DNA of 64,000 nucleotides from a virus: positions 1 through 64,000 of the IMG/VR virus record IMGVR_UViG_3300042397_001782; one strand, written 5' to 3'. How positions within the stretch are numbered: the first letter of the stretch is position 1; every line of letters starts with the position of its first letter. The position numbers and the translations under genes were made by a program. Shown here piece after piece: positions 1-64,000 of the stretch. The notes beneath the pieces are model-generated. The model was given only the letters and a program-made list of their open reading frames with translations, searched no databases and was not told the DNA's origin.

Positions 1-2580
1 GGATTATTAAACCATAAAAATCCAAATTTATATGAAGATTTTTTTGCATATTATGCTACTATACCTAAAGAAATAAAATATAAACATTCTATAAAAGAAT
101 TGTATGATAGTTTTAAAAATATACTACTAGGTAATAAATCTACAAAAGCTATAGAGTATTTAAATGGAGGAGAAATAAATCAATATGAAGATGGAGGAAT
201 TATTGATACCATAAAAGAGTTTTTTACAGAAAAAACTAATAAACCAGCACCTAAATCTGCTCCTGCAAAAAGCAGTCCTAAAACATTTAAAATTGAAGAT
301 AAAAGAAAAGTTTTAGCTACAAGTGGGCAGCCAATAAGACCAAATGTTGACATAACGTCTGGAGAATATGATTTAGATGTTTTAAAAGGAATAATAGAGT
401 CTGCTAAAAGAAAAAAATTACCAATAGAAGATGTTAAAAATTTAGCAGCAATAGCTTTTCAAGAAACTAAGTTTGGAAAAACAGATGAAAATCTTGGTCA
501 TGTATCAGAGAACTTTGAATCCAGAAGTGATTTAGAAGCATTAACTAATGCTTATATAACTAAAATGAAGGAAGCAGATAGGTTAGGTATAAAAGATGAA
601 GCAAAGAGATTGCAAGTATACAATGGTCTAAAGCTAATAACTCCAGACACAGAAAAAGATTATCATGGATTTAAAATGAAAAAAATTTATGGGGTTCCTG
701 TACCAAAGGAAGGAATAAATATGAAAAAAAATCCTTTGTATGGAAAACAAATAATGGATTTAAGGGATAATGTATTAAATCAAAATCCAGAGTATGTAAA
801 TTATTTAAATACTATGTATAACTCTAAAGACCCTGTACCTGTTTATAGTGATGTAGAGTTAAAATCTTTGGGACCACCTCCACTTTTGGGAAAATTTGCT
901 TATGGCGGAAAAATAAATAATGATATGAAGAAAAAACTTAAAAAGTATCCTGCTGGAGGCTACCTTGACTATCAAGAAGGGTATAAAGGCTTTGGAGTAG
1001 GTCCTCAACTATATCAAGATAATAGTTATTTTAGATCTATTATGCCTGATACTATTGAAAACATGGAAGAGCAGATTAACCAGCCAAGTGTATTCTCTGG
1101 TATTAACGATATATTAGGCGGTATAGACCAAATAGCTAGTAAAGGTATTGGATTAGCGGGTAATTTTATGAAATCTAAAATGCCTGGAGGAAATAATGTA
1201 ATGCCTGATATAAGTAATTGGCAATCACCTCTTAGTGGGGGAAAAACAGATGAACAATTAAATTTTGAAAATGACCAAGCTTTAAAAAATGCAGGATTAT
1301 TTAATTCTTTCTATCCACAAAAACTTCCTACTATGGGACCGTCAATGGATTCTTCTATGTGGAAAGGAGTTCCTTTTAAGAAAAATGGAGGCTATTTAAG
1401 ACAATACCAAAATGGAGGTAATATGGATATGTTACCTGTAGGGTCTCCTGAATATATTCATAAAAGTAATGTATTTCACGAAAACTATAATCCAGTTCCT
1501 AGAGTACATTTTACTGACGATACTACTCCTTATGATATGGGAGTTAATCTAAATGATTTAGTGAACATGAATGGGGGTAGAATAAATAAATATCAGAATG
1601 GAGGAAGTATGGATTTGCAGGGTTATTTTAATTATTTAACAAACCAAAATCAAAATAGGGTGCCTTCAAGAGCATTTAACGCTAATACTAACAGAGCTTC
1701 TTTAGGTGCATTAGAGGCTGCAAATGCAAATGATTTCTTAAATACAAAGGTAAGAAACGATAGACAAGCTTTTGAAGATGATAAAGTAGATTGGGGTTTT
1801 ATGGATTGGTCTAAAGATATAGTTGCAGGAGGATTAGGTTTATTAAGTTCAGTGCCAGTTTTGGGAGATACTGTAAAAGATGTTGTAGGAGATTCATTCT
1901 TAACTAGAAGAGATGGTTATTCAGTAGGTAAAGGTGTTGGAAATGTAGGAATGGGTGCTGCAAAATTAGTTGCAGGTATACCTAAAGGAGATGTAAGTAT
2001 GATAATGGGAGGAATAGGAGACATAGGAGAAGGAGTTGGTAGTACAGTTGGTAATTTAAATGCTAAATCTGCTATGAGAGATTATAATAAATCAGGATAT
2101 GTTTCTGGGAAAAGATTAGCAAATGCGGCCACAGACTTTAATACAACTATGGGATTATCTAGTAAATTATACGGTATTGGATCATCCGCAGTAGGTTTAG
2201 CAAAAAACCCTAGTAATAAATCCTTAAATACTTTTTTAAGTAATCAAACCCCATTCAACCGTGCAAATAAAGGACAAAATGATTTGAACTTTTTATTGGG
2301 ACAATTTATGCCAGGTTTAAACGGAGGTGGAGGAGATGATGGTGGAGAAATGGCAATGGGAGGGTATTTAAATGATTACCAAGAAGGTGGAATGGTTTCA
2401 ATGCCAGAAGATTTCGAGATACCTAAATTCAAAAAAGGAGGCCTAACTCCAAAAAAAGCTAGAGAAATTTTACATGACAAATCAGTTCATGGAAACCCTT
2501 TAACTGATAAACAAAGAAAATATTTTGGTTACATATCATCACAAAAAAAATCTAGCGGTGGATGGCTAGATGAACTATAA
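1..2580 (+). CDS. Virion cargo-like protein (5' partial) with lysozyme/transglycosylase-like module and repeated xxGG motifs
   Basis: Frame is open from base 1, so the TTG at 100 is probably not the true start. LAAIAFQETKFG...VYNG resembles a lysozyme-fold catalytic Glu and YNG motif. Recurrent YxxGG/MAMGG motifs; Gly-rich hydrophobic segment. Confidence 0.55.
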   Translation, partial: GLLNHKNPNLYEDFFAYYATIPKEIKYKHSIKELYDSFKNILLGNKSTKAIEYLNGGEINQYEDGGIIDTIKEFFTEKTNKPAPKSAPAKSSPKTFKIEDKRKVLATSGQPIRPNVDITSGEYDLDVLKGIIESAKRKKLPIEDVKNLAAIAFQETKFGKTDENLGHVSENFESRSDLEALTNAYITKMKEADRLGIKDEAKRLQVYNGLKLITPDTEKDYHGFKMKKIYGVPVPKEGINMKKNPLYGKQIMDLRDNVLNQNPEYVNYLNTMYNSKDPVPVYSDVELKSLGPPPLLGKFAYGGKINNDMKKKLKKYPAGGYLDYQEGYKGFGVGPQLYQDNSYFRSIMPDTIENMEEQINQPSVFSGINDILGGIDQIASKGIGLAGNFMKSKMPGGNNVMPDISNWQSPLSGGKTDEQLNFENDQALKNAGLFNSFYPQKLPTMGPSMDSSMWKGVPFKKNGGYLRQYQNGGNMDMLPVGSPEYIHKSNVFHENYNPVPRVHFTDDTTPYDMGVNLNDLVNMNGGRINKYQNGGSMDLQGYFNYLTNQNQNRVPSRAFNANTNRASLGALEAANANDFLNTKVRNDRQAFEDDKVDWGFMDWSKDIVAGGLGLLSSVPVLGDTVKDVVGDSFLTRRDGYSVGKGVGNVGMGAAKLVAGIPKGDVSMIMGGIGDIGEGVGSTVGNLNAKSAMRDYNKSGYVSGKRLANAATDFNTTMGLSSKLYGIGSSAVGLAKNPSNKSLNTFLSNQTPFNRANKGQNDLNFLLGQFMPGLNGGGGDDGGEMAMGGYLNDYQEGGMVSMPEDFEIPKFKKGGLTPKKAREILHDKSVHGNPLTDKQRKYFGYISSQKKSSGGWLDEL

Positions 2581-5311
2581 AAAAATTAATATGAAAGAAT
2601 TACTTTTAAAAATAGCAGGAGTTAAAACGGAAGAGGCCTTTTACAAGAAGTTTCCTGACCAAAAAAGCTTTTTCAAGGCTCACCCTGAAGCAAAAGAAAT
2701 TATTGCTCAATACCAACAACAAGAAATGATGGACAATGCTCCAGAAAATTCTCAAGAGCAAATGATGGGTACCGAAGAAGAAATGGTAGAACAAATGGCA
2801 ATGGGAGGAATGATTAAGAGAAAAGATGGCTCTTACTCTAAACCAGGACTTTGGGACAACATCCGTAAGAACAAAGGTTCTGGTAAAAACCCTACAAAAC
2901 AAATGTTAGAGCAAGCTAAAAAAATCCAAGCAGAAGAAATGATGTATGGAGGAATGGTTGACTCCTACTATAATGGAGGAGGAATAAACAACCCAGGATT
3001 TAAAGCTCTTCCTAAATCTGTGCAAAATAACATAATAGCTAATATGGCTATGGGCGGTGAAGTAGAGGAGTATGGAAATGGAGGATACACTGTAAGAAAA
3101 AGTAATGATAGAAAAGGTAAGACACACGTTGTTACTGGTCCTGATGGTACCAAAAAATACTTTGGTGACCCTAAACTTGGAGAAAGAAGCAAATCTAAGT
3201 ACGGTAAAGAAGCCTTTTATGCAAGACATAAGACTAACCTAAAAAACAATCCTTTCTTTAGAGCTTATGCTAGGTCTACTTGGGCTGATGGGGGAATCCT
3301 TCCTGAAGTAGAACAATTAATGTTAGCAGGTCAAAACCCTTATAATATGGGAGGATATGTAGAATATCCAACGTATTATCCTGGGGGAGGTATGGTAGCA
3401 GGACCTATGATGGGTTATGAAGAAGATGATTTTATGTATGCTATGGGAGGTAGAATGTACCAAGAAGGGGGTATGTTAAATAGCATGACACAGGGTATTC
3501 CTGTACAGACAGAAACTTTTGAAGGACAGGCAGAACAAGTCGCTCTTCCTGATGGAACAATTAAGTCAGTAGAAGCTACTACTGCACATGAAAATATGGG
3601 AGATGATACTGTTACAGATTTATTGCCTGGAGGTTCACATATTCAAAGTGCTCGTAATAAACTTACTCCTGACCAGTATGTACAATTGATGCAGATGTTT
3701 AAACCTGAAAGTGCAGAGCAAGATATTAAAAAACTAGCACAAGTATATCAGAGTAAATACGGAAAGAAAAACGGTAAAAAATTATCTCCTGCAGATATTT
3801 CTGAGTATGCTAAAAATAAATATCAAAATAAATCTACTCCTAACTCATTTGATACAGATAAATTAAAAGAAGGAAACAAAAAATCCTACTTAGACTTGAG
3901 TATACAAATGAATGATTTAATTAAATCAGGAAAAGAATTAGCAGAAGGAGCTATTATGGAAGAACAGATGATGGCTTATGGTGGAATGATTCCTAAGTAT
4001 CAGGGTGGTACAGGGTTTACAGGAGTAAATCCGATTGCGGATGAATACAAGGAATTAATAAAAGCAGGGTACTTAAAGTACGACCCTACTATTGGTAAGA
4101 TAAGAGCAAACTTGCCAAAAAATATGCCTTATAAAGAAAAAATTCGTTTAGGCCAGGCTATAGAGCAAATGGGTTTACAAAATATGAGACAAAGCAAAAC
4201 TCCTGGATATGATAATTTTTATGGGGGAAACACTCCTTATGATTATGCACGTTTTTTTGTAGAAAATACGAAAGAAACCCCTTATAATGATAATGTTACT
4301 GAAAAACAGGTAGTAAAAGATTATTTTGAGTTATTGGGAATCACTCCTTCAGAAGAAGATTTAAAAAATCCTGCTTCTTTGTTTAAAATACCAGGATTTG
4401 ACAAAGCTTACCAAGCGTATGTTAATCAAACCCCTGGTATGAGAGAATCTTATGGAGTACCAACTTTAGGGGATACTCCTAGTATATTAGGGATTCAACA
4501 ATGGAAAGCAAGACCGCTAAAAGCACAGGCAACACCTGTAGTTGAAGAAACTCCTGCACAAAAAGCAGAAAAACAGATGTTAAGTGCAAATACTCCAATA
4601 AGCCCTGCGGCAAGAGTTCCTATGCAGAATAGATTTAACTTTGGTTTACTTGAAGGTCAATTGGGCAGAGGACTAAGTGCTAACCAAGCTGCACTTGAAG
4701 CAGGTCTTTCACTAGACCCATTATATATAATGGAAACTCCTGATACTTATATCAGAAGCAGAAAGAATGAAATACCTGTAGGAAATATATTATATAATAT
4801 CGAAAGAGCTCAAAGAAACACTGCAAATGCTTTAGCAGGACAAACAGGAGATTGGAGTACATTAGCTAGTAATATTTCAAATGCAGGGGCTCAAGCTATG
4901 AATCAAGTGGGAGACACTTTGAGTAAGCTAAATCAGACAAATGTAGATCTATATAATGAAACCCAAGGACTTCAACAAGACTTATTAGGTAGTAATATGG
5001 GTGTAAGAAATCAGAATCTAACAAATATGCAAAATATGTTGAACTTTAAAAGGAACTTATTGGGGCAAAAAGCTGTTAAAGATTCAGAGATTTACTCAGA
5101 ATACGCTAAAAGTATGGGTGAAAACGCTCAGAAAGAGCAAAATCAAAAATTGGAAATGTTAAATATTATGGCCTCTAAACCAGATATGTTTAAAGGAGAA
5201 CAAGGACAAATGTTTGTAAATCAAATTTTAGGAAATACAGGAACTTATAATAATCCTCTTGCAGGAACTTTATTAGATAATATTTTATCGTTTAACAGAT
5301 ATAACAGATAA
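2570..5311 (+). CDS. Virion cargo-like protein with xxGG-delimited micro-modules and Q/N-rich helical C-terminus
   Basis: 913 aa ORF; about 12 xxGG motifs in the N-terminal half; no Cys. Confidence 0.55.
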   Translation: MNYKKINMKELLLKIAGVKTEEAFYKKFPDQKSFFKAHPEAKEIIAQYQQQEMMDNAPENSQEQMMGTEEEMVEQMAMGGMIKRKDGSYSKPGLWDNIRKNKGSGKNPTKQMLEQAKKIQAEEMMYGGMVDSYYNGGGINNPGFKALPKSVQNNIIANMAMGGEVEEYGNGGYTVRKSNDRKGKTHVVTGPDGTKKYFGDPKLGERSKSKYGKEAFYARHKTNLKNNPFFRAYARSTWADGGILPEVEQLMLAGQNPYNMGGYVEYPTYYPGGGMVAGPMMGYEEDDFMYAMGGRMYQEGGMLNSMTQGIPVQTETFEGQAEQVALPDGTIKSVEATTAHENMGDDTVTDLLPGGSHIQSARNKLTPDQYVQLMQMFKPESAEQDIKKLAQVYQSKYGKKNGKKLSPADISEYAKNKYQNKSTPNSFDTDKLKEGNKKSYLDLSIQMNDLIKSGKELAEGAIMEEQMMAYGGMIPKYQGGTGFTGVNPIADEYKELIKAGYLKYDPTIGKIRANLPKNMPYKEKIRLGQAIEQMGLQNMRQSKTPGYDNFYGGNTPYDYARFFVENTKETPYNDNVTEKQVVKDYFELLGITPSEEDLKNPASLFKIPGFDKAYQAYVNQTPGMRESYGVPTLGDTPSILGIQQWKARPLKAQATPVVEETPAQKAEKQMLSANTPISPAARVPMQNRFNFGLLEGQLGRGLSANQAALEAGLSLDPLYIMETPDTYIRSRKNEIPVGNILYNIERAQRNTANALAGQTGDWSTLASNISNAGAQAMNQVGDTLSKLNQTNVDLYNETQGLQQDLLGSNMGVRNQNLTNMQNMLNFKRNLLGQKAVKDSEIYSEYAKSMGENAQKEQNQKLEMLNIMASKPDMFKGEQGQMFVNQILGNTGTYNNPLAGTLLDNILSFNRYNR

Positions 5312-5313
5312 TT

Positions 5314-6723
5314 ATGGCTAGACAAAGAAATCCATCAGGTGCATATTCCCCCTCTTCTGCGGGCATAGGACAGCAAATAATGTACACCCCCGAATGGGCG
5401 GATATAGATTTTGCTGATTTCCAAGGATTAAATATGAATCTTATAAATCAAAATGCTCAGTTTGCTCAAGAAGTGGCTAACAAGCGTTTAGACGAAGTGT
5501 TAAAACAAAGAAATGCAATTTTAGAAAAAGTAAAGTTACATAAAAGGTTTGATGATTTACAAGGTCAGTTGGACAATAAATTAGGCTCTATTATAGATAA
5601 TATGGGACAGCTTCAGCTATCTGATTCTGCAAACTTTACTTCATTAAACACTAGCTTAATAAAGGCTCAGAATGACCCTGTTTTACAATCAGCGGTTAAC
5701 GCATCCACAGACGCAATAGCTTACGAAAAAATGAAATTTGAAAAACCTGAGATTGCAGACCAACCTTGGAACAATGCAAATGAAGGAAATTATCAAAAAT
5801 TTTTAAGAGGGGAAACTAACGATTTTAGTTTTACCCCTATTTACAAAGAATACGATTTACAAACAAAAGCAGATGAGTTTGCTAAGGCGGTTCCCGCTGA
5901 CGTGCAAAATGCTATTGTTAAATATGGGGTTTATGGATTACAAGAGAAAGCTATAGAGGATAAATCAGCAGGAAGATTGTTAAAAGCTTTTAATGATTAT
6001 AAACAAGGATTAATGCAAGACCCTGAATTTATGTCTTGGGCTAAGAGAAGAGGGGCTTTCGAGGTAACAAGAGGAAGCTCTATTGATAATGTTATTAACA
6101 ATATTTTTAAATCTTCTGCTGCTAAATACGGTACAACTACTCCTACAGTAAAAGTGAGTATGCCTTCAGCGAACCCTGATATTAATGTAGGTATTAATCT
6201 TTCAGAGAATGCTAGAGCACAAGCTAGATTCGATGCTGAAAAAGATGCAGGATTCCCAAGTTTAACAGGTAAGAGTAAAGCTGAAAAAGAACCCGATAAT
6301 TTTATTGATTATGGGGATAATATTATTCAAAAAAGAGGAAAACCCCTAAAGGAAGAGCAAATCAAAGCAGCTTTGAGTAGTGCTACAAAAATATTTAAGG
6401 GATCTACAAATAAAAATGGAGAATTTGTACCTTATGATGCGGTAAATAACCCCATAAAATATTATGTAAAAGATAATGCGGGTAAACTCGTAGCTGCTCC
6501 TCCAGAAATTGTAGGTCCTCCAGGTACGAACGTAAATCCATTTTTACCTACGGGTAAATTTGAGGAATCTGATAAGGGAGTACTTATTGAATATGGCAAT
6601 GGTTCTATAAAAAAATGGAGACAAGTATCTAAACCAGATTTTGAAAAAGCTATAGGTGCTTCTGAGTATTCAGCGGATGGTACTACAACTAATGATACAC
6701 AAAAAATAAATATAGGTTTATAA
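5314..6723 (+). CDS. Putative virion/ejection protein
   Basis: 469 aa helical ORF, no Cys, tightly packed between cargo genes. Confidence 0.5.
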   Translation: MARQRNPSGAYSPSSAGIGQQIMYTPEWADIDFADFQGLNMNLINQNAQFAQEVANKRLDEVLKQRNAILEKVKLHKRFDDLQGQLDNKLGSIIDNMGQLQLSDSANFTSLNTSLIKAQNDPVLQSAVNASTDAIAYEKMKFEKPEIADQPWNNANEGNYQKFLRGETNDFSFTPIYKEYDLQTKADEFAKAVPADVQNAIVKYGVYGLQEKAIEDKSAGRLLKAFNDYKQGLMQDPEFMSWAKRRGAFEVTRGSSIDNVINNIFKSSAAKYGTTTPTVKVSMPSANPDINVGINLSENARAQARFDAEKDAGFPSLTGKSKAEKEPDNFIDYGDNIIQKRGKPLKEEQIKAALSSATKIFKGSTNKNGEFVPYDAVNNPIKYYVKDNAGKLVAAPPEIVGPPGTNVNPFLPTGKFEESDKGVLIEYGNGSIKKWRQVSKPDFEKAIGASEYSADGTTTNDTQKINIGL

Positions 6724-6724
6724 A

Positions 6725-9700
6725 ATGGGAAATTTAAAATTATTATATGATAAATTAAACAAAGCAAATGTTCAAGTACCAGATTATAATACTTTTGAAC
6801 AAAAGTATGGTAATGATAAGGGACTTGAAATATTACATTCAAAATTAAATAATGCCAATATATTGGTACCAAATATTGCGGAATTTAAATCTAAATACTC
6901 TAATACTTTAACAAATCAACAAACTCCTATACAACAAACCACGGTAACTCCTAAGAAAGAAGAGCCAGGTTTTTTTGAAGGAGTTAAAACTTTCTTGTTT
7001 GGAGATGAGGAAAAAAAACCTAAAGTAGAACTTATTAGTGAAAAGTTTGAAGAGCCGAATTTAAACCCTGAAACTCCCTATCCTTTCACTAAAACAACTC
7101 CTATAACTGTACTAGATAAAGAATATGCCCAAAAAATAAAAGCAGTAGAGGATAAGTATAATAAGTTACAGGAAGACCCTAGTAATTACGCTGCCTATAT
7201 TCCGAGTAGATTTGCTATTTTTGGGGCGGAACCATTAGTAAAAACATATAAAGTGGATTATACTAGACAAAAAGAACAAGAGATTTTAAATTTAAATGCA
7301 GAAAAACTTAGAAGAGAGGGTAGGAATTTAACTCCTATAGAACAAGAGCAAGATATTATAAATTATAAAAATAAAATTCAAGCAAATAAAACAACGATTG
7401 AAACCAGAGCTAAGGAGAAAAAGAGTTATTTAGCTGAATTAAGTAAAGAAGATAAAACTGATAGTCCTAATTTTATTTCAAGCTGGAAGAAAGTAATAAA
7501 CACAGTTAAAAATACATGGGATTATAATACAAAAGTAGATGACGATATTTCAAAAGCAGAGACCCTTAAAAATGTGAATCAAAAGTTTTTGGATTATGTA
7601 GAAAAAGGAGTTAATCCTTTTAAAAATGCACCTTATAATGACGCAGAAGCAATGAAAAAAGCGGGTTCATATATTGACCCATCTATAGAATCTGGGTCTA
7701 AAAAAGCCAGAGAAAAAATAGGGGAAATTACCACAAAATGGTTCCCGACAGCGGAAATAAAAGAAGATGATAAAAAATGGGGTACGCTTGATTATTTGAC
7801 GGTTATATGGAATCCTTTGATAGCTTTAGCCGCAAAAAAGATAAAGACAGAAAAGTTTACAAACCTAACTGCAGAACAATTAGAAAGAGAAGCTATAGAG
7901 AAAGCATATAACCTGGCTGCTAACAACTTAGATAATAGTCTAACTCCGTTATATGATAAAATACAGTCTGAAATTGGTATACCTAAGTCGGAAGTAATCG
8001 GAAAAATAGACACATATTTGACTGCAAAAAAGCAGGTGGAAGAAGGTGCCTACCCAAATATAGGTAAGTTATCAGAAAATGATATAAAACTATTTAATAA
8101 TCCTGATTTTCAGAATATAGCAGATACTTATAGTAAATCTGCTATTACTCCAATACGGGAGGGTAAATGGAGATTGTTATCTTTGGCTAACGTAGATCTT
8201 TATAATCAAGAAAAAGCCAATGCTTTTGGGACCCTAAATAAAGTAGAAAATATAGGAAGAAAAGAAGCAATCCGCACAGCTATATTAGATAAAAATGTAG
8301 AAGAACAGGGTGTTTTATCTAAAGCAGGGTTTGATAAAGCGTTGTATAATACTGCTTGGACTGCATTAAAAGCGGGGGATTTTACCGCAAACCAAACAGC
8401 GGCTGCCGCTCAAATAGCTACTCAATTAGCCACAGCCCCTTTTAGAGGAGGGGAGGCTTATACTCCTGAGTGGACTGAAAATATTATAAATAATACTGAT
8501 TTATTTGATAATTTAACTCAGCAAGATAGTCACTTTAAACTATCTATATTTAAAGACGATAAATATATTGACAGAACATTGCCTACGGGAGATATAGTAA
8601 AGGTTCAATATACTCCTGAAGGTGATATATTAAATGCTTTTGGTGGGGGTATGGAATATACAATCAATAATCCAGAAGTAATGAAATGGCTTGCAAATGA
8701 TTTTGAGACAAACAAAGACGAAATATTGGCAAACGGTAAATCTTTGTGGGAAACTGATGGTGGAAAAGCAGTATTTTTAGAGAATGTTTGGAATAGTATG
8801 GCTCCAGAAATAGTGGAGGAAATGCCATCTTTGTTAGTAGGAGCAGGAGCAGGTAAAATTGCAGGAGCATTAATAAAAGGAGCGTCTAAGGAGAGAAGAT
8901 TAAGGTTAGCTAAAGGAGCTGAGTTTATGATTAATGTTGGCACTAACATGACAGAGCAATATCCTTCCATATACAAGAAATATCAAGAAGCTGCACAGGA
9001 CAAAGACAATCCTTTTCCTGCATTAGCTACTTCTGGTGCTTTGGCATTAGGAACATTGCTCACATCTACCTTACAAAGTAAAGCAATAGGATTAACAGGG
9101 AATGATATAAATAAGGTGATAATGCCTGAAGCTATCGAAGCTACTGCTGAAGCAGTGAAAATCATTAACAAAGAATTTGCTAAAATTCCTAATATAACTT
9201 TAAGAGAAAAGTTAACTAATGCCGCTATTAACAAAGTAATGTTTCAGAATATTATGTCTTCATCGGGAAGATTCTTAAAAAGAACTGGAAGAGTGGGAGC
9301 AGAAGAAGCTACAGAAGAAGTTGTATTAGAGCCTCTTATTAATGTTGCAGCTAATTTTATTAATGAAAAAATAACAGGAGATAAAGCATATAACCAAGAA
9401 ACTTTAAAGGATTTGAATTTTTTAAATCCAGATGTGGCAATAACTTCTTTTTTAACAGGTGGTACATTATCTACAGGAATGGATTTAGTTAAATCTATGT
9501 CAACTAAAGGTCCTTTTTCCAAAGAAGATTATTTAAAAACAGCTTTTGAAAATGAAGCTACTTTTACTTCTATGGTGGATATTATGACTCAGAGTGGTAA
9601 TAATAAATTTTCTGAAGCAGACCAAGCAAAAATGATGACTGATTATAACGCATTAAAAGCCTCTTATAATGCAAGAAAATCAGAACTTGGAGTTAATGAT

Positions 9701-12700
9701 GAAGCTTTAGCTACCTTAAACTTTGCAAATCCTGTAATAAAAGGATTTGTAAAGTCTATTGGAGAGACAGAACAAAGTTTAGACAAAATTAATAGCGGGA
9801 GAACTTTTGATAATGCTATTATCAGACAAAGTTTAAATGAAAGAGAATTAGCTGAAAAGAAAATTGCTTTAGATGAAGAAGCTGCTAAAGGAAATATCTC
9901 TGTTTCCCCTGAAGGTACTTATAAAATAGTTGGTAGCAATCCTCTCTCCCAAGAATTAGGTAAACAAATTAGTGAGTATGAGCAACTTCAATTAAGTAAT
10001 AACAATTTAACTTCCTTTATAGATACTTTTAACAAAGAAACTAAGCCTGTACAAAAGCAATATATACAAGAGTTAAATCAAGTTACTTCTGAAGCTCCTG
10101 ACCTTATAAGAGCAAGAAATAGTAAGGAAGGTAGTTATGCGTATAAAGCAGTAAGCAGTGCCATTATGGATAAACAAATGGCTATGAGCCAATTGGAACA
10201 AGTAAACGCTGAGATAGAAACCGCTAAGATAGATGGGACAGATACCCAAGAATTACAAGTAAAAAAGCAAAATTTAGAGAAAGCTATTAAGACTAGTGAT
10301 GAAACTATCAATACTTTAAAGAAGCAATATAAAGCAGGTAGGTTTGATACGCAAAACGAGACCATAGATAGGTTTAATGAGTTTAGAACTGCTAGTTTTG
10401 TATTACAAGAGAAAATACAATCTATGGCAGGAGTAGATGCCACTGATGAAGAGATTGAGCAAAGTGAAATCAATGATGCTTATGCTGATTATTTAGATGC
10501 ATATAACGCTTTGGAAAAATCAAACTCTACCTTGAAAAAAGAATATGGAGTGGAAGTATTCGACTCTAAAGAAGCTCCTATTAGTTTGGAACAATTCCAA
10601 GCTTTTAAAAGTAATATTAAAGAAAAAAACGCACTTTCTAAAAAATTAGCAGAAAATAAAGGTACTTTAGGTGATGTAGGAAGATTGATAGGTCTTGAAT
10701 ATACTACAGGTACAAAACAACCTAAAGACAGAGTACAAGTTACTGCTCCTAAAAATAAGGAAGATATAAAAGCTATTTTAGATGATAAGGAACAAGTGTA
10801 TGAGTATGCAAAAAGATTAGGATTTAATAAGAAAAAGTCTTATGCTCAAACCAAAAAAGCAGTGAGAACTTATTTAAATAAACAACTGTCTACTCAAGAT
10901 GAAACACGTTTAGAGGGAGTTTCTGCTGTTTTTGTTGAAAAAACCCCTAGACAAGTGAATGGTAATCCTATGTTTGAGGTTGAAGGTGCTTTATACAAAC
11001 CTGCTGGATATAGTGTTTCTCCAACTATGATGACTCAAGAAGAAAGAAATACGGTATTGACAAATGCAGTTATTAGTGAAATAGCTAAACAAGTATTTAA
11101 CAATTCATTATTACTAACGCCTTATAATGTATCTCAGATAATAAACAAAGTTATTATTGAATCTGGGTTTGATACAGAAGTAGGTATTGATAATAGAAGT
11201 TTACAATTTATAGCAGAAACAATATTAGCATTAAAAGCAGATTTAGATGCAAAAGGATTTGCTTATAAGTTTAATGATGATGTAGTTATTTCAAAGCTTT
11301 CTGAAGATGAAGTAAGAGGCTATGATGGCATAGCTACCACTCCTATATTGACAGTGGTTGATAATGAAGGAAATGTACACTTAATTGATTTTAAATCTTT
11401 TTCAGCAGGTAACTATGCTGCGTCAGCTTCAGGGTGGTCTAATAGCCTCACTGAAATACAAGCTATTTTCCAAGATAATGGAATAACAGTGGCTTCTATA
11501 AATGTTTTGCCTATTAGAGTGGATAATACTTCTACAACTCAAAATGGATTAACTAATTTAAGTATTGGTAAAAATAGTTTTAATACAATTCCTAATAATG
11601 ATAATGCTATTAGTAGAACATTATTGCAGCTTGCAACTAGCACTCCAATATTAACTACTTTGAAAGAAGAAGGGCTGTTAACCCAAGAAGAGGTAGAGTC
11701 ATTTGATGAAATTCCTTTAGATGAGGCAGATGCCCCTATAACCCCTGCGGATAAATTGAAAGAAGATTCTTTGGTAGTACTTGAACCAGAAACTCCTACA
11801 ACAACAGAGGTTCCTGTTACTGTTACGGAAAAAAACATGAAAGCAGAAGATAAAAATAAAGCCACTAAAGATACTCCTAAAGAGGTAATAGAGGAAGAAA
11901 CCCCTGAAGGAGTATTTGCTGGTTTAGGAAAAGGTGTCTATATCCAAGTTAAAGAAACTAGTGGAGGCTTCTATATGATAACAATATTTGGGGATACTGA
12001 TCTTGCGAATAAGTACGGAAAGAAAAGAAAGTCTTTAGAAGACGTGAGAGCTATATACAAGGCTAACAATTGGTTTGCTCCAAAAACTTTTGAAGGTACA
12101 GGCGTATATCAATTAAGATACGCTGATACACTAACCCCTGTACTATCTAAAAATTATGTTGAATTTGTGCAACCTAATGGATTCAGCGAAGTAATTAATG
12201 ATGTTGCAGTGGCTGCGGATATTATTGGTACAGAAGTAGAAATAGTGGAGAATAATGAAAATGGGAATAATGATAAGGATGAGGTACAAAAAGACTTTAA
12301 AAACAAAGCTTCTTTATCTATTGTAAATGCAAATGGTGAAAAAATTGCAATGGTTCCGCCTAATTCTCCTTTAAGAGAAAATCTAAAAATCTCTAATAAA
12401 AAAGGACTTAATAGACTAGAGCCTACAATTGCTACAATAAAAGATATAAAATTTAACAACTTTAATAGAAAACCTTATGAATTGTTCTCTGAATGGGAGA
12501 AAAAGGCACTAGCCTCTGGAGTATTAGTTCCAGGAGAGTATGAAATGGTTTATATTGGGGTGGAAAACGGGACACCTGTATTTAAAAATCAAAATGGAGT
12601 AGTAGTGCCTGGCAGAGTTCCTAAGAACCCAAAATTAGGTTCTGCTTATCTTCTTATAACTAATTTCCCCACTAAGAATATCATGATACCAATGGGTACT

Positions 12701-13243
12701 CCTAAACTAGCTGAATTAGGATATACCATACAAGACTTAAAAACATTACTTGCTTTAATTGATATAAATGAACTTACTAAAAATGAGGCTAATGCTGAAA
12801 GTATTTATACTAATTTTATAGGACAGTTAGATGCACTTGTTAGAGATGGCAAATTAAAAGACCCTAAATTAAAAGATTTACAATTTTTACTTTCTAGTGA
12901 ATTAGGTGGACAAGAATTGACTTTAAGAGCATCTTCAACTCAATTGAACATAGATAAATTAGATGCAATTGACATTTATAAAGATAAAGAAGATAAGGAA
13001 GGTGTTTTAATAAGCTTTCTTTTAGATAGAATTATCACTATGAATGATGAGACTTTAGGGAGTCATAAAATAGATGTAAATCCTGAGATACTTTTTGCTG
13101 ATAATGCTTTAGTATTAGACAATATAAAAGCTAAACCCACTCCTAAAAATAAAAGAGTTAAATTACAGGCATTATCTGATGAAGACTTCTTAAATTTAGC
13201 AACCTCAAAAGGAATGGTGCAAATAAATCCTGAATGTCTATAA
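6725..13243 (+). CDS. Giant putative ejected virion protein with hydrophobic segments and a degenerate PD-(D/E)XK-like domain
   Basis: 2172 aa; GAEEATEE motif among Gly/Ala-rich hydrophobic helices; VVDNEGNVHLIDFKS; the only Cys is penultimate. Confidence 0.65.
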   Translation: MGNLKLLYDKLNKANVQVPDYNTFEQKYGNDKGLEILHSKLNNANILVPNIAEFKSKYSNTLTNQQTPIQQTTVTPKKEEPGFFEGVKTFLFGDEEKKPKVELISEKFEEPNLNPETPYPFTKTTPITVLDKEYAQKIKAVEDKYNKLQEDPSNYAAYIPSRFAIFGAEPLVKTYKVDYTRQKEQEILNLNAEKLRREGRNLTPIEQEQDIINYKNKIQANKTTIETRAKEKKSYLAELSKEDKTDSPNFISSWKKVINTVKNTWDYNTKVDDDISKAETLKNVNQKFLDYVEKGVNPFKNAPYNDAEAMKKAGSYIDPSIESGSKKAREKIGEITTKWFPTAEIKEDDKKWGTLDYLTVIWNPLIALAAKKIKTEKFTNLTAEQLEREAIEKAYNLAANNLDNSLTPLYDKIQSEIGIPKSEVIGKIDTYLTAKKQVEEGAYPNIGKLSENDIKLFNNPDFQNIADTYSKSAITPIREGKWRLLSLANVDLYNQEKANAFGTLNKVENIGRKEAIRTAILDKNVEEQGVLSKAGFDKALYNTAWTALKAGDFTANQTAAAAQIATQLATAPFRGGEAYTPEWTENIINNTDLFDNLTQQDSHFKLSIFKDDKYIDRTLPTGDIVKVQYTPEGDILNAFGGGMEYTINNPEVMKWLANDFETNKDEILANGKSLWETDGGKAVFLENVWNSMAPEIVEEMPSLLVGAGAGKIAGALIKGASKERRLRLAKGAEFMINVGTNMTEQYPSIYKKYQEAAQDKDNPFPALATSGALALGTLLTSTLQSKAIGLTGNDINKVIMPEAIEATAEAVKIINKEFAKIPNITLREKLTNAAINKVMFQNIMSSSGRFLKRTGRVGAEEATEEVVLEPLINVAANFINEKITGDKAYNQETLKDLNFLNPDVAITSFLTGGTLSTGMDLVKSMSTKGPFSKEDYLKTAFENEATFTSMVDIMTQSGNNKFSEADQAKMMTDYNALKASYNARKSELGVNDEALATLNFANPVIKGFVKSIGETEQSLDKINSGRTFDNAIIRQSLNERELAEKKIALDEEAAKGNISVSPEGTYKIVGSNPLSQELGKQISEYEQLQLSNNNLTSFIDTFNKETKPVQKQYIQELNQVTSEAPDLIRARNSKEGSYAYKAVSSAIMDKQMAMSQLEQVNAEIETAKIDGTDTQELQVKKQNLEKAIKTSDETINTLKKQYKAGRFDTQNETIDRFNEFRTASFVLQEKIQSMAGVDATDEEIEQSEINDAYADYLDAYNALEKSNSTLKKEYGVEVFDSKEAPISLEQFQAFKSNIKEKNALSKKLAENKGTLGDVGRLIGLEYTTGTKQPKDRVQVTAPKNKEDIKAILDDKEQVYEYAKRLGFNKKKSYAQTKKAVRTYLNKQLSTQDETRLEGVSAVFVEKTPRQVNGNPMFEVEGALYKPAGYSVSPTMMTQEERNTVLTNAVISEIAKQVFNNSLLLTPYNVSQIINKVIIESGFDTEVGIDNRSLQFIAETILALKADLDAKGFAYKFNDDVVISKLSEDEVRGYDGIATTPILTVVDNEGNVHLIDFKSFSAGNYAASASGWSNSLTEIQAIFQDNGITVASINVLPIRVDNTSTTQNGLTNLSIGKNSFNTIPNNDNAISRTLLQLATSTPILTTLKEEGLLTQEEVESFDEIPLDEADAPITPADKLKEDSLVVLEPETPTTTEVPVTVTEKNMKAEDKNKATKDTPKEVIEEETPEGVFAGLGKGVYIQVKETSGGFYMITIFGDTDLANKYGKKRKSLEDVRAIYKANNWFAPKTFEGTGVYQLRYADTLTPVLSKNYVEFVQPNGFSEVINDVAVAADIIGTEVEIVENNENGNNDKDEVQKDFKNKASLSIVNANGEKIAMVPPNSPLRENLKISNKKGLNRLEPTIATIKDIKFNNFNRKPYELFSEWEKKALASGVLVPGEYEMVYIGVENGTPVFKNQNGVVVPGRVPKNPKLGSAYLLITNFPTKNIMIPMGTPKLAELGYTIQDLKTLLALIDINELTKNEANAESIYTNFIGQLDALVRDGKLKDPKLKDLQFLLSSELGGQELTLRASSTQLNIDKLDAIDIYKDKEDKEGVLISFLLDRIITMNDETLGSHKIDVNPEILFADNALVLDNIKAKPTPKNKRVKLQALSDEDFLNLATSKGMVQINPECL

Positions 13244-13279
13244 AAAATTTATTATTTTTACAATTTAAAACACACAAGA

Positions 13280-14533
13280 ATGGCTTGTTATATATATAAA
13301 GGAAACACATATACAAAAGAAGAATTATTAGCAATTAAAAATCAAATTATTGCTGAGAATGAAGCTGTATTTAATCAAATGGGTTCAGAGGCTTTAAATG
13401 ATATAAATGTCCTTGTAGACCAATTAGTTAAAGGAGGATTGGCAGAAGAAGTTATAGTGGGAAATACACAAACTCTTTTAGATGTATTAGATGAGGAAGG
13501 AGCTTCTGAAGGATTAAAGCAACAAGTCCAACAAGGTCCTGAAAGACAAATAATTCTTAATGGTCAAGGAGTAACAGTGAGAACTTTCCCTGAAGATGTA
13601 TCTGTAATAAACGGATTTTATTCTCCAATAGAAAAAAGACTAGCAGAAACTAAGATTGATAAACAATCAGCAAATAAATGGGTGTCAGTTATAGGCAAAG
13701 GAGATGAAGCAACTTGGACAGGAGTAAAAGCGTGGCTTGAAGAAAAGAACCCACAAGAGCAAGTAACCAAATCTGAAATTCAGCAATGGATGAAAGATAA
13801 TAGGATTAGTGTTGTGGAAGTGGTGAAAGGGAAAACAGAATGGAGCGAGGTAAAAAAAGGCAGATGGGAAAGACCTATTGATAAAGAAAACTTACAAGGA
13901 AGAAAAACGGCAGGTAAAGTTGTTATTCAATTAATTGATGGCAAGTATTACGGTGAGCCAAGCACAACAAAATATACAAGAGTATTTAATAGCTTAGAAG
14001 AAGCACAATCTTATTATGACGGAGTTGATGGGTTTAGCACAGACACCAAATTCTCTAAGTGGCAACTAGAAGGAGAAAAAGAAAACTACAAAGAGGTGTT
14101 GGTTACGATGCCGAATGTAACAAAGCAAAGAATGCCCGAAGGTTTTTCAGTAGTTTCAAAAAGCGAGTATAAAGGAGCAAGTGAATGGACACCTAACTTT
14201 GTTGTCATAGATAAAGACGGAGTGAGTATTGTTGGTGGGAAAACCAAAGAAGCAGCATTAGATACGTTTTTTAAAACTTACGCACCTGTTTCCGAAAGTA
14301 GAGTAAACTTTAAATCAGGGCATTGGGATGAACCCAACATACTTGTTCATTTAAGAATGAATACTCGAACAGATGCAGAAGGAAATAAAGTATTGTTTTT
14401 GGAAGAGGTGCAATCAGATTTTTCTGCTGCATATCGTAAATCACAAGAAGAGGTTATGAATTTTATTAGTAAAAATGAAGGGGATGTTATTGAATTATAC
14501 AAAAAAAGCGGTAAATTAGAGGTAGAATGTTAG
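13280..14533 (+). CDS. Large polyvalent protein, N-terminal part of a split gene
   Basis: GFYSPIE...HWDEPNILVHLRMNTR...LFLEEVQSD looks like the first half of a domain that continues at 15218; starts MAC and ends EC. Confidence 0.7.
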   Translation: MACYIYKGNTYTKEELLAIKNQIIAENEAVFNQMGSEALNDINVLVDQLVKGGLAEEVIVGNTQTLLDVLDEEGASEGLKQQVQQGPERQIILNGQGVTVRTFPEDVSVINGFYSPIEKRLAETKIDKQSANKWVSVIGKGDEATWTGVKAWLEEKNPQEQVTKSEIQQWMKDNRISVVEVVKGKTEWSEVKKGRWERPIDKENLQGRKTAGKVVIQLIDGKYYGEPSTTKYTRVFNSLEEAQSYYDGVDGFSTDTKFSKWQLEGEKENYKEVLVTMPNVTKQRMPEGFSVVSKSEYKGASEWTPNFVVIDKDGVSIVGGKTKEAALDTFFKTYAPVSESRVNFKSGHWDEPNILVHLRMNTRTDAEGNKVLFLEEVQSDFSAAYRKSQEEVMNFISKNEGDVIELYKKSGKLEVEC

Positions 14534-15331
14534 AAAGTAAATTTTACATATATCGTCACATACGCCCTGATACCAATGAAGTATTTTACATCGGTAAAGG
14601 GAATAATATTAATCCAAAAAAAACTTTATACGAAAGAATGAATATTGTCAAAAAAAGAAATAAAATATGGCAGTCAATTGTATTAAAGAACAATGGCGTT
14701 TTTAAATCAGAAATACTTTTTGAATGTGAAACGGAAGAAAAATGTAATGCAAAAGAAATTGAGTTTATAGAATTGTATGGAAGAAAAGATTTGAATAACG
14801 GAACTTTGGCTAATTTAACAAGCGGTGGAGATGGAAGTTTGGGCATAATAACAAAGCAAGAAAAGAGGGATAAGTTAAGTTTAAAATTTAAAGGAGAAGC
14901 ACATCCTAATTTCGGCAAAAAACTTTCAAAAGAAACTTGTATGAAAAAGTCTGAATCAATGAAAAATTCAGATAAAAATTTAAAAGGGAAAAAATTACCT
15001 GAATGGTGGAAAGACAAAATAAGACAAACAAAATTTGGGGCTAACAATCCAATGTTTGGTAAAAAATCACATTTAGCGAAAGCGGTTATAGATATAGTGA
15101 CAGGAATTGAATACCACTCTATAATGGAAGCAGCAAAATCAACGCCTTATAAATTTCAATACGTTTCGGCAATGTTAAAAGGAACAAAAACTAATAAAAC
15201 TAATTTAAGATATAAAGATGGCTTGTAAATATAAAATAAACGGACTAGAATTAACAAAAGACGAGTTTTTAAACTATGTTAAAAAACAGCCATTAGAAGA
15301 ATCGGCTAAAATATTAGGTATTTCAACAACA
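14423..15331 (+). mobile_element. Homing-endonuclease cassette splitting the polyvalent gene (approximate bounds)
   Basis: Lies between EEVQSDF and PAAPF; flanking ORFs share a frame; endonuclease ORF overlaps both neighbours. Confidence 0.6.
14527..15228 (+). CDS. GIY-YIG homing endonuclease with NUMOD3 repeats and a C-terminal NUMOD1-like HTH
   Basis: YIYRH...FYIGKG...R...E...NLTSGGDG; HPNFGKKLSKET and NPMFGKK repeats; EYHSIMEAAK. Confidence 0.88.
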   Translation: MLESKFYIYRHIRPDTNEVFYIGKGNNINPKKTLYERMNIVKKRNKIWQSIVLKNNGVFKSEILFECETEEKCNAKEIEFIELYGRKDLNNGTLANLTSGGDGSLGIITKQEKRDKLSLKFKGEAHPNFGKKLSKETCMKKSESMKNSDKNLKGKKLPEWWKDKIRQTKFGANNPMFGKKSHLAKAVIDIVTGIEYHSIMEAAKSTPYKFQYVSAMLKGTKTNKTNLRYKDGL

Positions 15332-17467
15332 CCTGCGGCACCTTTTATTACCGATACTAATAATTATGTGAAGCTCGGATTGCGTGTAGCCCTTAAAGAA
15401 TCAGTAAAACAAGGTGCTGATAAAATTGCATGGGCTACTGGGGAGCAACAGAATGATAGGTATTCTCTTGAAAAACAAGTTGATGAGCTTAAAGTAAAAA
15501 AACAAACCGATGGGGCTTATTCAATTTATGGATATAAAGACGGTAATAGTGTTATCGAGCATAACGATGTTCCCGAAAATAAAATAGAAGCATATATTGG
15601 TAAAGAAATAGCATCTAAAGTTATTAATGAAGGACAAACAAGTTTTGAAGGAGATGACCTTAAACTTGGAGGTAAAGGCATGAAAGGCTTTTACGGCTCA
15701 CCAACAGAAGGAAGTTTAGGGATAGTAGGAAATGTAGCAAAGAGTTTGTTTAAGCAAGAGGTTGGAACGGTGGAGATAAAATTATCAGATTCAGCTCCAT
15801 CAAATGAAGTTTATTTTAATGATTGGAAAGTTGTTGGTTATATTGGGAAATTCCCACAATGGATAGCCGAATTAGATGACATAACTTATGAGATAGGCAC
15901 AAGTGATGGCATTAAATATACACTATGGCGTGGCGAAGAAAAGGTTGGGGTATTTAATAGTGTAAAACAAGCACAAGATGCGGCAAGTGGCACAGAAACG
16001 GGCATAACTTCCGCCCAACACTCCATAGACATAACACCTGAACTAAAATCACAAGTAGAAGAAGGATTACCTTTATTCCAAAAAGAACCTGTTAAACTAA
16101 TCCCAACAGGATTTGTAAAAGGAAAAAAAGTATATATAAATTCAGATGTAGCTACAATAGAAACTCCTATACACGAATTTGCTCATTTATATAATGCTTG
16201 GTTAAAAGAAAACAAAGTTGAATTATATAACAGAGGTTTGGAATTAGTGAGAGCAGAGTTAGATAAGAAAAACTCTCCAATACAATCTGTAATAGATTAT
16301 GTAAAATCAACACAACCTAATCTACAAGGAGAAGCTTTACAAGAAGAAATTCTTACACAATTAACAGGTAAAAAAGGACTAGAACTATTACAGTCTAAAA
16401 AGAAAGGCGGAATTATTAATTGGATAAAAGAAGCATTAGCAGAAATAGCTAATATGTTAGGATTGTCAAATTATTCTGTTGAACAAGCAATGAATATGAC
16501 AATAGATGAATTTGCTAAGGCTATTGCTGTTGATTTGTTACAAGGACAAAAACCAATAGGAATAACAGTAGAAGAAGCTATTAAACGTAATAACGGAAAT
16601 CCTTTAAATCTGGCACCAAATGGAAACCCTTCTATTTTATACCAATCATATAAAGATTTAGGATATTTTGATAATGAAGCAGAGAGATTTACGGCACAAA
16701 CGTTTAGTAATGAGTTTAAAACATGGTTTGGAGATTGGCAAAATGATGCTGAAAATGCTAGTAAAGTGATGGATGAAAATGGTCAGCCAAAACTAATGTA
16801 TCACGAAACAGCAGCGGATTGGTTTATATACGACAAAACAAAAATAGAGGCGGGTAAACTTGATTCAGTTACACCTACTGGTATATTTTTAAAATCTTCT
16901 AATAAAAATATTGGCTTAGGAAACAGACAAATGAATTTGTTTTCGAGTATAAAAAATCCGATTTATGCAAAAGATAGAAAAGAATTAGAAAATTTCTTTA
17001 GTTTAAATATTAAAGGGTACTCTGAAATTAAAGAAAAATCATCTCAAGTTGAAAAAGAATACGATAAAATACTAGAAAAAGAAGGTCCAAGACTTAAAGA
17101 AGCTTTTAAAAAAGAAATAGAAGATTTTAAAGGAGAACTTACAAGTGAAGATAGGATTAAATTAGTAGAAAAAGTTTATAAAAATTCTGACACAGAATTA
17201 AACGATTTGGAAGTAGAATTTGAAAATTTAGCCATAGAGGCAAAAGCATTGATTGATTCATTTATGAAAGATTCAAACTATGATGGGATATTCTTAACTT
17301 CAGATGTTGGAAGTAAAGGAAGAGAAACAGATGCTACAATAGCTATGAATCCTGAACAAATAAAATCAGCTACAGGAAACATAGGAACATTTAGCCCTAC
17401 AAATGCTGACATTAGATTTCAAACAATACCAACAGAAGAAACCACTACAATTCCTGACTGTGTCTAG
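15218..17467 (+). CDS. Large polyvalent protein, C-terminal part: zincin metallopeptidase (MPTase) plus ADP-ribosyltransferase-like (ART-PolyVal) domain
   Basis: VYINSD...TPIHEFAH (HExxH); FKTWFGDW...SKVMDENGQPKLMYH...YDGI...PEQIKSATGNIGTF...DIRFQ; starts MAC and ends DCV. Confidence 0.75.
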   Translation: MACKYKINGLELTKDEFLNYVKKQPLEESAKILGISTTPAAPFITDTNNYVKLGLRVALKESVKQGADKIAWATGEQQNDRYSLEKQVDELKVKKQTDGAYSIYGYKDGNSVIEHNDVPENKIEAYIGKEIASKVINEGQTSFEGDDLKLGGKGMKGFYGSPTEGSLGIVGNVAKSLFKQEVGTVEIKLSDSAPSNEVYFNDWKVVGYIGKFPQWIAELDDITYEIGTSDGIKYTLWRGEEKVGVFNSVKQAQDAASGTETGITSAQHSIDITPELKSQVEEGLPLFQKEPVKLIPTGFVKGKKVYINSDVATIETPIHEFAHLYNAWLKENKVELYNRGLELVRAELDKKNSPIQSVIDYVKSTQPNLQGEALQEEILTQLTGKKGLELLQSKKKGGIINWIKEALAEIANMLGLSNYSVEQAMNMTIDEFAKAIAVDLLQGQKPIGITVEEAIKRNNGNPLNLAPNGNPSILYQSYKDLGYFDNEAERFTAQTFSNEFKTWFGDWQNDAENASKVMDENGQPKLMYHETAADWFIYDKTKIEAGKLDSVTPTGIFLKSSNKNIGLGNRQMNLFSSIKNPIYAKDRKELENFFSLNIKGYSEIKEKSSQVEKEYDKILEKEGPRLKEAFKKEIEDFKGELTSEDRIKLVEKVYKNSDTELNDLEVEFENLAIEAKALIDSFMKDSNYDGIFLTSDVGSKGRETDATIAMNPEQIKSATGNIGTFSPTNADIRFQTIPTEETTTIPDCV

Positions 17468-17519
17468 GAACTAAATACCCAAAATAATTGTTAAAAAAGG
17501 GAAATTAAAAATTATTACT

Positions 17520-17527
17520 TACTTTTG
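17520..17527 (+). promoter_or_regulatory. Bacteroidota -7 promoter element
   Basis: TACTTTTG matches TAnnTTTG, upstream of 17583. Confidence 0.45.
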
Positions 17528-17530
17528 TAT

Positions 17531-17564
17531 TGTTTCCCCTCCTTTTGGTAGGGAAACATTTTTT
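17531..17564 (+). terminator. Hairpin with U-tract
   Basis: tgtttccc...gggaaaca followed by tttttt. Confidence 0.5.
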
Positions 17565-17582
17565 ATAAAATAAATATAATAT

Positions 17583-20500
17583 ATGGCTAAGTGCTCATTA
17601 CCTTATGTAGAAAAAAGATTTAGAGAAAGTAACCCTCAATTAGCGGATAAGCTTAATGATATTGGCTTAAAGGTATTTGAAGATATTTCTAATTCAACCC
17701 TATTTGACAGAAAAGAGGGTAATTTTGTATTTAACGAAGAAGGCACTGAAGAAAGAAACTCTCAGAATGACTTTGTCACTAAATTAAATACAGATTTAGG
17801 GGCAGAAGTAGTAAGAGAAGTAGAAAAAAAAGTAAGTGTAAATGTATTGCCTTTAGTTACAGAAGAAGATTTGAGGACTGGTTCTCAAATTGCAAGCCAA
17901 GTTAACCCTGCATTAAGAGATGTAGAGAGTACGGCTAAAGATATTGAATCAAAAAGAATAGCAACTGACGCTAAGATTAAGCGTAAAGATTTATTTGATG
18001 GTGTAGGTGAATTTTCAACTCAATTGGGAGGTAGCGATAAAGCTGCTGTTCCTATATCTCATAAAGAAAAAAACGGAATTGAGATTGTTGAGTATGCTCA
18101 TCCCGAAACAGGCAGTGTAGATGTTATAGTTACAGGGAAATCAGATAATGACTTTGTTGGATTTTATCGTATTTACGAAAATGGAAAGCCTACAAATAAG
18201 TGGAGTTCAAAGTTTGAAAATCAATCAAGAAATAAAGATGATTTTAAAACAATGATAAGTGGTATTCAGGAAATGCTACCAGCAGGACACGAATACACCG
18301 AGAAAACATCTATATCTACTGATGGATTAAGAATATGGAATCAACAATTAAATCGTGGGTATGAATTACAATATGATGAAAATGGAAAATTAAAGACAAA
18401 TAGAGTTTTTATAAACGGAGATGCTATTGTTAATGAGTTAGGGATACCTGTTGAAAAAGGAGATTTTGAAAAAATAAAGGTAAAAACAAGAGAAGATTTT
18501 GAAAAGGTGAAAGCAAAACTTTTGCCTTACTTAGAAAAATTTGGATTAGACGAAAGTAGTATAAAATGGATTTCAGGGAATGTTGAAATTACTCCACAAA
18601 ACGAAAAGGCGTTTGCATCAACAGCATCAGTAAAAATAGATTTACCTGTATTAAAGAAATCAGAATCCCTACTATCTAAAGAACAATTACCTGCATTGGA
18701 AGATGTAGAAGAATTTAAATCTTCAGAAGAGCTACCCGACTCTTTTTTAACATTATCGGATTTTGAAGAACCTGCATACACTCCTACAACTCCAGAGACA
18801 CACCCTGAAAGAGTAGCACCATTAGCACCCGAGCCAATGAAGTCTATCCCTCAACAGTGGGAAGAATATACTAACTTAAAAGATAGAACAGATTTAACCC
18901 CTGATGAAGAATTAGATTTAGCTGTTTATAGAGCTAAGTTTGATATGTTTGATAGCCCTTCTCAGTATGAGAAAGTTATGTCAGACCCTACACCTAAAGC
19001 TTTTGTTTCTTTTAGAGAAAAGAATTTAGAAAAATTATTACTTAGCTTTGCTGACAAATTTGGTATCACAATTGCCAATATTGAAGATTTTCAAAAACAA
19101 TACTTTGAAAAGACAGGTAAATTTATACCTGCTAATGGTGTAGCTAATTTGTTTGAAAAAGTTATCTATGTTTCTGAAGGAAATACAGATGCTCTTACCG
19201 AAGAGGTGGCCCACTTTATTATAGCTATGTTGCCTAAAGATGGGGAGCTTTACCAAAACTTAAAGCAATACATCTCAAGAACAAGAGAATATGAGTTGTT
19301 TTATGACAAGTATTTAGCTCAATATGACGGAGATGTAGATAAAACCGAAGAAGAGATAATGGGTAAAGTATTTAAAAATGCTTTACAAGATAAAGAAGAA
19401 ACGGTGCCGTTATCAGTTAGATCTGTAGTAAAAAGAATTATAAACTATATTTCTGATTTATTTTCAGATGATAAAATGGAATACTTAAATTCCTTAAATC
19501 AGTTGAAGAAAATGTTTTTCAGTGAAAATTTAGCAGAAGGATTGGATGCTGCTAATATAAATTATGACGAACTATACCAATTAAATTTCGAGATTACAGG
19601 AAAGGAAACCGATGCTGTTTTAAAGGAAAGATCTGATAAATTTAATTTAGGTGCAAATCTCCTTATAGAGAACCTAGAGGATACTCTTTCTAATATTAGA
19701 CAACAAGCTATAGAGTCTAACCAGACTGAAGCTTTAAGGTCTTCTAATTATTTGTTAAGTATATTAGGTAAAAAAACTGAGCAAGATGCAGATAAAGCAA
19801 AGATTTTATCTAGTATGGTGTTTTCTTCCGTTGCTACTATAAGACGTTTACAAGGTTCTTTCAATGAATTTGATAAGTTAAATATACCTAAAACATTAGA
19901 AACAGATTTTAATAGAGATAATTTAATTAAGTTAAGCTATGATGACTATAATAAATCATTGTCAAAATTAGCGAGTTATATAAATTATTTACAATCTTTA
20001 TACTCTCTTTCAAAATCAATAGAAAGCACTTCCAAATTAATGAAGTTAGAGTCTAATGATATGATTGCATTTAAAAAAATTATTTATGATTTAGACCCAT
20101 CAATAACAGAGAACGATGAAATCATAAAAGCTTTCGATTTATTAGATGGGGAGGGAGTTAAGGTTATGGCTGCAAAGATAGAAAGCATTTATCTTAAAAA
20201 TGTAAAACAAATTTTAGATATTTATATGTCTGCTTTGAATACAGAAGACCAAAAAAGATTTTTAAATTATCAAAATGAAGTTGATTTTGCTAATACAGAT
20301 GCAAAAACTATTGCAGATAAAAATAATAATATAATAGACTATTCTAAAGGAATATTTAGCAATATAAAAAGTTTATTTAGCAAAGGAATTACTCCTGTAA
20401 CCATGCAAAATGATACATTTATACAGAGTGTAGATAGATTTGTATCGGCTATGGAGCAAATGGGAAAAGAAAGAGCTTCTAAGGAAGTTGCGGAAGTTCA

Positions 20501-23500
20501 AAAAATTGAAAATAGATTATATCAAAATGGGGCTAACGCTCAGAATCAAGATTGGCTTTCAGAAAAAGATGATAAAGGGAGGTCTACGGGCAACTTAATA
20601 ACTAAGTTAAATTTCTCTAAATACGCCAATTTAGCTGCAAAAAATCTAAAAGATAAATTGCGTAATTTACCTTTTGCTAGTAATGCCCAAATCCAAGGCT
20701 TACAAAAAATAGCATTTAACTCTCCTAAACAAGTATTTGATTCTCTTGGAGAATTATTAAAAGATAATAAAATAACTCAAGAAGAATTTGACCATGCAAA
20801 AAATTATTTAATGGCTGAAAAAGCTTTATATGATTTAGAGCATACAAATCCAAATTATACTTCCACTACACTAAGTAACAATAGTTTAGATGCGTTAAGA
20901 AACTATATTGACAGAAATATAGTAAATGTTAGAGAAGCATTAAATGATCCAAACTTTGATTGGACAAATGATGAAATAGAACTTATTTCTGATGACTTTG
21001 GGGATTTGGAATCTGCTCTGGAAGAGTTAATAGCCGAAAAAAGAGCATTATTAGAAGAAAAATATTTTACTGTAGATGAAGATAAAAGAGTTCTGCTAAA
21101 AGCAGATGGTACTCCTGACTTAGACAAAAATGGTAATGAAAAATTAAACCCTATTTATAAAACTGAACTTGATTTTGTAGAAGGACTTCTAAATAAATAT
21201 AAGTATAAAATAGGGTATGCTACAGATACTGATGGAAATTTTTATCCTGATAAGATAAACATAGATGTATGGGGGGATGAATTTTTGTTTGAATTATCCG
21301 ACTCTCACCCTGATGCTAAAGAATACGCCAACAAAGAGTACTTAGACATAGAAGAGAAGGCTGCAAAAGGAGATGCTCTAGCTGTGGCAAAGATGGACAT
21401 GGTTAACTACATTAAAAAATGGAATAAACAAAATAACCTTCCTTCTAATTTCTTACCTAAAGGATCTAAAAAAGACTCTGAATATTTACAAATGTTCGGT
21501 AACAAAAGATTTATAAATATCTTTGGAGTAAATTTTGATGTAGCTAAAATAATTACTCAAGTAGTAATTCCTTTTGCAGGAGTGGCAAACACTCCTATGT
21601 TATTTGGAATAGCGGCAGGACTAGTCAATCCTTTGACACTAGCAGTATCTTCTACGGTTTTTTCATATTTCTTCTGGAATAGAATATCCAATCAAGCTGT
21701 TAAATTTGCATCAATATATGTAGATACTTATGGAAGAATAAATGATACTAAAGGGTTAAAGAGATTTGCAGTTGCTTTAGCTAAGTCACTAGGGGTATAT
21801 AACAAGGCTTTACAGTTTGAATTAAATAAAGACGATAATATTATTAGTACAGGAGACCCTGAAAAGTCAGAATCTGTGATAAGTAAAAGGGTAGACCTTT
21901 GGCTAAAGAATATGTTTCATAAGATTTTTCGTGCTGTAGATGCAAAACAAGCTAATAAGAAAAACAAAATAGATGTTATTCCTAGAAAATATACAGAATA
22001 TATTGAACCAGCTTTACGTTCCACCCAATACTTAGATAATTTTAAATCTTTCATATACGCCAATAAAGAGTATGAAAATAAATCTATGTATGAAGGAGCT
22101 ATAAGAGCTATGAATGATTTATATAGAAAAAGAGAGGATAAAGAAGGAAATATTATTGGAGACGATTATTTAGAGGCTATTTACATTGATAGATATTGGT
22201 ATAATAAAATATATCCAAATTCTTTTGCAATGAAATTTATTAGAGTGCTGGCAGCTCAAACAGGTTTCAACCAATTGACTGGTAATCTTAATACGGGTGT
22301 AAAGAATATTCTTACAGGTATTAGTATGATTTCAGCCAATGGTGGGTTATTAGCTACTATGCCTGCTATAAAAGATGCTACAATATACTCTCTTAATATG
22401 CTTTTATTAGCAAAAGGGAATAATTCAAGGGTAGCTCTTGAGCAAAATAAAATTCAAATGATTAAAAAACATTTGAGATCAAGTAGTTTTGGTGGCATTG
22501 TTGATTTTGATTATTCTGATTCTTCATTGGTACAAAAATTAAGGCTGAATGACGGAAAAATAGTAAGTGAGTTAGGAGAGTCTTTTATTAGTAGTGTTCT
22601 TGTATATAAATTTTTAAGAGACACAAAACTAATAGATGAGAATGGTAAAAAAATTGACATTATTAAGCATCTAATCATAAAAGATGGAAGGCTTTCTTTT
22701 GATGACAAGGTTGCTAAAAAAATATATTTCAATAATATTAATGAAATACAAAACGCAGAAGACCTACAACTAGATCCTGGATATGTAAAAGATATTAATC
22801 TAAGGGCAATTGTACCTAAAAATCTACAGAAAGAGGCTTTAGTGCCTTTAGAAATAGATTTCTACCTTAATAGAACATTGCTACAAAATATAGATTATTT
22901 TAGACAAAGGTCTCAGGGTGTTTATAATATATTGTTAAAACCTAGAGTATCCACTACTGCCATTGGTACCGCTTTATTTATGTATCAGCACTATGTATTA
23001 CCTGGAGTATATACAGCATTCGGGAGAAAGAAAAATAATCCAAACTTAGAAGGTAGTGAAGAAGGATTTATAATTACACTGGCTAAAGCATTAAAAAGAG
23101 GAGTTATTACAAATAGATTTAAAGATAAACTATCCCCTGATAGTGTCAATAATATTATGAGACTAAATAATATTAAAACAAAAGGATTGTTAGAAGACTT
23201 GGGAGTATTATCAAATGTATTTTTATATTTCTCAAAAAATAAAAATATAGTTACACAATCTTTATTAGAAGCTGCAGAATCACAAGAAAAAGCAATAAAA
23301 TTTGCAGAAGAACAAGATGCAATTGTAGCTCAAGGGGGAGAGAGAAAAGAAGGCCCAGCTTATTATGCAGGATTTAAGGGTAAAACTAAAGAAGAAATCT
23401 TTAAAGAATTATTGATAGAAGCCAATAAGCAACAGAGATTGAATCAATATGAAGCAGATAACTATAAAAAAGTGGCGAGCATTTTAGCTATGTATCTTCT

Positions 23501-24113
23501 TTTAAAGGCTGCATTGAAATTTGTCTACCCGCCTCTAGAGGAGGAAGAAGTTGCTACATACATGGCTTCTGTAACTGAAGTTGTATCAAGTGAACTTTTG
23601 AGAACTTGGGTTCCTTTTTTAGAAGGAAGACTTGGATTTTCTTGGAATTTAAACCCAGTGGGAATAAAAGCCAACGAAGGCTCAATTGGCTTTGATTTAA
23701 GAAAAATCTCCCCTATTGCAGGTACTGTAGATGATTTAGCTAAAAATATGTACTGGTCTGGATCTGTTGGCTTATATAAATTAACAGGGGTAGTGCCATT
23801 TTCACAAGAGTATGGTAAAAAATTAATGGATGTAACAGGGGGAGAAATTCCTTTGATGAAAACAAAATACTACTATGATAAAGAGGGGTATGTTACGAGG
23901 GAAGTTAATGTATTGGATGAAACCGTAAAAGACTTCTTGATAGGAAATAGACTTAGAGACGCTATGCAAAGTAGCGAATTAAGAAGAGATAAATATAATG
24001 AATTAGGTATACCTCAAGGTGAACTAGCAAATATGATTTACAAGTTGAGAAATGGTTACTACAAAGCTTATGGTAGAAACTTAGAAGAAGAAATAAAAGT
24101 TTCTCAAGAATAA
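17583..24113 (+). CDS. Giant putative ejected virion protein with a GNAT-like insert, an inactive MPTase-like domain and hydrophobic segments
   Basis: 2176 aa; EEVAH in place of HExxH; the C-terminal QGVY...GTALFMYQHY...FG...EG region resembles giant proteins of crAss-like phages (from memory); the only Cys is at position 4. Confidence 0.65.
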   Translation: MAKCSLPYVEKRFRESNPQLADKLNDIGLKVFEDISNSTLFDRKEGNFVFNEEGTEERNSQNDFVTKLNTDLGAEVVREVEKKVSVNVLPLVTEEDLRTGSQIASQVNPALRDVESTAKDIESKRIATDAKIKRKDLFDGVGEFSTQLGGSDKAAVPISHKEKNGIEIVEYAHPETGSVDVIVTGKSDNDFVGFYRIYENGKPTNKWSSKFENQSRNKDDFKTMISGIQEMLPAGHEYTEKTSISTDGLRIWNQQLNRGYELQYDENGKLKTNRVFINGDAIVNELGIPVEKGDFEKIKVKTREDFEKVKAKLLPYLEKFGLDESSIKWISGNVEITPQNEKAFASTASVKIDLPVLKKSESLLSKEQLPALEDVEEFKSSEELPDSFLTLSDFEEPAYTPTTPETHPERVAPLAPEPMKSIPQQWEEYTNLKDRTDLTPDEELDLAVYRAKFDMFDSPSQYEKVMSDPTPKAFVSFREKNLEKLLLSFADKFGITIANIEDFQKQYFEKTGKFIPANGVANLFEKVIYVSEGNTDALTEEVAHFIIAMLPKDGELYQNLKQYISRTREYELFYDKYLAQYDGDVDKTEEEIMGKVFKNALQDKEETVPLSVRSVVKRIINYISDLFSDDKMEYLNSLNQLKKMFFSENLAEGLDAANINYDELYQLNFEITGKETDAVLKERSDKFNLGANLLIENLEDTLSNIRQQAIESNQTEALRSSNYLLSILGKKTEQDADKAKILSSMVFSSVATIRRLQGSFNEFDKLNIPKTLETDFNRDNLIKLSYDDYNKSLSKLASYINYLQSLYSLSKSIESTSKLMKLESNDMIAFKKIIYDLDPSITENDEIIKAFDLLDGEGVKVMAAKIESIYLKNVKQILDIYMSALNTEDQKRFLNYQNEVDFANTDAKTIADKNNNIIDYSKGIFSNIKSLFSKGITPVTMQNDTFIQSVDRFVSAMEQMGKERASKEVAEVQKIENRLYQNGANAQNQDWLSEKDDKGRSTGNLITKLNFSKYANLAAKNLKDKLRNLPFASNAQIQGLQKIAFNSPKQVFDSLGELLKDNKITQEEFDHAKNYLMAEKALYDLEHTNPNYTSTTLSNNSLDALRNYIDRNIVNVREALNDPNFDWTNDEIELISDDFGDLESALEELIAEKRALLEEKYFTVDEDKRVLLKADGTPDLDKNGNEKLNPIYKTELDFVEGLLNKYKYKIGYATDTDGNFYPDKINIDVWGDEFLFELSDSHPDAKEYANKEYLDIEEKAAKGDALAVAKMDMVNYIKKWNKQNNLPSNFLPKGSKKDSEYLQMFGNKRFINIFGVNFDVAKIITQVVIPFAGVANTPMLFGIAAGLVNPLTLAVSSTVFSYFFWNRISNQAVKFASIYVDTYGRINDTKGLKRFAVALAKSLGVYNKALQFELNKDDNIISTGDPEKSESVISKRVDLWLKNMFHKIFRAVDAKQANKKNKIDVIPRKYTEYIEPALRSTQYLDNFKSFIYANKEYENKSMYEGAIRAMNDLYRKREDKEGNIIGDDYLEAIYIDRYWYNKIYPNSFAMKFIRVLAAQTGFNQLTGNLNTGVKNILTGISMISANGGLLATMPAIKDATIYSLNMLLLAKGNNSRVALEQNKIQMIKKHLRSSSFGGIVDFDYSDSSLVQKLRLNDGKIVSELGESFISSVLVYKFLRDTKLIDENGKKIDIIKHLIIKDGRLSFDDKVAKKIYFNNINEIQNAEDLQLDPGYVKDINLRAIVPKNLQKEALVPLEIDFYLNRTLLQNIDYFRQRSQGVYNILLKPRVSTTAIGTALFMYQHYVLPGVYTAFGRKKNNPNLEGSEEGFIITLAKALKRGVITNRFKDKLSPDSVNNIMRLNNIKTKGLLEDLGVLSNVFLYFSKNKNIVTQSLLEAAESQEKAIKFAEEQDAIVAQGGERKEGPAYYAGFKGKTKEEIFKELLIEANKQQRLNQYEADNYKKVASILAMYLLLKAALKFVYPPLEEEEVATYMASVTEVVSSELLRTWVPFLEGRLGFSWNLNPVGIKANEGSIGFDLRKISPIAGTVDDLAKNMYWSGSVGLYKLTGVVPFSQEYGKKLMDVTGGEIPLMKTKYYYDKEGYVTREVNVLDETVKDFLIGNRLRDAMQSSELRRDKYNELGIPQGELANMIYKLRNGYYKAYGRNLEEEIKVSQE
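17907..18709 (+). repeat. Imperfect 20 bp direct repeats flanking an in-frame 783 bp module
   Basis: cctgcattaagagatgtaga (17907) and cctgcattggaagatgtaga (18690), 17/20 identical; PALRDVE and PALEDVE. Confidence 0.6.
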
Positions 24114-24116
24114 TAT

Positions 24117-24147
24117 AAAAAGCCTCTCCGTTAAGAGAGGCTTTTTT
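24117..24147. terminator. Bidirectional intrinsic terminator between convergent modules
   Basis: aaaaagcctctc-cgttaa-gagaggcttttt. Confidence 0.9.
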
Positions 24148-24191
24148 ATTTACCATAATTCATCTTCTATTAGAAGATTCGTATAAAAAAA

Positions 24192-24545
24192 TTAATCTTC
24201 TTGGAAGGTTCTATCTCTATATTCATCTCCCTCCGATGAATCATTTAAAGAACTTTCTATATAATTTTCATCATATTTATTCTTTTCTAATTCATCAATA
24301 AAATTCCATACTTCAAAGCAAAATTCATTAAAGTCTTGAATATCAATAAAATCTTTACTCATTTCTACTTCTTCATTAGTATCAATATTATAGCCACTAT
24401 TCCAATATAGGGTAACATCAATTGTTTTTGATAAGTTATTATAATAAGCAAAGGCTTTTACATTTAATTTAGGGTCTAATCCTTTATGTAGATTTATAAT
24501 TGCTTCTGCAGCACCTTCTAATTTAAATTTTAAATAATCTTTCAT
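24192..24545 (-). CDS. Hypothetical acidic protein
   Basis: 117 aa ORF in the - strand gene run. Confidence 0.6.
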   Translation of the reverse strand: MKDYLKFKLEGAAEAIINLHKGLDPKLNVKAFAYYNNLSKTIDVTLYWNSGYNIDTNEEVEMSKDFIDIQDFNEFCFEVWNFIDELEKNKYDENYIESSLNDSSEGDEYRDRTFQED

Positions 24546-24565
24546 TTGTTTAATTTTTTGTTAAG

Positions 24566-24961
24566 TTAATATGAATATTCTCTAAACCCATTTGGGTAAA
24601 ACAATCTCATTACTGTTTTTTCAGCAAATATAATTTGAAGATATAACCCAGTAAATGTTGTATAATTTAACATTTCATGCACATCATACTTATGCCCTGC
24701 GTCAGTATTTGACGTAAATATTGGTTCAACCTGGGTTAAATAAAGGGTCTCTGTTTGGCCATCTGTGTATATTATCATTAATCCATTATCATTCTCATTA
24801 TATGACAACTTTGATACTCTTGAAAAATATATTGGCTTTTCCCCATATTCTTTAAATAAGTATGATTTTGAATAATAATTCCAACCATGGGTTGTTTTAA
24901 CCATTTGAGAATTTAGTTGCATGGCTATAATAATCATGCATAATGTAATTAATTTTTTCAT
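24566..24961 (-). CDS. Hypothetical secreted protein
   Basis: MKKLITLCMIIIAMQLNSQ signal peptide followed by Gln, typical of Bacteroidota. Confidence 0.6.
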   Translation of the reverse strand: MKKLITLCMIIIAMQLNSQMVKTTHGWNYYSKSYLFKEYGEKPIYFSRVSKLSYNENDNGLMIIYTDGQTETLYLTQVEPIFTSNTDAGHKYDVHEMLNYTTFTGLYLQIIFAEKTVMRLFYPNGFREYSY

Positions 24962-24989
24962 GTTTTTTTGTTACTTTTATATTTAATAG

Positions 24990-25190
24990 TTACTTTAAAA
25001 ACTTATTCTTTTCCTGTCTTATCTGCCAATAGAGCTGAGTAAATAAGGTCATTATACGTCTATTAGAGTTTGCTAATTTTTTTGTTTCAGGATGTAAATC
25101 TTGTTCATCTATTACATTATTAACTTTATAAAAATCACTTTCATCAAGTAATTTTATTTGCTCAATTATTTCTTTTATTTTTAAGTCCAT
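24990..25190 (-). CDS. Hypothetical protein
   Basis: 66 aa ORF, tightly packed. Confidence 0.55.
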   Translation of the reverse strand: MDLKIKEIIEQIKLLDESDFYKVNNVIDEQDLHPETKKLANSNRRIMTLFTQLYWQIRQEKNKFLK

Positions 25191-25435
25191 TATTTAGTTT
25201 TTATTAGTTCTTTAATATCTCCAATTGTATAAACTCCCTGCTGAGTGTTATCTAATGCATATACTTTTGTTTCATTAGGCAAAGATTTAGCTAAATCATT
25301 TAGCCACCTACTATTACCTAAACTTCTAAACCATACTTTCTCAAATATATCTGGATTTATGTAGTAGTATATTCCATCTGCATCTCCTAGCTCTATATCA
25401 ATAGGCTCTTTTGGTATTCCGAATGTTGTACTCAT
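25190..25435 (-). CDS. Hypothetical protein
   Basis: 81 aa; stop overlaps the next start. Confidence 0.6.
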   Translation of the reverse strand: MSTTFGIPKEPIDIELGDADGIYYYINPDIFEKVWFRSLGNSRWLNDLAKSLPNETKVYALDNTQQGVYTIGDIKELIKTK

Positions 25436-25439
25436 ATTA

Positions 25440-25610
25440 TTATTTTTCTATGTGATTATAAATTAATTGCATCACCCAAGCATTTTCAAACTCATACATT
25501 CCGCAGGTTTCACGAGCCTCTTCCTCTGTGTCGTAGTGTATTATATGCCCCCAATAATCTTTCATAAATTCCATGTTTCGTAGGTCTATTATTACATATT
25601 GTCCTTTCAT
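25440..25610 (-). CDS. Small hypothetical protein (not in ORF track)
   Basis: MKGQYVIIDLRNMEFMKDYWGH...NHIEK, 56 aa, fills the gap. Confidence 0.6.
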   Translation of the reverse strand: MKGQYVIIDLRNMEFMKDYWGHIIHYDTEEEARETCGMYEFENAWVMQLIYNHIEK

Positions 25611-25612
25611 GA

Positions 25613-25825
25613 TTATTCTGATTTATAAGTTTCGTTGTAGTATTGTTCTGCTGTTTCATTCTTTTTATTTGCACCGTCTATATATCCACAATCGTGAGCA
25701 TCTATAATCTGTTGCTTTTGCATTTCTTTGGCTAGTTCAAATAGCTTATAGTTCTCGCCTTTCAACGTAACTTCATTTTCAGTTATAAGTTGATGAATTA
25801 ACCATTGTACTGCTGTTTGTTTCAT
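25613..25825 (-). CDS. KQTAVxW-family small phage protein
   Basis: MKQTAVQWL...AKEMQKQQIIDA; paralog of the adjacent gene; start moved to MKQT. Confidence 0.65.
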   Translation of the reverse strand: MKQTAVQWLIHQLITENEVTLKGENYKLFELAKEMQKQQIIDAHDCGYIDGANKKNETAEQYYNETYKSE

Positions 25826-25826
25826 A

Positions 25827-26054
25827 TTAGTCTTGTTTGTAATATTCATTTAACATATCACTATTTGTAAAGTGAAAGTACTTCTCTGCATTTTGTTCTG
25901 TATCGTTTTCTAACATCCATTTATGGAATTTTATCATCTGCTCTTTTTCCATTTCTTTGGCTTGTTTTAATGCTTGTAACATATCATTACCAATAAAGTA
26001 TTGCATTCTTTCAAGTTCACTAAAGAACCATTCTACTGCTGTGACTTGTTTCAT
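25827..26054 (-). CDS. KQTAVxW-family small phage protein
   Basis: MKQVTAVEWF...QAKEMEKEQM. Confidence 0.65.
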   Translation of the reverse strand: MKQVTAVEWFFSELERMQYFIGNDMLQALKQAKEMEKEQMIKFHKWMLENDTEQNAEKYFHFTNSDMLNEYYKQD

Positions 26055-26230
26055 TTTTCGATTTCTTTTTTAACTTCTAAATAATATGATGATAAATAGA
26101 TTTTGCAAACATCTAATATTTCAATAACTGTTATCAAAGCACATTGTTTGGCAGTGTATTCGTCAATGTGACCCTGATAACAATTTAACATTTTATCTAC
26201 TAAATCTTTCGCTTTGTCTTTTGGGTCCAT
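26051..26230 (-). CDS. Small hypothetical protein (not in ORF track)
   Basis: MDPKDKAKDLVDKM...AKQCALITV...YYLEVKKEIEK, 59 aa, ATGA overlap with the next gene. Confidence 0.65.
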   Translation of the reverse strand: MDPKDKAKDLVDKMLNCYQGHIDEYTAKQCALITVIEILDVCKIYLSSYYLEVKKEIEK

Positions 26231-26246
26231 TATGATTAATTTTTTG

Positions 26247-26254
26247 CAAAGTTA
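26247..26254 (-). promoter_or_regulatory. Bacteroidota -7 promoter element
   Basis: TAACTTTG(CA) on - strand just upstream of 26230. Confidence 0.6.
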
Positions 26255-26341
26255 GTGTTTATCTCTCTAAATAAATGTTAAAAATTCTAAATAGGTTCGT
26301 TTATTTGTCAATATTTTTAAATTTATAAATATTTTACTGAA

Positions 26342-26422
26342 TTAATAATACTCATCTTTATAGTCATCAAAGCAATCATCAAACTCAGCATAGTTTGTAA
26401 AGAGCTCTTCACCTGGTTCATA
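26342..26422 (-). pseudogene. Possible SET-domain C-terminal remnant
   Basis: Start-less frame YEPGEELFTNYAEFDDCFDDYKDEYY*. Confidence 0.35.
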
Positions 26423-26423
26423 A

Positions 26424-26768
26424 TTAATTAGCTTTAATATACTTACTGTTATTGTTTTCTACTTCACAGCAATATGCTAGTTTAAGATAGTTTATAGCGT
26501 CTTCGTAAGAATCTAATAGAGATTCATTCATAATATTTTTTCCTTCTTTTTTTAGATTCCAAATTCTAACAAACTTTAATACCACCATTAGTGTAGCGTA
26601 ACCTTCTGGGGCTGAAATATCTACACCCATAGTTTTAACAACATTACTCACTATTTTAAAGTTAGAGAGTACGTCTTCTGATGCATAGTCGTTTGCTTTC
26701 AACTTAATTATATTCAAAGTTTTAGCGTCTAATTTTTCTAATAATTCTAATTGTTCTTGTGATGTCAT
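26424..26768 (-). CDS. MazG-like / nucleotide-modification-associated domain protein
   Basis: KANDY...NF...K..R...ESLLDSYEDAINY pattern. Confidence 0.55.
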   Translation of the reverse strand: MTSQEQLELLEKLDAKTLNIIKLKANDYASEDVLSNFKIVSNVVKTMGVDISAPEGYATLMVVLKFVRIWNLKKEGKNIMNESLLDSYEDAINYLKLAYCCEVENNNSKYIKAN

Positions 26769-26778
26769 ATTGTTTAAT

Positions 26779-27195
26779 TTATTTAATTTTTAAATTCATT
26801 ATTGGGTGTATTTCTGTAATACCATGAGTTTTATCAAAAACATAAGGTCCTTCTATTTCAATACTATCACCTTCTTTAGGTATAGTTATTTTATTTTTAT
26901 AAAACCAACAGATTGGAAATACTGATGGCACAGCACATACAATTTCCCCAACCATACATCCATTTTCATCTTTATAGTTGTTTTTTACCAATAATGAGCC
27001 ATCCCCTATCTTTAATCTTATATGTATGTCACCATCAATATCAGACTCGACTTTTTCAACTCTACCTTGTAATGTTTTAGATGATTCTAATACTACCAGT
27101 CTTTTGGGGTGATGCACTCTATTACAAGGACAATCTTCCTTTGAGATTAAACTTAATAATAATAAAACAACTATAGCTAATAATGTTAATTTCAT
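26779..27195 (-). CDS. Secreted OB-fold-like protein
   Basis: Signal peptide; DGDIHIRL...EIVC...G..V.D..HG..EIHP. Confidence 0.5.
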   Translation of the reverse strand: MKLTLLAIVVLLLLSLISKEDCPCNRVHHPKRLVVLESSKTLQGRVEKVESDIDGDIHIRLKIGDGSLLVKNNYKDENGCMVGEIVCAVPSVFPICWFYKNKITIPKEGDSIEIEGPYVFDKTHGITEIHPIMNLKIK

Positions 27196-27217
27196 ATTAC
27201 AATTTCTTAATTTAATG

Positions 27218-27225
27218 CAAAGATA
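27218..27225 (-). promoter_or_regulatory. Bacteroidota -7 promoter element
   Basis: TATCTTTG(CA) on - strand. Confidence 0.65.
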
Positions 27226-27248
27226 TATATATTTTATTTTAAAAGCAT

Positions 27249-27278
27249 AAAAAAAATCCTCACAATGTAGTGAGGATT
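27249..27278 (-). terminator. Intrinsic terminator after nrdA
   Basis: aatcctcac/gtgaggatt stem with a U-tract on the - strand. Confidence 0.8.
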
Positions 27279-27317
27279 ATTTTATATAAAAAGTTTAGCC
27301 TAGGGCTTACTCCCTAA

Positions 27318-28943
27318 TTACCCACTGCAAGAAGCACATTCTAGAATATTTCTTACAAAACTTTGAGCACTACTTTGACTAAACTGATAATACAGAGTTT
27401 TAATACCCTCTTCCCAAGCATATAAATATAGTTGATTAATATCTTTTACTGGTATAGAAGGATGAATAGTTATATTTAGAGATTGAGCCTGGTCTATAAA
27501 CTTCTGTCTTTGAGCTGCTTGTAAAATAATTTCTTTAGGAGATATTTCTAAAAATGTTTTAAAAACTTCTTTTGACGGGAAATTTAAGTGTTGAACTGAT
27601 CCATTGTTTTTGAGAATACTTTCCCAAACCTCAGTAGTGTTAAGTTCATACTTCTCTAACTCTTCAATTAAGAAAGGGTTTTTATATACAGTTTTAATTT
27701 TAGCTAAATCTTTAATGAAATAGTTAGATTTAATTGGTTCTATTCCCATACTTACTTGCCCTAAAATAAAAGAAGAAGATTTTGTAGGAGCAATAGCTAT
27801 CAATGTAGTGTTAGCAAATCCTTCTCTAATAGAGAATACTCCCTTTGTTTTACACAACTCTTGAGAAGCTTTTTCTGTTCTTTCTTTTAATATTTTAAAA
27901 ATACTATGATTATAGAGTTTTGCTTCTAATGATTCAAAATCAATTAGTTTTGATTGCAACAAAGAATGGTAGCCCAATACTCCTACTCCAATAGCTCTAT
28001 GATTTTTGGCAAATCTATAAGCTCTTTTCATACCAGGTAAATTCTCAGATTTTTGAATGAATTCATCTAAAACAGCATTTAAAAAAAGCGTATATATTTC
28101 AATAGCATCTGTATTTACAATCTCATCCCAATGTAAAAGATTAATACTACCTATACAACAAACAAAAGATTCAAATTCATTATTAGGTAATTGTATTTCA
28201 CTACAAAGATTACTATGATTAATTGTTAAACCCAAATCTTTATAAGGAGTGTTATTATTAGTGTTGTCTTTAAACATCAAATAAGGGAATCCAAATTCAG
28301 TTCTTTTTTCAATTACTTTTGCCCAAATCTTTCTCTTAGAGGAATCCCCCTCTTTCATTGAGATTAACCACTCGTCTGTAATAGTAATACCAAATTGTAA
28401 ATTCTGTATCGGATTACCATCACTTCCTATCTCCAAAAATTCATTTATGTCTTCATGCTCAATAGGAAGCCATATTGCACAAGCTCCTCTCCTAGATTCA
28501 CCTTGTTTACATGTGTCTATAACAGTGTCATATATTTTAGCATAGTGAGTAGGACCGTCAGCTAAACCTCCTGTAGAAATTTTAGTACCCCTAGATCTAA
28601 TGTTCCCTAAATAAGCAGAAGTCCCTCCACCATATTTAGACATTAAGCCTATTTCTCTTGCAGCATTTAAAATGCTATCCAAAGAATCATCTACATTTGA
28701 ACCATAGCAACTAATAGGTAATCCTTTATTTTTACCAAAGTTACTCCAAACAGGAGTGGATAAAGAATAAAAACCTCTCTGCATATAGTTTTCAAACTTA
28801 TCAGCAAATCCTTCAATTTTTAAGATTTTCTCTGCTGTGTAAGCAATATGCTTAATACGCTCTTCAGGAGTTTCTGTAATGTACCCTCTACTTAGGAAAG
28901 TTCTGCTTTCCTCATTTAACCAGTAATTTTTAAAATAAGTCAT
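27318..28943 (-). CDS. nrdA: Ribonucleotide reductase class I alpha subunit (short, no ATP cone)
   Basis: PISC, GGG, SNLCSEI, IAPTKSSS, KTLYY, C-terminal CASC. Confidence 0.95.
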   Translation of the reverse strand: MTYFKNYWLNEESRTFLSRGYITETPEERIKHIAYTAEKILKIEGFADKFENYMQRGFYSLSTPVWSNFGKNKGLPISCYGSNVDDSLDSILNAAREIGLMSKYGGGTSAYLGNIRSRGTKISTGGLADGPTHYAKIYDTVIDTCKQGESRRGACAIWLPIEHEDINEFLEIGSDGNPIQNLQFGITITDEWLISMKEGDSSKRKIWAKVIEKRTEFGFPYLMFKDNTNNNTPYKDLGLTINHSNLCSEIQLPNNEFESFVCCIGSINLLHWDEIVNTDAIEIYTLFLNAVLDEFIQKSENLPGMKRAYRFAKNHRAIGVGVLGYHSLLQSKLIDFESLEAKLYNHSIFKILKERTEKASQELCKTKGVFSIREGFANTTLIAIAPTKSSSFILGQVSMGIEPIKSNYFIKDLAKIKTVYKNPFLIEELEKYELNTTEVWESILKNNGSVQHLNFPSKEVFKTFLEISPKEIILQAAQRQKFIDQAQSLNITIHPSIPVKDINQLYLYAWEEGIKTLYYQFSQSSAQSFVRNILECASCSG

Positions 28944-29931
28944 CTTCTGTAATTGATTTAGTTTTTTTTGAATAATCTATTTGCTTTTTATAAAAAAAGT
29001 CCCCCTCTTTTGTTGAAGTTATTTCTACTTCAAACCACATTGTTTTCTCAAGTAAAGTAATATCAGGACTAAACACAGGTTTCATACCTATTTTTATAAG
29101 TGAGTTGTTAAACCTATTCATGATAAAATGCTGAATAACTTCTTTAGATAAAAAGTCTAATTCTCCTTTTTCAAATATCCAATCTATTACTCCACATTCA
29201 GCTATATATGCTTTTTTACACGCAGAATAAACTAAATTTTCAAATTCTTCATCAAACCATTCTGGGTTTTCTCTTTTAATAATATTAATTATTTCCACCC
29301 CAAAATTACCGTGAACATCTTCTTCTTTACTTGTAGCTTCCACTACATTAGATATACCTTTAAAAAGATTTTTTTCTTTATTAAAAGACATCATAATTAA
29401 GAACTGACTGAACAAAGAAACGTGTTCTATAAATAGAGAGAATAATAATACGCTTTTTGTATACATCTTGTTGTCCTTGCTTCTAGTACCATCTAAATAT
29501 TTCATTAAATAGTTTATTCTATTCTTAATAGCAGGAACTTCTATTAAAGTTTCAAACTCTTTCTGCAAACCCAATACATTTAATAATTCAGCATAAGCAT
29601 CTTTATGTCTAACTTCACTTTCTGCGAAGGTCATACCTACATCTCCAATTTCAGTTTTAGGCATTCTTTTATACATATCTGCCCAAAAAGTTTTTACTTT
29701 AACTTCTATTTGAGCGATAGCTAACATTGTTCTTTTTATTGCCTCTCTCTCAGAATCATTTACTTTTATCTTAAAGTCATTTATATCTGAAGTAAAGTTA
29801 AATTCAGATTCTAGCCAATAAGAATGTCTTATAGCTTTTTTATACTCCAATAGCTCAGGATACTCATAAGGCAGTATATTTTCTCTAAATTGAAAAATAT
29901 TTTTACCTAATTCTTTGTCATTTTGTGTCAT
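28930..29931 (-). CDS. nrdB: Ribonucleotide reductase class I beta subunit
   Basis: ESEVRHKDAY, EEDVH, DFF; start set at MTQND because the longer start lies within the promoter. Confidence 0.95.
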   Translation of the reverse strand: MTQNDKELGKNIFQFRENILPYEYPELLEYKKAIRHSYWLESEFNFTSDINDFKIKVNDSEREAIKRTMLAIAQIEVKVKTFWADMYKRMPKTEIGDVGMTFAESEVRHKDAYAELLNVLGLQKEFETLIEVPAIKNRINYLMKYLDGTRSKDNKMYTKSVLLFSLFIEHVSLFSQFLIMMSFNKEKNLFKGISNVVEATSKEEDVHGNFGVEIINIIKRENPEWFDEEFENLVYSACKKAYIAECGVIDWIFEKGELDFLSKEVIQHFIMNRFNNSLIKIGMKPVFSPDITLLEKTMWFEVEITSTKEGDFFYKKQIDYSKKTKSITEDDLF

Positions 29932-29991
29932 TTTTTTTGATAATTTTTTAAAAGTTAATAATAATTTTTTTACAGGGTAAAAAAGGGGTTG

Positions 29992-29999
29992 CAAAAGTA
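29992..29999 (-). promoter_or_regulatory. Bacteroidota -7 promoter element for nrdBA
   Basis: TACTTTTG(CA). Confidence 0.6.
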
Positions 30000-30011
30000 T
30001 AAATAAATTAT

Positions 30012-30449
30012 TTAATTGGTAAATATATTTTTATAAGCATTGTTGATTAAATACTTTTCACAATTAGGGATTTTAAGCAAAAAATCCAACTCATATCTAT
30101 AACAAATTCTCTCTTCTTCGGATGCAGTAGAAAAGAAATTAGAGTTGTAGAAAAATAAATGTGCTGATTCGTGAACAATAGCTGATGCTATATTATTTAA
30201 GCTACCTCCGCTTACATCATAAGTGGAAAGTATAATAGTGTTATCTCCCTCTATGGAGGAGAATTTTAGATTTGAAAATCCAATGTTTTTACAGTGCTTT
30301 AATAAAAGATTGTATTTATGGGAATCGTATTTCTTAATTAAGATTAAGGCAGAATCCACTCTGTTTTTCCAATTAGGACCAACATCAGCAATTTTTATTT
30401 GACCAAAAGAAGATGTAGTAAAAATTAATAGGAAAATAAATAATTTCAT
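30012..30449 (-). CDS. Secreted zincin-like metallopeptidase
   Basis: Signal peptide MKLFIFLLIFTTSSFGQ; IVHESAH...EE. Confidence 0.6.
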   Translation of the reverse strand: MKLFIFLLIFTTSSFGQIKIADVGPNWKNRVDSALILIKKYDSHKYNLLLKHCKNIGFSNLKFSSIEGDNTIILSTYDVSGGSLNNIASAIVHESAHLFFYNSNFFSTASEEERICYRYELDFLLKIPNCEKYLINNAYKNIFTN

Positions 30450-30453
30450 GTTG

Positions 30454-30461
30454 CAAAAATA
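30454..30461 (-). promoter_or_regulatory. Bacteroidota -7 promoter element
   Basis: TATTTTTG(CA). Confidence 0.45.
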
Positions 30462-30475
30462 CAACAATTTTTTTA

Positions 30476-30916
30476 TTAAGGCATCTTTTTTATAATTTTT
30501 TCTAGAGCTTTTTTTATAGAAGTTGAGACAGTCATTTTAGAAAAAGGAATTCCATCTGTAAGTTCTAACATAACTGCATGAATCTCAGACTCTGACTCTC
30601 CATATTCTTCATATTTCTTTCCTTTATATTTTAATTGAATGCCAATTTCTGTCGTTTGAACAGATTCTTCTATACCCATAATCCTTAAACTTTTTTTAGG
30701 AAGACCAAAATAAAATATATCAATGAATATTTGTTCTCCACTATCTGACAGACAAAACTTAGAAGAAAGCATATCTTCTGCCATTTGTTTCACCCCAAAT
30801 TTTACATCTCTATTTCCTAATTCTTTTATCTCAACAGAGGACTTAATCTCTTGAATTTTTACACATTGTGAGTAGGAAAGAAAAGGAATTGCTAATAGTA
30901 ATAATAAAAATCTCAT
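30476..30916 (-). CDS. Secreted protein, possibly a distant CsgG/TolB_N-like fold
   Basis: Signal peptide; FGVKQMAEDML and the C-terminal FSK..VSTSIKKALE parallel the CsgG-like gene. Confidence 0.45.
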   Translation of the reverse strand: MRFLLLLLAIPFLSYSQCVKIQEIKSSVEIKELGNRDVKFGVKQMAEDMLSSKFCLSDSGEQIFIDIFYFGLPKKSLRIMGIEESVQTTEIGIQLKYKGKKYEEYGESESEIHAVMLELTDGIPFSKMTVSTSIKKALEKIIKKMP

Positions 30917-30918
30917 AG

Positions 30919-31908
30919 TTAATAAGTTATTTGCCCTCTATATCCAGGGGCTATTAAATAATAGTTTGCATTTGTAGTCCCTGATATAGGAGAATTAATT
31001 GTAATAGAATTTAATCCAGGAATAGTGGCTCTTAAATCTGTAGTTCCTGTATTTAAAGAAGAATATTGTGTTGTGGTAAATAACCTAGAAGCAGTCATTG
31101 TAACCCAATTATTAACCCTTCCTGTTCTTCTTAAATTAATATAGTATTGGTCAGATATAGTTATCCTACCATCTCCATTTACATCATACATATTCCAATG
31201 TAAACTTCTTCTAGCGGTTCTACCTAATATAACATTTGAGACATTTTGCATATCTGTTAAAGATAAAGTTGTTACAGGAGTGGGGGCATTTATTTGAATA
31301 TACCATTCTGTAGCAGGGTTACTTGTCTCATTAATAGTGTATCTACCTGTTGCATCTGTGTATATTGTTTTATGTAATACCCAAGAAGTAAAAGTTACAA
31401 TATAATCAAATTCAATTACATAAGGAAGAGCTATACCATTAGGTAAGTCGTTCCATCTACCTCCTCCAACGAATTGAACATAATCTTCATTCCCTGCGTT
31501 ATTAGGTTCTCCAGGATTCCAAGAAGAATATGAGTAGGGTTCTCCTGTAACCCATCTCCATTGTCCCTCTACTACTTCATCTGTTAATCCTATCCATCCT
31601 GAAGGCCATAATCCAAATAGAAAGTTATTTTCAGCAGCACTTGTCACTGTTACTAAATATCCTCCCATATTTGCACAAGCTTGTCTAGCATCTGTCCAAA
31701 ACGCATTTCCTGTAGATCTATAATAAGAATGTCCATTATAGTTTTGTTGAGATGTAAATCCTGTTAATGTAGGAGTGGTTCTTTTATATATTTGTATTGG
31801 AACATTAATTGCTCCTGTACCATTAGCATTATAAATAAATCCTGAATAGGTAAAGTTTTGCCCTATAGCTATATTACAAATAAAAAATAATATAATTATA
31901 ATTCTCAT
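30919..31908 (-). CDS. Secreted C-type lectin plus dockerin-like protein
   Basis: W..A...C...GGYL...EN...WIGL.D...EG.W.W...W.PGEPNN...WND; YDVNGDGRITISD. Confidence 0.85.
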   Translation of the reverse strand: MRIIIILFFICNIAIGQNFTYSGFIYNANGTGAINVPIQIYKRTTPTLTGFTSQQNYNGHSYYRSTGNAFWTDARQACANMGGYLVTVTSAAENNFLFGLWPSGWIGLTDEVVEGQWRWVTGEPYSYSSWNPGEPNNAGNEDYVQFVGGGRWNDLPNGIALPYVIEFDYIVTFTSWVLHKTIYTDATGRYTINETSNPATEWYIQINAPTPVTTLSLTDMQNVSNVILGRTARRSLHWNMYDVNGDGRITISDQYYINLRRTGRVNNWVTMTASRLFTTTQYSSLNTGTTDLRATIPGLNSITINSPISGTTNANYYLIAPGYRGQITY

Positions 31909-33179
31909 AATAATAATCTTGTGCCGAAAGTTATAGTGTTATTTAATGCACTTTGCCCCACTTGCCAAGCCCCTCCAATATTTATGTTTACTTTAAATCT
32001 TTTTGTCACTCCCACATTTACCCCCACACTAGGAAGCATTACAAAGGGAGATTTCATAAGTACATCGTTATAATAACTTACATAAGGAGAATATACAATT
32101 AAGTTTGTAAACTTAACATCTAGTCTTTTATGTAGTTTTAAATCATACATTCCCCCTGTTATAATAGCTGTACCTATAAAACCCTCTTTAAACACTTTCC
32201 CCATAGATAATGTTCCTAAATAGATAAGTTTTAACTTCTTAATCTTTTTAAATGTTTTCATTTGGCCAAAAGCTACAGTGGAATAGGCACTTCCTCCTCC
32301 CTCTAAAGAGAATGTTACAGTGCCAGAAGCTATTGTTATATTAGAAGGATTTATCCAAGCATAGAACCCTGTTATATTTGGCCCCGCCTGTGCAGATGTG
32401 TAATCAAATAATATTCCTGATGAGCACGCCCCATCCCATCTCATAGAAGTGTAACCTCCTGTCCCTTTAACTCCTAAAGGTTTCTCAGAATCTTTAAAGC
32501 TAAATCCTACAAAATCAGATGAAGCTACAATAGCGGGTTTCCCCCCTTCTTTACTTCCAGGTTTATTGGCTTTGCCTCCTCCACCACTAGACCCTCCTGC
32601 TCCTCTCACAGAGTTGGTACCTCCTGCTGAAATATTTGTGCTACCTCCAGAAGCTTCTTCAGATGAAGATCCTCCACTAGGTGCACCACTACTTGTAGAA
32701 CCTACACCCCCTAAGTTACCCCCTGACTCTGTAGATACAGAAGGTCCTTCTCCCATTGAACTTGAGCTTGGCATTATAGAAGATGCTATATTTGCTGACA
32801 TACTAGATGTAGCTGAACCAACAGTTTCTGCAATGTTTGATATAGAGTTTATAATTCCTACAGTGTTAAGCACTTGTCCTTGTCCAATATTCATAACTGT
32901 GGGAGTACCAATAGCCTCTCCACAAGGTGAACTGTTTTTAAATTTATTGAATAAATTATCTGACCATGTTTGAAACGCACCTGAAACAAAATCATAGTAT
33001 GTGAAATTTTCTGTGTTTCCATAATAGGAAACTTTTGTACTCCCATTAATGGGGACACTAATAGTTTTAGCTACTTGTGTACAAGGGTCAGTATATTGAT
33101 AGGAATAGGTTTGAGAGTAAACAAAAGTGTTTACATTTAATAAGAGTAATAAAGCTATTAGTTTATTTATTAAAGACAC
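31905..33179 (-). CDS. Secreted protein with Gly/Ser linker and C-terminal outer-membrane beta-barrel-like domain
   Basis: Signal peptide; low-complexity GS stretch; alternating beta strands ending ITFGTRLLL. Confidence 0.6.
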   Translation of the reverse strand: MSLINKLIALLLLLNVNTFVYSQTYSYQYTDPCTQVAKTISVPINGSTKVSYYGNTENFTYYDFVSGAFQTWSDNLFNKFKNSSPCGEAIGTPTVMNIGQGQVLNTVGIINSISNIAETVGSATSSMSANIASSIMPSSSSMGEGPSVSTESGGNLGGVGSTSSGAPSGGSSSEEASGGSTNISAGGTNSVRGAGGSSGGGGKANKPGSKEGGKPAIVASSDFVGFSFKDSEKPLGVKGTGGYTSMRWDGACSSGILFDYTSAQAGPNITGFYAWINPSNITIASGTVTFSLEGGGSAYSTVAFGQMKTFKKIKKLKLIYLGTLSMGKVFKEGFIGTAIITGGMYDLKLHKRLDVKFTNLIVYSPYVSYYNDVLMKSPFVMLPSVGVNVGVTKRFKVNINIGGAWQVGQSALNNTITFGTRLLL

Positions 33180-33867
33180 CTTTTTTAATTAATCTCGTTA
33201 TAACCCTAGATGCTGCGGTTTCAAGAGATTTCTTGGTGGTGATTCCTATAGTGGATTGATTAAATTTAATATCATCAACATCTGCAAGGATGGAAGATTT
33301 TTTAACAGTATTAGCTTCTCCTAATCCTGAACCCACTATGATTTCTCCTGTAGTAGCATCTACAAATTTACATTGCAATCCCAACCTAGTTGTTTGAGTT
33401 GCCTCTGCTTTGCCATTCATTTTTACCACTTCATCTTCTGATACAGAAAAATCATATACTTCAATATAAACAAAGTAGTTAGCTAATAATACATTACCAA
33501 ACACTTCCATCTTATTTGAAGAGATTCCTTTTCTAGATGCTTTATCCTGAGAAATCATTTTATTTTTAATCTCTGCTTTATCTTCAGTGATTACAAAACG
33601 GTTTGTATTTAAGAAATATTCAGTGACAATGTTGGTTACACCAAGCCCCACTTTCTTTTCTTTAAGTTCAGGATAAGATTCGTATAATTCTTCATTAAAC
33701 CCTATTTTAAGAATAGAAATAGGAATTTGCAATGTATCATCATAATCTGATACAACTGCCAAACTCTGTTTCTTTTCAAAATCAGCTACATAAGCTTCTG
33801 TTTTAATAGAACCTATTTGAGAGAAAGCAAAAAGAGGTAAAAAGATTAGACTACCAAGGACTTTCAT
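33163..33867 (-). CDS. CsgG/HfaB-family protein
   Basis: GLGV..IV.E......RFV.TE...A.Y.V...V.DF...KFVDATTGEI..GSG.GE. Confidence 0.7.
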   Translation of the reverse strand: MKVLGSLIFLPLFAFSQIGSIKTEAYVADFEKKQSLAVVSDYDDTLQIPISILKIGFNEELYESYPELKEKKVGLGVTNIVTEYFLNTNRFVITEDKAEIKNKMISQDKASRKGISSNKMEVFGNVLLANYFVYIEVYDFSVSEDEVVKMNGKAEATQTTRLGLQCKFVDATTGEIIVGSGLGEANTVKKSSILADVDDIKFNQSTIGITTKKSLETAASRVITRLIKKGVFNK

Positions 33868-34150
33868 CTTCAGCTTTTTCTTTTTTAGCGGGCTTCTCTA
33901 CAACTCTTTCTTTAATGATTGTAGTAGGAGCTGCACTTTGCTTTTGTTGATTAGTGTTTTCAATATTCACTACAATTGGCGCCACAGGAGATGCTGTTTC
34001 AGTTTTAGCTTCTTCCTTGTGCTCAGTTTCTCCCCCAAACAAATGTGTAGAAGCCCACACACCTGCTGCTGTAACTAATGTACCTATTGCTCCAATAATA
34101 GTTTTTTTCAAACTATCCATAGAACCATCATTTTGAATTTCTTCTGACAT
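33851..34150 (-). CDS. Small single-TM protein
   Basis: TIIGAIGTLVTAAGVWA hydrophobic helix and a disordered tail. Confidence 0.6.
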   Translation of the reverse strand: MSEEIQNDGSMDSLKKTIIGAIGTLVTAAGVWASTHLFGGETEHKEEAKTETASPVAPIVVNIENTNQQKQSAAPTTIIKERVVEKPAKKEKAEDESPW

Positions 34151-34161
34151 AATATTTATTT

Positions 34162-36081
34162 TTATTGCTTAATAATTTTTGATACTAATACTCCTTTATT
34201 ATTTAGGAGTAATTTTGCTGTATAAACTCCTGCTGATAAGTTTCCTAAATCTGCTCTATAAGTGAATTGCCCTTTAGCAACAAGTTCGTCTAACACTTTA
34301 ATACGCAAACTTCCCAACATATCATATACCGCCAATGTGGCATTTGTGCTTTCTTCTACATTAAAAACAATATCTATAATTCCAGTTGTAGGATTTGGAT
34401 AAACTTCCATAGTGTTAGCATCTATAATTCTACCAATATTAGTGGGAGACATTTTTCTAACTTGTATAATATTATGACTAGGAGTTATAGATAAATCTTT
34501 TGAGGTAAAGTTTCCTGCAAATTTATTAGAGGTGAATAGAGGACTCACACCCCAATCTGCTTGTGGTTTCAAAGCTATAAATTGGAAAGTGATTATTTCA
34601 TCTCCATTTTTTAAAGCATTGTTATTAGTGGTAGGATCATAGCCTCCCCAAGATATTTCTCCTTCATTAGGGTTCACATAAGTAATCCATTTTTGAGCAT
34701 TTGCACTTGAATAGATTCCTTTGAAAGATAATAAGCTACTATCATATTTCAATCCAAATTGCAAAGCTAATACACTAACACTATCTGACTTTAAACTTAC
34801 AGGAATGCTAACCATATTTCCTTCGTTAACATTTAACTTAGGAATAGTTAATTCAATATTATTTGTTGGGAAGTCATATTCCACTCTAGTGTCAATAACT
34901 CTATGAGTTTGTGGGTCTAAGTCTTGCGGACCATTTATAAGGATTTCCATTGGAGTTGTTCTAGCCATATTGTATCCCGTAGAGTTGGCATCTCCAGGAA
35001 CCACTACATAATATGTAACCGAGTCAGGTTGTCCTGGTAATATATCAAAGTAAAAATTAGTTACACCTGAAATAGTTGATGTATAGTTTGTTGTAGGCGT
35101 TCCTGTAATTGTAGCATATTCTGCTGCTGTAAAGAATTTAATATCTTTTACATTATTAGACCAACTTGTTATTCTTCCTGCCACTCTTCCAAATACTCCA
35201 AAAGCATCCGCCACTGTAATATTAGAGTTTCCATTTACATCCGCTGTATAGAAATCAAAATCTTTCGGAGTACCAACTCCTAACACCCATTGGTTAATCA
35301 ATTGAGCGTCTGTTGTAGATACTACATTACCTACACCCATTGTATCTCCTTTAACAGCCAATCTAACATCCCAGAATGTTGTATCTAATATTTCTGAGAA
35401 TGAGAATTTACCTGATGTATTAGTTTTATAAGAGTTTACTTGAGTCCAAGATGACCCTGCTTTAGGCTTCTTTTCTAAAGATAAAGTTAAATTTTTAGCT
35501 CCAGTTCCATTCACATTTGCGAATGTACCTTTGAAGCTAAGTTTCGGTCTTTTGAATTCTCCATTATAACTGTATAGTCCTAAAGTTGTGTCCATCCCTG
35601 CTTGTGTAGAAGCATATTGTGGAAAGGTAGATACTCCTGAAAATTTCAAAGAGTCTATAAAAGTTAAATTATTAAAAATAGATGGAGCAGCATGTGTAAG
35701 AGTAAGTTCAAAAGTCTCTCCATTAGCAAGGGAATAAGCACTACTATTACCTGTATAAATTAATGTTATAGTTGAAAATCCATTTATAGAATCCGTTACA
35801 TATTGTAAATCAAGATTGGTTGTACTTCCCACTAAGCTAACCACTGAGTTTTTAAAAGCAACTTTGTCATAAAAAACTCTGAATTGCACACCTGTTACTT
35901 TTGTAGTGGTGGTATTTTTTAATGTAACTCTTGCTTTTGTAAATCCTTGTGTAGTTGTTCCTACATTATAAGCGGTGTCAATTAATGCCCATATTCCGCT
36001 GGAAGGTGCTGCTGGACCTGTCTGTCCATAAATGTTCATACAAGCTAACAAGCTTATAATCAATAATTTAAGTGTTTTCAT
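34162..36081 (-). CDS. Cohesin-dockerin-cohesin protein with a T9SS type A C-terminal sorting domain
   Basis: Signal peptide; GVQFRVFYD and ALQFGLKYDSSLL (cohesin-like); ADVNGNSNITVADA (dockerin); VYPNPT...VYDMLG...LSAGVY...KIIKQ (CTD). Confidence 0.85.
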   Translation of the reverse strand: MKTLKLLIISLLACMNIYGQTGPAAPSSGIWALIDTAYNVGTTTQGFTKARVTLKNTTTTKVTGVQFRVFYDKVAFKNSVVSLVGSTTNLDLQYVTDSINGFSTITLIYTGNSSAYSLANGETFELTLTHAAPSIFNNLTFIDSLKFSGVSTFPQYASTQAGMDTTLGLYSYNGEFKRPKLSFKGTFANVNGTGAKNLTLSLEKKPKAGSSWTQVNSYKTNTSGKFSFSEILDTTFWDVRLAVKGDTMGVGNVVSTTDAQLINQWVLGVGTPKDFDFYTADVNGNSNITVADAFGVFGRVAGRITSWSNNVKDIKFFTAAEYATITGTPTTNYTSTISGVTNFYFDILPGQPDSVTYYVVVPGDANSTGYNMARTTPMEILINGPQDLDPQTHRVIDTRVEYDFPTNNIELTIPKLNVNEGNMVSIPVSLKSDSVSVLALQFGLKYDSSLLSFKGIYSSANAQKWITYVNPNEGEISWGGYDPTTNNNALKNGDEIITFQFIALKPQADWGVSPLFTSNKFAGNFTSKDLSITPSHNIIQVRKMSPTNIGRIIDANTMEVYPNPTTGIIDIVFNVEESTNATLAVYDMLGSLRIKVLDELVAKGQFTYRADLGNLSAGVYTAKLLLNNKGVLVSKIIKQ

Positions 36082-36107
36082 TTTATAGATTTGTAATTTA
36101 GTAACTA

Positions 36108-36115
36108 CAAAAATA
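36108..36115 (-). promoter_or_regulatory. Bacteroidota -7 promoter element heading the secreted-protein operon
   Basis: TATTTTTG(TA). Confidence 0.5.
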
Positions 36116-36146
36116 TAAAAAAATTTTAATTTTATTTGAGATTATT

Positions 36147-36395
36147 TTAATCAAATAGTTCTTCTGTGTTAATATTATGTTTAGATAAAATATATTGTAT
36201 TTTTTCAAAAACAATCTCTAAAGCACCATATTTATCAATATCTTCTTTACTATCAAGTTCAAACTCTAATTTTTTTTTAGTGTTATATATTAATTCAAAC
36301 AAAGCAGATGCCATAGCAGAACTTGCAACAGCTTGTTTAAAATCCCTATAATCATCAGGATCACTTAAATCGTAATCTATTCTTGCTTTTGCCAT
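36147..36395 (-). CDS. Hypothetical protein
   Basis: 82 aa ORF. Confidence 0.6.
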   Translation of the reverse strand: MAKARIDYDLSDPDDYRDFKQAVASSAMASALFELIYNTKKKLEFELDSKEDIDKYGALEIVFEKIQYILSKHNINTEELFD

Positions 36396-36401
36396 AATTT
36401 T

Positions 36402-36971
36402 TTATTTAATATTAGTATATAAAATTGTACTACTGTCTTTATTCACTTTGCATTTATAAAATATATCTTGGTGGGTTATGAATTGGTTAGTATTAAAGGG
36501 CCTTGTAATAATATGTGCCCCATTAGGTGTAGGTATCTCTGCTATAATATTTTTACCTCCAGGTTCACAATCATTAATTGCCTTTTGAATTTTAATAATA
36601 TCATTATCAGATACATCTTTAAAATCTATATCTATTATCCAATGCTCAAAATTAGATTTTAAGTTGTCGATAGATTCCTCAATTAATAAAGAGTAGTTTA
36701 ATTCTTGCTTCTCTAATTTTTTAGACAAGGTTTCTATTATTTTATATCCTAGTTTTTCTTTAGAATAAGAGCCTAGTTTAATATATACACTAGCATCTAA
36801 ATAATCCGCAATACGTTTCATTTCATCGTAATTAGCCATTAAATTTTGCAAACTATCTACCATGTAATGCTTAATTACTTTATTATTAGAGTTTTGTATG
36901 ACAAGTATTTCATAAAAACTACTATTTTGAAATACTAATAAAGGAATTATTTTTTTTAAATTGTCTTTCAT
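36402..36971 (-). CDS. Hypothetical protein with AEP-like motifs
   Basis: WIIDID and IPTPNGAHII. Confidence 0.45.
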   Translation of the reverse strand: MKDNLKKIIPLLVFQNSSFYEILVIQNSNNKVIKHYMVDSLQNLMANYDEMKRIADYLDASVYIKLGSYSKEKLGYKIIETLSKKLEKQELNYSLLIEESIDNLKSNFEHWIIDIDFKDVSDNDIIKIQKAINDCEPGGKNIIAEIPTPNGAHIITRPFNTNQFITHQDIFYKCKVNKDSSTILYTNIK

Positions 36972-36972
36972 G

Positions 36973-37284
36973 TTAAATAAGAGTTAAAATGTATGAAGAT
37001 ATTTTATATCCTGTAAAGGCACCTAATGCTGAAGGATAGGGGAATACCACTAATTTGCCTAAATCTGTAACGTATTTTGGCCTATTAATAATTTTGCTTA
37101 AAAATGTATAATAAACTATATAAGACCCCAAGACAGCAATATCAGATTTAGTAGAGACAAATACTATTATTATAGACCCTAGAAAGCCCCAAATAAAGTT
37201 ATCTCTGACTCCTTCCCATATTTCCTGTCTTGTAGCGTCTTTGTATTCTTTTACAATCCTATTTAGTGATTGTTTTTTTCTCAT
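36973..37284 (-). CDS. Small membrane protein
   Basis: Three hydrophobic segments; start at MRKKQ. Confidence 0.6.
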   Translation of the reverse strand: MRKKQSLNRIVKEYKDATRQEIWEGVRDNFIWGFLGSIIIVFVSTKSDIAVLGSYIVYYTFLSKIINRPKYVTDLGKLVVFPYPSALGAFTGYKISSYILTLI

Positions 37285-37504
37285 TTTTAGGAGTTTTTGG
37301 TTTAACCACTGGTTTTGTTTTAACCTCATCTAAAGCGGTCTGAAGTTTATCCAAATCTTTTAAGGTGTCTTCAAAAAATGTAACTGATTCTAGTAGATAT
37401 TCTTTGTATTCTTTGTTAATCCTTTTATATTCTTTTTGTAGAATGTAAATTGTCACCATCCCTAGTATGTTAGCGGCCAATAATATGTATTCAAGTGTGG
37501 TCAT
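37259..37504 (-). CDS. N-terminal TM plus coiled-coil protein
   Basis: YILLAANILGMVTIYIL followed by heptads. Confidence 0.55.
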   Translation of the reverse strand: MTTLEYILLAANILGMVTIYILQKEYKRINKEYKEYLLESVTFFEDTLKDLDKLQTALDEVKTKPVVKPKTPKNEKKTITK

Positions 37505-37526
37505 AATAAATAATTTTAATTTTATG

Positions 37527-37534
37527 CAAATATA
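37527..37534 (-). promoter_or_regulatory. Bacteroidota -7 promoter element
   Basis: TATATTTG(CA). Confidence 0.6.
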
Positions 37535-37594
37535 CTGGTTTTTTAATAAACAATGGTGATTAATTTTTTTAGCTTTGAAATTTTATTTAGTTTA

Positions 37595-38038
37595 TTAAAA
37601 TCCTGTGCTGCCAAATCCCCCATCTCCTCTTTCAGTTGTAGGTAATTCATCCACTTCTTCAAATTCTATTTTAGGGTAAGGCATGATTATCAATTGCCCT
37701 ATTCTTTCTCCCACCTCATACATTGATTTTGCTTTTTCGTTTCCATTAGGCATTTTCATAGTAGGCTTGAACTTGAATTTTATTTCTCCAACGTATTGCG
37801 AATCTATAACTCCTACGGAATTTGTCAATGATTGTGTCACCTTGCAAATACTACTTCTTGGGAATATAAGCCCAACGTGCCCTTCTGGGATTTTTATAGC
37901 TAAGTCTGTTCCATACTCGTAATTTCCGAACTCATCAATAGTTAAGCTTGTAGCGGTTAAATCCATTCCTGCGTCTCCTGGCTTTCCGTAAGCTGGTATC
38001 ACCGCAAGTTCACTCAATTTTTTTATTTTTACTATCAT
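37595..38038 (-). CDS. dut: Trimeric dUTPase
   Basis: AGMDL, PRSS, GVIDS.Y.GE, RIGQL, RGDGGFGSTG. Confidence 0.97.
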   Translation of the reverse strand: MIVKIKKLSELAVIPAYGKPGDAGMDLTATSLTIDEFGNYEYGTDLAIKIPEGHVGLIFPRSSICKVTQSLTNSVGVIDSQYVGEIKFKFKPTMKMPNGNEKAKSMYEVGERIGQLIIMPYPKIEFEEVDELPTTERGDGGFGSTGF

Positions 38039-38043
38039 TTTTA

Positions 38044-39048
38044 TTAATTTTTATTTGTTAAAATAACCTTGTCTCTTGAAAATTTTTCTTTTATAACTTC
38101 CTTTAAAGAATCTACTCCTAAATCTTTGATAACATCAGAAGGATCTGTTTGTGCCCAATAAGAAGGGTTGTTGATATATTTCAATCTATTATCAATCTCT
38201 AGGGTTAATAGTCTTGAAAATCTCTTGCCCGCTTCGTCATTGTTGAGGTATACGAAAACATGGTCAAACTTGCTGAATAGTTCTTCAATTATAGGAAGTA
38301 GTATTTTGTAGCTATTTTCACTTGGAAGATTAAATGCATCATATCCTAAAGAATCTAAGCACATAGTGTCCTTTAAAGAAGAAGTGATAAAGCATACATT
38401 TGTTTTGTATTCAAGTTGTGGGTAGCCCTCTAGCACTGCTTTAATTGTTCTCCACTTTTGCATAGGAATACCTAGTGGATTATATACTTTAAAAAGCTGA
38501 TTATTTTGGTAGTATCCGAATATAGGATTATATTCACTACTAGAATAGTTTAGTACTCCGTTTCGTAAAACAAACTTTACAGGGCATACATCATATTTTT
38601 TTAATGTAGCTTCTGTAATACCAAATTTTTTCCAGTAATCAATATCTTCCTTTGCAAAGAAGTTTTTCTTTATTACAGAATAATTTATCTTCTCGGCTAC
38701 TTGTTGAGTGTATTTATCTTTATTTACAGAAGAAGAAAGGGGTGTTACTGCCACCCCTTTGTTTTCTCCTGAAAAACCTCCCTTCACTCTATCCGTGTAC
38801 TTTAAATCATAATTTATTTTTGTAATAGCTTCTTTATTTGTTAAGTTATACTTTTGCGATACAAAAGAAATACAGTCAGAATGTGTAGGATGATGTGCCC
38901 AATCTATAAATAAAATCTTATCATTGATAACTTTAAAATAGCATTTAGGGCTTTTATCATGCCTTAGCGGATTACTATAAGTACCCTTACTTTCCCAACT
39001 TCCAAAGTAATTTCTCCATATATCGCTCTGTTGATCTAAAGTGAACAT
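38044..39048 (-). CDS. DNA primase (Toprim), crAss-like type
   Basis: NPLR.D..P.C...F.D N-terminal domain; ITSSLKD, SE, NNDEAG, DPSD. Confidence 0.85.
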   Translation of the reverse strand: MFTLDQQSDIWRNYFGSWESKGTYSNPLRHDKSPKCYFKVINDKILFIDWAHHPTHSDCISFVSQKYNLTNKEAITKINYDLKYTDRVKGGFSGENKGVAVTPLSSSVNKDKYTQQVAEKINYSVIKKNFFAKEDIDYWKKFGITEATLKKYDVCPVKFVLRNGVLNYSSSEYNPIFGYYQNNQLFKVYNPLGIPMQKWRTIKAVLEGYPQLEYKTNVCFITSSLKDTMCLDSLGYDAFNLPSENSYKILLPIIEELFSKFDHVFVYLNNDEAGKRFSRLLTLEIDNRLKYINNPSYWAQTDPSDVIKDLGVDSLKEVIKEKFSRDKVILTNKN

Positions 39049-39057
39049 AATTATTGA

Positions 39058-39906
39058 TTAAAAAGGAAGTGCATCATCAAATGCCATATTATTTGACGAG
39101 GAAGCCATTGTTTCTTCAGTGCCTTCTGCCATCAATTCATTTGGGTCAAATTCTTGGAAGTTAGATGTGATTGGGGCAATATTCTTTTTAAATGCAGAAT
39201 ACTCTCCTTTTAGAGCATTGATAATTTTATCAAAGCTTTTAATCCCAGGATAGTCTTTTATGAAAGCTTTGGTATAAATATCCATATCATAATATGTCTT
39301 GCCATTACTTTCACTTGAACGAATACCTACATAAACTTTGATTCCTCTTCCTTCTTCAAATAACGGATTTATGTCAGAATAATCTTGCTTAAACAATTTC
39401 TCTAATGGAAGAAAAATACTTGGAACATCTCCATCTTTCAGAGTGTATTTTGACAACTCAGTTTCCCAGTTTTTCAAGGTTATGAAAAAGTCCACTAAAG
39501 CATCTTCTCCCACCATTGCTTTTCTTTGGTTGTCTCCATAATACCACACTTTGTTTTTATTCATAACAGCAGGGTCTTCATTATAAGAAGTAAGCCCTTG
39601 TCCATTAATGTATTTTTGCTTTCCACTTCTTGAAATATCGGGTCTAGCTTCAAGCCAAAATGTAACCTTTGTTTTTGTGTTTTCAGCTTCAGGAAGAGTT
39701 CCCCAAATATCAATCTTTAATATTCTCACTTGCTTACCATCTATATCTTTTGTAGATAGATATTCAGGGTCTTTTTCCAAATCTTTTCCTAAGAATGAGG
39801 CTAGGGCAGCTTTGTTAGGGTTAATCATACTAGGAATAAAAGTAGATACTCCGTAGAATAGTTTTCTGGTTCCTGAACCAGATGACGTTTTGACATTGTT
39901 GTTCAT
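39058..39906 (-). CDS. Putative single-stranded DNA-binding protein
   Basis: Between the AAA ATPase and primase; acidic tail ending DDALPF. Confidence 0.6.
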   Translation of the reverse strand: MNNNVKTSSGSGTRKLFYGVSTFIPSMINPNKAALASFLGKDLEKDPEYLSTKDIDGKQVRILKIDIWGTLPEAENTKTKVTFWLEARPDISRSGKQKYINGQGLTSYNEDPAVMNKNKVWYYGDNQRKAMVGEDALVDFFITLKNWETELSKYTLKDGDVPSIFLPLEKLFKQDYSDINPLFEEGRGIKVYVGIRSSESNGKTYYDMDIYTKAFIKDYPGIKSFDKIINALKGEYSAFKKNIAPITSNFQEFDPNELMAEGTEETMASSSNNMAFDDALPF

Positions 39907-39948
39907 GTTTAAAAAAATTAAAAATTAAAAAATATTGTTTGTGTGTTA

Positions 39949-40680
39949 TTAAATAAAAATCTTGTCCCAATGAGTCTCTAGCTTATCATCATTTATAAGT
40001 TCTGAGATTTCAAACTCCTTGTTTCTAAGGTGCTTACATCTTGTGCCCCCTACAATTTCTTCAGAGTGGATAAATGAAAGCATATTTACATTTGGTTTTT
40101 CTGTATTTCTATACATATACCCAATTGCATCTACTCTTAGAGCAAGTAAATCTTTCAACTTACCTTCAAGATTCAGCTCTTTAATTGTTTGTCCTGAAGT
40201 AGAAATACTTTTATCCGAAACGTGTCCTACAATAATCAACGTATCACAGAATCTTGTAAAGAATTCCATAATTTTGAATAAGGCTTCTCGTTTATAGACT
40301 TGACCTTTTCCATACTCTAGTCTATCAATATCAAAGTCAGCAGCTTCTGATTTACCTGTATCTTTGTTATAGGTTCTCACTGCTAATTGATTCAATAGTT
40401 TCTCTTTCAAAGAAGTCACCGTATCAAGGGTAATAAACTTGTAATGAGGGGTTTCTTTGTGGAAAAGTTTAGCTAATTCATCAAACTGTTGCAGGGAATC
40501 TATGTTAATCCTCATGGATTCATAGAAATCTGCTCCGTGCTCGAAGTTAATAATCAGGTTATCCTCCAACTCACTGAGTGCGTGGGTTTTCCCTGTCTTT
40601 TTCTGGCTAAAAATAACCATAGTTCTTGGATTGACTACTGAAGGGGCAATCTTCCCTGTTGGCAATGTTAAATTACTCAT
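39949..40680 (-). CDS. AAA_24/Sak4-like ATPase
   Basis: Walker A SQKKTGKT; ITLDTVT; IIVGH. Confidence 0.8.
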   Translation of the reverse strand: MSNLTLPTGKIAPSVVNPRTMVIFSQKKTGKTHALSELEDNLIINFEHGADFYESMRINIDSLQQFDELAKLFHKETPHYKFITLDTVTSLKEKLLNQLAVRTYNKDTGKSEAADFDIDRLEYGKGQVYKREALFKIMEFFTRFCDTLIIVGHVSDKSISTSGQTIKELNLEGKLKDLLALRVDAIGYMYRNTEKPNVNMLSFIHSEEIVGGTRCKHLRNKEFEISELINDDKLETHWDKIFI

Positions 40681-41797
40681 CTTTTAAAATTTTTTGTTTA
40701 TAGGTTAATAATTGGTTTAAATTTTGGGTGTCATCATTTTTTGGCATACTGAAAAAACTAAAGCCTTTAGGGTTGAAAAACAAAGGTTCTGCAACTCCTG
40801 TTCTACCGAATCGGTTTTTACAAATATGAATAGTTCTAAAGCATTCTTCAAAGCCATCTACTCTATCAGAAGCTAAAATCGGATACTTATAGTAATTTGT
40901 CATTTTGTGCTTATAAGGAGAAAATAATCCTAAGATAACTTGGTAAGATCTTGCTACCTTTATATTATCTCCTAATTTCTGAGGCTCAGGCTCAAGCTTA
41001 CCTGCTTTATAGTGGTTTAGGTCCCCTGCTGCCATTTGTTGCTGTTGTACACAACATACATGCCATTTCCAATGCTTTGTAACTTGCTTTCTCATATAAG
41101 TATTCACAAGTCTATCTATACATCCTGACAAATCAAGCGACATTCCTAATTCATTTTTTTCTAATTCCAAAATGTTTACGTTATCTATAACTACTGCCAC
41201 TATTTCATTAGGGTCGTTTTGAGTGTAATGACTGTAAATATTAATCACTTTCCCCCCACCCAATTGTTTTTCTTTATAATGGTGCTCACCAATTTCTTTT
41301 GAATACTCTTGACAAGTTTTATAAATACCTGTAGCATGGCCAGTTTGATCGTCAAATTTGGTGAAAGATTTTACAGTGTCGAAATACCTTTGAACAGGAT
41401 CTGATTTTATCATAGCAATTACTTCTTCCGAAATAGGCTCTATCCTGCTTAATAATTCATCTTGTGTACAATGTTTATTGAAATATTTAGAGATGGCATA
41501 TTGTAGTACACTAATATCAAATTCTTCCTCAGACTCTTCTAATCCAAACCATATACATTTATATTTAAAAGACTTAAACGCAGGGTCATCTAAAATATAA
41601 TCAGCAACACTAAATAAATATAAGTACTTGGCCAAAGAAGTTTTACCTACAGAGGTTTCAGCAGTAACACACACAAGTGCCCCTGGAAATATACCACTAA
41701 AGGATTTTCTTGTTCCGTTGAATGGCATAGGAATACTATTAATATGTCCTAGTATTAATGAATCCCTGCTCTCTTCTATTACTTTTAAAATATCCAT
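40673..41797 (-). CDS. DnaB-like replicative helicase
   Basis: AETSVGKT, FGLEE, VVIDN, QQ, KNRFG. Confidence 0.85.
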   Translation of the reverse strand: MDILKVIEESRDSLILGHINSIPMPFNGTRKSFSGIFPGALVCVTAETSVGKTSLAKYLYLFSVADYILDDPAFKSFKYKCIWFGLEESEEEFDISVLQYAISKYFNKHCTQDELLSRIEPISEEVIAMIKSDPVQRYFDTVKSFTKFDDQTGHATGIYKTCQEYSKEIGEHHYKEKQLGGGKVINIYSHYTQNDPNEIVAVVIDNVNILELEKNELGMSLDLSGCIDRLVNTYMRKQVTKHWKWHVCCVQQQQMAAGDLNHYKAGKLEPEPQKLGDNIKVARSYQVILGLFSPYKHKMTNYYKYPILASDRVDGFEECFRTIHICKNRFGRTGVAEPLFFNPKGFSFFSMPKNDDTQNLNQLLTYKQKILKDE

Positions 41798-42291
41798 TAA
41801 AATACGAGTTTATCTTGGTCACTAAATATTCCTTCTTTCATTTCATTAATAGTATCTAACAATAAGCTGCCTCCCTCTTTCTCAATAAAATATTGAGCAT
41901 CCAATGTATAACGAATATCGTCAGCATTTTGATGGTAATAGTTAACAGCGTCTAGAATTTCTTCACTAGAAACTTTATACTTTTTCATAAATGATTCTAA
42001 CTTAGTTATAACTTTATTTTTAGGACTAAATGCTTTTTTATTTATTCCTTGTAAATTTTGTTTACTAAATAATATCATATATTCATCTAAGAATTGTTCA
42101 GAAACAAGAGGTTGATATTTTTCTCCATTAAGAATAGCTTGACCAAACTCTGTTATTTCAAAATCTAAAGGATTATTAGTATTTATTTTTGTAAGATGTA
42201 TATTTCTAATAAACCCTTTCTTTATTAAGTATTGGATAATGTTTAATTGGGGAAGATTAATAGCTAATTTTCCCATTTCTTCGTAACTCAT
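41797..42291 (-). CDS. Hypothetical replication-module protein
   Basis: 164 aa, coupled to the helicase; wHTH-like N-terminus. Confidence 0.55.
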   Translation of the reverse strand: MSYEEMGKLAINLPQLNIIQYLIKKGFIRNIHLTKINTNNPLDFEITEFGQAILNGEKYQPLVSEQFLDEYMILFSKQNLQGINKKAFSPKNKVITKLESFMKKYKVSSEEILDAVNYYHQNADDIRYTLDAQYFIEKEGGSLLLDTINEMKEGIFSDQDKLVF

Positions 42292-42317
42292 ATTCCCTTT
42301 GTTTTAAAAAACTTCTG

Positions 42318-42325
42318 CAAAATTA
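42318..42325 (-). promoter_or_regulatory. Bacteroidota -7 promoter element
   Basis: TAATTTTG(CA). Confidence 0.55.
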
Positions 42326-42336
42326 ATATATTTTTT

Positions 42337-42759
42337 TCAAATGTCAAGCGTTATTTTACTTTTTTCTGTAAATTTTTTGTGACAATCTTTACAAAGCACC
42401 TCTAGCTTGCTTATATCCTCTACAAATAGCCTGTCGTGGAATGGTTTTATTTCGGAGTAATCCCTTAAACTACCACAGGGCTCAATGTGATTTACTTCTA
42501 CATCTTTTTTTAAGAACATTTTTTTACAATGATTGCATTGCCATTTTTTTAACAAGGCAGAATAAGCCCTTTTAAGTATCTCTTTTCTAAAAGGACAAGA
42601 GTATAACCACCTCTGTCTTAAAAAAGCTCTAATGGCACCAAAAAAAGCTGATTTGGTCATTGTACCTCCACAATATTCTCTCACTACTCTAGGATTAACT
42701 ACCTTTTTCTTTTTTCTAGGAGTTGTGGTGTTGGATTTTTTTACTGTCTTTCTTCTCAT
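42337..42759 (-). CDS. HNH endonuclease
   Basis: CNHC...VEVNHIEP...LEVLCKDCH. Confidence 0.85.
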   Translation of the reverse strand: MRRKTVKKSNTTTPRKKKKVVNPRVVREYCGGTMTKSAFFGAIRAFLRQRWLYSCPFRKEILKRAYSALLKKWQCNHCKKMFLKKDVEVNHIEPCGSLRDYSEIKPFHDRLFVEDISKLEVLCKDCHKKFTEKSKITLDI

Positions 42760-42774
42760 AACTTTAAATTTAAT

Positions 42775-44805
42775 TTATTTGGCTTCATACCATGATTTTC
42801 CAATATTACTTTCAGCACTCATAAATAGTGTAGGGTTGGTGAGAAATATATTACCCCCCTCTATCATACTCTTTTCCAGTATTCTAGCATATTTTTCTGA
42901 TAGGTGAGTCTCAGTCTCCAAAACTATCTCATCATGGATTACATTAGCTATTCTCGCTTTCCAATAGTCATTGTTTTTTTCAATTTCATTGAATAACAAC
43001 ACTGAAGCCATTTTAGTTTGATGGGCAGCAGTGCCTTGTGTGGGAGCATTTAAGCATAGTCTCATATATTGAGATTTTAAACTGAAATAGTCTTTCATCA
43101 TTAGTTTATTAGCATTAAAGCAATTGTAAGCCCCCATATCTGATATTACATACGAACTCCCTTTATCTTTAGCTTTCTCAAATTTCAGATTTTCTTGCTT
43201 ACCCACTCTATATTTATTCCAAAAATCTCTACCCATATTTGAAATCTTCTCATCAAGGTCTTTGAAAATATCAAACATTGGTAGCTTTAATTTAAATCCC
43301 ATTGCATATTGAATATACCCAAATTCTAAAGCTTCCTTTAGCTTATTTTCCCCATAAGAGTACACTCCATTATGTAATTCTTTGAATAATTTTTCAATAC
43401 GTTCTCCTTCCTCTATAGATAATCCTTCATTCTCTGCTAAAGTAAACCCAGTGCCTCCAAATTGGAAACAAAACCTAGGTGCTTTAGAAGCATTTCGCTT
43501 GGCTTTATGGGTTTTAATAATTTCTTCGTCAGAAAGATCTAATAATTCAGGGTAGAGAACTCTAGCAAAGGCACAGTGTAAGTCCTTTCCTTCCACTATA
43601 GAAGAAATCATGGCTTGGTCTCCAGTAATATCAGCCCCTACAACTGTTTCTTGCCCTGCGTAGTCAGCTACGATAATGTCAAACCCTTCATTTGCCACGA
43701 AACATTCTCTTGTTTCTTTGTTAGAGGGAAAATTTAAAAAGTTTATCTCTCCCTTTCTTGAAGATAGTCTAGCAGTGTCTACTATCGGTTTGAAGTGGGT
43801 GTATATTCTTCCATCCCTTATTTTAGAATAAATACCCTCTCCAAAAGTAGTTACATTATGCTCCACTTCTTTATATTTAAGCCACATTTTTACAAACTCA
43901 TGATTTGACTTAGCTATAACTCCTTTTTCTAAACTTTCTTTTATCTCTCCTTTTTCTTTATAAGTGACATTTATACCTAAATCTTTAAACACTTCTATCA
44001 TTTGTTTAGGAGAACTTAATAGGCAATTTACTTTCCTTTCGTTGCTAAACATATCCATCTGTAAAACTCTATATTTAGGCAGGGTGTCAAAAATATAATC
44101 AATTATTTCTCTCTCACATTTTTTGTATTGGGAATAATCTTTATCCATTTTTGCTTTCCACCTATCCTTTGATATTGGAAGTCCGCATAACTCCATATAT
44201 GTAAGTGCCCTGATATGTCTACAATGCAATTTATAAGAATCTATTGCTTCATAATCTTTTAATTTAATCACTAAATCATTGTGTAACTCTAATAGTCTAT
44301 CAACATCATTAAAGCAATATTGAATTGTGGATGGCTGCGATAACTGAACTCTAGCAATATTAGCTTGTTCTGTTTTGTCGTATATAACCCCAAGCTCTCT
44401 TTGCATACAATTCTTAAAAGAATGTGATACTCCGAATTCTCCATTGTGTAGAATCATAGATGCCAACATCGTATCTCCCACTTTTTTAGGGAAGTAATTC
44501 TTGATAAAGAAGAAACTCAAATCGAAGGCACTATTATGAAATATCATAACCTTATCCAATATAAAAGGCATAACTTCCTCTAAATTAATTATATTCTCTT
44601 TATGTGTCTGCAAATCAATTAGATAATTATTTGTCCCTGTTCCTATTTGAATGGCAAAAATTTCTCCTTCAAAAGCAGAGAGGGAAGTAGTCTCTGTATC
44701 TACCGCTATTATTTCAGGAAGCACCATGTCTTCAAGATTACAGTAACTATACTCCCCTATTTTTTGGAAAAAGGATTTGTTTTTTGTGATTATGTGGTTT
44801 GTCAT
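42775..44805 (-). CDS. polA: Family A DNA polymerase with 3'-5' exonuclease
   Basis: DTET, HNSAFD, YCFND; TARLSS; ADYAGQE; R...K...F motif B; NAPTQG; IHDE. Confidence 0.95.
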   Translation of the reverse strand: MTNHIITKNKSFFQKIGEYSYCNLEDMVLPEIIAVDTETTSLSAFEGEIFAIQIGTGTNNYLIDLQTHKENIINLEEVMPFILDKVMIFHNSAFDLSFFFIKNYFPKKVGDTMLASMILHNGEFGVSHSFKNCMQRELGVIYDKTEQANIARVQLSQPSTIQYCFNDVDRLLELHNDLVIKLKDYEAIDSYKLHCRHIRALTYMELCGLPISKDRWKAKMDKDYSQYKKCEREIIDYIFDTLPKYRVLQMDMFSNERKVNCLLSSPKQMIEVFKDLGINVTYKEKGEIKESLEKGVIAKSNHEFVKMWLKYKEVEHNVTTFGEGIYSKIRDGRIYTHFKPIVDTARLSSRKGEINFLNFPSNKETRECFVANEGFDIIVADYAGQETVVGADITGDQAMISSIVEGKDLHCAFARVLYPELLDLSDEEIIKTHKAKRNASKAPRFCFQFGGTGFTLAENEGLSIEEGERIEKLFKELHNGVYSYGENKLKEALEFGYIQYAMGFKLKLPMFDIFKDLDEKISNMGRDFWNKYRVGKQENLKFEKAKDKGSSYVISDMGAYNCFNANKLMMKDYFSLKSQYMRLCLNAPTQGTAAHQTKMASVLLFNEIEKNNDYWKARIANVIHDEIVLETETHLSEKYARILEKSMIEGGNIFLTNPTLFMSAESNIGKSWYEAK

Positions 44806-45681
44806 TTAGAAAAAAGTTAAGCTATCTTCTTCAGGGATTTCTTGCCAATCATTTTCAATGTACTTGTCAATCTTATCCAAAGTTTCTTCTAAAATACGTT
44901 TACCTTCCATCTCGTCTTTATAAGATAGGGGGTATACCAGCACACTATCTACTTTGGTAGAATTGCATACCACCCAATGAAAAGTTTTTAGCACATAATG
45001 GTTCAAATCATTTTTCTCCATCCAGTCTTCCACCCCTTTTGTATACAAAGCCCCCTGTAAGTGATACAAATATTTTTGCACACTATCAGGAAATTTCGGA
45101 GGGTAGCTGCTGGATTTCAAATCAGTGATAATAATCTCTTGTCTATCATGATCCACTTTTAAATAATCTGTCTTTATAAAAAAGTTATATCCTCTGTATT
45201 GAAAACTCCACTCAAACTGAGCCTTACCATTACTGAATAAATAGGTGGCTTCTCTATCTTTTAGCACATTATTGGCAATAGAGGTTCCTAATTCAAAATT
45301 AGGTTTTAGAAACTTACCTTTTGGATTTTTTGCATATTCAATATATTCAGGAAACTCCAGAACGGATTCTTTTATTTTCTCAAAATTCTTAGATTTCACA
45401 TCTAATATACCACAAACCTTTTCTAAGTTTTCCGCAGAGAGGTCGTAGTTATACTCCTCTGTAAAAATATTTTCAATAATAGCCTTAATTTGAGGCTTTG
45501 GGATAGGAATATCTATAATAGTTTCAGTGATAGGCTCATCAAAAACTATCTTATCTATAATAGACCCTTTCTCTAAAGCATTGTTTCTTTTGTATACAGG
45601 GTTTAAAAATCCTTGTACTCCTTCTTTTATAAGTCTAGTGAGAGAACTATAACTTAATCTGTCTTTTTCTTTATTAAACAT
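44806..45681 (-). CDS. PD-(D/E)XK exonuclease
   Basis: LSYSSL; KTD...ITDLKS...YHLQGALY. Confidence 0.8.
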   Translation of the reverse strand: MFNKEKDRLSYSSLTRLIKEGVQGFLNPVYKRNNALEKGSIIDKIVFDEPITETIIDIPIPKPQIKAIIENIFTEEYNYDLSAENLEKVCGILDVKSKNFEKIKESVLEFPEYIEYAKNPKGKFLKPNFELGTSIANNVLKDREATYLFSNGKAQFEWSFQYRGYNFFIKTDYLKVDHDRQEIIITDLKSSSYPPKFPDSVQKYLYHLQGALYTKGVEDWMEKNDLNHYVLKTFHWVVCNSTKVDSVLVYPLSYKDEMEGKRILEETLDKIDKYIENDWQEIPEEDSLTFF

Positions 45682-45701
45682 AATTATTATTTTTTTAGGT
45701 G

Positions 45702-45709
45702 CAAATGTA
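45702..45709 (-). promoter_or_regulatory. Bacteroidota -7 promoter element
   Basis: TACATTTG(CA). Confidence 0.6.
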
Positions 45710-45720
45710 TTATTTTTTTT

Positions 45721-45903
45721 TCAAAATGGGCAATATTCTTTTTTGCTTTTTTCTTTAAGGTCATCATAATCACGCTCTATTTTTTCTTTGATTGCATTCC
45801 TAACAAACTGCGAAACATTTACGTTATATCCTTTTAATTTATCTAAGGTTTGCTTTTGCTCTTTTGATATTCTTATGTTTAATATTTCGGTATTTATTGG
45901 CAT
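45721..45903 (-). CDS. Ribbon-helix-helix DNA-binding protein
   Basis: LNIRISKEQKQTL...NVSQFVRNAIKEKI. Confidence 0.7.
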   Translation of the reverse strand: MPINTEILNIRISKEQKQTLDKLKGYNVNVSQFVRNAIKEKIERDYDDLKEKSKKEYCPF

Positions 45904-45945
45904 TTAAGTTTAATTTGTGTTACAAAAATTTCGTAAAGCATCGAG

Positions 45946-46179
45946 TTAGTGATAATATTTCTTTAAGTAGTCAAAAAGTTGTTGTCCTTCTTCAATGTAT
46001 ATCGTATTGAAAGTTCCATTACTTTTTGTTGTTTTTATACTTATATTAGTTTCACCAACTTTTACCCTAACTTTTTCGTAATCCTTCGTTTCAAAAGAAA
46101 TACTATCACTAACATCAGATATATGTAATTTTTCATTACTCTTATCTAAGTTTTGTTCTAAATTTTTACTTTCTCCCAT
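45946..46179 (-). CDS. Cassette 1 hypothetical protein
   Basis: 77 aa; stop is the TTA of the core site; LHISDVSDS is the translated hairpin arm. Confidence 0.65.
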   Translation of the reverse strand: MGESKNLEQNLDKSNEKLHISDVSDSISFETKDYEKVRVKVGETNISIKTTKSNGTFNTIYIEEGQQLFDYLKKYYH

Positions 46180-46226
46180 TTTATTAAATTTTGTGTTAAA
46201 ACTACATATATCTGTGACCGTTAGCG
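46107..46226 (+). repeat. attC-like site A (120 bp)
   Basis: cactaac..cagatatatgta / tacatatatctg..gttagcg. Confidence 0.8.
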
Positions 46227-46922
46227 GTTATTCTGAAAGAACGCCTCTGCAAATCCTGCAGAACACATTGAACGAATATCCGCATCACATTTTATTTTAT
46301 CTTTTGCCCATTGCATTTCGGGAATCAAATCCACCGCTGACTTATGTAAAAATGCAAGTGCAGGTTTTGGTCTTCCTGGTCTTATATAAAGTTTATCGTT
46401 TTTAGGCACTTTATTCCAATCAGTATATTTCTTTTCAGGTATATTAAATTCTCCCCATAAAGCCGTTTTTTTAGTCCAAGGGCTTCCGTATTCCCAAGGT
46501 TGATAAACAAGTTTAGGTTTACCTAAAAACTCTTTTAATCTACCATTTGCTGGATTTTCAATTACCCACCATTTAGGTTTTGCTTCTTTAATAATTCGTA
46601 AACAATGATTTACTAAAAACATTCCTTTTTCTAAATCGTTTTGTTTATGAAATCCATTTGCGGTTGAAAATTCAGTACACACAGGATTTGCAATTATACC
46701 ATAAACATTTGGCGGTGGGTTATAATTTTCTACACCTATTTCTTCGCCTATCATTATAACTTCGTATTCATCAGATAATTGGTAAAATAAACTATCACTA
46801 CCTAAATCAGCACATAAGTGAAGTATAATTTTAGGAGAAGAACAACCGCTAACACTGCATATACGCAATGTGGGGTTTAGTGCTTCAACAACGTTTTCGT
46901 TTTCAAATAAACTTTTCTGCAT
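46221..46922 (-). CDS. Cassette 2: divergent DNA cytosine-5 methyltransferase-like protein
   Basis: ILHLCADLGS (motif I variant), ANPVCTEFS (motif IV variant), IENP, KKT.LWG. Confidence 0.7.
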   Translation of the reverse strand: MQKSLFENENVVEALNPTLRICSVSGCSSPKIILHLCADLGSDSLFYQLSDEYEVIMIGEEIGVENYNPPPNVYGIIANPVCTEFSTANGFHKQNDLEKGMFLVNHCLRIIKEAKPKWWVIENPANGRLKEFLGKPKLVYQPWEYGSPWTKKTALWGEFNIPEKKYTDWNKVPKNDKLYIRPGRPKPALAFLHKSAVDLIPEMQWAKDKIKCDADIRSMCSAGFAEAFFQNNR

Positions 46923-46977
46923 AATTTAAAATTTAGTTTTCATAATCCCACACTGCGTATATGCTTTTACGTTATAG
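46847..46977 (+). repeat. attC-like site B (131 bp)
   Basis: cgctaac..gcatatacgca-a-tgtggg / cccaca-c-tgcgtatatgc..gttatag. Confidence 0.85.
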
Positions 46978-47010
46978 GTAAGTGCTACAACCATTCTTCG
47001 ATTAAACATT

Positions 47011-48120
47011 TTAGTTAGAAAAATCATTAAAAATTTCCCCTCCTTTTAAAAAAGAAAAAATATGAGCAATCACATCTACTGTCCAGCCATCACCCAAAAG
47101 ACAAGCTGCATCGTTTCTTTTTAAAATTCTTGTATATCCTTCGGGAACGGTTTGTAATCTTTCTAATTCTGTTTGTGTAAAGTATCTCAAATCACCATCT
47201 TGAAAAACAAAGTATTGGTTATTTCTTAAAAGGCAATTTGATTTATCTTTCATTGATCTACCTCTTCTTGTTTCGCTTGTTGGATAACTCAAATCAACTG
47301 CTTCATTATTTCCAATATCTACAAATCCAATTTTAGTAGCTTCTTTTACTCTTAAAAATGTTTCTTTGTCTTTTGCCACAAGCGTAATAAATCCTTTTTC
47401 TAAAAATCTATGAGCCATTTTGTGTTGGCTTTTTAATGGTCTGCTTTCACTTTCTAAAATGCAAACACTTTTTTTCCTATCTGTATATCCACTTTCAAGT
47501 ATATCCTGCAATTTTATTTTTTTGTCTTTTGGCTGTGGTATTTTGCAATATCTAAATCCAAATAAATCAAAATCTTCCGGACCTATATTTGTCCAATAAA
47601 ATCTATTCCTCATTTGTGCTGAAACTAATTCGCTGTTTATGTTTACAGGATATGTTCCTAAATATTGGCTTATTAATTCCATATCCTTATCAGTCATTGA
47701 TACATTTTCAAGTAAAAAATATTTTGGTTTGCATTCTTTTAGCAATCTCAAGTATTCAAAAAATAAACCGCTTTTTGCACCTTCAAGTCCTTTACGTTCT
47801 TTATTTGCAAGACTAAAATCTTGACAAGGACTTCCACCTATCAATAAATCAATTTGTGGTAAATCACTTGCTTTTACATCTAATACGCTACCTAATTGTA
47901 TTGTATTTGGAAAATTGTGTTGAGTTACTTTTATTGCGTGTGGTTTTATTTCACTTGCAAAGTATTGATTAACTTTTATTCCTGCCTTTTGTAAAGCTAA
48001 TTGACCACAAGACATACCATCGAAAAGAGATAGTACATTTAAACCCGTACTGCCTGTAACAGGTGTTTGGCAAAAGCTGGGCTTCTGTGCTAAATCAAAG
48101 TTTGTACTTTCTATAATCAT
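47011..48120 (-). CDS. Cassette 3: DNA cytosine-5 methyltransferase
   Basis: LSLFDGMSCG, GGSPCQD, LLENV, Q.R.R.YW, ERLQT, LGDGW. Confidence 0.92.
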   Translation of the reverse strand: MIIESTNFDLAQKPSFCQTPVTGSTGLNVLSLFDGMSCGQLALQKAGIKVNQYFASEIKPHAIKVTQHNFPNTIQLGSVLDVKASDLPQIDLLIGGSPCQDFSLANKERKGLEGAKSGLFFEYLRLLKECKPKYFLLENVSMTDKDMELISQYLGTYPVNINSELVSAQMRNRFYWTNIGPEDFDLFGFRYCKIPQPKDKKIKLQDILESGYTDRKKSVCILESESRPLKSQHKMAHRFLEKGFITLVAKDKETFLRVKEATKIGFVDIGNNEAVDLSYPTSETRRGRSMKDKSNCLLRNNQYFVFQDGDLRYFTQTELERLQTVPEGYTRILKRNDAACLLGDGWTVDVIAHIFSFLKGGEIFNDFSN

Positions 48121-48199
48121 TTGTTTTAAATTTAAAGTTTAGTTCTTTGGTTAAGCATTTGTAGTAGCCACGCCTTCGCCAAGCCCGAAACCGTTATGC
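48054..48199 (+). repeat. attC-like site C (146 bp)
   Basis: ctgtaac..ttggcaaaagc..ggct / agcc..gccttcgccaa..gttatgc (imperfect arms). Confidence 0.7.
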
Positions 48200-48460
48200 A
48201 CTAGCTTTATTCAATGACTTTAAATTGTACTGCTCTGGCATTTTTTTTGCCTTTACTAACTTATAATACCATATCGCAACGCCATCTTTGTACCCCTCTA
48301 AAATAGTGTCTATTTTCCATTCAAATGAACGTCTTAGTGCCATTACCCTCGCTCCTACGTTGTTTGCTTTACATTTTTTTTTCATGTCATGAATGTAGCT
48401 TTTTTTGTTTTCCTTTAGATACGCTGCTACTAAGTAAGTAGAATTTAATTGCTTTTTCAT
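48194..48460 (-). CDS. Small wHTH-like protein
   Basis: NVGARVMALRR...I.T...Y.L; stop coincides with the last GTTA core. Confidence 0.55.
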   Translation of the reverse strand: MKKQLNSTYLVAAYLKENKKSYIHDMKKKCKANNVGARVMALRRSFEWKIDTILEGYKDGVAIWYYKLVKAKKMPEQYNLKSLNKASA

Positions 48461-48494
48461 TCTTTTAGTTTTTAGTTGGTTAATTTATTGGAAA

Positions 48495-48776
48495 TTAATT
48501 TTTAAATAATTCATTTATATTTTTTGCAGATTCAAAATCATTCATTGAATTAGCAAATTCCTCAAGAACTCCTTTTGGTGTGAAACATATAGTTACATCG
48601 TATACTTTATTATTGCACCCTACTTCTGCTAAATATGCAGTTAATCCATTTTCAGGAAGTTCAGTTTCTTTTGCAATATCCATAAAAACATTCATTGTTT
48701 TTATTGTCAATACTTTACTCATGTCTTCTTGACTATTTATTTTTTTATTACCTGTGAATTTTTCCATTTTACTCAT
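48495..48776 (-). CDS. Hypothetical protein
   Basis: 93 aa ORF. Confidence 0.55.
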   Translation of the reverse strand: MSKMEKFTGNKKINSQEDMSKVLTIKTMNVFMDIAKETELPENGLTAYLAEVGCNNKVYDVTICFTPKGVLEEFANSMNDFESAKNINELFKN

Positions 48777-48777
48777 A

Positions 48778-49839
48778 TTAATTTTTATTTTTACTAAGGT
48801 TAACTACTGCTATCTTATCTTTAAATTTATCCATACCATTCAACACCCACTTTTCTTCTAAAGTTCCCTCAGCTACTAAGAAATATATAAAACTTTTCTC
48901 ATGTACTGCTATCCTGCAAAATCTTCCGATAAGTTGTTCTTTTGATGAAGGAGAACTATCTATTCCTAGCACAAATCCATACTTTAAATTTGGTATACTA
49001 ACGGATTCTTTTAGGATTCCTACATTTACTAGTCTACCTGATTCAGAGTGATAGAACTCATCATAGTTTTTCTTCTTAGTTTTATTATCCATAGAAGAAT
49101 TAAATTGAGAAAACCCAAAACTAGCACCTTGCTCAATACTTCCTGCATATATTAATAACTTTTTATCCGAAAATTTCTCATTAATTAGTCTATTAGCTAG
49201 AGCCACTTTGCTAGGCAATGTATTTAAGAACTGCTTCAGTTTGCCTAATTCAGGAGGGTAGGATTCATTATATGGAGATGTTAAATAATTTTTGTGATGA
49301 TAATCATAAACACTTTTTTCTTCAGGAGTCATCTTATACTTAACCACAACCATTTGAAAATTATTCAATAAATTATTATCAATAGCATTATTGATAAGGT
49401 AGGAATAACAAATAGGAAAGTATTTGTGAATTTCATGAGTATTGCTTGGAGTACCTGTAAGTCCTAGAATAGATACCGCAGGGTTTATTCTCATAAGTCT
49501 CAAACAATTTTCCAATATAAGATCTTTTTCCTTGTGCATTTCATCTATAATAATCAAATCGTACTTTTCGTTGTAATTTTTCAAAGATTTATTGCATATA
49601 AAGGTAATGTTAGTTTCCAAACAACCCCATTTAGTTAATTCATCTTTAAAGTTTTTAATATAAATTTGTCTTGCACCACTAAATAAAATTTTACAATAAG
49701 GGTTAGTACTTCTATAGTGTTTAATAATATCAATAGCACACTTTGTCTTTCCCATTCCTACCGCTAGAGCAATAGTGGATCTTCTATCTTTAGAGGATAG
49801 GAAAGCGTTTACTGCTTTTTCCTGGACTTCTGCTTTCAT
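48778..49839 (-). CDS. Superfamily 2 helicase
   Basis: AVGMGKT, IIDEMH, GLTGTP, QLIGRFCR. Confidence 0.9.
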   Translation of the reverse strand: MKAEVQEKAVNAFLSSKDRRSTIALAVGMGKTKCAIDIIKHYRSTNPYCKILFSGARQIYIKNFKDELTKWGCLETNITFICNKSLKNYNEKYDLIIIDEMHKEKDLILENCLRLMRINPAVSILGLTGTPSNTHEIHKYFPICYSYLINNAIDNNLLNNFQMVVVKYKMTPEEKSVYDYHHKNYLTSPYNESYPPELGKLKQFLNTLPSKVALANRLINEKFSDKKLLIYAGSIEQGASFGFSQFNSSMDNKTKKKNYDEFYHSESGRLVNVGILKESVSIPNLKYGFVLGIDSSPSSKEQLIGRFCRIAVHEKSFIYFLVAEGTLEEKWVLNGMDKFKDKIAVVNLSKNKN

Positions 49840-50075
49840 AGGTAAAATTCACAATCTTCTTTTACCTCTATTTTTTTGTCTTGACTAAAATCAGACATTA
49901 ATATAAGCTCTTCACTTTGCCTATCATAAAGATAGTTTTGTAGCCTAGCACAATCTCTAGCAGGGCAATCTACAGAAATACATCTTGAATAGTCTTTTGG
50001 AAGCAAGTAGGAGGGCTTGGGTATAATTACTATGCCGTCTCCGCCCTCTGGGCAATTATCTATTTTTTTTGTCAT
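49836..50075 (-). CDS. Small Cys-rich protein
   Basis: C.S.DCP...C.R...C. Confidence 0.55.
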   Translation of the reverse strand: MTKKIDNCPEGGDGIVIIPKPSYLLPKDYSRCISVDCPARDCARLQNYLYDRQSEELILMSDFSQDKKIEVKEDCEFYL

Positions 50076-50105
50076 TTTAATTTAATTTTAAGGGTGATAA
50101 TTTAT

Positions 50106-50750
50106 TTATTTGTAATAAGGTAGTTTATAATGTATAACTCCGCCTGTGTATTCTTTATGTACTAATTGCCAATTTTTATATTTTTCGAATAAAAAATCAA
50201 GATAAATGCACATTACCTTCACTTGTTTAGCTTCATTAAACCTACCAGATATATCCATTCCTCCTTTCTTACACATAGCATTCCAGGTACCATTTATAAA
50301 TTGAAACATGCCCTGAGCTGAAGAACTAGAATTTTTAGCGTTTAAGTTTAATCTTGATTCTTTAAATGCAATATACCATAATAAGTTATGAGGACAATGA
50401 TGCTTATCTATTAAACTTTTATAGGTAAAGTACAAATGATTCAATCTTTTTTCTTCTTTTAGAGTTAATTTAAGGGGCAAACTTCTTCTGAAATCAGTAT
50501 ATTCAGTAGCACTATCTTGATCTTTAACTTCCAAGTGTTGTATAATTTGGTTTTTTGTTTGTAATATTTTTATTGTAGAAATATATTTAAAGTTAATATC
50601 AAGATTATTGGTTAATAATTTACCAATAATAATTATATTAAATATAATTGAAATATATAATACATATAACCATTTACCTACTTTAAAAGTTAAAGTATCT
50701 TTATCATAATAATAAAGATTAGTTTTATTTAATAATTTGTTTAAATTCAT
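50106..50750 (-). CDS. Membrane-anchored lytic transglycosylase (SLT domain)
   Basis: TM helix; IAFKES...A.N..SSA.GMFQF...TW. Confidence 0.8.
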   Translation of the reverse strand: MNLNKLLNKTNLYYYDKDTLTFKVGKWLYVLYISIIFNIIIIGKLLTNNLDINFKYISTIKILQTKNQIIQHLEVKDQDSATEYTDFRRSLPLKLTLKEEKRLNHLYFTYKSLIDKHHCPHNLLWYIAFKESRLNLNAKNSSSSAQGMFQFINGTWNAMCKKGGMDISGRFNEAKQVKVMCIYLDFLFEKYKNWQLVHKEYTGGVIHYKLPYYK

Positions 50751-50766
50751 AAATTTTATTTAATTT

Positions 50767-51129
50767 TTAGAATTCTGCTTGAAAATTACAATAGTCTTCT
50801 TGCTCTAAGCATTCTTTTATTTTTTTGCCTAACAATAAATCTGCATATTCGCTTAACATACTATCTGTAATTTCAGCTTTATGTAAAGCCAATGAAGGCT
50901 CAATTGGCTTGTCTTTAAAAAAATCTTCTATTTTTTGAAAATTATCTCCTAAGTTTGTTTCTATTTTTTTAATTTCCTCACAAACTTTTTCATAATGATC
51001 TTTTTTAGTAAATTCATAATTGATAATTTGTGGTTCATAAGAATTACCTCCAAATCTATCTGCCGCATTGCTTGATTGAATAGCAAACCAAAACTTGCCT
51101 TCTATGTCTCCTGAATAATATCTTCCCAT
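50767..51129 (-). CDS. Hypothetical phage protein
   Basis: MGRYYSGDIEGKFWFAIQSS..ADRFG. Confidence 0.65.
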   Translation of the reverse strand: MGRYYSGDIEGKFWFAIQSSNAADRFGGNSYEPQIINYEFTKKDHYEKVCEEIKKIETNLGDNFQKIEDFFKDKPIEPSLALHKAEITDSMLSEYADLLLGKKIKECLEQEDYCNFQAEF

Positions 51130-51146
51130 AATTTTTAATTGTTTAT

Positions 51147-51338
51147 TTAAATTGTGCCAATTTTTTTAATTGTGTATACATGTCCTGAATCTGAATTAAC
51201 CTCAAATCTAGCTCTCATTTCTTCTGCTTCTTCAATTGTATGATATTCTAATACTTCTCCATGAGTGTCTAAAAGAATAACTGGTAATTCTTTATTTGTT
51301 TTTGGATCTTTAATTTTTTTAATAATTACATAGTTCAT
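51147..51338 (-). CDS. Hypothetical protein
   Basis: 63 aa ORF. Confidence 0.6.
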   Translation of the reverse strand: MNYVIIKKIKDPKTNKELPVILLDTHGEVLEYHTIEEAEEMRARFEVNSDSGHVYTIKKIGTI

Positions 51339-51455
51339 AAAATTTATTTTATTGTTTTAACTTTCTTTTTGTAGCAGTGTTTAATTTTTTTATTGCTGTA
51401 GGATTTTCTCTACAATAATAAATTGGAGGGAATTACCATAGTTAGTTTTTTATTA

Positions 51456-51605
51456 TTAATTCATACAATGAATATACAACCCCATAAATGTTGCATTGGG
51501 GTATTCTATTTCCCATTGTTGGTAAGCCTCGCAAACAGTACCTTCGTATGTTTTTCCGTTGCTAAATAAATCTTCTTTTTCAAGTTTAAATACTATATGT
51601 ATCAT
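51456..51605 (-). CDS. Small hypothetical protein (not in ORF track)
   Basis: MIHIVFKLEKEDLFSNGKTYEG...HCMN, 49 aa. Confidence 0.5.
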   Translation of the reverse strand: MIHIVFKLEKEDLFSNGKTYEGTVCEAYQQWEIEYPNATFMGLYIHCMN

Positions 51606-51639
51606 AATTTATAATTTTTTTATTTGGTTTGGTTCTATA

Positions 51640-52113
51640 TTATTGAGGTCTTTTTATTGTAGATTCGTTTGCATTTTTTACACTAACTTTTTCCGCTTCG
51701 TAATAATTCCAATAGGCTTCCACGCTATTACCTGGAACTTTGTATTTATCGGGCATACATTGTGGCATAGGGGTTAATTCTGTTTTGGTTACATTAACAG
51801 GGGGATTCCTAAGCATATCACTACATTTTAATATAGTTAAATGTTGTTTACCATAACGTCTTGTATACTCTTCCCCTAGTGCAACCATATGTTTATACAA
51901 CCACTTGTAATTAGAGATGGACTCCCTTGCCCATACCGCTGATGGGTGATTTTTATGAGTTACTTTGTAAGGAACATTAGCCTTATCTCCATCAGAAATG
52001 ATATGAGCGGTGCATAGTAATTGTGCAGACTCTAGTATCATCTTTACTACATGTTTGTTATACATGTACTCAGCGGCTTTTTTGGGATCTGTAGACAGAT
52101 AGAATATATTCAT
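51640..52113 (-). CDS. Pyrimidine-dimer DNA glycosylase/endonuclease V-like protein
   Basis: MNIFYL...KHVVKMILESAQLL...H.NHP...W...NY.WL...EY..RYGK.H. Confidence 0.8.
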   Translation of the reverse strand: MNIFYLSTDPKKAAEYMYNKHVVKMILESAQLLCTAHIISDGDKANVPYKVTHKNHPSAVWARESISNYKWLYKHMVALGEEYTRRYGKQHLTILKCSDMLRNPPVNVTKTELTPMPQCMPDKYKVPGNSVEAYWNYYEAEKVSVKNANESTIKRPQ

Positions 52114-52137
52114 ATTTTTTGATTTTATTTGCTAGGT

Positions 52138-52323
52138 TTAATAATTTCTAGTGGTATCTCTGATGGCTCTTTCTCTTTGTTTTTCTTGTTCCCAATAATA
52201 CCAATTTTTCTGCTCATCAGTAAGTACAAGGGTCTTTGCATCTTTCTCTGCCTTTAGATAGCCTTCATCAAAAATTCTAGTGTGAGTTTGTGGAAATACT
52301 TTTTTTATTATTCTTTGTAACAT
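52138..52323 (-). CDS. Hypothetical protein
   Basis: Start moved to MLQRII, downstream of the TAATTTTG promoter. Confidence 0.55.
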   Translation of the reverse strand: MLQRIIKKVFPQTHTRIFDEGYLKAEKDAKTLVLTDEQKNWYYWEQEKQRERAIRDTTRNY

Positions 52324-52343
52324 ATATCTATTAAATTTAAGTG

Positions 52344-52351
52344 CAAAATTA
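52344..52351 (-). promoter_or_regulatory. Bacteroidota -7 promoter element
   Basis: TAATTTTG(CA). Confidence 0.55.
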
Positions 52352-52393
52352 ATAATTATTTTTTTAAACAAGTTATTTTTTTTAAGACTATAA

Positions 52394-52600
52394 TTAACCA
52401 TTATAGTTTCTATCTACTTTTACTATATGAGAATAGTTATTCCCTCTACTTGTAAACGCACTTCTAGTATTGGGAGACAATGTACTCGGCCAGAGTTTAT
52501 TTAGGTCAACAGGGTTGTTATCTACGCTTTTAGCTTTTTTACGAGCCACTAAAGCAGCTAATTTAATGTCAATGGGGTTTGTTAAAATTGGATCTTTCAT
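52394..52600 (-). CDS. Hypothetical basic protein
   Basis: 68 aa with an A-rich leader. Confidence 0.5.
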   Translation of the reverse strand: MKDPILTNPIDIKLAALVARKKAKSVDNNPVDLNKLWPSTLSPNTRSAFTSRGNNYSHIVKVDRNYNG

Positions 52601-52726
52601 TTTAAAAATTTTTAATGTTAATAATTTTAATGTTAATAGTTTAAAAACTACACCTAACAGATATTATATACTATTAGGTGTAATTCAATTAAAGGGTTTA
52701 TAGTTAAGTTTAATGTCTTTATAAAT

Positions 52727-52960
52727 TTATTGTAAATAATCAGTCATTAGACTATCTAATTGTCCTTGCAATTCTACTCTTCCTACAAAGGTATTGTTGT
52801 CAAATACTTCTACAGAAGAATCTACTACATATATTCTAAAGCTACAATCAGTTGGCTCTGAATGAGAATGAATTGTAGTTTCTAAAATCATAGCTAACAT
52901 AATAGCTAAAATTATAATTAAAAATGCAGTGGTGCTTATCAAAAAAGTTGTTACTTTCAT
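52727..52960 (-). CDS. Small N-terminal TM protein
   Basis: Hydrophobic N-terminus. Confidence 0.55.
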   Translation of the reverse strand: MKVTTFLISTTAFLIIILAIMLAMILETTIHSHSEPTDCSFRIYVVDSSVEVFDNNTFVGRVELQGQLDSLMTDYLQ

Positions 52961-52990
52961 ATTTATAGTTTTAAGGTTAATAATATAAGT

Positions 52991-53182
52991 TTAATTAAGA
53001 TAATCCATTAACTTTCCATAAACAAAGTCTATATCATTATTTAATTCGTTAAGTTGATTTTCAGTCATTTCTTCTCCATTATATTCTGCTCTTACAATAT
53101 AAGCATCACAATAATCGGGATAGTCATTATGGTTGATACCATCAAATTCTATGTCTTTAATCAATTTGTAATCTAATGTCAT
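52991..53182 (-). CDS. Hypothetical phage protein
   Basis: GI...DYPDYCDAYI..A...G..MTE.QL.ELN. Confidence 0.65.
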   Translation of the reverse strand: MTLDYKLIKDIEFDGINHNDYPDYCDAYIVRAEYNGEEMTENQLNELNNDIDFVYGKLMDYLN

Positions 53183-53194
53183 AACTTTTATTTT

Positions 53195-53374
53195 TTAATT
53201 TATAGTGGAGTAATTAGGGTGAGCATTGTTATCACTTACCCTAAATGGGGTTTCTTTTTTACTACCCTCGTCTAAAAATGACATAAATGCTCCTATGTTT
53301 TCAGTTTCAAGATTACTAAATATACCTCCATTTATTATCTCGTCTAAATCTTCAAAAAATTCTTTAAAGTCCAT
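53195..53374 (-). CDS. Small hypothetical protein (not in ORF track)
   Basis: MDFKEFFEDLDEII...YSTIN, 59 aa. Confidence 0.5.
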   Translation of the reverse strand: MDFKEFFEDLDEIINGGIFSNLETENIGAFMSFLDEGSKKETPFRVSDNNAHPNYSTIN

Positions 53375-53398
53375 ATTGTTTATTTTTAATTTATAAAA

Positions 53399-53638
53399 CT
53401 AATTAGATGCTTTTATACCTTTATATGTGAAGAAGCCACACAATTCATCTACTAGAAACCAATGTTCTTCATTTTGTTCGTCTATTATTACAACTTCATC
53501 TTCATCATCATCATCTTTAGTGAGATCAATAATTTTGTATTCTTTACCTACAACGAGGGCTTCTTCGCCTGTGCTTCTCATTAAACAAGGGTTAATGGCT
53601 ACTAATTCTGTTCCGATTTGCAATTTACTTTTATCCAT
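53399..53638 (-). CDS. Hypothetical SH3-like protein
   Basis: LVVGKEYKII...IIDEQNEEHWF. Confidence 0.6.
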   Translation of the reverse strand: MDKSKLQIGTELVAINPCLMRSTGEEALVVGKEYKIIDLTKDDDDEDEVVIIDEQNEEHWFLVDELCGFFTYKGIKASN

Positions 53639-53671
53639 TTTATTTTATTTTATTTGTTATTAATTTTGGTG

Positions 53672-53679
53672 CAAAAATA
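53672..53679 (-). promoter_or_regulatory. Bacteroidota -7 promoter element
   Basis: TATTTTTG(CA). Confidence 0.55.
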
Positions 53680-53735
53680 TGCTTATTGAAAGGGTGGGTG
53701 TTATAAATTTTGTTGCAATTACTTTAATTTTTGTT

Positions 53736-53966
53736 TCAATTTACGAATAATTCATTATAAATACCCTCTTCTTGAAATTTCAATAGGTATGCTTGACACT
53801 TATTTGTAAAACTTTCTGTGTCTAGTCCTTGCACCTCTACAAATCCGTTAAAGTTAAATGTTTTGAGGGGTTCGCAATGCACCACTTGTTTTTTGCTCTG
53901 AATAAATACATAGTTACCTAGTTGTATTACATTTGTGTTTCCGTCTGTTAAGATCTTTTTTGTCAT
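53736..53966 (-). CDS. Hypothetical early protein
   Basis: 76 aa preceded by a leader-repeat variant. Confidence 0.6.
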   Translation of the reverse strand: MTKKILTDGNTNVIQLGNYVFIQSKKQVVHCEPLKTFNFNGFVEVQGLDTESFTNKCQAYLLKFQEEGIYNELFVN

Positions 53967-53977
53967 TTTTATGGCTT

Positions 53978-54322
53978 TTAATTATTTTTATAAATTTTAA
54001 TAAATTCTACTATTGCTTGATAAATTGCCTCAAACATACTTCCCTCAATAATGTCTACTAGTACTTCACTTTTTGTATTGTTCACTATTTTTACATGATT
54101 ATCATGTATCTGCACCACGTTATTAAGGTCGTTTATTCTTCCCACTACCTCCATAAGCCAACGCCAGTCGGTGTAGTAGTGTAGTTCACTAGTCATATAC
54201 CCTTGCTCGAAGTATAAGCCATCTGACTTCATTTCTTTTAAGGTTTCTAGGTATTTGCTATCATCGGTATGACGCACCCCCATAAACTCTGCTATTAACT
54301 TATTATTTTCTTGTGTGTTCAT
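53978..54322 (-). CDS. NKLIAEFMG-family protein
   Basis: NNKLIAEFMG...YYTDWRWLMEVV..I...EAIY.AIVEF. Confidence 0.7.
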   Translation of the reverse strand: MNTQENNKLIAEFMGVRHTDDSKYLETLKEMKSDGLYFEQGYMTSELHYYTDWRWLMEVVGRINDLNNVVQIHDNHVKIVNNTKSEVLVDIIEGSMFEAIYQAIVEFIKIYKNN

Positions 54323-54344
54323 TTTTTATGATTTTTAATGTTAA

Positions 54345-54737
54345 TTATTTATTTTTGTTATACCATTTTACAAATTCTACACAAGCATTGTAAACTGCTT
54401 CTATTTTTGAATAGCAATTAGTAACATCTATAAAATAGTCACAGTTTGTTAAGTTTGTTGTTAGGTGCTGAATAATACAGAAATATTCCCCCGTTAAATT
54501 TCCCGATTCATCATCTATAAATGGTGCTGAATTAAAAAAATACCCTAAACTCTCAATCTTTTCAACTACTTGCATAAGCCAATTCCAGTCTGTGTCAAAA
54601 TGCAGAAGTTCAATTCTATTTGCCCATACATCATTTGGAGTAGTAAAGTATTGCCCAAACCACCTTTCATTAGGGTCTTGTTGTAATTTAAACCCCATAA
54701 ACTCTGCTAATAATTTGTTGTTTGTTGTTGTTGTCAT
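54345..54737 (-). CDS. NKLIAEFMG-family protein (paralog)
   Basis: NNKLLAEFMG...FDTDWNWLMQVVEKI...EAVYNACVEF. Confidence 0.7.
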   Translation of the reverse strand: MTTTTNNKLLAEFMGFKLQQDPNERWFGQYFTTPNDVWANRIELLHFDTDWNWLMQVVEKIESLGYFFNSAPFIDDESGNLTGEYFCIIQHLTTNLTNCDYFIDVTNCYSKIEAVYNACVEFVKWYNKNK

Positions 54738-54740
54738 TTC

Positions 54741-54962
54741 TTATTTATTTATCTGATTAAGTAATTCTTCTTGATGATGTAGGGGCAAATCGGTACATTT
54801 AGTAACGTATTCATTACCATAGCAATCAATTTCTGCTTCTTCTTTGCTACCATAGATAACTATATCATCGTTACTACCAAAACGAACTAAATTGTCGTTG
54901 GCTTTATCCCATATTACAAAATCCGTGTCAAATAATTGTTTTTTTCTTTCTATTGTGTTCAT
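54741..54962 (-). CDS. Hypothetical early protein
   Basis: 73 aa after a leader repeat. Confidence 0.65.
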   Translation of the reverse strand: MNTIERKKQLFDTDFVIWDKANDNLVRFGSNDDIVIYGSKEEAEIDCYGNEYVTKCTDLPLHHQEELLNQINK

Positions 54963-54974
54963 TTTTTATGATTT

Positions 54975-55232
54975 TTAATTGTTTAATTCATCAAGATTTT
55001 CCTCTAATCCTTCCATTTCTCCAAACTCTCTAATACTGAACCATATTTGCTCCATTGTAGCTTCATTGGTCAATGCACTATATAGCACACTCTGAGCTTC
55101 TTCGTCAGTGCAATTAAATTTAGACTTAACGTCTTCCACCTGCCAAAGATTGTCTGTAAAATATCCAGCGTCTTTAAGTATTTGTTTTGCTTGTTCTACT
55201 TGTTCTTCTTGTTTTGTTGTAATGTTTGTCAT
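54975..55232 (-). CDS. Hypothetical early protein
   Basis: 85 aa after a leader repeat. Confidence 0.65.
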   Translation of the reverse strand: MTNITTKQEEQVEQAKQILKDAGYFTDNLWQVEDVKSKFNCTDEEAQSVLYSALTNEATMEQIWFSIREFGEMEGLEENLDELNN

Positions 55233-55244
55233 TTTTTATGATTT

Positions 55245-55838
55245 TTAATTGTTTAATAATAAGTCATTTAATCTTTCATTTAGTTGATCTATTGTTGGTA
55301 TTGTTTCACCATTTAATTTACCATCTTCTTTTAAGATTAAATATTTTAATTTATAAGGGGTGTTGACAAAGTAATCATTGTAATTTTCTATTGCATCTTT
55401 TACTTTTATTATTTTTCTTTCATTATCTGTTAATGACTCCCATAAAATAAAGTTTTCTCCAAATACATTTTTTACTATATTTGAGTTAGGAACAATAGAA
55501 AATATAGCTTTTTGTATTTCTTCAGTGCTAAAATCAAGACTATCTGAAAGTGTTTTTAAGCCACTATTTTCTAATGTAGTTCTAAGTTTAGATATACTAT
55601 CTATTTTAAGATTGCCTAACATAGTAGTATGTGTATCCCAGTCCCACTCTTCCATTGTTATATAGTTAGTGTTATTAAAATTCATTTCACTAACATTTCC
55701 CCAATATGTAAATGATTGAGAAAAATTTCCTTTTTGCAGTTTAATAGTTCCCCCTAAATTAAGAGTTAACCATTCTTTTTCTGTAATTACTTTAATGTCT
55801 CCTGTTGGTGCTTGTAAATTGTTAAATAAATTTTCCAT
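55245..55838 (-). CDS. Hypothetical early protein
   Basis: 197 aa. Confidence 0.65.
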   Translation of the reverse strand: MENLFNNLQAPTGDIKVITEKEWLTLNLGGTIKLQKGNFSQSFTYWGNVSEMNFNNTNYITMEEWDWDTHTTMLGNLKIDSISKLRTTLENSGLKTLSDSLDFSTEEIQKAIFSIVPNSNIVKNVFGENFILWESLTDNERKIIKVKDAIENYNDYFVNTPYKLKYLILKEDGKLNGETIPTIDQLNERLNDLLLNN

Positions 55839-55911
55839 TTTTTTTTAGTTTTAATTGTTAATAAAGTTAATTTTTTATGAGTTTTAATTGTTTAAATTTT
55901 TACTTGTTTAA

Positions 55912-56100
55912 TTAAGATTTTTTAAATTTGCTATATATGTACCCTTTTTTTTCTGCTAATAGATCTTTAATCTTCCACTCCTCCGATATACTACAGAATA
56001 GTTTTTTACTCGTATGAGTAGAAAATTTACAATACTCCTTTATAATAGCTTTTTTTTCTGCCTCTGTATAGGCAAATGGTTTGATTTTTCCTACTTTCAT
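55912..56100 (-). CDS. Hypothetical basic protein
   Basis: 62 aa. Confidence 0.5.
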   Translation of the reverse strand: MKVGKIKPFAYTEAEKKAIIKEYCKFSTHTSKKLFCSISEEWKIKDLLAEKKGYIYSKFKKS

Positions 56101-56108
56101 TTAATTAT

Positions 56109-56363
56109 TTATTTAGTGGCGTTATTAATTACTTTCTCAATTCTGACTAATAGCCACAACGGCATATCATTCCAGTTATCTTTTCTTTGATAATACTCCT
56201 GTATTTCCTTTAGTAGTTCTAATTTTTCATCTTCGGGATTATGTTTATCTAAATAGTCTCTTAAATCTGATTTTAAATTATACAATAATTCATCTTCATC
56301 TTTATCATTATAGGTGGATGATTGGTATATATTAAATAGTTCGCTATATTGTGTCTCTGTCAT
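56109..56363 (-). CDS. Hypothetical early protein
   Basis: 84 aa after a leader repeat. Confidence 0.65.
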   Translation of the reverse strand: MTETQYSELFNIYQSSTYNDKDEDELLYNLKSDLRDYLDKHNPEDEKLELLKEIQEYYQRKDNWNDMPLWLLVRIEKVINNATK

Positions 56364-56389
56364 TTTTTATGATTTTAAATTGTTATAAA

Positions 56390-56545
56390 TTAGTTTAATT
56401 TGCCAAATATTTTCTTATAGATAGCATTCAAACTTGTTGCACTATATTGTCTTTGATCCTTTTTGGCTATATAAGTTCCATTCATTCCTAGAGTAATTGA
56501 ATATCCGTTTTTTGATAGTTTTTTTCTTATTGATTCAGTTGTCAT
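56390..56545 (-). CDS. Small hypothetical protein (not in ORF track)
   Basis: MTTESIRKKLSKNGYSITLG...IFGKLN, 51 aa, after a leader repeat. Confidence 0.65.
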   Translation of the reverse strand: MTTESIRKKLSKNGYSITLGMNGTYIAKKDQRQYSATSLNAIYKKIFGKLN

Positions 56546-56576
56546 TTTTTATGATTTTTAAAGTGTTATAAATTTT

Positions 56577-56942
56577 TTATATAGTAGCCTCAGTCAGTTC
56601 GTGAATAGTCAAAAAGATATTATTCGCATATAATTCTAATTTGTCTTTTTTCCATAGTTCTATATCTTCTTCACTTGCTTCACTATTTTCATTGTCCACT
56701 AGTACGCTATAGTGTAAGGTATTTTTTGAAGTGTTTATTCCTTCTTCGTGGTCTATATGTGCATAATCAAAATTAAATTTGTAATATAGTTCGTATTCAA
56801 AATATTTTTGAATAGCTTCTTTTGTAGTTTCTGAATTGATTATTTTACTTTTTAAGGAATAGCCGTTTACATAGTCGGTTTCGCCCTCGTTATAGCTATC
56901 TTTGAAAATTTCGTGGGTACTTGAAATGATAAATTTTTTCAT
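56577..56942 (-). CDS. Hypothetical acidic early protein
   Basis: 121 aa. Confidence 0.65.
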   Translation of the reverse strand: MKKFIISSTHEIFKDSYNEGETDYVNGYSLKSKIINSETTKEAIQKYFEYELYYKFNFDYAHIDHEEGINTSKNTLHYSVLVDNENSEASEEDIELWKKDKLELYANNIFLTIHELTEATI

Positions 56943-56965
56943 TGGTTTACTTTTTTAAGATATTA

Positions 56966-56993
56966 ATAAAACGGGCGTTTTTAGGCACGCCCG
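56966..56993 (-). terminator. Intrinsic terminator-like hairpin
   Basis: cgggcgt/acgcccg stem with a U-rich tail on the - strand. Confidence 0.6.
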
Positions 56994-57009
56994 AAGCCTC
57001 TGTAATTAA

Positions 57010-57855
57010 TTAAAAATGTTTTTTTGCTAATTGGTTAAGGTATGCAATTTCAAACGTATGGCACCCGATTTTAATTATTTTTTTGTCTATATAGTTTATG
57101 GAGTAGTCTAGGACACTATCGCCCACCTTTAATATATTTTTTTCTAAACATTCATAAAACTTTTTAGCAATTACGAAAGGAATTTCAACTCTCTGCGTAG
57201 TTTCAAAACGATTTTTTTCTGTGTTATACCTCAAAAAGTCTCTATCCAGTCTTTTATATAGATAGTTAGTTTCGAAATTATACCACTTTGTCAACTCTTT
57301 TTTAAGTAATTTTTTGGCTTCTGCTAGTTTCTTTTTTGCTTCTGTTTTTTGTAGTTCGGATATTTTACTACTAAACTCTAAAAACTCGTTTTTATTTTGT
57401 ACGTTTAGGGCTTCTGCAAGAGTTAAAGGCGTTTCAATCTCAAAAAATTGTACATACTTATCAACTTGACTTTTGATATTATTTAATTGGTTTATATAAA
57501 TTTCGGGTTTTTTTGCCTTTAATAGGCTACGCCCTATATTTTTAGCCTCATTTAGCCACGTTTTAAAGTTTTCCTCGTGGTCTGTTAAATGATAACAATA
57601 AATTTTGTCTATATGACTACTTGCACCCCTTACAATACTAATCTGCTTAGAGGTGGTGTTGCTATAAGATCTTAAAGTGAAAAGTATTTTATTTTCCCCT
57701 CCCCGCTCTATATGTTTAGCAATTGGAAAATGACTCCCGTACGAGTATATCGTATCATTGTGGAAATAAAAATTATTTGTTGGTGTACGGGCTTCGTTTT
57801 GTAATTTATTTGCCCATAGGTGTGCTACTTGTTGTTTATTTACTACTTTTTTCAT
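57010..57855 (-). CDS. Hypothetical early phage protein
   Basis: VAHLWA...IYSYG.HFPIA...YS.TTSKQ...IGCH. Confidence 0.7.
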   Translation of the reverse strand: MKKVVNKQQVAHLWANKLQNEARTPTNNFYFHNDTIYSYGSHFPIAKHIERGGENKILFTLRSYSNTTSKQISIVRGASSHIDKIYCYHLTDHEENFKTWLNEAKNIGRSLLKAKKPEIYINQLNNIKSQVDKYVQFFEIETPLTLAEALNVQNKNEFLEFSSKISELQKTEAKKKLAEAKKLLKKELTKWYNFETNYLYKRLDRDFLRYNTEKNRFETTQRVEIPFVIAKKFYECLEKNILKVGDSVLDYSINYIDKKIIKIGCHTFEIAYLNQLAKKHF

Positions 57856-57886
57856 ATTGTTACTTTTTTAAAGATTTTAAAATAAT

Positions 57887-57918
57887 AGGGCAAAGATATA
57901 GTTTTTTAATCTTTGCCC
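57887..57918 (-). promoter_or_regulatory. Inverted repeat containing a TATCTTTG promoter element
   Basis: gggcaaagat...atctttgccc. Confidence 0.5.
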
Positions 57919-57936
57919 CTGTTAATAGTTGTTAAT

Positions 57937-58608
57937 TTAAGACTTTTTAGCTATGGTATAAACATCAAAAGTTTTTCCCGATGCTATTGTTTTGAACTCA
58001 TAGCCTAATTTTTCAAATATTCTAGGATAGCACGAAACGCCAACGCCTCCCTCAATACTCGGAGTTATTCCGTAGCCACTACCATAGCCGAAAATATCCC
58101 TATTTTCTTTGTCTAAATTATCATTCTTTATTGAATATAGGGGCTTTAATACCTCATTAATTTGATTCAGACAATTAGCCACAGACGTACTTTGTTTATC
58201 GTACCCGCACCCGCTTACACTACCCGAAAATACTTTGTTTGTTCTCGTATTGCCTTCTATATCTTTGTAGCTATAAACACACTCAGCCGATGGGTTCATT
58301 CCCCACGTTTTAGATTTTTTCCACTCTATCAATATTTGAGCCTCGATAAATTCCCCCGCCTTGCCAATGGTTAAGACTTGATTAACTTGTCTCTCTATGC
58401 TCTTAAATACTTGCTTTTCTTTACGCTTGATTAAATAGGCTTTAGCCTCCTCTAGCGTTGATTCTTTTAGGCTTTTTCCCTTTGGGAGTAGATTATTATA
58501 GTACCAAATGTCAAGGTCTTGCACCTCGTTAATTTTTTCTAGGTCTGTGATAAAATCGGTTAACCTTGTTTTTTCTTTTGCCTCTATGGCTTTTATTATA
58601 TTTCTCAT
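57937..58608 (-). CDS. Hypothetical early phage protein
   Basis: WKKS..WG.NP...SGCGYDK.S..VA..LN...EGGVGV.C. Confidence 0.7.
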   Translation of the reverse strand: MRNIIKAIEAKEKTRLTDFITDLEKINEVQDLDIWYYNNLLPKGKSLKESTLEEAKAYLIKRKEKQVFKSIERQVNQVLTIGKAGEFIEAQILIEWKKSKTWGMNPSAECVYSYKDIEGNTRTNKVFSGSVSGCGYDKQSTSVANCLNQINEVLKPLYSIKNDNLDKENRDIFGYGSGYGITPSIEGGVGVSCYPRIFEKLGYEFKTIASGKTFDVYTIAKKS

Positions 58609-58669
58609 TCTATCCCGTTTATTTATTCAGTTTTGACGGGTTACTGGGTTTTTAATTTAAAGATATTAA

Positions 58670-58834
58670 TTATTTATTATTTTGTTTTATTCCTGTTATA
58701 CACTCTATATAGTTTTTTGTTGGCTTACCCTTACAAGCCTCCATAGCGTTTCTATATTCTATTTGTTTAAATAGATACATCATCGAACATAACGCTAAAA
58801 AGAATAGTATTGTTTTTATTATGTCTTTTTTCAT
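58670..58834 (-). CDS. Small TM protein, first gene of the leftward arm
   Basis: MKKDIIKTILFFLALCSMMYLF; start placed downstream of the promoter. Confidence 0.5.
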   Translation of the reverse strand: MKKDIIKTILFFLALCSMMYLFKQIEYRNAMEACKGKPTKNYIECITGIKQNNK

Positions 58835-58868
58835 ATTGATTATATTTATTTGGTTATGAATTATAGTG

Positions 58869-58898
58869 CAAAGATAGTACATATACAGAACTTGTCAA
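58869..58898 (-). promoter_or_regulatory. Leftward (early) promoter
   Basis: TTGACA...TATCTTTGCA on the - strand. Confidence 0.7.
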
Positions 58899-58899
58899 G

Positions 58900-60056
58900 C
58901 CCCCTAGACGTTAAAGATTGTAAAAAGATATTAATAAATGTAAACTAAAAGATCGCCCCTTTCTTAACACAATTTAACGAAACCACGCATATAACATTCT
59001 AAACTAAATACCCCCAATTATCTTGTTAAACTTTGTTAATGTTTCAGAGATCTATAATAGTATTTTGCTATATCTAAGCTACTAGGATATTGATATGTAA
59101 ATAGGCTTTAATGGGTGGATAGGGGCGAGAGTGGGTATAATAGGTCACTTACCCTTACCCACCAGAAAATAATCGCTTAGAACGCCTCTAATGAGATAAT
59201 GTATAAATATATTCGGACAAATTTGTCTTTTTTTCCTACTGCTAGTTGCACTCCTCCCGTTTTCCCGCCCCTACTTTGCCCCTCCTCTGTACTTTGCACC
59301 CTGTCCGCCCTACTTTGTCCCGCCCTCAATATCCCGCCCCTGTATTGTGCGGGGATATGTAGCCACCCCACCCTATATATATTATTCTATTAGAACTCCC
59401 CTCCCCCCTCCGCCCTATGTATATACCCCGCCCTATATATACCCGCCTATGGATATTCTGTATACTAGTAGATAGACAGACAGACAGACTAGACAGACAG
59501 AGAAACCCTAGAGACTATAGACTAGAGACTAGTCCACCACCACCCGCCCCCAGTCCACAGACTAGGCACAACGCCCACGCCCTAGAGATATTCCCCAAAA
59601 CTATTTCTCGCTAATGGAAAACCGAGTTTTTGGAATTTATGGGAGGGTATTTGAAAATTGGGTCATGCATACGGGCTATGTTATTGATACACCCCACTTT
59701 TCATTCTCACATAACATACGGGGGGATAGTTTTTTTGTTCTACTGGGGGGGATATGATTTTGGGTAGGGCTAAAAAAATTTTAGGGGGGTGGGGGGTGTA
59801 TAAAAAATAAAAAATTAGGGGGAGATTTTCGGGGGTTTGGTTATAGGTAAAACTTGCATATAAATAATTAAAGAAGCGTTAAAAAAAGTACCTAGGAAAA
59901 TCAAGGGTTCCGAGAGGGTGAAAGTACATTTTTGTACTTTTCGTGTACATTTTTGTACTTTTGACCCGCTGAAACCCGCATTTCTTCGTTGAGGGGTTTT
60001 TGGAAAAGGGTGTGATAAATGTGTAAAATAAATTCTTTCTAATAGAAAAATAATTC
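58900..60056. other. Non-coding divergent region with C-rich to G-rich skew switch; candidate genome end or origin
   Basis: CCGCCC and TACTTTG repeats, AGAC tract at about 59472-59530, G-runs at 59719-59836. Confidence 0.55.
59924..59962 (+). repeat. 18 bp direct repeat, two copies, 21 bp period (iteron/operator-like)
   Basis: gtacatttttgtactttt at 59924 and 59945. Confidence 0.8.
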
Positions 60057-60078
60057 TTGCTATTTGTATAAAAGTTTG

Positions 60079-60086
60079 TATCTTTG
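60079..60086 (+). promoter_or_regulatory. Rightward Bacteroidota promoter
   Basis: TATCTTTG(CA) with TTG about 20 bp upstream. Confidence 0.7.
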
Positions 60087-60102
60087 CAGAAATATTAAAA
60101 AT

Positions 60103-60531
60103 ATGAAAAAATTAGAAATAGGAACTAGAGTATTTGATATTAGATGGGGGTGGGGAGAAGTTGTAGAATATAGGGAAGATTTTAATGAAATTTCCTATCC
60201 TATTATTGTTAGGTTTGATGGAAAGGGAATAAGTACATACACTCTAAGTGGGGTACATAGTATGGGGGATTCATCTCCTCTATTATCTCTTACAGAATAT
60301 TCTTTAGAGAACGGGGGCTTCACTGATATAAGTGAGTGGGGTAAGCCTAAGGTGGGGGATTTGGGGTATTTCTGGAATTATGAGACTAAATCTTTTGTAT
60401 TCTATTCTAAGCTAATAGGTATTGATAGTTCTTCCACATACAAATATACTATGGCAGATAGTACTGATTGGACATATTTTAGCAAAGAAGTTCCAGAATG
60501 GTTTTTAGATAAAATAAATAAACAAATATAA
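60103..60531 (+). CDS. Hypothetical phage protein with SH3-like N-terminus
   Basis: GTRVFDIRWGWGEV...YPIIVRF; start moved to the ATG after the promoter. Confidence 0.65.
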   Translation: MKKLEIGTRVFDIRWGWGEVVEYREDFNEISYPIIVRFDGKGISTYTLSGVHSMGDSSPLLSLTEYSLENGGFTDISEWGKPKVGDLGYFWNYETKSFVFYSKLIGIDSSSTYKYTMADSTDWTYFSKEVPEWFLDKINKQI

Positions 60532-60600
60532 AACAATTAGTTATGACGGTTGATATAGTGGAAATAGATGTATTAGGAGGATAGAAAATAAATATATTGT

Positions 60601-61122
60601 ATGTACGAGAAGGTAATTAAATTAAAACATAACGAAAGGGCTGCTAAGATAGACTTAGACACTGGAGAAGTGGCAGAAGTGGCAGTGCATAATAGGGAAA
60701 AAAAGCAGCCAAAGGACCCTTCTATGAATTTCTTTATCAGTACTGAGAGTTATTCTAGATTTTTTACAAAGGCTTGGCAATTATTAGAGACTCAAACCAC
60801 TGATACAGAGTTTAAAGTGGCTTATAAGATGTCTATGATGGCTCATGCCTATACAAATAGTTTAGAACCATTAAGACCAGAGAGTACAATGAAGGAATTA
60901 TCGGAGTTTTTCAATGTTGATAGGAGAAAAATACAGAATATAATTGAAAAATTATTTAAATTAGGGGTGATAGGAAAGTTTCAGGTGTATGATAGGTTTG
61001 AAAATCATCATAACTACTGGGTATTCAACCCTTATTTGTCTTTTAATGGAAAAATAATTAAAAAAGACGTACAAAGTTTATTTAATAACACGCACTATGC
61101 GGCACTATCCCCTATTTTATAA
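60601..61122 (+). CDS. RepL-like wHTH DNA-binding/replication protein
   Basis: IDLDTGEV...KELSEFFNVDRRKI..II.KL.KLGVI...VFNPYLSFNG. Confidence 0.6.
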   Translation: MYEKVIKLKHNERAAKIDLDTGEVAEVAVHNREKKQPKDPSMNFFISTESYSRFFTKAWQLLETQTTDTEFKVAYKMSMMAHAYTNSLEPLRPESTMKELSEFFNVDRRKIQNIIEKLFKLGVIGKFQVYDRFENHHNYWVFNPYLSFNGKIIKKDVQSLFNNTHYAALSPIL

Positions 61123-61138
61123 ATAAATTAACATAACA

Positions 61139-61462
61139 ATGAGTGTAAGAGTTATCTGTATTGACGAAAAGAATAAGCCAAAGGAAATCCCAGCAAGTAA
61201 ATGGGTGAAAGAACAAGAACTCTATCATATTCTAATGATATTCTATTCCATTCCCTCTAAAACAATGGCATACACTTTGGAAGAAATAGATCTTGACGAA
61301 TCCTGTGCTCCTTATGGAGTATTTGATGCTAAAAGATTTGCCATACATCAGGATGATTTAGAGGAATTTATAGAACTTGCTAAAAATTGCACAGAGTTAA
61401 ATGATATTGAGATAAAGGAATTAATTGAACAAGAAGAATTTGAAATAATAGAAAATGAATAA
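61139..61462 (+). CDS. Hypothetical phage protein
   Basis: VICID.KNKP.EIP..KW...Y...FDA.RF. Confidence 0.65.
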   Translation: MSVRVICIDEKNKPKEIPASKWVKEQELYHILMIFYSIPSKTMAYTLEEIDLDESCAPYGVFDAKRFAIHQDDLEEFIELAKNCTELNDIEIKELIEQEEFEIIENE

Positions 61463-61634
61463 CATAGCATATTGTATAGGGGGTATTCTCATTATATTGA
61501 AGGCATTAGGATATATACAAGATTTGTCTTGGTGGTGGTGTACGTTTCCTTTTTGGATAGAAATAGTTTCTATAATTGTTGTTGTGGGAGTTATTAATGT
61601 AATGGGAATATTAAAAGAATTTTTTAATTCATAA
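61455..61634 (+). CDS. Small membrane protein (not in ORF track)
   Basis: ILKALGYI.DLSWWW...PFWI, 59 aa. Confidence 0.6.
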   Translation: MNNIAYCIGGILIILKALGYIQDLSWWWCTFPFWIEIVSIIVVVGVINVMGILKEFFNS

Positions 61635-61638
61635 GGAC

Positions 61639-61866
61639 ATGGAGTTTGAGATAGATTTCAATAGACACAATAATGATAGATTTCTAATTGATAGATTAGG
61701 TGCTTGGGTGGATAGATATGATGATTTTGACGCTATTAAGATAGAAATAAAAGACTTAGAGGAATTAGAAATGCTTTTAGCAAAAGTAAATCACTGTTTA
61801 GGAGGGGAGTATTCTGCAATAGTTTCTTTCGATCCTCCCGCTATATTCTTAGATGACAAAGTTTAA
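61639..61866 (+). CDS. Hypothetical protein
   Basis: 75 aa. Confidence 0.55.
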   Translation: MEFEIDFNRHNNDRFLIDRLGAWVDRYDDFDAIKIEIKDLEELEMLLAKVNHCLGGEYSAIVSFDPPAIFLDDKV

Positions 61867-61890
61867 TCATTAAAATTAAAATATAAAAAA

Positions 61891-62079
61891 ATGGCAGAAA
61901 TAATTATTACAGACTTACAAGGAAATAAACAAACTATATCTTTTCCTGAAAAATTTAATATAGAGGTGGGGGAGTATAAAACCACAGATGTCATCTCTAG
62001 GGAAACTTTTATTAGGAAGATTCAAGATTTAGTGTCTTTTTCTAACTTTTTAAATGAAAAAACTGTTTTTAAGGAGTGA
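61891..62079 (+). CDS. Hypothetical protein
   Basis: 62 aa. Confidence 0.55.
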   Translation: MAEIIITDLQGNKQTISFPEKFNIEVGEYKTTDVISRETFIRKIQDLVSFSNFLNEKTVFKE

Positions 62080-62126
62080 TGGAACTTTTTTAAAATAATA
62101 ATTGTTAAATAAAAAACACATACAAA

Positions 62127-62543
62127 ATGGGAGTATATAAACAAAGTATAAAAAAAGGCAAGAAAGAGTGCTTTATAGAAAGGGCTAGAGTATTACTAGC
62201 CACTAGAGGGCTATTACTTTCTGACAAGACCCTAGAGGTTTTATATTGGGTATTGTATTATAAAATAGACTACCCTGCATTAGATGCTAATAATGTGGGA
62301 AAATTTAAGAATATGAATCAAATGCATGTAGTGATTGCAAAGCACATGCAAGTATTTTCTTCTTATATTGGGGCTTATATAAATGATAGAATCATTCCTT
62401 TTAAGATTTTAAAGAAGACAGTTTCAATACCAGCAGATAGATTCTCTAAACCTAGGGTATTGGATTATGAAATACCTCAATGGCTAGAAAAAATGTACAA
62501 AGATAAAGAATTTAAATTAGATATAAATTTTATATATGAATAA
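62127..62543 (+). CDS. Hypothetical wHTH-like protein
   Basis: 138 aa. Confidence 0.55.
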   Translation: MGVYKQSIKKGKKECFIERARVLLATRGLLLSDKTLEVLYWVLYYKIDYPALDANNVGKFKNMNQMHVVIAKHMQVFSSYIGAYINDRIIPFKILKKTVSIPADRFSKPRVLDYEIPQWLEKMYKDKEFKLDINFIYE

Positions 62544-62727
62544 GAGCATTGTACAGATAATAAAAGAAATGAACTCTCCATATAGAAAGCTTATGATAAT
62601 GGATAATGCCACCTATGACATGCTTAAAAGAGAGCTAGGTATGGAATACTATGAGGAGCTAGTAAAATATAAAAACCTCACAATAGCTATAAGCTTAGAC
62701 GATAACTTAAAATTAATGTTAGTATGA
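62536..62727 (+). CDS. Hypothetical protein
   Basis: 63 aa, overlaps both neighbours. Confidence 0.55.
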   Translation: MNKSIVQIIKEMNSPYRKLMIMDNATYDMLKRELGMEYYEELVKYKNLTIAISLDDNLKLMLV

Positions 62728-62918
62728 TGGTGATATTGGCTGTAAAATTACTTTTAATCTTAACTTTTCTGCTCACCATGGCAGCTTTAAATATATTTTT
62801 TAAGGTAGAAGAAGACTGTGATTTTAATATAATGATTAAAAGAATAGCCAGAGACTTTTTAATTATATTGGTGCTATTTTGTTTCATATCCACCTTAGTG
62901 ATTGCAAATGTCCAATAG
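62724..62918 (+). CDS. Small two-TM protein
   Basis: Two hydrophobic helices. Confidence 0.5.
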   Translation: MMVILAVKLLLILTFLLTMAALNIFFKVEEDCDFNIMIKRIARDFLIILVLFCFISTLVIANVQ

Positions 62919-63189
62919 TATATTTGAGGAAGTTTCTAGTAATCTTGGGGATGTTTCCCCCGAAATGGTGGAAATCATTTATAAGGATTATGTAAAAACG
63001 CTTTCAAAGGAAATGTCAAAGTCTCCAGATAGGGAGATGTATTTGCCTAAGTTTGGTAAAATAGCTCCAAGCATTATAAAGATAAAGAAAAGGCTTAGGA
63101 TGTTCTTTAAGTTGAGGCATGTAGAAAAAACACAAAAAATGATAAATACAATTAGATCATTAAGAAATAATAAAAATAAAAGAAAATAA
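62908..63189 (+). CDS. HU/IHF-like basic DNA-binding protein
   Basis: Helix-helix then MYLPKFGKI; basic tail. Confidence 0.45.
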   Translation: MSNSIFEEVSSNLGDVSPEMVEIIYKDYVKTLSKEMSKSPDREMYLPKFGKIAPSIIKIKKRLRMFFKLRHVEKTQKMINTIRSLRNNKNKRK

Positions 63190-63201
63190 AAATTATTTTC
63201 G

Positions 63202-63209
63202 TATATTTG
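63202..63209 (+). promoter_or_regulatory. Bacteroidota -7 promoter element
   Basis: TATATTTG(TA). Confidence 0.55.
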
Positions 63210-63243
63210 TAAAAATTTTAAAACACACAAAACAATCAAAATT

Positions 63244-63672
63244 ATGACAATTAAAGAATTCAAAGAACAACCAATTCCAGATTTTGGATTTGAAATCAAA
63301 AGAGAAAATCACATTTTAGTACAATGTTACGCTAAAAAAAGTGCATTGGCTTCTCAGCTAGTGGGTATGGACAACCGTAAAACCACTGAAATTAAAAATG
63401 CTTTTAAAGTATTGATGGCTAATGGTTCTAAAACCTTTAAAGAAGGAGATATTATTTCTCTTGGAGATAATATGGTGGATAAACCAATTGTAAGCTATAA
63501 GCCACCTGTAGGAGGAGATCCTGAGGGAGAAGCTAGACCAGTATTCGGCTCCTATCTACAAGGACTAATGCCATTTGCATTCTTCTGTAATAAGTTAGAA
63601 GACGCAGACGATGCTTTAGAGCTTACATTTTTAATACCAGAGGATCTTGTCACCGTAAAACATAATATATAA
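63244..63672 (+). CDS. Hypothetical protein, possibly GroES-like
   Basis: NHILV...KVL...FKEGDII. Confidence 0.4.
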   Translation: MTIKEFKEQPIPDFGFEIKRENHILVQCYAKKSALASQLVGMDNRKTTEIKNAFKVLMANGSKTFKEGDIISLGDNMVDKPIVSYKPPVGGDPEGEARPVFGSYLQGLMPFAFFCNKLEDADDALELTFLIPEDLVTVKHNI

Positions 63673-63673
63673 A

Positions 63674-63928
63674 ATGGAAAAAAATATCAATAAGAAAAAA
63701 ACACCCGCTTCTCCTAAGAAGAAATCGTCTAGAGTGACTAAAAAAGAAGAGACCTCTTTGTTAGAGAGCAATAAGATAGAGGATAGTATTATAAATGAAA
63801 CTCCAATTGTTTATAATACCCCAAAATGCACTGTTCCTTCTTCAGATATTCTTGGAATAAAGTCATTTACGGAGTCTTTACGATACAAAATTGTAAATTT
63901 TATAAAACTATTACTAACCTATAAATAA
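63674..63928 (+). CDS. Hypothetical protein
   Basis: 84 aa. Confidence 0.5.
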   Translation: MEKNINKKKTPASPKKKSSRVTKKEETSLLESNKIEDSIINETPIVYNTPKCTVPSSDILGIKSFTESLRYKIVNFIKLLLTYK

Positions 63929-63933
63929 AAAAA

Positions 63934-64000
63934 ATGAAACCAATGATGATGATGAACAACAAAAAGAAAATTCTTTCATTAACAAAAGAGACTAATTCAG
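63934..64000 (+). CDS. Hypothetical protein (3' partial)
   Basis: ATG with an open frame to the window end. Confidence 0.4.
   Translation, partial: MKPMMMMNNKKKILSLTKETNS

Follow-up and report, generated by a model that had tools for sequence, protein, structure and literature searches.

Why should four giant proteins, encoded one after another on a phage genome, be devoid of cysteine except at the ends where they face each other? The question is raised by a 64,000-nucleotide stretch of viral DNA (hereafter the window). Facing terminal cysteines set in conserved end-pieces, which hundreds of related phages share, suggest that separate proteins are tied head to tail by disulfides.

Cysteines of the giant proteins lie only at facing ends

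The genes of the four proteins (chain proteins 1 to 4, Table 1) and the block upstream of them are consecutive and on the same strand. All six cysteines of the 2172, 417, 749 and 2176 aa proteins lie no more than 4 residues from the facing termini, and a recount in each ORF bore out this placement and every coordinate given in an earlier sequence-only reading of this DNA. The cysteine of chain protein 1 stands one residue ahead of the stop, in a C-terminal tip (C-tip) that comprises about the last 30 residues. Chain protein 2 starts with an N-terminal tip (N-tip), MAC..., and its C-tip ends in ...KLEVEC, Cys 417 being the last residue, while chain protein 3 begins with MACKYKING... and ends with ...IPDCV. 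The C-end of chain protein 4 has no cysteine. Upstream cargo proteins had also been described as Cys-free, and this holds for all three ORFs (826/859, 913 and 469 aa); the homologue of the one that runs off the record start, found at the other end of the record, has 1684 aa and 0 Cys. The chain of facing pairs needs one correction: the cysteine pattern is as described, but an endonuclease gene that had been omitted separates the 417 and 749 aa genes. The distance between the two Cys codons of a junction is 51 nt at junction 1 (J1), 696 nt at J2 and 133 nt at J3.

Table 1. Features of the giant-protein block and its junctions in the window
Feature	Position	Strand	Cysteines and remarks
3' part of Cys-free giant protein	1..2580	+	runs off record start
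Cys-free 913-aa protein, same block	2570..5311	+	ORF and Cys count
Cys-free 469-aa protein	5314..6723	+	junction with next gene without Cys
Chain protein 1, 2172 aa	6725..13243	+	sole Cys, residue 2171 (codon 13235-13237)
Chain protein 2, 417 aa	13280..14533	+	Cys 3 and 417 (codons 13286, 14528)
Free-standing GIY-YIG/NUMOD3 homing endonuclease, 233 aa	14527..15228	+	3 internal Cys
Chain protein 3, 749 aa	15218..17467	+	Cys 3 and 748 (codons 15224, 17459)
ART-PolyVal domain (PF18760), residues 519-725 of the 749-aa protein	~16772-17392		Pfam, 40.6 bits vs cut-off 31.2
Hairpin then T-run, terminator-like	17531..17565	+	junction 3 spacer (115 nt); -16 kcal/mol, z -3.75
Chain protein 4, 2176 aa	17583..24113	+	sole Cys, residue 4 (MAKC..., codon 17592)

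The other 40 ORFs of the window contain 118 Cys in 9,368 aa (1.26%), and thus about 97 would be expected in the 7,722-aa Cys-poor block, where 6 are observed (Poisson P ~7e-34). Random placement of six cysteines would bring all of them to the six inner termini, at most 4 residues away, with a probability of about 7e-15. A similar depletion was found in 82 related sources, whose ORFs of at least 1500 aa (n = 89) have 74 Cys (24 terminal) in 274,548 aa, or 0.027%, compared to 0.68% Cys in the remaining ORFs.

Facing cysteines are strictly paired across relatives

The sequence-only reading had named the co-occurrence of a C-terminal cysteine with an N-terminal cysteine of the next gene as a check, and in the 82 related sources this co-occurrence is strict: 15 junctions have both facing cysteines, 136 have neither and none is one-sided, though these 151 junctions are not phylogenetically independent and represent at least 16 sequence-distinct junction types, counted by eye. 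The rule is also kept at J1 and J2 of the window and in one relative (L031), all missed by the filters of this count. A prospective set, for which the N-tip was the sole criterion of choice, yielded 7 new contigs, of which 5 were distinct, and in all 7 the upstream giant protein ends in its sole cysteine. At the two outer ends of each chain there are 0 Cys, and unsplit relatives have neither tips nor cysteines. The cultured phages checked as carriers of the pattern were phi14:2, Lbo-JY46 and A-4L (phi14:2 and A-4L are compared with the window below); in Leptolyngbya phage Lbo-JY46 the facing-Cys rule holds.

One might suppose that such a pattern arose by chance, or as a by-product of low cysteine content combined with overlapping start and stop signals. 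It is true that an ATG overlapping the preceding codon in the frame concerned forces TGN, as happens at the endonuclease start. However, most junctions have no such overlap, the placement is exceedingly improbable in the window alone, one-sided cases amount to 0 of 151 junctions, and among 74 ordinary contexts of related endonucleases both cysteines occur only in the L068 contig. We thus give this explanation practically no credence; the counts already refute it.

The termini appear to be specialised end-modules

Judging by their sequences, the termini are specialised, conserved end-modules and not remnants of a split domain. The C-tip has about 30 residues with its cysteine 0-3 residues from the C-end; the N-tip has about 40, with the cysteine 1-5 residues after the Met start, followed by a beta-hairpin and a helix. 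An N-tip profile (A2) matched 254 protein clusters at E<=1e-3, and among the best 150 of these, 144 match at residues 1-40 with Cys at position 2-6; these 144 proteins have 28 internal Cys in 134,708 aa. When only those of at least 300 aa are considered (n = 98), 17 have a single further cysteine, which lies at the C-end, and 14 have internal ones. Public gene calls begin at the N-tip Met in 144 of the 150 best relatives, and in every downstream ORF an ATG stands 1-5 codons ahead of the cysteine. The 417 and 749 aa proteins of the window were in the profile seed. The start of the 2176-aa protein (MAKC...) is a divergent N-tip member, whose profile score proves nothing because it was in the training set. 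The flanking sequence that the sequence-only reading saw in common at two junctions is real, and it is part of this wider tip family.

Matches to the tip profiles are confined to the termini of split proteins, internal matches in unsplit giants being none better than iE 0.2; two weak matches (iE 0.0012 and 0.017) were found in small upstream proteins. AlphaFold2 run on the N-tip alignment predicted a hairpin (residues 6-9 and 12-15) and a helix (16-33) with pLDDT of 81-89. For one subtype, the C-tip was predicted as a plain long helix, and folding back on the N-tip was not seen. One protein of 119 aa (P0010) consists of an N-tip, a conserved block of about 45 aa and a C-tip, and this block can hardly work alone. 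Another (P0129) combines the N-tip of window J1 (90% identity) with the C-end of J3 (96%) around a different middle, and its only cysteines are residues 3 and 1265.

Giant genes are broken at different sites

Junction 2 of the window interrupts a domain that is continuous in relatives: residues ~90-380 of chain protein 2 correspond to its first half, and residues ~37-290 of chain protein 3 to its second. The endonuclease ORF fits this break exactly, since it overlaps the upstream Cys codon with its ATG and the downstream one with its stop. Relative L068 is split as well, with nearly the same tips and endonuclease, at a site differing from that of the window, on the opposite side of the conserved block of about 45 aa that P0010 also carries. 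L068 is 83-96% identical to L034, which is unsplit (3506 aa, 0 Cys). Most junctions (20 of 25) enclose complete genes, 470-770 nt long. A ferritin-like gene (PF00210) is found between the tipped genes in 18 of the 25 and is missing from the other 7; the window genome has none, despite its three junctions.

Disulfides may join the pieces into one thread

We consider it fairly probable that the products of the four genes together make up one giant Cys-purged internal protein string, packaged, injected and disulfide-joined via its tips. At each break, two conserved end-modules would bridge the gap between the pieces. The C-tip and the N-tip would dock, and the two tip cysteines, the only ones available, would pair as a disulfide between the chains within the virion. 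In this way, proteins that were translated separately would become one thread which, having only a tiny side stub per joint, would fit a narrow ejection channel, and once in the cytoplasm, where conditions are reducing, the disulfide would come apart. With tips that are self-contained, breaks in a giant gene could fall at different places, and other genes could sit inside the break, namely the homing endonuclease here and a ferritin-like gene in most relatives.

The observations comprise the distribution of the cysteines and their strict pairing, the tip families, the differing break sites and the unsplit Cys-free relatives, while docking, the disulfide, and packaging and ejection as a chain in the window phage are what we infer. 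Packaging of the giant proteins is suggested by gene context and by the annotation of distant relatives: a second copy of the block in the record is preceded by tail-fibre genes and the gene of a virion structural protein (phrog_15100), and relatives are annotated as DarB-like and RNAP-associated, distant ones as structural proteins. The idea of split docking modules joined by a disulfide, put forward in the sequence-only reading, is partly supported by the conserved end-modules, the strict pairing, the tip-less Cys-free unsplit relatives and a precedent in phage A4, with the bond itself inferred. That the string is packaged stoichiometrically, leaves in gene order and comes apart on reduction is conjecture.

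A bolder version, possible in our opinion but rather doubtful, is that the tips are a portable, self-contained connector, made of the N-tip hairpin and helix and a C-tip helix with the only free cysteine of the chain at the end of each, which allows a giant to be cut anywhere and still be delivered as a single thread stitched by disulfides. In junction 2, the tip-endonuclease-tip unit might then be a mobile gene splitter that brings its own re-joining ends, a splicing-free counterpart of split-intein fractured genes, and the nested ferritin-like gene might help to make or guard the bond.

Should the disulfide-joined thread be true, the internal cargo of a very large phage group, spanning crAss-like phages with a virion RNA polymerase, freshwater and marine Bacteroidota phages and some cyanophages, would be delivered as a covalent thread in which gene order is chain order. 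This bears on how several thousand protein residues exit the capsid via a narrow tail before the DNA. It would also account for the extreme cysteine purge of the giant proteins, show how homing endonucleases and other genes are tolerated inside essential giant genes, and yield small natural connectors that are redox-reversible and possibly orthogonal.

Alternative roles of the terminal cysteines

The tips might dock while their thiols hold iron or zinc, perhaps together with an acidic residue, without any disulfide, and the nested ferritin-like gene would then supply or buffer the metal. The presence of that gene in 18 of 25 junctions fits this idea, and so does a D or E just ahead of the C-tip cysteine in 10 of the 18 junctions listed. 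Nevertheless, we find a metal site unlikely: a usual Zn or Fe site requires more than two thiolates, the tips have no conserved His or further Cys, the ferritin-like gene is absent from seven junctions and from the window genome with its three, and the solved A4 case is a disulfide. It seems just as improbable that each terminal cysteine attaches to, or senses, something else (the portal, the inner surface of the capsid, a redox trigger of ejection), the two co-occurring by virtue of the same partner. In crAss001, other components of the virion are known to be joined by disulfides, and Cys-Cys contact is a proposal here. On the other hand, the pairing is strict across very different tips, the outer chain ends are Cys-free, and in the structure described for A4 both cysteines bond each other.

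Joining could instead take place before or during translation and give one polypeptide, with an intron, an intein or ribosome hopping between the Cys codons as the means. In favour of this, the ORFs of the 417 and 749 aa proteins are in the same frame, the endonuclease ORF spans exactly from one Cys codon to the other, and at junction 1 these codons are very close. Yet no group I intron core was matched in Rfam at window positions 6000-25000 (E<=1) or, at gathering score, in L020, L036 and L068, and Pfam revealed no intein/Hint family in eight proteins (E<=0.01). Further evidence against joining comes from the whole genes enclosed in most junctions, the terminator-like hairpin in junction 3, the ATG of every downstream ORF, and the public gene calls. 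In a split intein, one nucleophile starts an N-intein of about 100 aa and another stands just after a C-intein of about 35 aa; this layout was rejected, there being no Hint fold and the cysteines lying 0-3 residues from the C-end and 1-5 from the N-start. Bypassing of the T4 gene 60 type involves a short untranslated gap with matched take-off and landing codons, and needs no independent start. It was rejected in view of gaps of 51/696/133 nt, the whole genes inside 20/25 junctions and the ATG conserved before every N-tip. Joining before or during translation is therefore very improbable, and close to refuted.

Comparison with known systems

The nearest structural precedent for a disulfide-joined thread is cyanopodophage A4 (Anabaena phage A-4L), in whose pre-ejectosome cryo-EM revealed a disulfide between gp27 Cys1715 and gp26 Cys5 (PNAS 2025, PMC12002296). 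One ejection protein has its C-terminal helix inserted in the next, and this bond locks it there (PMC12002296). We checked the A4 sequences and found that each of the two residues is the sole cysteine of its protein, Cys1715 lying 2 residues from the C-end of gp27, and that the neighbouring ejection protein gp29 has 0 Cys. Adjacent genes of internal or ejection proteins, with a sole cysteine at the upstream C-end and the downstream N-start, are thus common to A4 and the window. A4 has one link where the window has three, and no gene is nested in its junction. As neither the window proteins (BLASTP, E<=1e-3) nor the tip profiles matched gp26 or gp27, A4 is a precedent by analogy only. Nonetheless, the idea of disulfide linking is not wholly new, and the sequence-only reading, which knew of no description, was wrong as regards the single A4 link (PMC12002296). 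In the part of the A4 paper used here, the bond is regarded as a local stabiliser, and no conserved rule, tip family or connection to gene splitting is mentioned (PMC12002296).

In the crAss-like Cellulophaga phage phi14:2, the consecutive gp078, gp077 and gp076 are three giant proteins of the virion, which the record notes give as MS-verified, and gp077 is a 2180-aa virion RNA polymerase (bioRxiv 10.1101/2020.03.07.982082). As in the window, cysteines are found only at the facing ends of these giants: residue 1797 of 1797 in gp078, residues 3 and 2179 of 2180 in gp077, and residue 3 of 1421 in gp076. The gp077 start, MACKIENIKYKGKE, is a weak match to the N-tip profile (iE 0.0015). The phi14:2 junctions differ in having no endonuclease or ferritin gene, and no RNA polymerase is detectable in the window proteins (no PDB sequence match). 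The word 'cysteine' occurs 0 times in the available text of the preprint, which does not describe the link (bioRxiv 10.1101/2020.03.07.982082).

Polyvalent proteins, giant mosaic multi-domain proteins encoded beside virion genes (Iyer et al. 2017, PMC5512222), resemble the window giant, which is multi-domain and has a conflict-type ART-PolyVal domain in its 749-aa piece. Iyer et al. propose cutting by built-in peptidases after delivery, whereas in the window separate pieces would be joined; in the available text of that paper, 'cysteine' and 'disulfide' occur 0 times (PMC5512222). Fractured genes, in which split inteins flank a free-standing homing endonuclease gene (Dassa et al. 2009, PMC2677866), share with the window a broken gene, a homing endonuclease in the break (in the window at junction 2 only), re-joining end modules and cysteine at the joint (PMC2677866). 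The window tips differ in being only ~30 and ~40 aa long, with cysteines at the chain ends and no Hint fold, and the join would be a reversible disulfide that keeps the tips, splicing not being expected.

A Cys-purged gene block with Cys at facing termini

Translation of the window yields exactly the six Cys residues that the sequence-only reading had claimed for the four chain proteins (2172, 417, 749 and 2176 aa), and no Cys is found in the three upstream proteins, as had also been proposed. The gene chain as it was then drawn was correct in its Cys count, but it overlooked the GIY-YIG/NUMOD3 ORF located between the genes for the 417-aa and 749-aa proteins. The window's other 40 ORFs have a Cys content of 1.26%; the 7,722-aa block contains 6 Cys where about 97 are expected (P ~7e-34), and the probability that six randomly placed Cys all fall at most 4 residues from the six inner ends is ~7e-15.

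Table. Genes of the Cys-poor block of the window, loci (L-numbers, related viral contigs) with a ferritin-like gene in a junction, and virion proteins of Cellulophaga phage phi14:2
Feature	Position or locus	Strand	Cys and remarks
Truncated first ORF	1-2580	+	runs past record start
Large gene	2570-5311	+	
Large gene	5314-6723	+	
2172-aa protein gene	6725-13243	+	Cys 2171
417-aa protein gene	13280-14533	+	Cys 3 and 417
GIY-YIG/NUMOD3 homing endonuclease, 233 aa	14527-15228	+	three internal Cys
749-aa protein gene	15218-17467	+	Cys 3 and 748
2176-aa protein gene	17583-24113	+	Cys 4
Ferritin-like gene in junction	L023-L025, L027, L031, L035, L049, L050, L056, L058, L062, L100, L102, L104-L108		
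phi14:2 gp078			Cys 1797 of 1797
phi14:2 gp077, 2180-aa polymerase			Cys 3 and 2179
phi14:2 gp076			Cys 3 of 1421

Junction 1 (2172/417 aa) has a spacer of 36 nt. At junction 2 (417/749 aa), the endonuclease ORF shares nucleotides with both flanking Cys codons, its ATG with the upstream and its stop with the downstream codon. The 115-nt spacer of junction 3 (749/2176 aa) contains a hairpin and a T-run (-16 kcal/mol, z -3.75), and the proteins are therefore translated separately. An ART-PolyVal domain is present in the 749-aa protein, and distant relatives are annotated as structural, DarB-like or RNA-polymerase-associated proteins. The 2172-aa and 2176-aa proteins have no sequence match in Pfam, PHROG or PDB, hence no function can be assigned from these sources.

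Beyond the block, at 24117-24146, between the convergent 2176-aa gene and minus-strand genes, lies a strong hairpin of 13 bp, accompanied by a T-run on each strand. It is likely a bidirectional terminator, and weak Rfam sRNA matches at this place are probably due to it.

Terminal Cys are strictly paired in related viruses

We fetched 17 loci by the 417-aa protein and 80 by an alignment of the conserved domain. The analysis covered 82 sources, namely the window, L006 and L019-L098, since the contigs of the remaining L001-L017 loci recur in the second set. A junction was defined as two consecutive plus-strand ORFs, each of at least 200 aa and with at most 0.3% Cys, separated by a gap of at most 1600 nt; nested and truncated ORFs were excluded from the count, and terminal Cys were scored within the final 6 residues of the upstream protein and the initial 8 of the downstream one. 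It had been proposed to test whether a C-terminal Cys co-occurs with an N-terminal one in the next gene, and this is what we found: 15 of the 151 junctions have both, 136 have neither and none is one-sided (Fisher P 5.5e-21, uncorrected for relatedness, the 151 junctions not being independent events). The filters missed junctions 1 and 2 of the window and the one in L031, all of which obey the pairing, giving 18 junctions in total. A prospective set was obtained by scanning viral contigs with the N-end piece alone (an alignment of three sequences); in all 7 new contigs (5 distinct), the sole Cys of the upstream giant is terminal.

Unsplit giants of 3,500-4,900 aa have 0 Cys. ORFs that reach 1500 aa or more number 89 and contain 74 Cys in 274,548 aa; 42 of these ORFs are devoid of Cys. 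Two candidates for Cys-less splits, in L020 (8873-9755) and L036 (9807-10433), turned out to be plain frameshifts, as homology continues in another frame, and thus they are no exceptions to the pairing rule. Both giants are broken within conserved motifs and may represent either sequencing errors or real pseudogenes. Single internal Cys of unsplit giants were considered as fused tips and rejected, as they do not resemble such fusions.

The tips are two conserved modules confined to protein ends

Alignment of the 18 junctions revealed two homologous end-pieces. The C-tip, at the C-end of the upstream protein, is about 30 aa long and comprises an amphipathic segment of the N-F-x-D-I-x-x-x-L type, a G or N turn, the Cys and 0-3 further residues. 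The N-tip, at the start of the downstream protein (about 40 aa), reads M, 1-4 residues, C, x-h-x-Y-x-G-K-x-Y-S-x-x-E-F-x-x-x-L-x-x-G-L-L-D. Apart from weak matches in L050 and L068, both profiles match only termini of split proteins, and in unsplit giants neither gives an internal match better than iE 0.2; the tips are therefore not fragments of a cut domain. The weak N-tip matches (L050 2949-4655, residues 491-509, iE 0.0012; L068 2069-3448, residues 431-443, iE 0.017) lie near the C-end of a Cys-free protein of ~460-570 aa encoded directly upstream of the first giant.

Searched exhaustively against 1.84 billion representative proteins, the N-tip profile returned 254 clusters at E<=1e-3. Six of the best 150 were removed (five with internal repeats and one matching at residues 36-70), and in all 144 kept the N-tip occupies residues 1-40, with its Cys at residue 2 (1 protein), 3 (66), 4 (17), 5 (59) or 6 (1). 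Internal Cys number 28 in the 134,708 aa of these 144 proteins; of the 98 with a length of 300 aa or more, 67 contain no Cys besides that of the tip, 17 contain one more at the extreme C-end, and internal Cys occur in 14. Within the library of matching proteins (P-numbers), the 145-aa P0101 consists of tandem 15-residue units resembling the N-tip start (P-C-V-Y-S-Y-R-G-V-N-L-S). With its 14 Cys, P0101 may represent either a distinct protein or an artefact of repeats.

With an alignment of 33 N-tip proteins, AlphaFold2 predicted a beta-hairpin (6-9, 12-15) followed by a helix (16-33), at pLDDT 81-89. Foldseek found no match to this model in the PDB at E<=0.001; the motif is too small. The natural 125-aa protein P0132 consists almost entirely of N-tip, linker and C-tip; its tips are predicted with confidence (pLDDT 72-84), with a disordered middle (pTM 0.27) and the C-tip as a helix reaching the chain end, and a terminal strand, at first assumed for the C-tip, was thus dropped for the P0132 subtype. 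A docking prediction for the C-terminal 80 aa of the 2172-aa protein and the N-terminal 80 aa of the 417-aa protein, a single pair without controls, scored 0.10 (mark 0.34), which weighs neither way on tip docking.

Break sites vary and junctions carry nested genes

Every other locus has the regions that correspond to the 417-aa and 749-aa proteins joined without interruption in one giant, and junction 2 sits in a variable linker inside the domain that is thereby split. Locus L068 has a C-tip and N-tip near-identical to those of junction 2 and an endonuclease with 42% identity, its cassette DNA being 69-72% identical to that of the window. Its break precedes the conserved 'SSHFDE ... LFLEEVQSD' block, whereas in the window the break follows it. 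L034, a close relative of L068 (83-96% identical), is unsplit, lacks tips and has 0 Cys. In P0010, a library protein of 119 aa, an N-tip and a C-tip directly flank the conserved block of ~45 aa, which means that both break sites can be in use at once; here, a single domain is divided into three separately encoded parts, and the block cut out in this way could hardly function without being re-joined. Another library protein, P0129, has an N-tip 90% identical to that of junction 1 and a C-end 96% identical to that at junction 3, with a different middle and Cys at positions 3 and 1265 only.

We asked whether the endonuclease carries the tips. Its relatives occur in 80 loci, 74 of them with readable contexts; both Cys tips were present in the L068 contig only, an upstream Cys alone in 2 and a downstream Cys alone in 6. 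With tips in 1/74 contexts, the endonuclease was rejected as their carrier: that of the window is an ordinary free-standing one sitting in a junction, and joint movement of tips and endonuclease rests on two contigs only. Among 25 Cys-tipped junctions, the nested gene is ferritin-like in 18 and an endonuclease in 2, and 5 have none. The ferritin-like product (155-167 aa, PF00210, often rubrerythrin-like too) frequently shows conserved Cys at about residues 36 and 120. Its gene also lies 3' of unsplit giants in L022 and L038; none was found in the window's genome.

The junction of L031 (the same contig as L012; 12208-14055 in L012 coordinates) holds, besides the ferritin-like gene, a 257-aa endonuclease VII-like protein (phrog_1035). 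In L086 (5450-13551), an otherwise Cys-free giant has a Cys-rich stretch at residues ~2340-2650, starting C-L-T-E-N-G-W. It looks like a true intein, in which case inteins invade these giant genes too.

Layout of the record and gene context

The whole IMG/VR phage record is 119,980 bp, the window being its first 64 kb. Positions 108,806-119,980 (L112) repeat the cargo genes of window positions 1-11,500 in a diverged copy, at 52-95% amino-acid identity, and the first 180 nt of the two copies are 95% identical; no further duplication was found within the record. Probably, the record overlaps itself in two strain variants and the genome is ~109 kb, so that the size rated '100% complete' is likely an overestimate. 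The Cys-free block of the second copy includes a 1684-aa homologue of the truncated first ORF, and upstream of the block lie tail-fibre genes and the gene for phrog_15100, a virion structural protein of 1763 aa that contains 20 Cys. This context suggests that the gene block is packaged and injected.

A disulfide-linked string is the probable mechanism

The observations are a Cys-purged block, terminal Cys that co-occur without exception, tips that are conserved, break sites that differ, and Cys-free unsplit relatives. For these we propose the following mechanism, which we regard as probable. The N-tip and C-tip would dock, and the two thiols, with no others nearby, would form an interchain disulfide when conditions allow. 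The pieces might then be packed and subsequently threaded out as a single string, in which the overhangs of 0-3 and 1-5 residues would keep the joint narrow and the lack of other Cys would prevent loops. Ultimately, the disulfide would open in the cytoplasm.

The same facing thiols might instead be bridged by a metal, which we consider unlikely, and it seems similarly improbable that the terminal Cys serve another partner. That the pieces are joined before or during translation is very doubtful; intron, intein and hopping readings were rejected by Pfam and Rfam searches and by the junction 3 hairpin. Chance has a negligible probability as an explanation.

Comparison with known systems

One terminal-Cys link between ejection proteins has been published, in the cryo-EM study of cyanopodophage A4 (PMC12002296): a Cys1715-Cys5 disulfide joins gp27 and gp26 of Anabaena phage A-4L. 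Genetic editing of A4 is also reported there as an established method. We found that the bonded residues are the sole Cys of gp27 (1717 aa) and gp26 (1114 aa), and that gp29 has 0; no sequence similarity was found between the A-4L proteins and the window proteins or tips. Published work on crAss001 describes disulfides that join other virion parts, and cargo that must partly unfold for tail passage.

Three consecutive virion proteins of Cellulophaga phage phi14:2, verified by MS, obey the facing-Cys rule. The window extends the picture by tips that lie outside any recognisable polymerase block, by an endonuclease within a junction, and by the association with the ferritin-like gene. The polyvalent-protein paper (PMC5512222), like the phi14:2 polymerase preprint (10.1101/2020.03.07.982082), makes no mention of cysteine. 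The tip family is clearly represented in Leptolyngbya phage Lbo-JY46: the sole Cys of the phage's 1552-aa protein is at the end, and the 2748-aa product of the next gene begins with MSNC, followed by the hairpin and helix motif. In the literature searched (supplements excluded; supplementary figures of the A4 study may bear on Cys conservation), no general terminal-Cys rule, tips or Lbo-JY46 are described. Beyond the one published link, that literature gives no description of the general rule, the tip family of 254 clusters, the multi-link chains, the varying break sites that enclose other genes, or the cassette that contains the endonuclease.

Follow-up and report, generated by a model that had tools for sequence, protein, structure and literature searches.

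The window, i.e. the whole 64,000-nt stretch of viral DNA analysed here (positions 1 to 64,000 of IMG/VR record IMGVR_UViG_3300042397_001782), carries three consecutive plus-strand genes, the middle one of which separates the two halves of a polyvalent-protein domain. The N-half gene (13280..14533) encodes 417 aa, ends in ..SGKLEVEC and a stop, and contains the upstream part of the split domain. The C-half gene (15218..17467; 749 aa, starting MACKYK..) contains the remainder; it also has an HExxH stretch, and its residues 519-725 form an ART-PolyVal domain. Between them lies a free-standing GIY-YIG/NUMOD3 endonuclease gene (14527..15228) encoding 233 aa with 3 internal Cys. Specifically, the endonuclease ATG falls within GAATGTTAG and overlaps the N-half stop by 7 nt, the C-half ATG falls within the endonuclease's ..GGCTTGTAA with an overlap of 11 nt, and no non-coding DNA flanks the endonuclease ORF on either side. 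These coordinates confirm what an earlier note on this DNA had read from the letters, namely that the endonuclease ORF overlaps both neighbours and that the flanking ORFs have a common frame (their starts, 13280 and 15218, each leave a remainder of 2 when divided by 3). The shared frame of the halves contains 23 stops across the endonuclease, which rules out read-through or an in-frame insert.

At the insertion point, referred to as site B, the final host-domain residues 5' of the cassette are Q-S-D (14411..14419), followed by a C-terminal tip peptide, the C-tip (14420..14530; 37 aa), with its terminal Cys codon at 14528-14530. On the other side of the endonuclease, the N-tip (15218..15331; 38 aa) starts M-A-C, with its Cys codon at 15224-15226, and the host domain restarts with P-A-A-P-F (15332..15346); all of these features are on the plus strand. 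The roughly 37 residues ending in Cys and 38 starting MAC that had been noted earlier prove to be exactly 37 after ..EEVQSD and exactly 38 (MAC..ISTT) before PAAPF. After M-A-C, the N-tip reads K-Y-K-I-N-G-L-E-L, then T-K-D-E-F-L-N-Y-V-K-K-Q-P-L-E-E-S.... The only cysteines of the N-half are Cys3 and its last residue, Cys417, and those of the C-half are Cys3 and Cys748.

Rfam returned 0 matches over 13000-17700 at E<=1, i.e. no intron, and neither half has a Hint or intein match in Pfam at E<=0.1, in agreement with the earlier note, to which no group I intron or intein had been visible. At the DNA level, a group I intron-encoded endonuclease is ruled out by the lack of Rfam matches and of flanking non-coding DNA. 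Intein splice residues are also missing from the host-tip boundaries, with no conserved Cys/Ser/Thr between ..QSD and F.., and no Asn plus Cys/Ser/Thr between ..I-S-T-T and P-A-A-P-F. The locus is likewise not a fractured gene (split intein): there is no Hint, the tips measure 37 and 38 aa, and the junctions have neither nucleophile nor Asn.

The endonuclease and the uninterrupted alleles

The window endonuclease matches Pfam NUMOD3 (3.2e-9, 37 bits vs a cutoff of 20.4) and PHROG 314, 'homing endonuclease' (1.7e-23), and scores under the cutoffs of the Pfam GIY-YIG models (21.3 vs 27; 16.2 vs 22.6). The endonuclease of another split locus, L028, clears the Pfam GIY-YIG cutoff (37.3 vs 27). Residues Y9, Y21, G23, R37, E77, and N96 are invariant in 6/6 cassette endonucleases and agree with the GIY-YIG catalytic pattern; the conserved Tyr..Tyr-x-Gly, Arg, Glu, and Asn presumably correspond to the I-TevI positions. 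A PDB sequence search with the endonuclease gave 0 matches at 0.01, and a PDB profile search gave weak matches only, with GIY-YIG at E 0.093. The ORF is a free-standing GIY-YIG/NUMOD3 homing endonuclease gene, present at some homologous sites and absent from others, and its cleavage activity is predicted.

Among 19 related IMG/VR loci, the host domain is a single open frame in 17, 17 also have homologs of N-half residues ~90-380 joined to those of the C-half, and the endonuclease is found in none. Of the 4 records that have uninterrupted alleles, 3 lack any endonuclease match over the whole record. Among GenBank phages, the sole N-half relative is Dolichospermum phage Dfl-JY45, no close relative being found, and this phage has both motifs in one frame, twice within one protein. 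The motifs in question, LF.EE.QSD and P.APF...AW.TG.QQ, had been placed in one continuous domain by the earlier note, and the 17/19 IMG/VR loci and Dfl-JY45 show that this was correct. A lake-metagenome contig also joins 14413 to 15386 with the cassette absent, and we take it to represent a related allele that is uninterrupted. Pfam has no match for the split domain or its two giant neighbour proteins, and an AF2 model of an uninterrupted homolog (mean pLDDT 60) gave 0 Foldseek matches against the PDB at E<=0.001. The split domain is a conserved one of ~600 aa in a phage polyvalent protein, which is probably packed into the virion.

Uninterrupted alleles read ..QSD-W-G-Q-x-G-K-K.., and split alleles ..QSD-F-x-x-x-Y-R-K... 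The linker between the motifs is hypervariable in uninterrupted alleles, spanning 49-105 residues (13 loci measured), vs 75 in the window. As such, the tips substitute for a variable linker of similar length and no length is added, and the tip residues are not "extra", as had been claimed.

Tips and endonuclease as a probable single cassette

A search for the split-type motif yielded 7 pattern matches, 6 of them real (L022-L026 and L028). A GIY-YIG gene immediately follows the tip stop in all six of these metagenomic loci, and an M-x-C tip with a C-half is present in all 3 split loci long enough to show them. On the 1.6-kb contig of L028, the endonuclease is followed by terminase-like ORFs and there is no C-half. 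The cassette is also found elsewhere in L029, where ..LVILPN and GEFRSSHFDE.. are separated by a homologous endonuclease and homologous tips (..YKKSGKLVVEC with its stop, and MAAPCKYYINGKTLSKEQF..), and site B is uninterrupted, with the W-G-Q-x-G-K motif present. A third site (site C), after ..ALKEAVKQG, is known from protein termini, with C-tips in 6/240 proteins and N-tips in 6/85. The earlier note had proposed looking for further tip-endonuclease-tip cassettes at different sites; L029 is such a case, and protein data add the third site for the tips. No site-C contig was found by a related-loci search (viral and genome contigs) or by tip patterns. Two strict tip patterns had no matches in viral contigs, and a looser pattern matched the L029 contig only. 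Including the window, 8 split loci are seen as DNA, L023 and L025 being near-identical, and ~25 site-B protein clusters are known, with another 5 for a site A and 12 for site C.

That the tips are part of the cassette and not of the host gene is supported by sequence comparison, because they are absent from uninterrupted alleles, recur with the homologous endonuclease in L029, and match termini only; on the same grounds, the earlier suggestion that the endonuclease brings its own tips holds. Specifically, uninterrupted alleles have neither tip, tip-core patterns gave 28 and 23 terminal matches and 0 internal ones (310 proteins), and tip HMMs gave 36 and 30 terminal matches and again 0 internal (317 sequences). 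The 0 internal matches rule out an ancestral form in which the two tips were still fused and unsplit within longer proteins. Between the window and L022, identity reaches 73% in the C-tip, 72% in the endonuclease, and 82% in the N-tip, vs 48% and 44% in the flanks. For L023, the cassette is 46/57/42% identical to that of the window and the flanks 49/63%, i.e. with no cassette excess over the flanks.

The terminal Cys417 of the C-tip is invariant in 15/15 aligned sequences and Cys3 of the N-tip in 13/13, and the N-tip type of start is found in 15 of 85 C-half homologs. The terminal Cys codon is not a by-product of the overlapping ATG: L023, L024, L026, and L028 keep the Cys, with differing overlap geometry and codon.

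In a quick tree, 6/7 cassette endonucleases form one group, separate from 67 other relatives (SH-aLRT 89, below 95), a clustering that was equalled in 0/500 label shuffles; the L028 endonuclease is a long-branch outlier. Among 80 IMG/VR loci with relatives of the window endonuclease, flanks of the cassette type are present only in L029.

Terminal cysteines at endonuclease-free junctions

Facing cysteines are also found in the window at two plus-strand junctions free of endonuclease. Junction 1 (13235..13288) consists of ..NPECL with its stop, a 36-nt spacer, and MACYIYKG..., and junction 3 (17459..17594) of ..IPDCV with its stop, a spacer of 115 nt that contains a terminator-like hairpin, and MAKCSL.... 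Against the cassette-tip profiles, the N side of junction 1 gives a weak match (E 0.004), its C side nothing, and junction 3 no match; BLASTP of the junction-1 tips against the cassette tips shows no similarity. In L022, L023, and L025, a ferritin gene is flanked by Cys-tipped ends. The terminal cysteines are therefore not endonuclease-specific. Seven cargo-like ORFs (7567 aa) have 6 Cys in total, all <=4 residues from facing termini, at positions 2171/2172, 3 and 417/417, 3 and 748/749, and 4 of consecutive proteins, and homologs have the same pattern; the Cys content of the twenty-two other window ORFs is 1.19%. Cys is present in the last 4 residues of 99/240 homologs and in the first 8 of 64/240.

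These ends might be taken to mean that the tips natively link the members of a multi-gene cargo chain, that the splits are endonuclease-independent, and that the endonuclease is a tenant homing into existing tip-coding junctions. The facing cysteines at the endonuclease-free junctions, the ferritin gene in another Cys-tipped junction, and the frequency of terminal Cys among the homologs all fit this explanation, as do matches of the tip profiles to inter-domain termini in other phages (P0071 at 2.5e-5, P0189 at 9e-4, and P0021, P0006, P0012, and P0157 at 5-8e-4). The distribution of the endonuclease does not: among junctions seen as DNA, a GIY-YIG gene is present in 8/8 intradomain cases (the window, L022-L026, L028, and L029) vs 0/5 inter-domain ones, and the cassette endonucleases fall together in the tree. 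One tip family is also found at three places within one conserved domain, and a mobile vehicle is therefore needed. Native connectors account for the origin of the tips, not for their spread. We consider this explanation rather unlikely, even if it fares best among the alternatives.

Proposed mechanism and known systems

In the reading that we favour, and regard as fairly probable, C-tip, endonuclease, and N-tip form a composite mobile cassette that splits the host domain, the halves being rejoined by a putative docking of the tips. The endonuclease gene would have inserted in a loop of the ~600-aa polyvalent-protein domain, giving rise to two genes. The cassette would comprise a C-tip of ~30-37 aa with a Cys end and a stop, the endonuclease, and a start with a Cys-headed N-tip of ~25-38 aa, and would take the place of local host sequence. 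It would spread as a unit, through homing into uninterrupted alleles and, rarely, through transposition-like insertion at new sites. Expression would proceed via translational coupling, because starts and stops overlap, with neither RNA nor protein splicing. The tips may then bind mutually, the C-tip contributing helices and a terminal strand and the N-tip a hairpin and a helix. Binding would juxtapose the terminal cysteines, which probably form a disulfide once in the virion, and the halves would then act as a single chain, making the insertion cheap for the phage. The tip pair itself probably derived from Cys-tipped connectors already linking consecutive cargo proteins, i.e. the endonuclease may have settled in a connector junction and later carried the connectors into domain interiors.

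In an AF2 model of the N-half alone, the C-tip folds at low confidence into two helices, its end being unstructured. A complex prediction with the tips alone (N-half residues 378-417 and C-half residues 1-40) stayed at a median score of 0.31, under the mark of 0.32. That the tip pair serves as a self-contained rejoining adaptor of a generic kind (docking plus an end-to-end disulfide) carried by the endonuclease lineage is a tentative extension of the cassette reading, which we find credible without quite expecting it. If true, the composite element could enter almost any surface loop of virion cargo with the protein still working, and would represent a 'cut-and-staple' cassette that is mobile, as well as a naturally occurring way to connect split proteins without an intein.

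The two terminal cysteines and other tip residues do not vary among loci with 33-49% identity in the flanks, the tips are kept at three different sites, and these proteins are otherwise purged of cysteine. All of this argues against tips without a rejoining role, i.e. halves that meet via the domain's own interface, with the tips as insertion leftovers or as an aid to endonuclease expression. The tips do lie in a hypervariable loop accepting 49-105 unrelated residues, and the Aeh1 NrdA-a/NrdA-b heterodimer assembles without tails, according to the available text of Crona et al. 2010 (PMC3045599). Given this heterodimer, tip-held halves are not to be assumed, but we judge a lack of any rejoining role improbable. 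That the tips are halves of a split intein, either very small or degenerate, with protein trans-splicing ligating the halves as in 'fractured genes', is highly improbable, since neither half has a Hint or intein Pfam match at E<=0.1, the tips sum to 75 residues, no nucleophile or Asn is conserved at the host-tip boundaries, and the conserved cysteines are at the far ends (the intein split point), not at the splice junctions, even though the available text of Crona et al. names a degenerate intein as a possible origin of the Aeh1 tails (PMC3045599).

On the comparisons made here, the new element is a Cys-tipped tail pair that is conserved, portable, and bound to one endonuclease lineage, the tails themselves being already known from Aeh1. 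Friedrich et al. reportedly described in 2007 the Aeh1 arrangement nrdA-a / mobE / nrdA-b, a fragmented ribonucleotide reductase. As in the window, a free-standing homing endonuclease there splits a gene that is whole in relatives, without RNA or protein splicing, and the new C- and N-termini bear peptides missing from uninterrupted homologs (available text of PMC3045599). In the same text, Crona et al. 2010 found that the split Aeh1 NrdA requires the tails that came with the mobE insertion and that NrdA-a/NrdA-b pairing does not, proposed the tails as a general neutraliser of gene fragmentation, and expected them to vary by case and escape similarity searches (PMC3045599). The earlier note, which took docking tips to be undescribed for Aeh1, was thus mistaken on this point; its interpretation stands as to the lack of intron or intein and the cassette-owned tips, and falls as to the Aeh1 tails and the "extra" residues.

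The two systems also differ. Aeh1 is a single case, in which the endonuclease is of the HNH type and the tails carry opposite charges (pI 10.4 and 3.8; available text of PMC3045599), whereas the window tails belong to a profile-detectable family with invariant Cys ends and near-neutral net charges of -1 and +1, which rule out charge-complementary tails as in Aeh1. The window tails are also tied to one GIY-YIG lineage, at three sites of the domain and in many phages. Tail function was tested in Aeh1, as far as the available text of that study goes, and is here predicted from sequence. In contrast to the expectation of Crona et al. in that text, the tails here are a recognisable family that moves with the endonuclease among at least three sites in many lake phages. 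The tail idea thereby becomes testable at scale, e.g. which loops tolerate the cassette and whether the tips are sufficient for unrelated split proteins. The system also bears on the modularisation of giant phage cargo proteins, and could supply protein engineers with a small connector of natural origin.

The literature on docking tips with free-standing endonucleases yielded nothing nearer than the papers on Aeh1, fractured genes, phage A4, and T4-like phages, and a paper on polyvalent proteins (Iyer et al. 2017; PMC5512222) makes no mention of cysteine, disulfide, homing, intein, split, or GIY-YIG. Fractured genes, in the available text of Dassa et al. 2009 (PMC2677866), combine a split intein with a GIY-YIG or Vsr-like endonuclease gene that stands free between the two halves. 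They share with the window the same-strand three-gene layout, in phage-like metagenomic DNA, and an endonuclease flanked by peptides owned by the insert and not by the host enzyme (PMC2677866). By contrast, the window peptides, at 37 and 38 aa with no Hint and no splice nucleophiles, are not intein halves, and rejoining in the window would be through docking or a disulfide, not a new peptide bond. Among the T4-like free-standing seg/mob genes, the available text of Edgell et al. 2010 (PMC2988022) includes mobA, which lies in the topoisomerase of genes 39/60, and a seg-like gene in phage 25 gene 43. There, too, GIY-YIG or HNH genes occupy positions within conserved genes or in the gaps separating them, transposition-like insertions split genes, and starts overlap the upstream stop, suggesting translational coupling; unlike here, the assembly of the split polypeptides is left open in that text, which describes no conserved portable tail pair (PMC2988022).

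The terminal cysteines further raise the question of whether they form a covalent bond that is reversible and is released in the cytoplasm of the host. In the ejection proteins of cyanopodophage A4, cryo-EM shows a Cys1715-Cys5 disulfide that joins the C-terminal helix of gp27 to gp26 (available text of PMC12002296). A4 has neither endonuclease nor split domain in that text (PMC12002296), and the window bond is proposed from sequence only. In both, a near-C-terminal Cys faces an early Cys of the next protein, and in A4, on the same partial account, the pair is bonded and virion-internal.

An endonuclease gene between two halves of one domain

Four consecutive plus-strand genes in this phage DNA (G+C 31% in the window; whole record 119,980 bases) encode proteins of 2172, 417, 749, and 2176 aa. 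Because the 749-aa protein contains an ART-PolyVal domain (Pfam), the gene set falls in the phage "polyvalent protein" class. Between the gene for the 417-aa N-half (13280–14533, plus strand) and that for the 749-aa C-half (15218–17467, plus strand) lies an endonuclease ORF of 233 aa (14527–15228, plus strand), whose ATG is inside the upstream ..GAATGTTAG and whose TAA is inside the downstream ATGGCTTGTAA. The ORF thus overlaps both neighbors, as the earlier note had claimed, with 0 non-coding bases between the three genes. With Pfam, it matches NUMOD3 above cutoff and GIY-YIG models below cutoff; in PHROG, it hits family 314, "homing endonuclease" (1.7e-23). In an alignment that adds five relatives located at comparable sites, Tyr, Tyr-x-Gly, Arg, Glu, and Asn are invariant; we take these to be the GIY-YIG catalytic residues. 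Farther downstream, the 115-nt spacer that precedes the 2176-aa gene contains a terminator-like element (17500–17565), an inverted repeat rich in G+C with a T run behind it; the last giant gene may therefore form a transcription unit apart from that of the split genes.

A search with the N-half end retrieved 19 IMG/VR loci, and in 17 of them N-half-like and C-half-like parts share one open frame; a contig edge cuts one of the remaining loci, a frameshift affects the other, and the endonuclease is found in none of the 19. The uninterrupted consensus reads ..NILVHLRMNTR..LFLEEVQSD-WGQxGKKxGF-[variable]-PxAPFVTDTNAWTKLGLKVALKEAVKQGADKIAWTTGEQQ.., with 49–105 residues from QSD to PxAPF in the 13 loci measured and a longer stretch in two more. 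A Dolichospermum phage even has two uninterrupted copies within one protein, and these single frames establish that the motifs flanking the endonuclease belong to one continuous domain, as the earlier note had held. The ~37 and ~38 residues first read as "extra" are no addition: the 37 aa that end the N-half in Cys (C-tip) and the 38 aa that start the C-half (N-tip) replace the hypervariable loop.

The split domain matched no Pfam family and had no clear structural match. A model of a related locus (L008, 5584–7695) predicts a domain core with a beta-hairpin ending in ..EEVQSD, a variable loop, and then a helix and strand; Foldseek returned weak rows for it, including actin/Hsp70-like ATPases and acetyltransferases, none significant. 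In four close relatives (P0052, P0054, P0066, and P0095), a single ORF of 931–1330 aa stands instead of the pair at 13280–17467, starting like the first 83 residues of the N-half (90–94% identical in three, 64% in P0095) and ending with the ..TIPDCV of the C-half, with other domains where the split domain would be. Between fixed ends with terminal Cys, the whole split domain, cassette included, appears to be exchangeable as a module.

Recurrence of the tips at three sites

This domain, otherwise continuous, is interrupted by a free-standing GIY-YIG gene flanked by a conserved pair of tips, and the unit recurs at different sites. At the insertion point of the window (site B, after QSD), proteins end in QSD-F-x-x-x-Y-R/K-K..[D/N][F/Y][I/V].KN....[I/V]E.[F/Y]KK.G.L.[V/I].C and then 0–2 residues in 25 clusters among 240 homologs, an ending shared by all proteins that end there, while 15 of 85 C-half homologs begin with M-A/D-C-K/E-Y-x-I-N/D-G-L-x-L/F-S/T-K-D/E-E-F-L-N-Y-V/I-K-K-Q-P-L.. 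before PxAPF. As a DNA pattern, the split-type motif matched 7 metagenome stretches, of which 6 proved genuine. In all 6, a GIY-YIG gene lies directly behind the tip stop, and an M-x-C tip and C-half come next in all three contigs of sufficient length. Identity to the window endonuclease (global alignment) is 72% in L022, 57% in L023, 47% in L024, and 37% in L026; in L025, where the gene is ended by the contig edge, it is 50% over 46 matched residues. The L028 endonuclease lies above the Pfam cutoff for LEM-3_GIY-YIG. This 1583-base contig is of high G+C and carries the same C-tip, with a GIY-YIG gene that has diverged; downstream lie terminase-like ORFs in place of a C-half, which might reflect a rearrangement or another gene order.

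Searching for such cassettes at other sites was positive in DNA for site A, and protein termini showed tips at a further site (site C). In the IMG/VR locus L029, the same tip pair and a 45–50% identical endonuclease lie ~60 host residues upstream of site B, bordered by ..EGEKENY.EKLVILPN and GEFRSSHFDEKNILVH..., and site B is uninterrupted, with WGQTGKREGF; site-A tips occur in five further protein clusters. Site C, after ..ALKEAVKQG, is represented by twelve protein clusters whose tips are clearly homologous (..MKKLGKLEVKCP and M-G-F-P-C-D-Y-Y-F-K-G-R-K-L-T-Y-D-Q-F..). Tip profiles built from the three sites gave 30 N- and 36 C-terminal matches and 0 internal in 317 sequences, and simple tip-core patterns gave 23 N-tip and 28 C-tip terminal matches, again 0 internal, in 310 proteins. 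Judged by sequence, the tips are part of the cassette.

Between the window and L022, identity is 73% for the C-tip, 72% for the endonuclease, and 82% for the N-tip, but only 48% and 44% for the host flanks; with L023, cassette and flank identity show no contrast. On a quick maximum-likelihood tree with 74 distinct relatives, 6 of 7 cassette endonucleases, including that of site A, form one group (SH-aLRT 89), and the L028 endonuclease is a long-branch outlier. Of the 80 IMG/VR loci that contain an endonuclease relative, L029 alone has the cassette flanks.

Splicing finds no support, as the earlier note had held: Rfam (13000–17700, E ≤ 1) returned no intron and no other family, no match to Hint or to an intein was obtained for either half, and the tip/host boundaries show neither the conserved nucleophile nor the Asn required by inteins. 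Across the endonuclease, the frame common to both halves is broken by 23 stops. When contigs from four lake-water runs were compared with window positions 13600–16200, one matched both flanks while omitting 14414–15385, and a second departed from the window at 14407 and continued into the W-G-Q-x-G-K motif. We read both as related uninterrupted alleles from the same habitat, at 85% likeness maybe of other phages; such alleles in one habitat are a setting where homing can act.

Terminal cysteines and the proposed re-joining

Seven consecutive cargo-like ORFs (565–24113; 7567 aa, endonuclease left out) contain six Cys in total, all ≤4 residues from termini that face each other across three junctions, in the last four proteins of the set. 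The endonuclease has three Cys, all internal, and the Cys content of the twenty-two other window ORFs is 1.19%. The two window junctions that hold no endonuclease (13235..13288 and 17459..17594) have terminal Cys as well. Homologs follow the same rule (e.g. a 1635-aa protein with Cys only at 3 and 1635), and 99 of 240 have Cys among their last four residues. Given this placement in window ORFs and homologs, terminal Cys characterizes these protein chains in general, and it suggests that the cargo-like ORFs may encode virion proteins linked head to tail in a chain. In phage A4, a disulfide joins a cysteine at the C-terminal end of one ejection protein to Cys5 of the following one (PMC12002296).

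We propose that C-tip and N-tip bind each other and that their terminal cysteines link, which would yield a pseudo-continuous chain. In a low-confidence AF2 model of the N-half alone, the C-tip is predicted to form helices at 383–398 and 400–410 with a disordered end, and the N-tip at the 13235..13288 junction a hairpin and helix. The cassette would spread through homing, in which the tips are co-converted, and on rare occasions through transposition-like events. As for their origin, the tips may derive from Cys-tipped connectors native to the cargo chain, carried into domain interiors by an endonuclease resident in a junction; the presence of the endonuclease at 8 of 8 intradomain vs 0 of 5 inter-domain junctions, a small sample, fits this origin.

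The observation in the earlier note is therefore confirmed and its interpretation partly supported, the re-joining mechanism being a proposal from sequence. Its "third route" besides introns and inteins is not new, since element-derived tails were already published: those originating with the mobE insertion were shown to be essential for the split Aeh1 NrdA and were proposed as a general antidote to fragmentation (Crona et al. 2010, PMC3045599). The same gene layout is described with split inteins (Dassa et al. 2009, PMC2677866). What is new is that the tails form a cysteine-tipped family, both conserved and portable, which is tied to one endonuclease lineage and occupies three sites within one domain in many uncultured lake phages, and that this family occurs within the polyvalent protein class, whose founding paper makes no mention of cysteines, splits, or endonucleases (Iyer et al. 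2017, PMC5512222).

Tips of the other junctions gave no BLASTP match to the cassette tips, and the tip profile reached E 0.004 on one N side only at the other window junctions, so by sequence the two sets appear at most weakly related; the profiles do match some inter-domain termini in other phages. In three relatives, a ferritin-like gene (PF00210, 1.6e-18; L022, 4023–4508; a 179-aa ORF in L023 and L025) sits between an end in ..ECA or ..DCL and a start in MAC.. or MAKLPC.., and therefore such Cys-tipped junctions can hold cargo besides endonucleases.

Follow-up and report, generated by a model that had tools for sequence, protein, structure and literature searches.

Background

The window analysed here, a stretch of 64,000 nucleotides (positions 1 to 64,000 of IMG/VR record IMGVR_UViG_3300042397_001782), comes from a lake phage with a Flavobacterium-type (Bacteroidota) host and raises the question of what seven genes for apparently exported proteins do among the nucleotide-metabolism genes of a virus. 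The first-pass annotation had read them as a phage-encoded kit for cell-surface assembly. This interpretation was supported in part: the block is phage-encoded, as the window belongs to a complete virus record (119,980 bp) in which terminase, portal and capsid genes are present, its products are predicted to be exported, and g1 is predicted T9SS type A cargo with a cohesin. No publication on the seven-gene block was found in a literature search.

Genomic setting of the block

The seven genes (g1 to g7) are contiguous on the minus strand at 30012-36081, between genes for the large and small subunits of ribonucleotide reductase (RNR, 27318-29994) and dUTPase (37595-38038), and lie in the minus-strand replication arm; structural genes are on the plus strand. 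From g1 to g7 the neighbouring genes are separated by an 11-nt gap, overlaps of 17, 17 and 4 nt, and gaps of 2 and 8 nt, and 17 nt lie between g7 and the RNR small-subunit gene. All seven frames are intact. Inspection of the translations by eye revealed a hydrophobic leader followed by Gln in six products and a single TM segment in g2, and together with the ORF list and the flanking genes this confirmed the earlier description of seven contiguous genes, six with signal peptides and one with a TM helix, in a nucleotide-metabolism setting. The promoter proposed upstream is a motif match only: the word TAnnTTTG, a candidate Bacteroidota -7 element, was read at 36108-36115 on the minus strand, in the 65-nt gap before g1 and 27 nt ahead of its start. 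A sigma-70 scan returned 55 sites against 42.5 +/- 6.1 expected, and the region was not above shuffles.

Domain structure of the block products

HMM searches and structure prediction confirmed the CTD, the C-terminal cohesin, the C-type lectin, the CsgG fold and a 12-strand barrel. In homologue alignments, the column after the leader holds Gln in 34/34 sequences for g1, 15/17 for g3, 11/14 for g4, 11/20 for g5, 30/31 for g6 and 29/30 for g7. Six block products are thereby predicted to carry Sec leaders obeying the Gln(+1) rule, which the available text of PMC5837995 describes for Sec leaders in Bacteroidota.

The g1 product (34162-36081, minus strand; 639 aa) comprises a signal peptide, an N-terminal beta domain that is weakly cohesin-like, a beta-sandwich plus dockerin-like module (about residues 185-345), a cohesin (409-515) and a T9SS type A CTD (560-639). 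Pfam recognized Por_Secre_tail (E 7e-11) and Cohesin at 409-515 (E 8e-10), NCBIfam recognized TIGR04183 (E 4e-10), and within the g1 family Por_Secre_tail occurs in 34/34 members, Cohesin in 30/34 and Dockerin_1 in 11/34. The profile of the dockerin-like module matched the solved dockerin 4uyp_B with both repeats aligned (E 3.5e-4). A weak Cohesin match to the N-domain was found in 19/34 family members; the N-domain of the window's own g1 gave no cohesin match in the Pfam search. An hhalign comparison of the N-domain with the C-terminal cohesin gave E 0.14. Of the cohesin-dockerin-cohesin-CTD layout first proposed, the C-terminal cohesin and the CTD were therefore borne out, and the dockerin and the putative N-terminal cohesin are supported at the family level only.

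The g5 product (30919-31908, minus strand; 329 aa) has a signal peptide, a C-type lectin domain (Lectin_C, Pfam E 5e-16) and a C-terminal beta-sandwich plus dockerin-like module. Its EPN (134-136) and WND (152-154) motifs are invariant or nearly so across 23 homologues, and its profile matches mannose-type lectin structures (best E 6e-12), so that g5 is predicted to be a C-type lectin with Ca/sugar-site motifs and without a sorting domain. A CTD-less lectin with a dockerin had been claimed, and here the lectin and the missing CTD hold. Both dockerins of the block score below the Pfam cut-off (16.5 and 19.8 bits against 22.9), and that of g5 is likewise supported at the family level only. The dockerin-containing module is common to g1 and g5 (27% identity over 161 aa, E 3e-13).

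Lectin, Ig-like or beta-sandwich domains occur on virions, and a cohesin/dockerin pair could conceivably link parts of a virion, so the block proteins might be virion components such as decoration or adhesion proteins. We consider this very unlikely: Sec leaders are predicted in 6/7 products, the T9SS sorting domain is present in every g1 homologue, the genes belong to the replication arm and run on the other strand from the structural genes, and no PHROG structural family was matched.

The best-conserved gene of the block is g3 (33163-33867, minus strand; 234 aa), which encodes a predicted secreted protein with a CsgG fold and has 5961 homologues. Its AF2 model is moderately confident (pLDDT 69); the top Foldseek matches are CsgG (E 1e-8), and the comparison with CsgG by VIA gave Z 12.2-12.9 over 172-193 residues, with LptE, PelC and TraT at about 8-10 (TraT 7.9). 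The CsgG/HfaB-like assignment of the first-pass annotation thus holds for the fold but not for Pfam, where g3 had no match at E<=1; a homologue 33% identical to it passes Pfam CsgG. The lipobox Cys of CsgG is missing from the translation of the window's g3. The small secreted protein encoded by g6 (30476-30916, minus strand; 146 aa), in which Gln-x-Cys directly follows the leader and is conserved in an alignment of 31 homologues, is a shorter relative of g3: a g3 query finds g6 at E 5.5e-4, corresponding to the C-terminal half of g3, and the g6 profile finds g3-type proteins.

The g4 product (31905-33179, minus strand; 424 aa) starts with a signal peptide and a small N-terminal domain, in which two Cys are conserved and a long helix is present; about 90 disordered residues rich in Gly and Ser then lead to a C-terminal beta-barrel. 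No Pfam match was found. In the AF2 model, 12 strands occupy residues 216-423 with block pLDDT mostly 80-93, and linker residues 121-212 are below 50; Foldseek matched the barrel to EstA/NalP/BrkA translocators, NanC/KdgM, FapF and intimin (E 1e-6 to 1e-4). The model thus agrees with the beta-barrel behind a GS linker noticed earlier, and predicts a 12-strand outer-membrane barrel with a tethered N-terminal domain.

The g3 fold and the g4 barrel also suit a secretion system in which an unfolded substrate, exported by CsgG-like and FapF-like parts, would build fibres or a sticky matrix and, with the lectin, clump infected cells and fresh hosts. FapF consists of an N-domain, a long disordered linker and a 12-strand barrel, which the g4 layout resembles (barrel match to FapF, E 6e-6), and the lectin and cohesin/dockerin modules would serve as adhesive parts. 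The available text of PMC9004378 quotes such sibling capture as a proposal for pelagimyophage csgGF; phage Melnitz, admittedly a different system, showed no clumping there. The searches with the seven genes revealed neither an amyloid subunit candidate nor any partner of the CsgA/B/E/F or Fap type, and autotransporters and small porins match the g4 barrel equally well; we therefore hold this explanation to be improbable.

The remaining two products are small. The g2 product (33851-34150, minus strand; 99 aa) has one TM segment and a low-complexity Pro/Lys/Glu-rich tail, whose last residue in an alignment of 31 homologues is an invariant Trp that follows acidic residues; no family was matched, holin phrog_526 reaching no more than E 0.095. 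The g7 product, secreted and zincin-like, is 151 aa as called (30012-30467, minus strand) and about 145-151 aa overall, the alignment favouring an ATG start at 30449. Its HExxH motif is invariant among 30 homologues, together with a downstream Glu-Glu and YxxE, and the earlier call of an HExxH peptidase stands for the motif; the putative peptidase identity rests on HExxH, with no Pfam or PDB match. Homologues of g7 fall in 266 clusters among 1.84 billion representatives and belong to no curated family, distant members having only sub-threshold SprT-like, DUF6782 and YbeY matches, and the nearest Atlas clusters are 100% viral.

Conservation and mobility

A viral scan confirmed at least 379 relatives among at least 593 pattern matches, of which the best 80 were examined. 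In 86 loci, tblastn found g3 in 86, g1 in 85, g2 in 84, g4 in 82, g5 in 82 (some being cross-matches to the module of g1), g6 in 67 and g7 in 62, and ORF clustering gave 86 for g3, 79 for g2, 78 for g1, 72 each for g4 and g6, 62 for g7 and 55 for g5. The block is rare in the bacterial genomes searched. The g3 profile was strong in two of 401 Flavobacteriaceae genomes, both times on short or phage-like contigs, one being the search centre itself (12.6-kb contig) and the other a 248-kb contig with an endolysin-like gene adjoining the block; at E<=1e-10 it was found in 1/401 Bacteroidota genomes, namely the search centre, and the g4 profile matched in 1/401. The proposed comparison of phage with bacterial genomes thus favours a phage block.

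The first-pass annotation had allowed for a decaying host fragment or an assembly chimera, for which no support was found beyond a slightly higher G+C content at 32-36 kb (0.34-0.35 against 0.29-0.30 in adjacent bins). dN/dS was 0.024-0.137 in all 14 comparisons (against loci L011 and L012), indicating purifying selection on the block genes. Each of 20 lake or freshwater DNA runs contained at least 84% of the words of the block, and five of these runs may be the source; one 7809-base contig of run X7 covers 29665-37473 and spans both junctions, and contigs of runs X6, X8 and X19 each bridge single junctions. With the intact frames and the rarity in bacteria, these results make a fragment or chimera exceedingly improbable, and we rejected it on the junction-spanning contig and the dN/dS values.

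The capsid protein of the window had no credible match in five other carriers, two of them 100% complete, and the flanking genes of the block are common to four close relatives only. The block is a mobile module common to many phages with unrelated capsids and different flanks. Neither this mobility nor the adjacency to lysis genes in most carriers had been part of the earlier annotation.

Linkage to lysis genes

Within the fetched flanks, 59/86 loci have a homologue of the GH19 endolysin (68-80% identity between loci), directly before g1 or after g5/g7, and in the ORF clustering the endolysin was the next most frequently linked gene after the seven (58/86). A 120-aa two-TM ORF lies inside the block in 42/86 loci and a 93-aa two-TM ORF in 24/86. 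This linkage, present in most carriers, is more suggestive of lysis than of display. As an outer-membrane device that works together with holin and endolysin, the block might use its CsgG-fold proteins, barrel and TM protein to gate or breach the outer membrane or to set the time of lysis; lectin and scaffold would then be accessories. A similar pinholin- or secretin-like lysis timer was speculated for Melnitz csgGF in the available text of PMC9004378. The present genome, however, keeps a separate lysis cluster at 93.9-96.1 kb on the opposite strand, about 59 kb from the block, with a multi-TM ORF, Peptidase_M15_3, a two-TM ORF homologous to the 93-aa ORF (51% identity, E 2e-19), a GH19 endolysin and a coiled-coil-looking ORF with an N-terminal TM segment; the seven genes are thus separable from lysis genes. 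The block of the cultured phage immuto (see below) adjoins RNR and replication genes, and it is hard to see what a lectin or a cohesin protein with a T9SS tag would contribute to the breaching of a membrane. In other phages, accessory envelope genes such as lambda bor are often neighbours of lysis genes. On balance we regard a lysis device as rather unlikely.

Proposed function

We tentatively prefer the reading, quite possibly correct, that the block is an accessory module building a lectin-bearing complex in or on the envelope of the infected cell. In a Flavobacterium-type host, all block products would be exported from the cytoplasm and come together in or on the envelope. The host T9SS would export g1 and anchor it at the surface, where its cohesin could recruit the dockerin modules of g5 and of other g1 copies; g2, g3, g4 and g6 may form an inner- and outer-membrane part that acts as anchor or as route for CTD-less partners, and g7 might trim or mature a component. 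The most likely purpose would be a lectin coat on the infected cell and on post-lysis debris, which might mask receptors of this or rival phages, giving superinfection exclusion and less progeny lost on debris. The sub-threshold dockerins, the missing lipobox Cys and the modest g3 model count against display, as does a pore of CsgG or FapF size, too small for a folded lectin by the pore sizes in the available text of PMC9004378.

Comparison with known systems

Among 50,697 GenBank phage records, the only cultured carrier is Flavobacterium phage vB_FspM_immuto (four records, one phage species; immuto26A_13 to _19, MW353175; host Flavobacterium sp. LMO8), whose genes carry no annotation beyond hypothetical, lectin or cohesin protein; the papers found to name immuto do not appear to concern the block. 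Immuto has homologues of 6/7 genes in the same core order, and there too the block lies near RNR genes, with identities of 50% for the lectin, 57% for the TM protein, 67% for the CsgG-fold protein, 27% each for the linker-barrel and the small secreted protein, and 31% and 28% for g1, which is present as two genes. One encodes the N-domain and dockerin without a CTD and the other the cohesin with the CTD, a split that fits a cohesin anchor recruiting dockerin-bearing partners. Immuto differs in being a 160-kb myovirus, with the lectin first in order and a secreted endonuclease after the block, and no g7 was found within the stretch examined.

Lambda Bor/Lom, T5 Llp and plasmid TraT are small outer-membrane lipoproteins or barrels that alter the surface or exclude further infection, and TraT and g3 fall in one broad fold class. 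Unlike the block, they are single proteins and are not known to use a lectin, cohesin/dockerin or T9SS.

Genes csgG and csgF for a 'curli pore' are described for pelagimyophages (HTVC008M group) and Methylophilales phage Melnitz in the available text of PMC9004378, with lysis timing, uptake and sibling capture as proposals. Like g3, their csgG products are phage CsgG-fold outer-membrane proteins without csgA/B and absent from the hosts; but these Proteobacteria phages carry Pfam-recognizable csgG with csgF, whereas g3 had no Pfam CsgG match, csgF was not found, and g3 belongs to a seven-gene block of Bacteroidota phages that also encodes a lectin, a barrel and a T9SS cohesin/dockerin protein. 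Phage-encoded T9SS type A cargo, with host secretion presumed, is known from 'Cryophage' (PMC7468147) and crAss-like cluster 2 contigs (PMC6949934), where, in the available text, it consists of single enzymes or BACON/PA14 proteins, not of a conserved block with its own membrane parts.

The likeness to cellulosomes lies in the Pfam-level cohesin and in dockerin-like repeats that both align to the solved ScaB dockerin, and g1 appears to combine cohesin and dockerin-like modules as adaptor scaffoldins do. In contrast to cellulosomes, the block has no enzymes or carbohydrate-active modules except the lectin, and its predicted anchor is a T9SS sorting domain in place of sortase or SLH.

Genomic setting and integrity of the gene block

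The virus record IMGVR_UViG_3300042397_001782 comprises 119,980 bp and is rated 100% complete, and the window corresponds to its bases 1-64000. Replication and nucleotide-metabolism genes occupy the minus strand at ~24-59 kb of the window and include those for the large and small RNR subunits, a dUTPase, a primase, a Sak4-like protein, helicases, a family A DNA polymerase (28-31% identical to the enzymes of crAss-like phage and a Leptolyngbya phage), an exonuclease and two methyltransferases. The genes for the terminase, portal, major head protein, tail fibres and endolysin are located on the plus strand at 64.9-114.6 kb of the record, and this structural arm continues into giant plus-strand ORFs at 1-24 kb of the window. 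The block under study, g1 to g7 (30012-36081, minus strand), lies within the replication arm, with the dUTPase on one side and RNR on the other. The first-pass annotation had described its products as a phage-encoded cell-surface assembly kit and had named virion components, a decaying host fragment and an assembly chimera as the alternatives. The first of these, that the products are parts of the virion, is contradicted and very improbable.

Neighbouring genes among the seven overlap by at most 17 nt or are separated by at most 11 nt, and they are therefore read as one operon. This operon may run on into the RNR genes, since no terminator-like site was found on the minus strand; the single site returned by the terminator scan lies on the wrong strand. 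The 65-nt gap before g1 holds the word TAnnTTTG (36115-36108, minus strand), a candidate Bacteroidota promoter element. A scan of the region for sigma-70 promoters and terminators gave a count not above that of shuffled sequences, and no RNA run was found among the 24 runs listed for the block's words. Twenty lake or freshwater DNA runs contain at least 84% of the sampled words, and five of these runs may be the source. A single 7809-base contig of the independent run X7 corresponds to 29665-37473 and joins the RNR small-subunit gene, the whole of g1-g7 and the genes upstream of them, and single junctions are spanned by contigs of the independent runs X6, X8 and X19. Compared with two relatives, all seven genes gave dN/dS values of 0.024-0.137; locus L020 was left out of this comparison, its dS being saturated (>1) and its g6 row being a cross-hit to g3. 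The junction-spanning contig of X7 and the purifying selection contradict a host fragment or chimera, which we consider hardly credible.

Several other ORFs were recorded in the window. Among the giant ORFs extending the structural arm is a gene for a 749-aa protein (15218-17467, plus strand) with an ART-PolyVal ADP-ribosyltransferase domain (Pfam E 5.5e-10); two ORFs of 2172 and 2176 aa (6725-13243 and 17583-24113, plus strand) have no PHROG or Pfam match, and the same holds for those at 100-2580, 2570-5311 and 5314-6723. A homing-endonuclease-like ORF (14527-15228, plus strand; phrog_314, E 2e-23) lies between giant ORFs. On the minus strand, an HNH endonuclease ORF (42337-42759) adjoins the DNA polymerase gene, the two DNA methyltransferase genes of the replication arm are adjacent (46221-48120), and a 138-aa ORF just downstream of the RNR genes (26779-27195) has a hydrophobic leader, several Cys residues and no family match. 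No tRNA genes were found within the window.

Domain structure of the scaffold and lectin proteins

The g1 product (34162-36081; 639 aa) begins with a hydrophobic leader, as read from the translation. Por_Secre_tail (PF18962) was detected at residues 560-637 with 42.7 bits (cut-off 27) and TIGR04183 with 39.6 bits (cut-off 23), and the sorting domain is present in all 34 non-redundant homologues. The T9SS C-terminal domain originally assigned to g1 was thus upheld, and from the sorting domain and leader the protein is a predicted T9SS type A cargo. Two cohesins had also been assigned to it. The C-terminal one stands (PF00963 at 409-515, 39.6 bits against a cut-off of 24.1, matched in 30 of the 34 homologues), whereas the N-terminal domain has no cohesin match in the window's own protein. 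Nineteen of the 34 homologues match weakly in this domain (best E 3e-4), and hhalign against the C-terminal cohesin gave E 0.14. Atlas leads for the domain score 0.90, with 13-18% of the members of those clusters carrying Cohesin, and a PDB sequence match was not found; the N-terminal domain appears only weakly cohesin-like.

The dockerins proposed for g1 and g5 missed the cut-off for Dockerin type I (PF00404; 16.5 and 19.8 bits, respectively, against 22.9), but the g1 family profile aligned both repeats of the middle module with the solved dockerin 4uyp_B (E 3.5e-4), and Dockerin_1 was matched at E<=0.01 in 11/34 g1 homologues. In phages of the type of Flavobacterium phage vB_FspM_immuto, g1 is split into a protein with the N-terminal domain and dockerin, lacking the sorting tag, and a separate protein with the cohesin and tag, an arrangement that supports a cohesin anchor recruiting dockerin-bearing partners.

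The C-type lectin first seen in g5 (30919-31908; 329 aa) was confirmed by PF00059 (E 5e-16, 59.7 bits, cut-off 22.6), and the g5 profile matches 109 PDB lectin chains at E<=1 (best 6e-12), including mannose-type lectin structures. Across 23 homologues E134, P135 and N136 are invariant and W152, N153 and D154 are invariant or nearly so; these residues form the EPN and WND motifs of the Ca/sugar site. The last 160 residues are homologous to the middle module of g1 (E 3e-13), and the first loop of this dockerin-like module looks degenerate. In about half of the aligned homologues (loci L016, L027, L041, L084 and others) the lectin front is replaced by a different domain, which by eye looks to be of the LamG/ConA type, with retention of the EPN/WND half and the dockerin module. 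The sugar-binding heads of g5 therefore appear to be exchangeable, and lectin heads swapped on a constant dockerin module would fit a display adaptor.

CsgG-type, barrel and remaining components

For g3 (33163-33867; 234 aa; model pLDDT 69) the best structural match is CsgG (Foldseek E 1e-8, probability 1.00, TM ~0.5). VIA comparison with CsgG gave Z values of 12.2-12.9 (rmsd 4.9-6.4, 172-193 residues aligned), against 8-10 for LptE, PelC, FlgT and TraT, which are folds of the same class. At the sequence level, no Pfam or NCBIfam match to the CsgG model (PF03783) was obtained at E<=1; a homologue 33% identical to g3 scores 25.7 bits against the CsgG cut-off of 20.8, and the g3 profile weakly matches true CsgG proteins (1.6e-5 and 8.4e-4). 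The CsgG/HfaB-like label given at first thus holds for the fold, which the model assigns to CsgG, but not for a sequence family match. No lipoprotein Cys was found near the leader of the window's g3, some homologues having one, and the other six products matched none of the CsgE, CsgF, CsgA and CsgB families in Pfam or NCBIfam. The g6 product (30476-30916; 146 aa) is related to the C-terminal half of g3.

The g4 product (31905-33179; 424 aa) was modelled with a small N-terminal domain, a disordered Gly/Ser-rich stretch of ~90 residues and a 12-strand barrel predicted with confidence, in agreement with the beta-barrel behind a GS linker of the first-pass annotation. According to Foldseek the barrel resembles autotransporter translocators, NanC/KdgM, FapF and intimin. 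Comparison with the translocators of EstA, NalP, BrkA, EspP and Hbp gave E values of 1e-6 to 7e-5; no Pfam match to the autotransporter beta-domain model was obtained at E<=1, and the segment ahead of the barrel is predicted to be disordered and not helical. A type Va autotransporter would agree with g4 in the C-terminal 12-strand barrel but not in the beta-domain model or the linker. FapF chains were matched at E 6e-6 to 1e-5 with a similar layout, but NanC and the autotransporters score equally and the Fap partners are absent.

A single TM segment and a low-complexity tail ending in an invariant Trp make up the recorded features of g2 (33851-34150; 99 aa). In g7 (30012-30467) HExxH, Glu-Glu and YxxE motifs are invariant in 30 homologues, and distant members give sub-threshold matches to SprT-like, DUF6782 and YbeY families. 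The HExxH peptidase originally proposed therefore retains its invariant motif but gained no Pfam or PDB match and no curated family. The alignment column just after the leader holds Gln in g1 (34/34), g3 (15/17), g4 (11/14), g5 (11/20), g6 (30/31) and g7 (29/30), the lower counts including ORFs with probably mis-chosen starts. This residue corresponds to the Q-rule of Bacteroidetes (PMC5837995), and proteins following the rule are recorded for P. gingivalis phages (PMC10367356). No PHROG family was matched at E<=0.01 by any of g1-g7, and PDB sequence searches with profiles of g3, g4, g7 and the N-terminal domain of g1 returned nothing useful.

Distribution, mobility and conservation

A total of 5961 homologous protein clusters were obtained for g3 among 6432 candidates, and at least 379 viral contigs with g3 relatives were confirmed among the 593 pattern matches listed; by these counts the seven-part module is very common in lake phages. 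A set of 86 loci was compiled from the best 80 of the at least 379 viral relatives, five MAG loci and the immuto locus. With tblastn, g3 was found in 86 loci, g1 in 85, g2 in 84, g4 in 82, g5 in 82 (some of these matches being cross-hits to g1), g6 in 67 and g7 in 62. Independent ORF clustering gave 86, 78, 79, 72, 55, 72 and 62 for g3, g1, g2, g4, g5, g6 and g7, respectively, many of the loci being truncated by contig ends.

In size, the carrier sequences vary between 4-kb fragments and genomes of 343 kb. For the major head protein of the window's virus, no credible counterpart was found in five other carriers, of which two are 100% complete; the sole match spans 118 residues of a 2778-aa ORF at 26% identity (E 2.5e-4). 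The flanking genes of the window are present in only four close relatives among the loci examined, and RNR genes are also found near the block in immuto and in locus L043.

The g3 profile was strong in 2 of 401 Flavobacteriaceae genomes, namely the search centre itself (a 12.6-kb contig) and a 248-kb contig in which an endolysin-like gene adjoins the block; weak matches in 2 further genomes of this family belong to ordinary csgG-DUF4810-GNA1162 operons. In Bacteroidota, 1/401 genomes was matched by the g3 profile at E<=1e-10, again the centre only, and the g4 profile matched 1/401. The bacterial genomes searched are samples, for which the block is described as not found in those searched rather than as absent. 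Among 50,697 GenBank phage records g3 occurs in immuto phages only, and the sole cultured carrier, immuto, infects a Flavobacterium. The comparison of phage and bacterial genomes proposed at the outset thus sets at least 379 viral contigs against few bacterial genomes, and the block is conserved, mobile and rare in the bacterial genomes searched.

As for the MAG loci, endolysin and tail-fibre genes flank the block in L005 and L007, which are read as phage contigs. The only phage mark of L096 is an endolysin-like gene, its neighbours being an ATP-dependent protease and Hsp20, and it is probably a phage contig; L004 and L006 are short contigs of 2.6 and 12.6 kb. A separate gene set was seen on a 6.8-kb MAG contig of candidate division KSB1 (L008, 516-3591), where a small TM ORF, a g3 homologue, a 414-aa ORF and a g3/g6-like protein stand in phage order next to a histidine kinase gene. 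This g3 homologue (33% identity) passes the Pfam CsgG model, with one TAG stop reported within the match, and the 414-aa ORF reads by inspection as leader, linker and barrel. Within the KSB1 phylum (151 genomes) g3 was matched strongly in 1 genome and moderately in 3, and the g4 profile gave no match to the 414-aa ORF (E 0.06); a bacterial ancestor of the core is not claimed.

Association with lysis genes

In 59/86 loci the flanks examined contain a GH19 endolysin (68-80% identity from locus to locus), placed either immediately upstream of g1 or downstream of g5/g7, and in the ORF clustering it is the commonest neighbour after the seven genes (58/86). Further recurrent ORFs are a 120-aa two-TM ORF within the block (42/86 loci), a 199-aa ORF resembling, by eye, a peptidoglycan enzyme but without a Pfam match (25/86), a 93-aa two-TM ORF (24/86), a phosphoesterase (22/86) and a secreted Endonuclease_NS nuclease (15/86, and also immuto gp12). 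The nuclease has a Gln(+1) leader and stands beside the block in locus L081 (12030-12623) and in immuto (11923-12501, gp12).

This neighbourhood, together with published speculation on other phage csgG genes, favours a device that acts in lysis. Such a device would leave the T9SS scaffold and the lectin unexplained, and the present genome has separate lysis genes, so that we regard it as unlikely. They are located on the plus strand at 93886-96138 of the record (9886-12138 of locus L094), outside the window and ~59 kb from the block, and comprise a 142-aa multi-TM ORF, Peptidase_M15_3, a small two-TM ORF homologous to the 93-aa two-TM ORF (51% identity, E 2e-19), the GH19 endolysin and a 153-aa N-TM ORF with a coiled-coil look. 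The block itself does not lie among holin/endolysin genes in this genome, as a lysis cassette would, and in immuto it also stands amid early or replication genes. Proximity to lysis genes is therefore not required for the seven genes to function, or at the least to be kept by selection.

Proposed function

We tentatively favour an accessory envelope module that would use the Sec and T9SS routes of the host to assemble a complex bearing the lectin in or on the outer membrane. The cohesin anchor would recruit dockerin-bearing partners, the untagged lectin g5 would have to cross the outer membrane, g2, g3, g4 and g6 would serve as further parts of the module, and g7 may be a protease. Its purpose could be the masking of receptors on infected cells and debris, which would account for the lectin and for the usual site beside lysis genes and the secreted nuclease. 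A more specific form of this reading seems doubtful to us: that freshwater Bacteroidota phages carry a self-contained surface-display machine, with a T9SS-anchored cohesin scaffold, exchangeable dockerin-tagged lectins and CsgG-type and 12-strand-barrel outer-membrane parts of its own, which would be switched on around lysis and mask glycan receptors on the dying cell and its debris against adsorption of progeny and rivals. A fibre or aggregation system is distinctly unlikely, no substrate candidate having been found among the seven genes.

Changes made to the host surface by phage genes determine the next infections and the number of progeny that escape. To our knowledge, those described so far are single proteins. 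The module unites a host secretion tag, cellulosome-type connectors, an animal-type lectin fold and curli-type membrane parts. If its lectins are displayed, viruses would have a new means of editing the cell surface, and Bacteroidota a naturally occurring modular display system; should the module act in lysis, it would close a gap in what is understood of outer-membrane opening by the phages of this phylum. The cultured pair of immuto and Flavobacterium sp. LMO8 makes the question directly testable.

Comparison with known phage systems

Our literature search, which covered material other than subscription journals and supplements, found no paper on this block. A phage-encoded T9SS cargo was once described as a 'unique occurrence' (PMC7468147), and T9SS cargo genes are also reported from crAss-like contigs (PMC6949934). 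In the present block the CsgE, CsgF, CsgA and CsgB families are unmatched near g3, whereas pelagimyophages and phage Melnitz carry csgG and csgF genes without csgA/B, for which untested roles have been proposed (PMC9004378).
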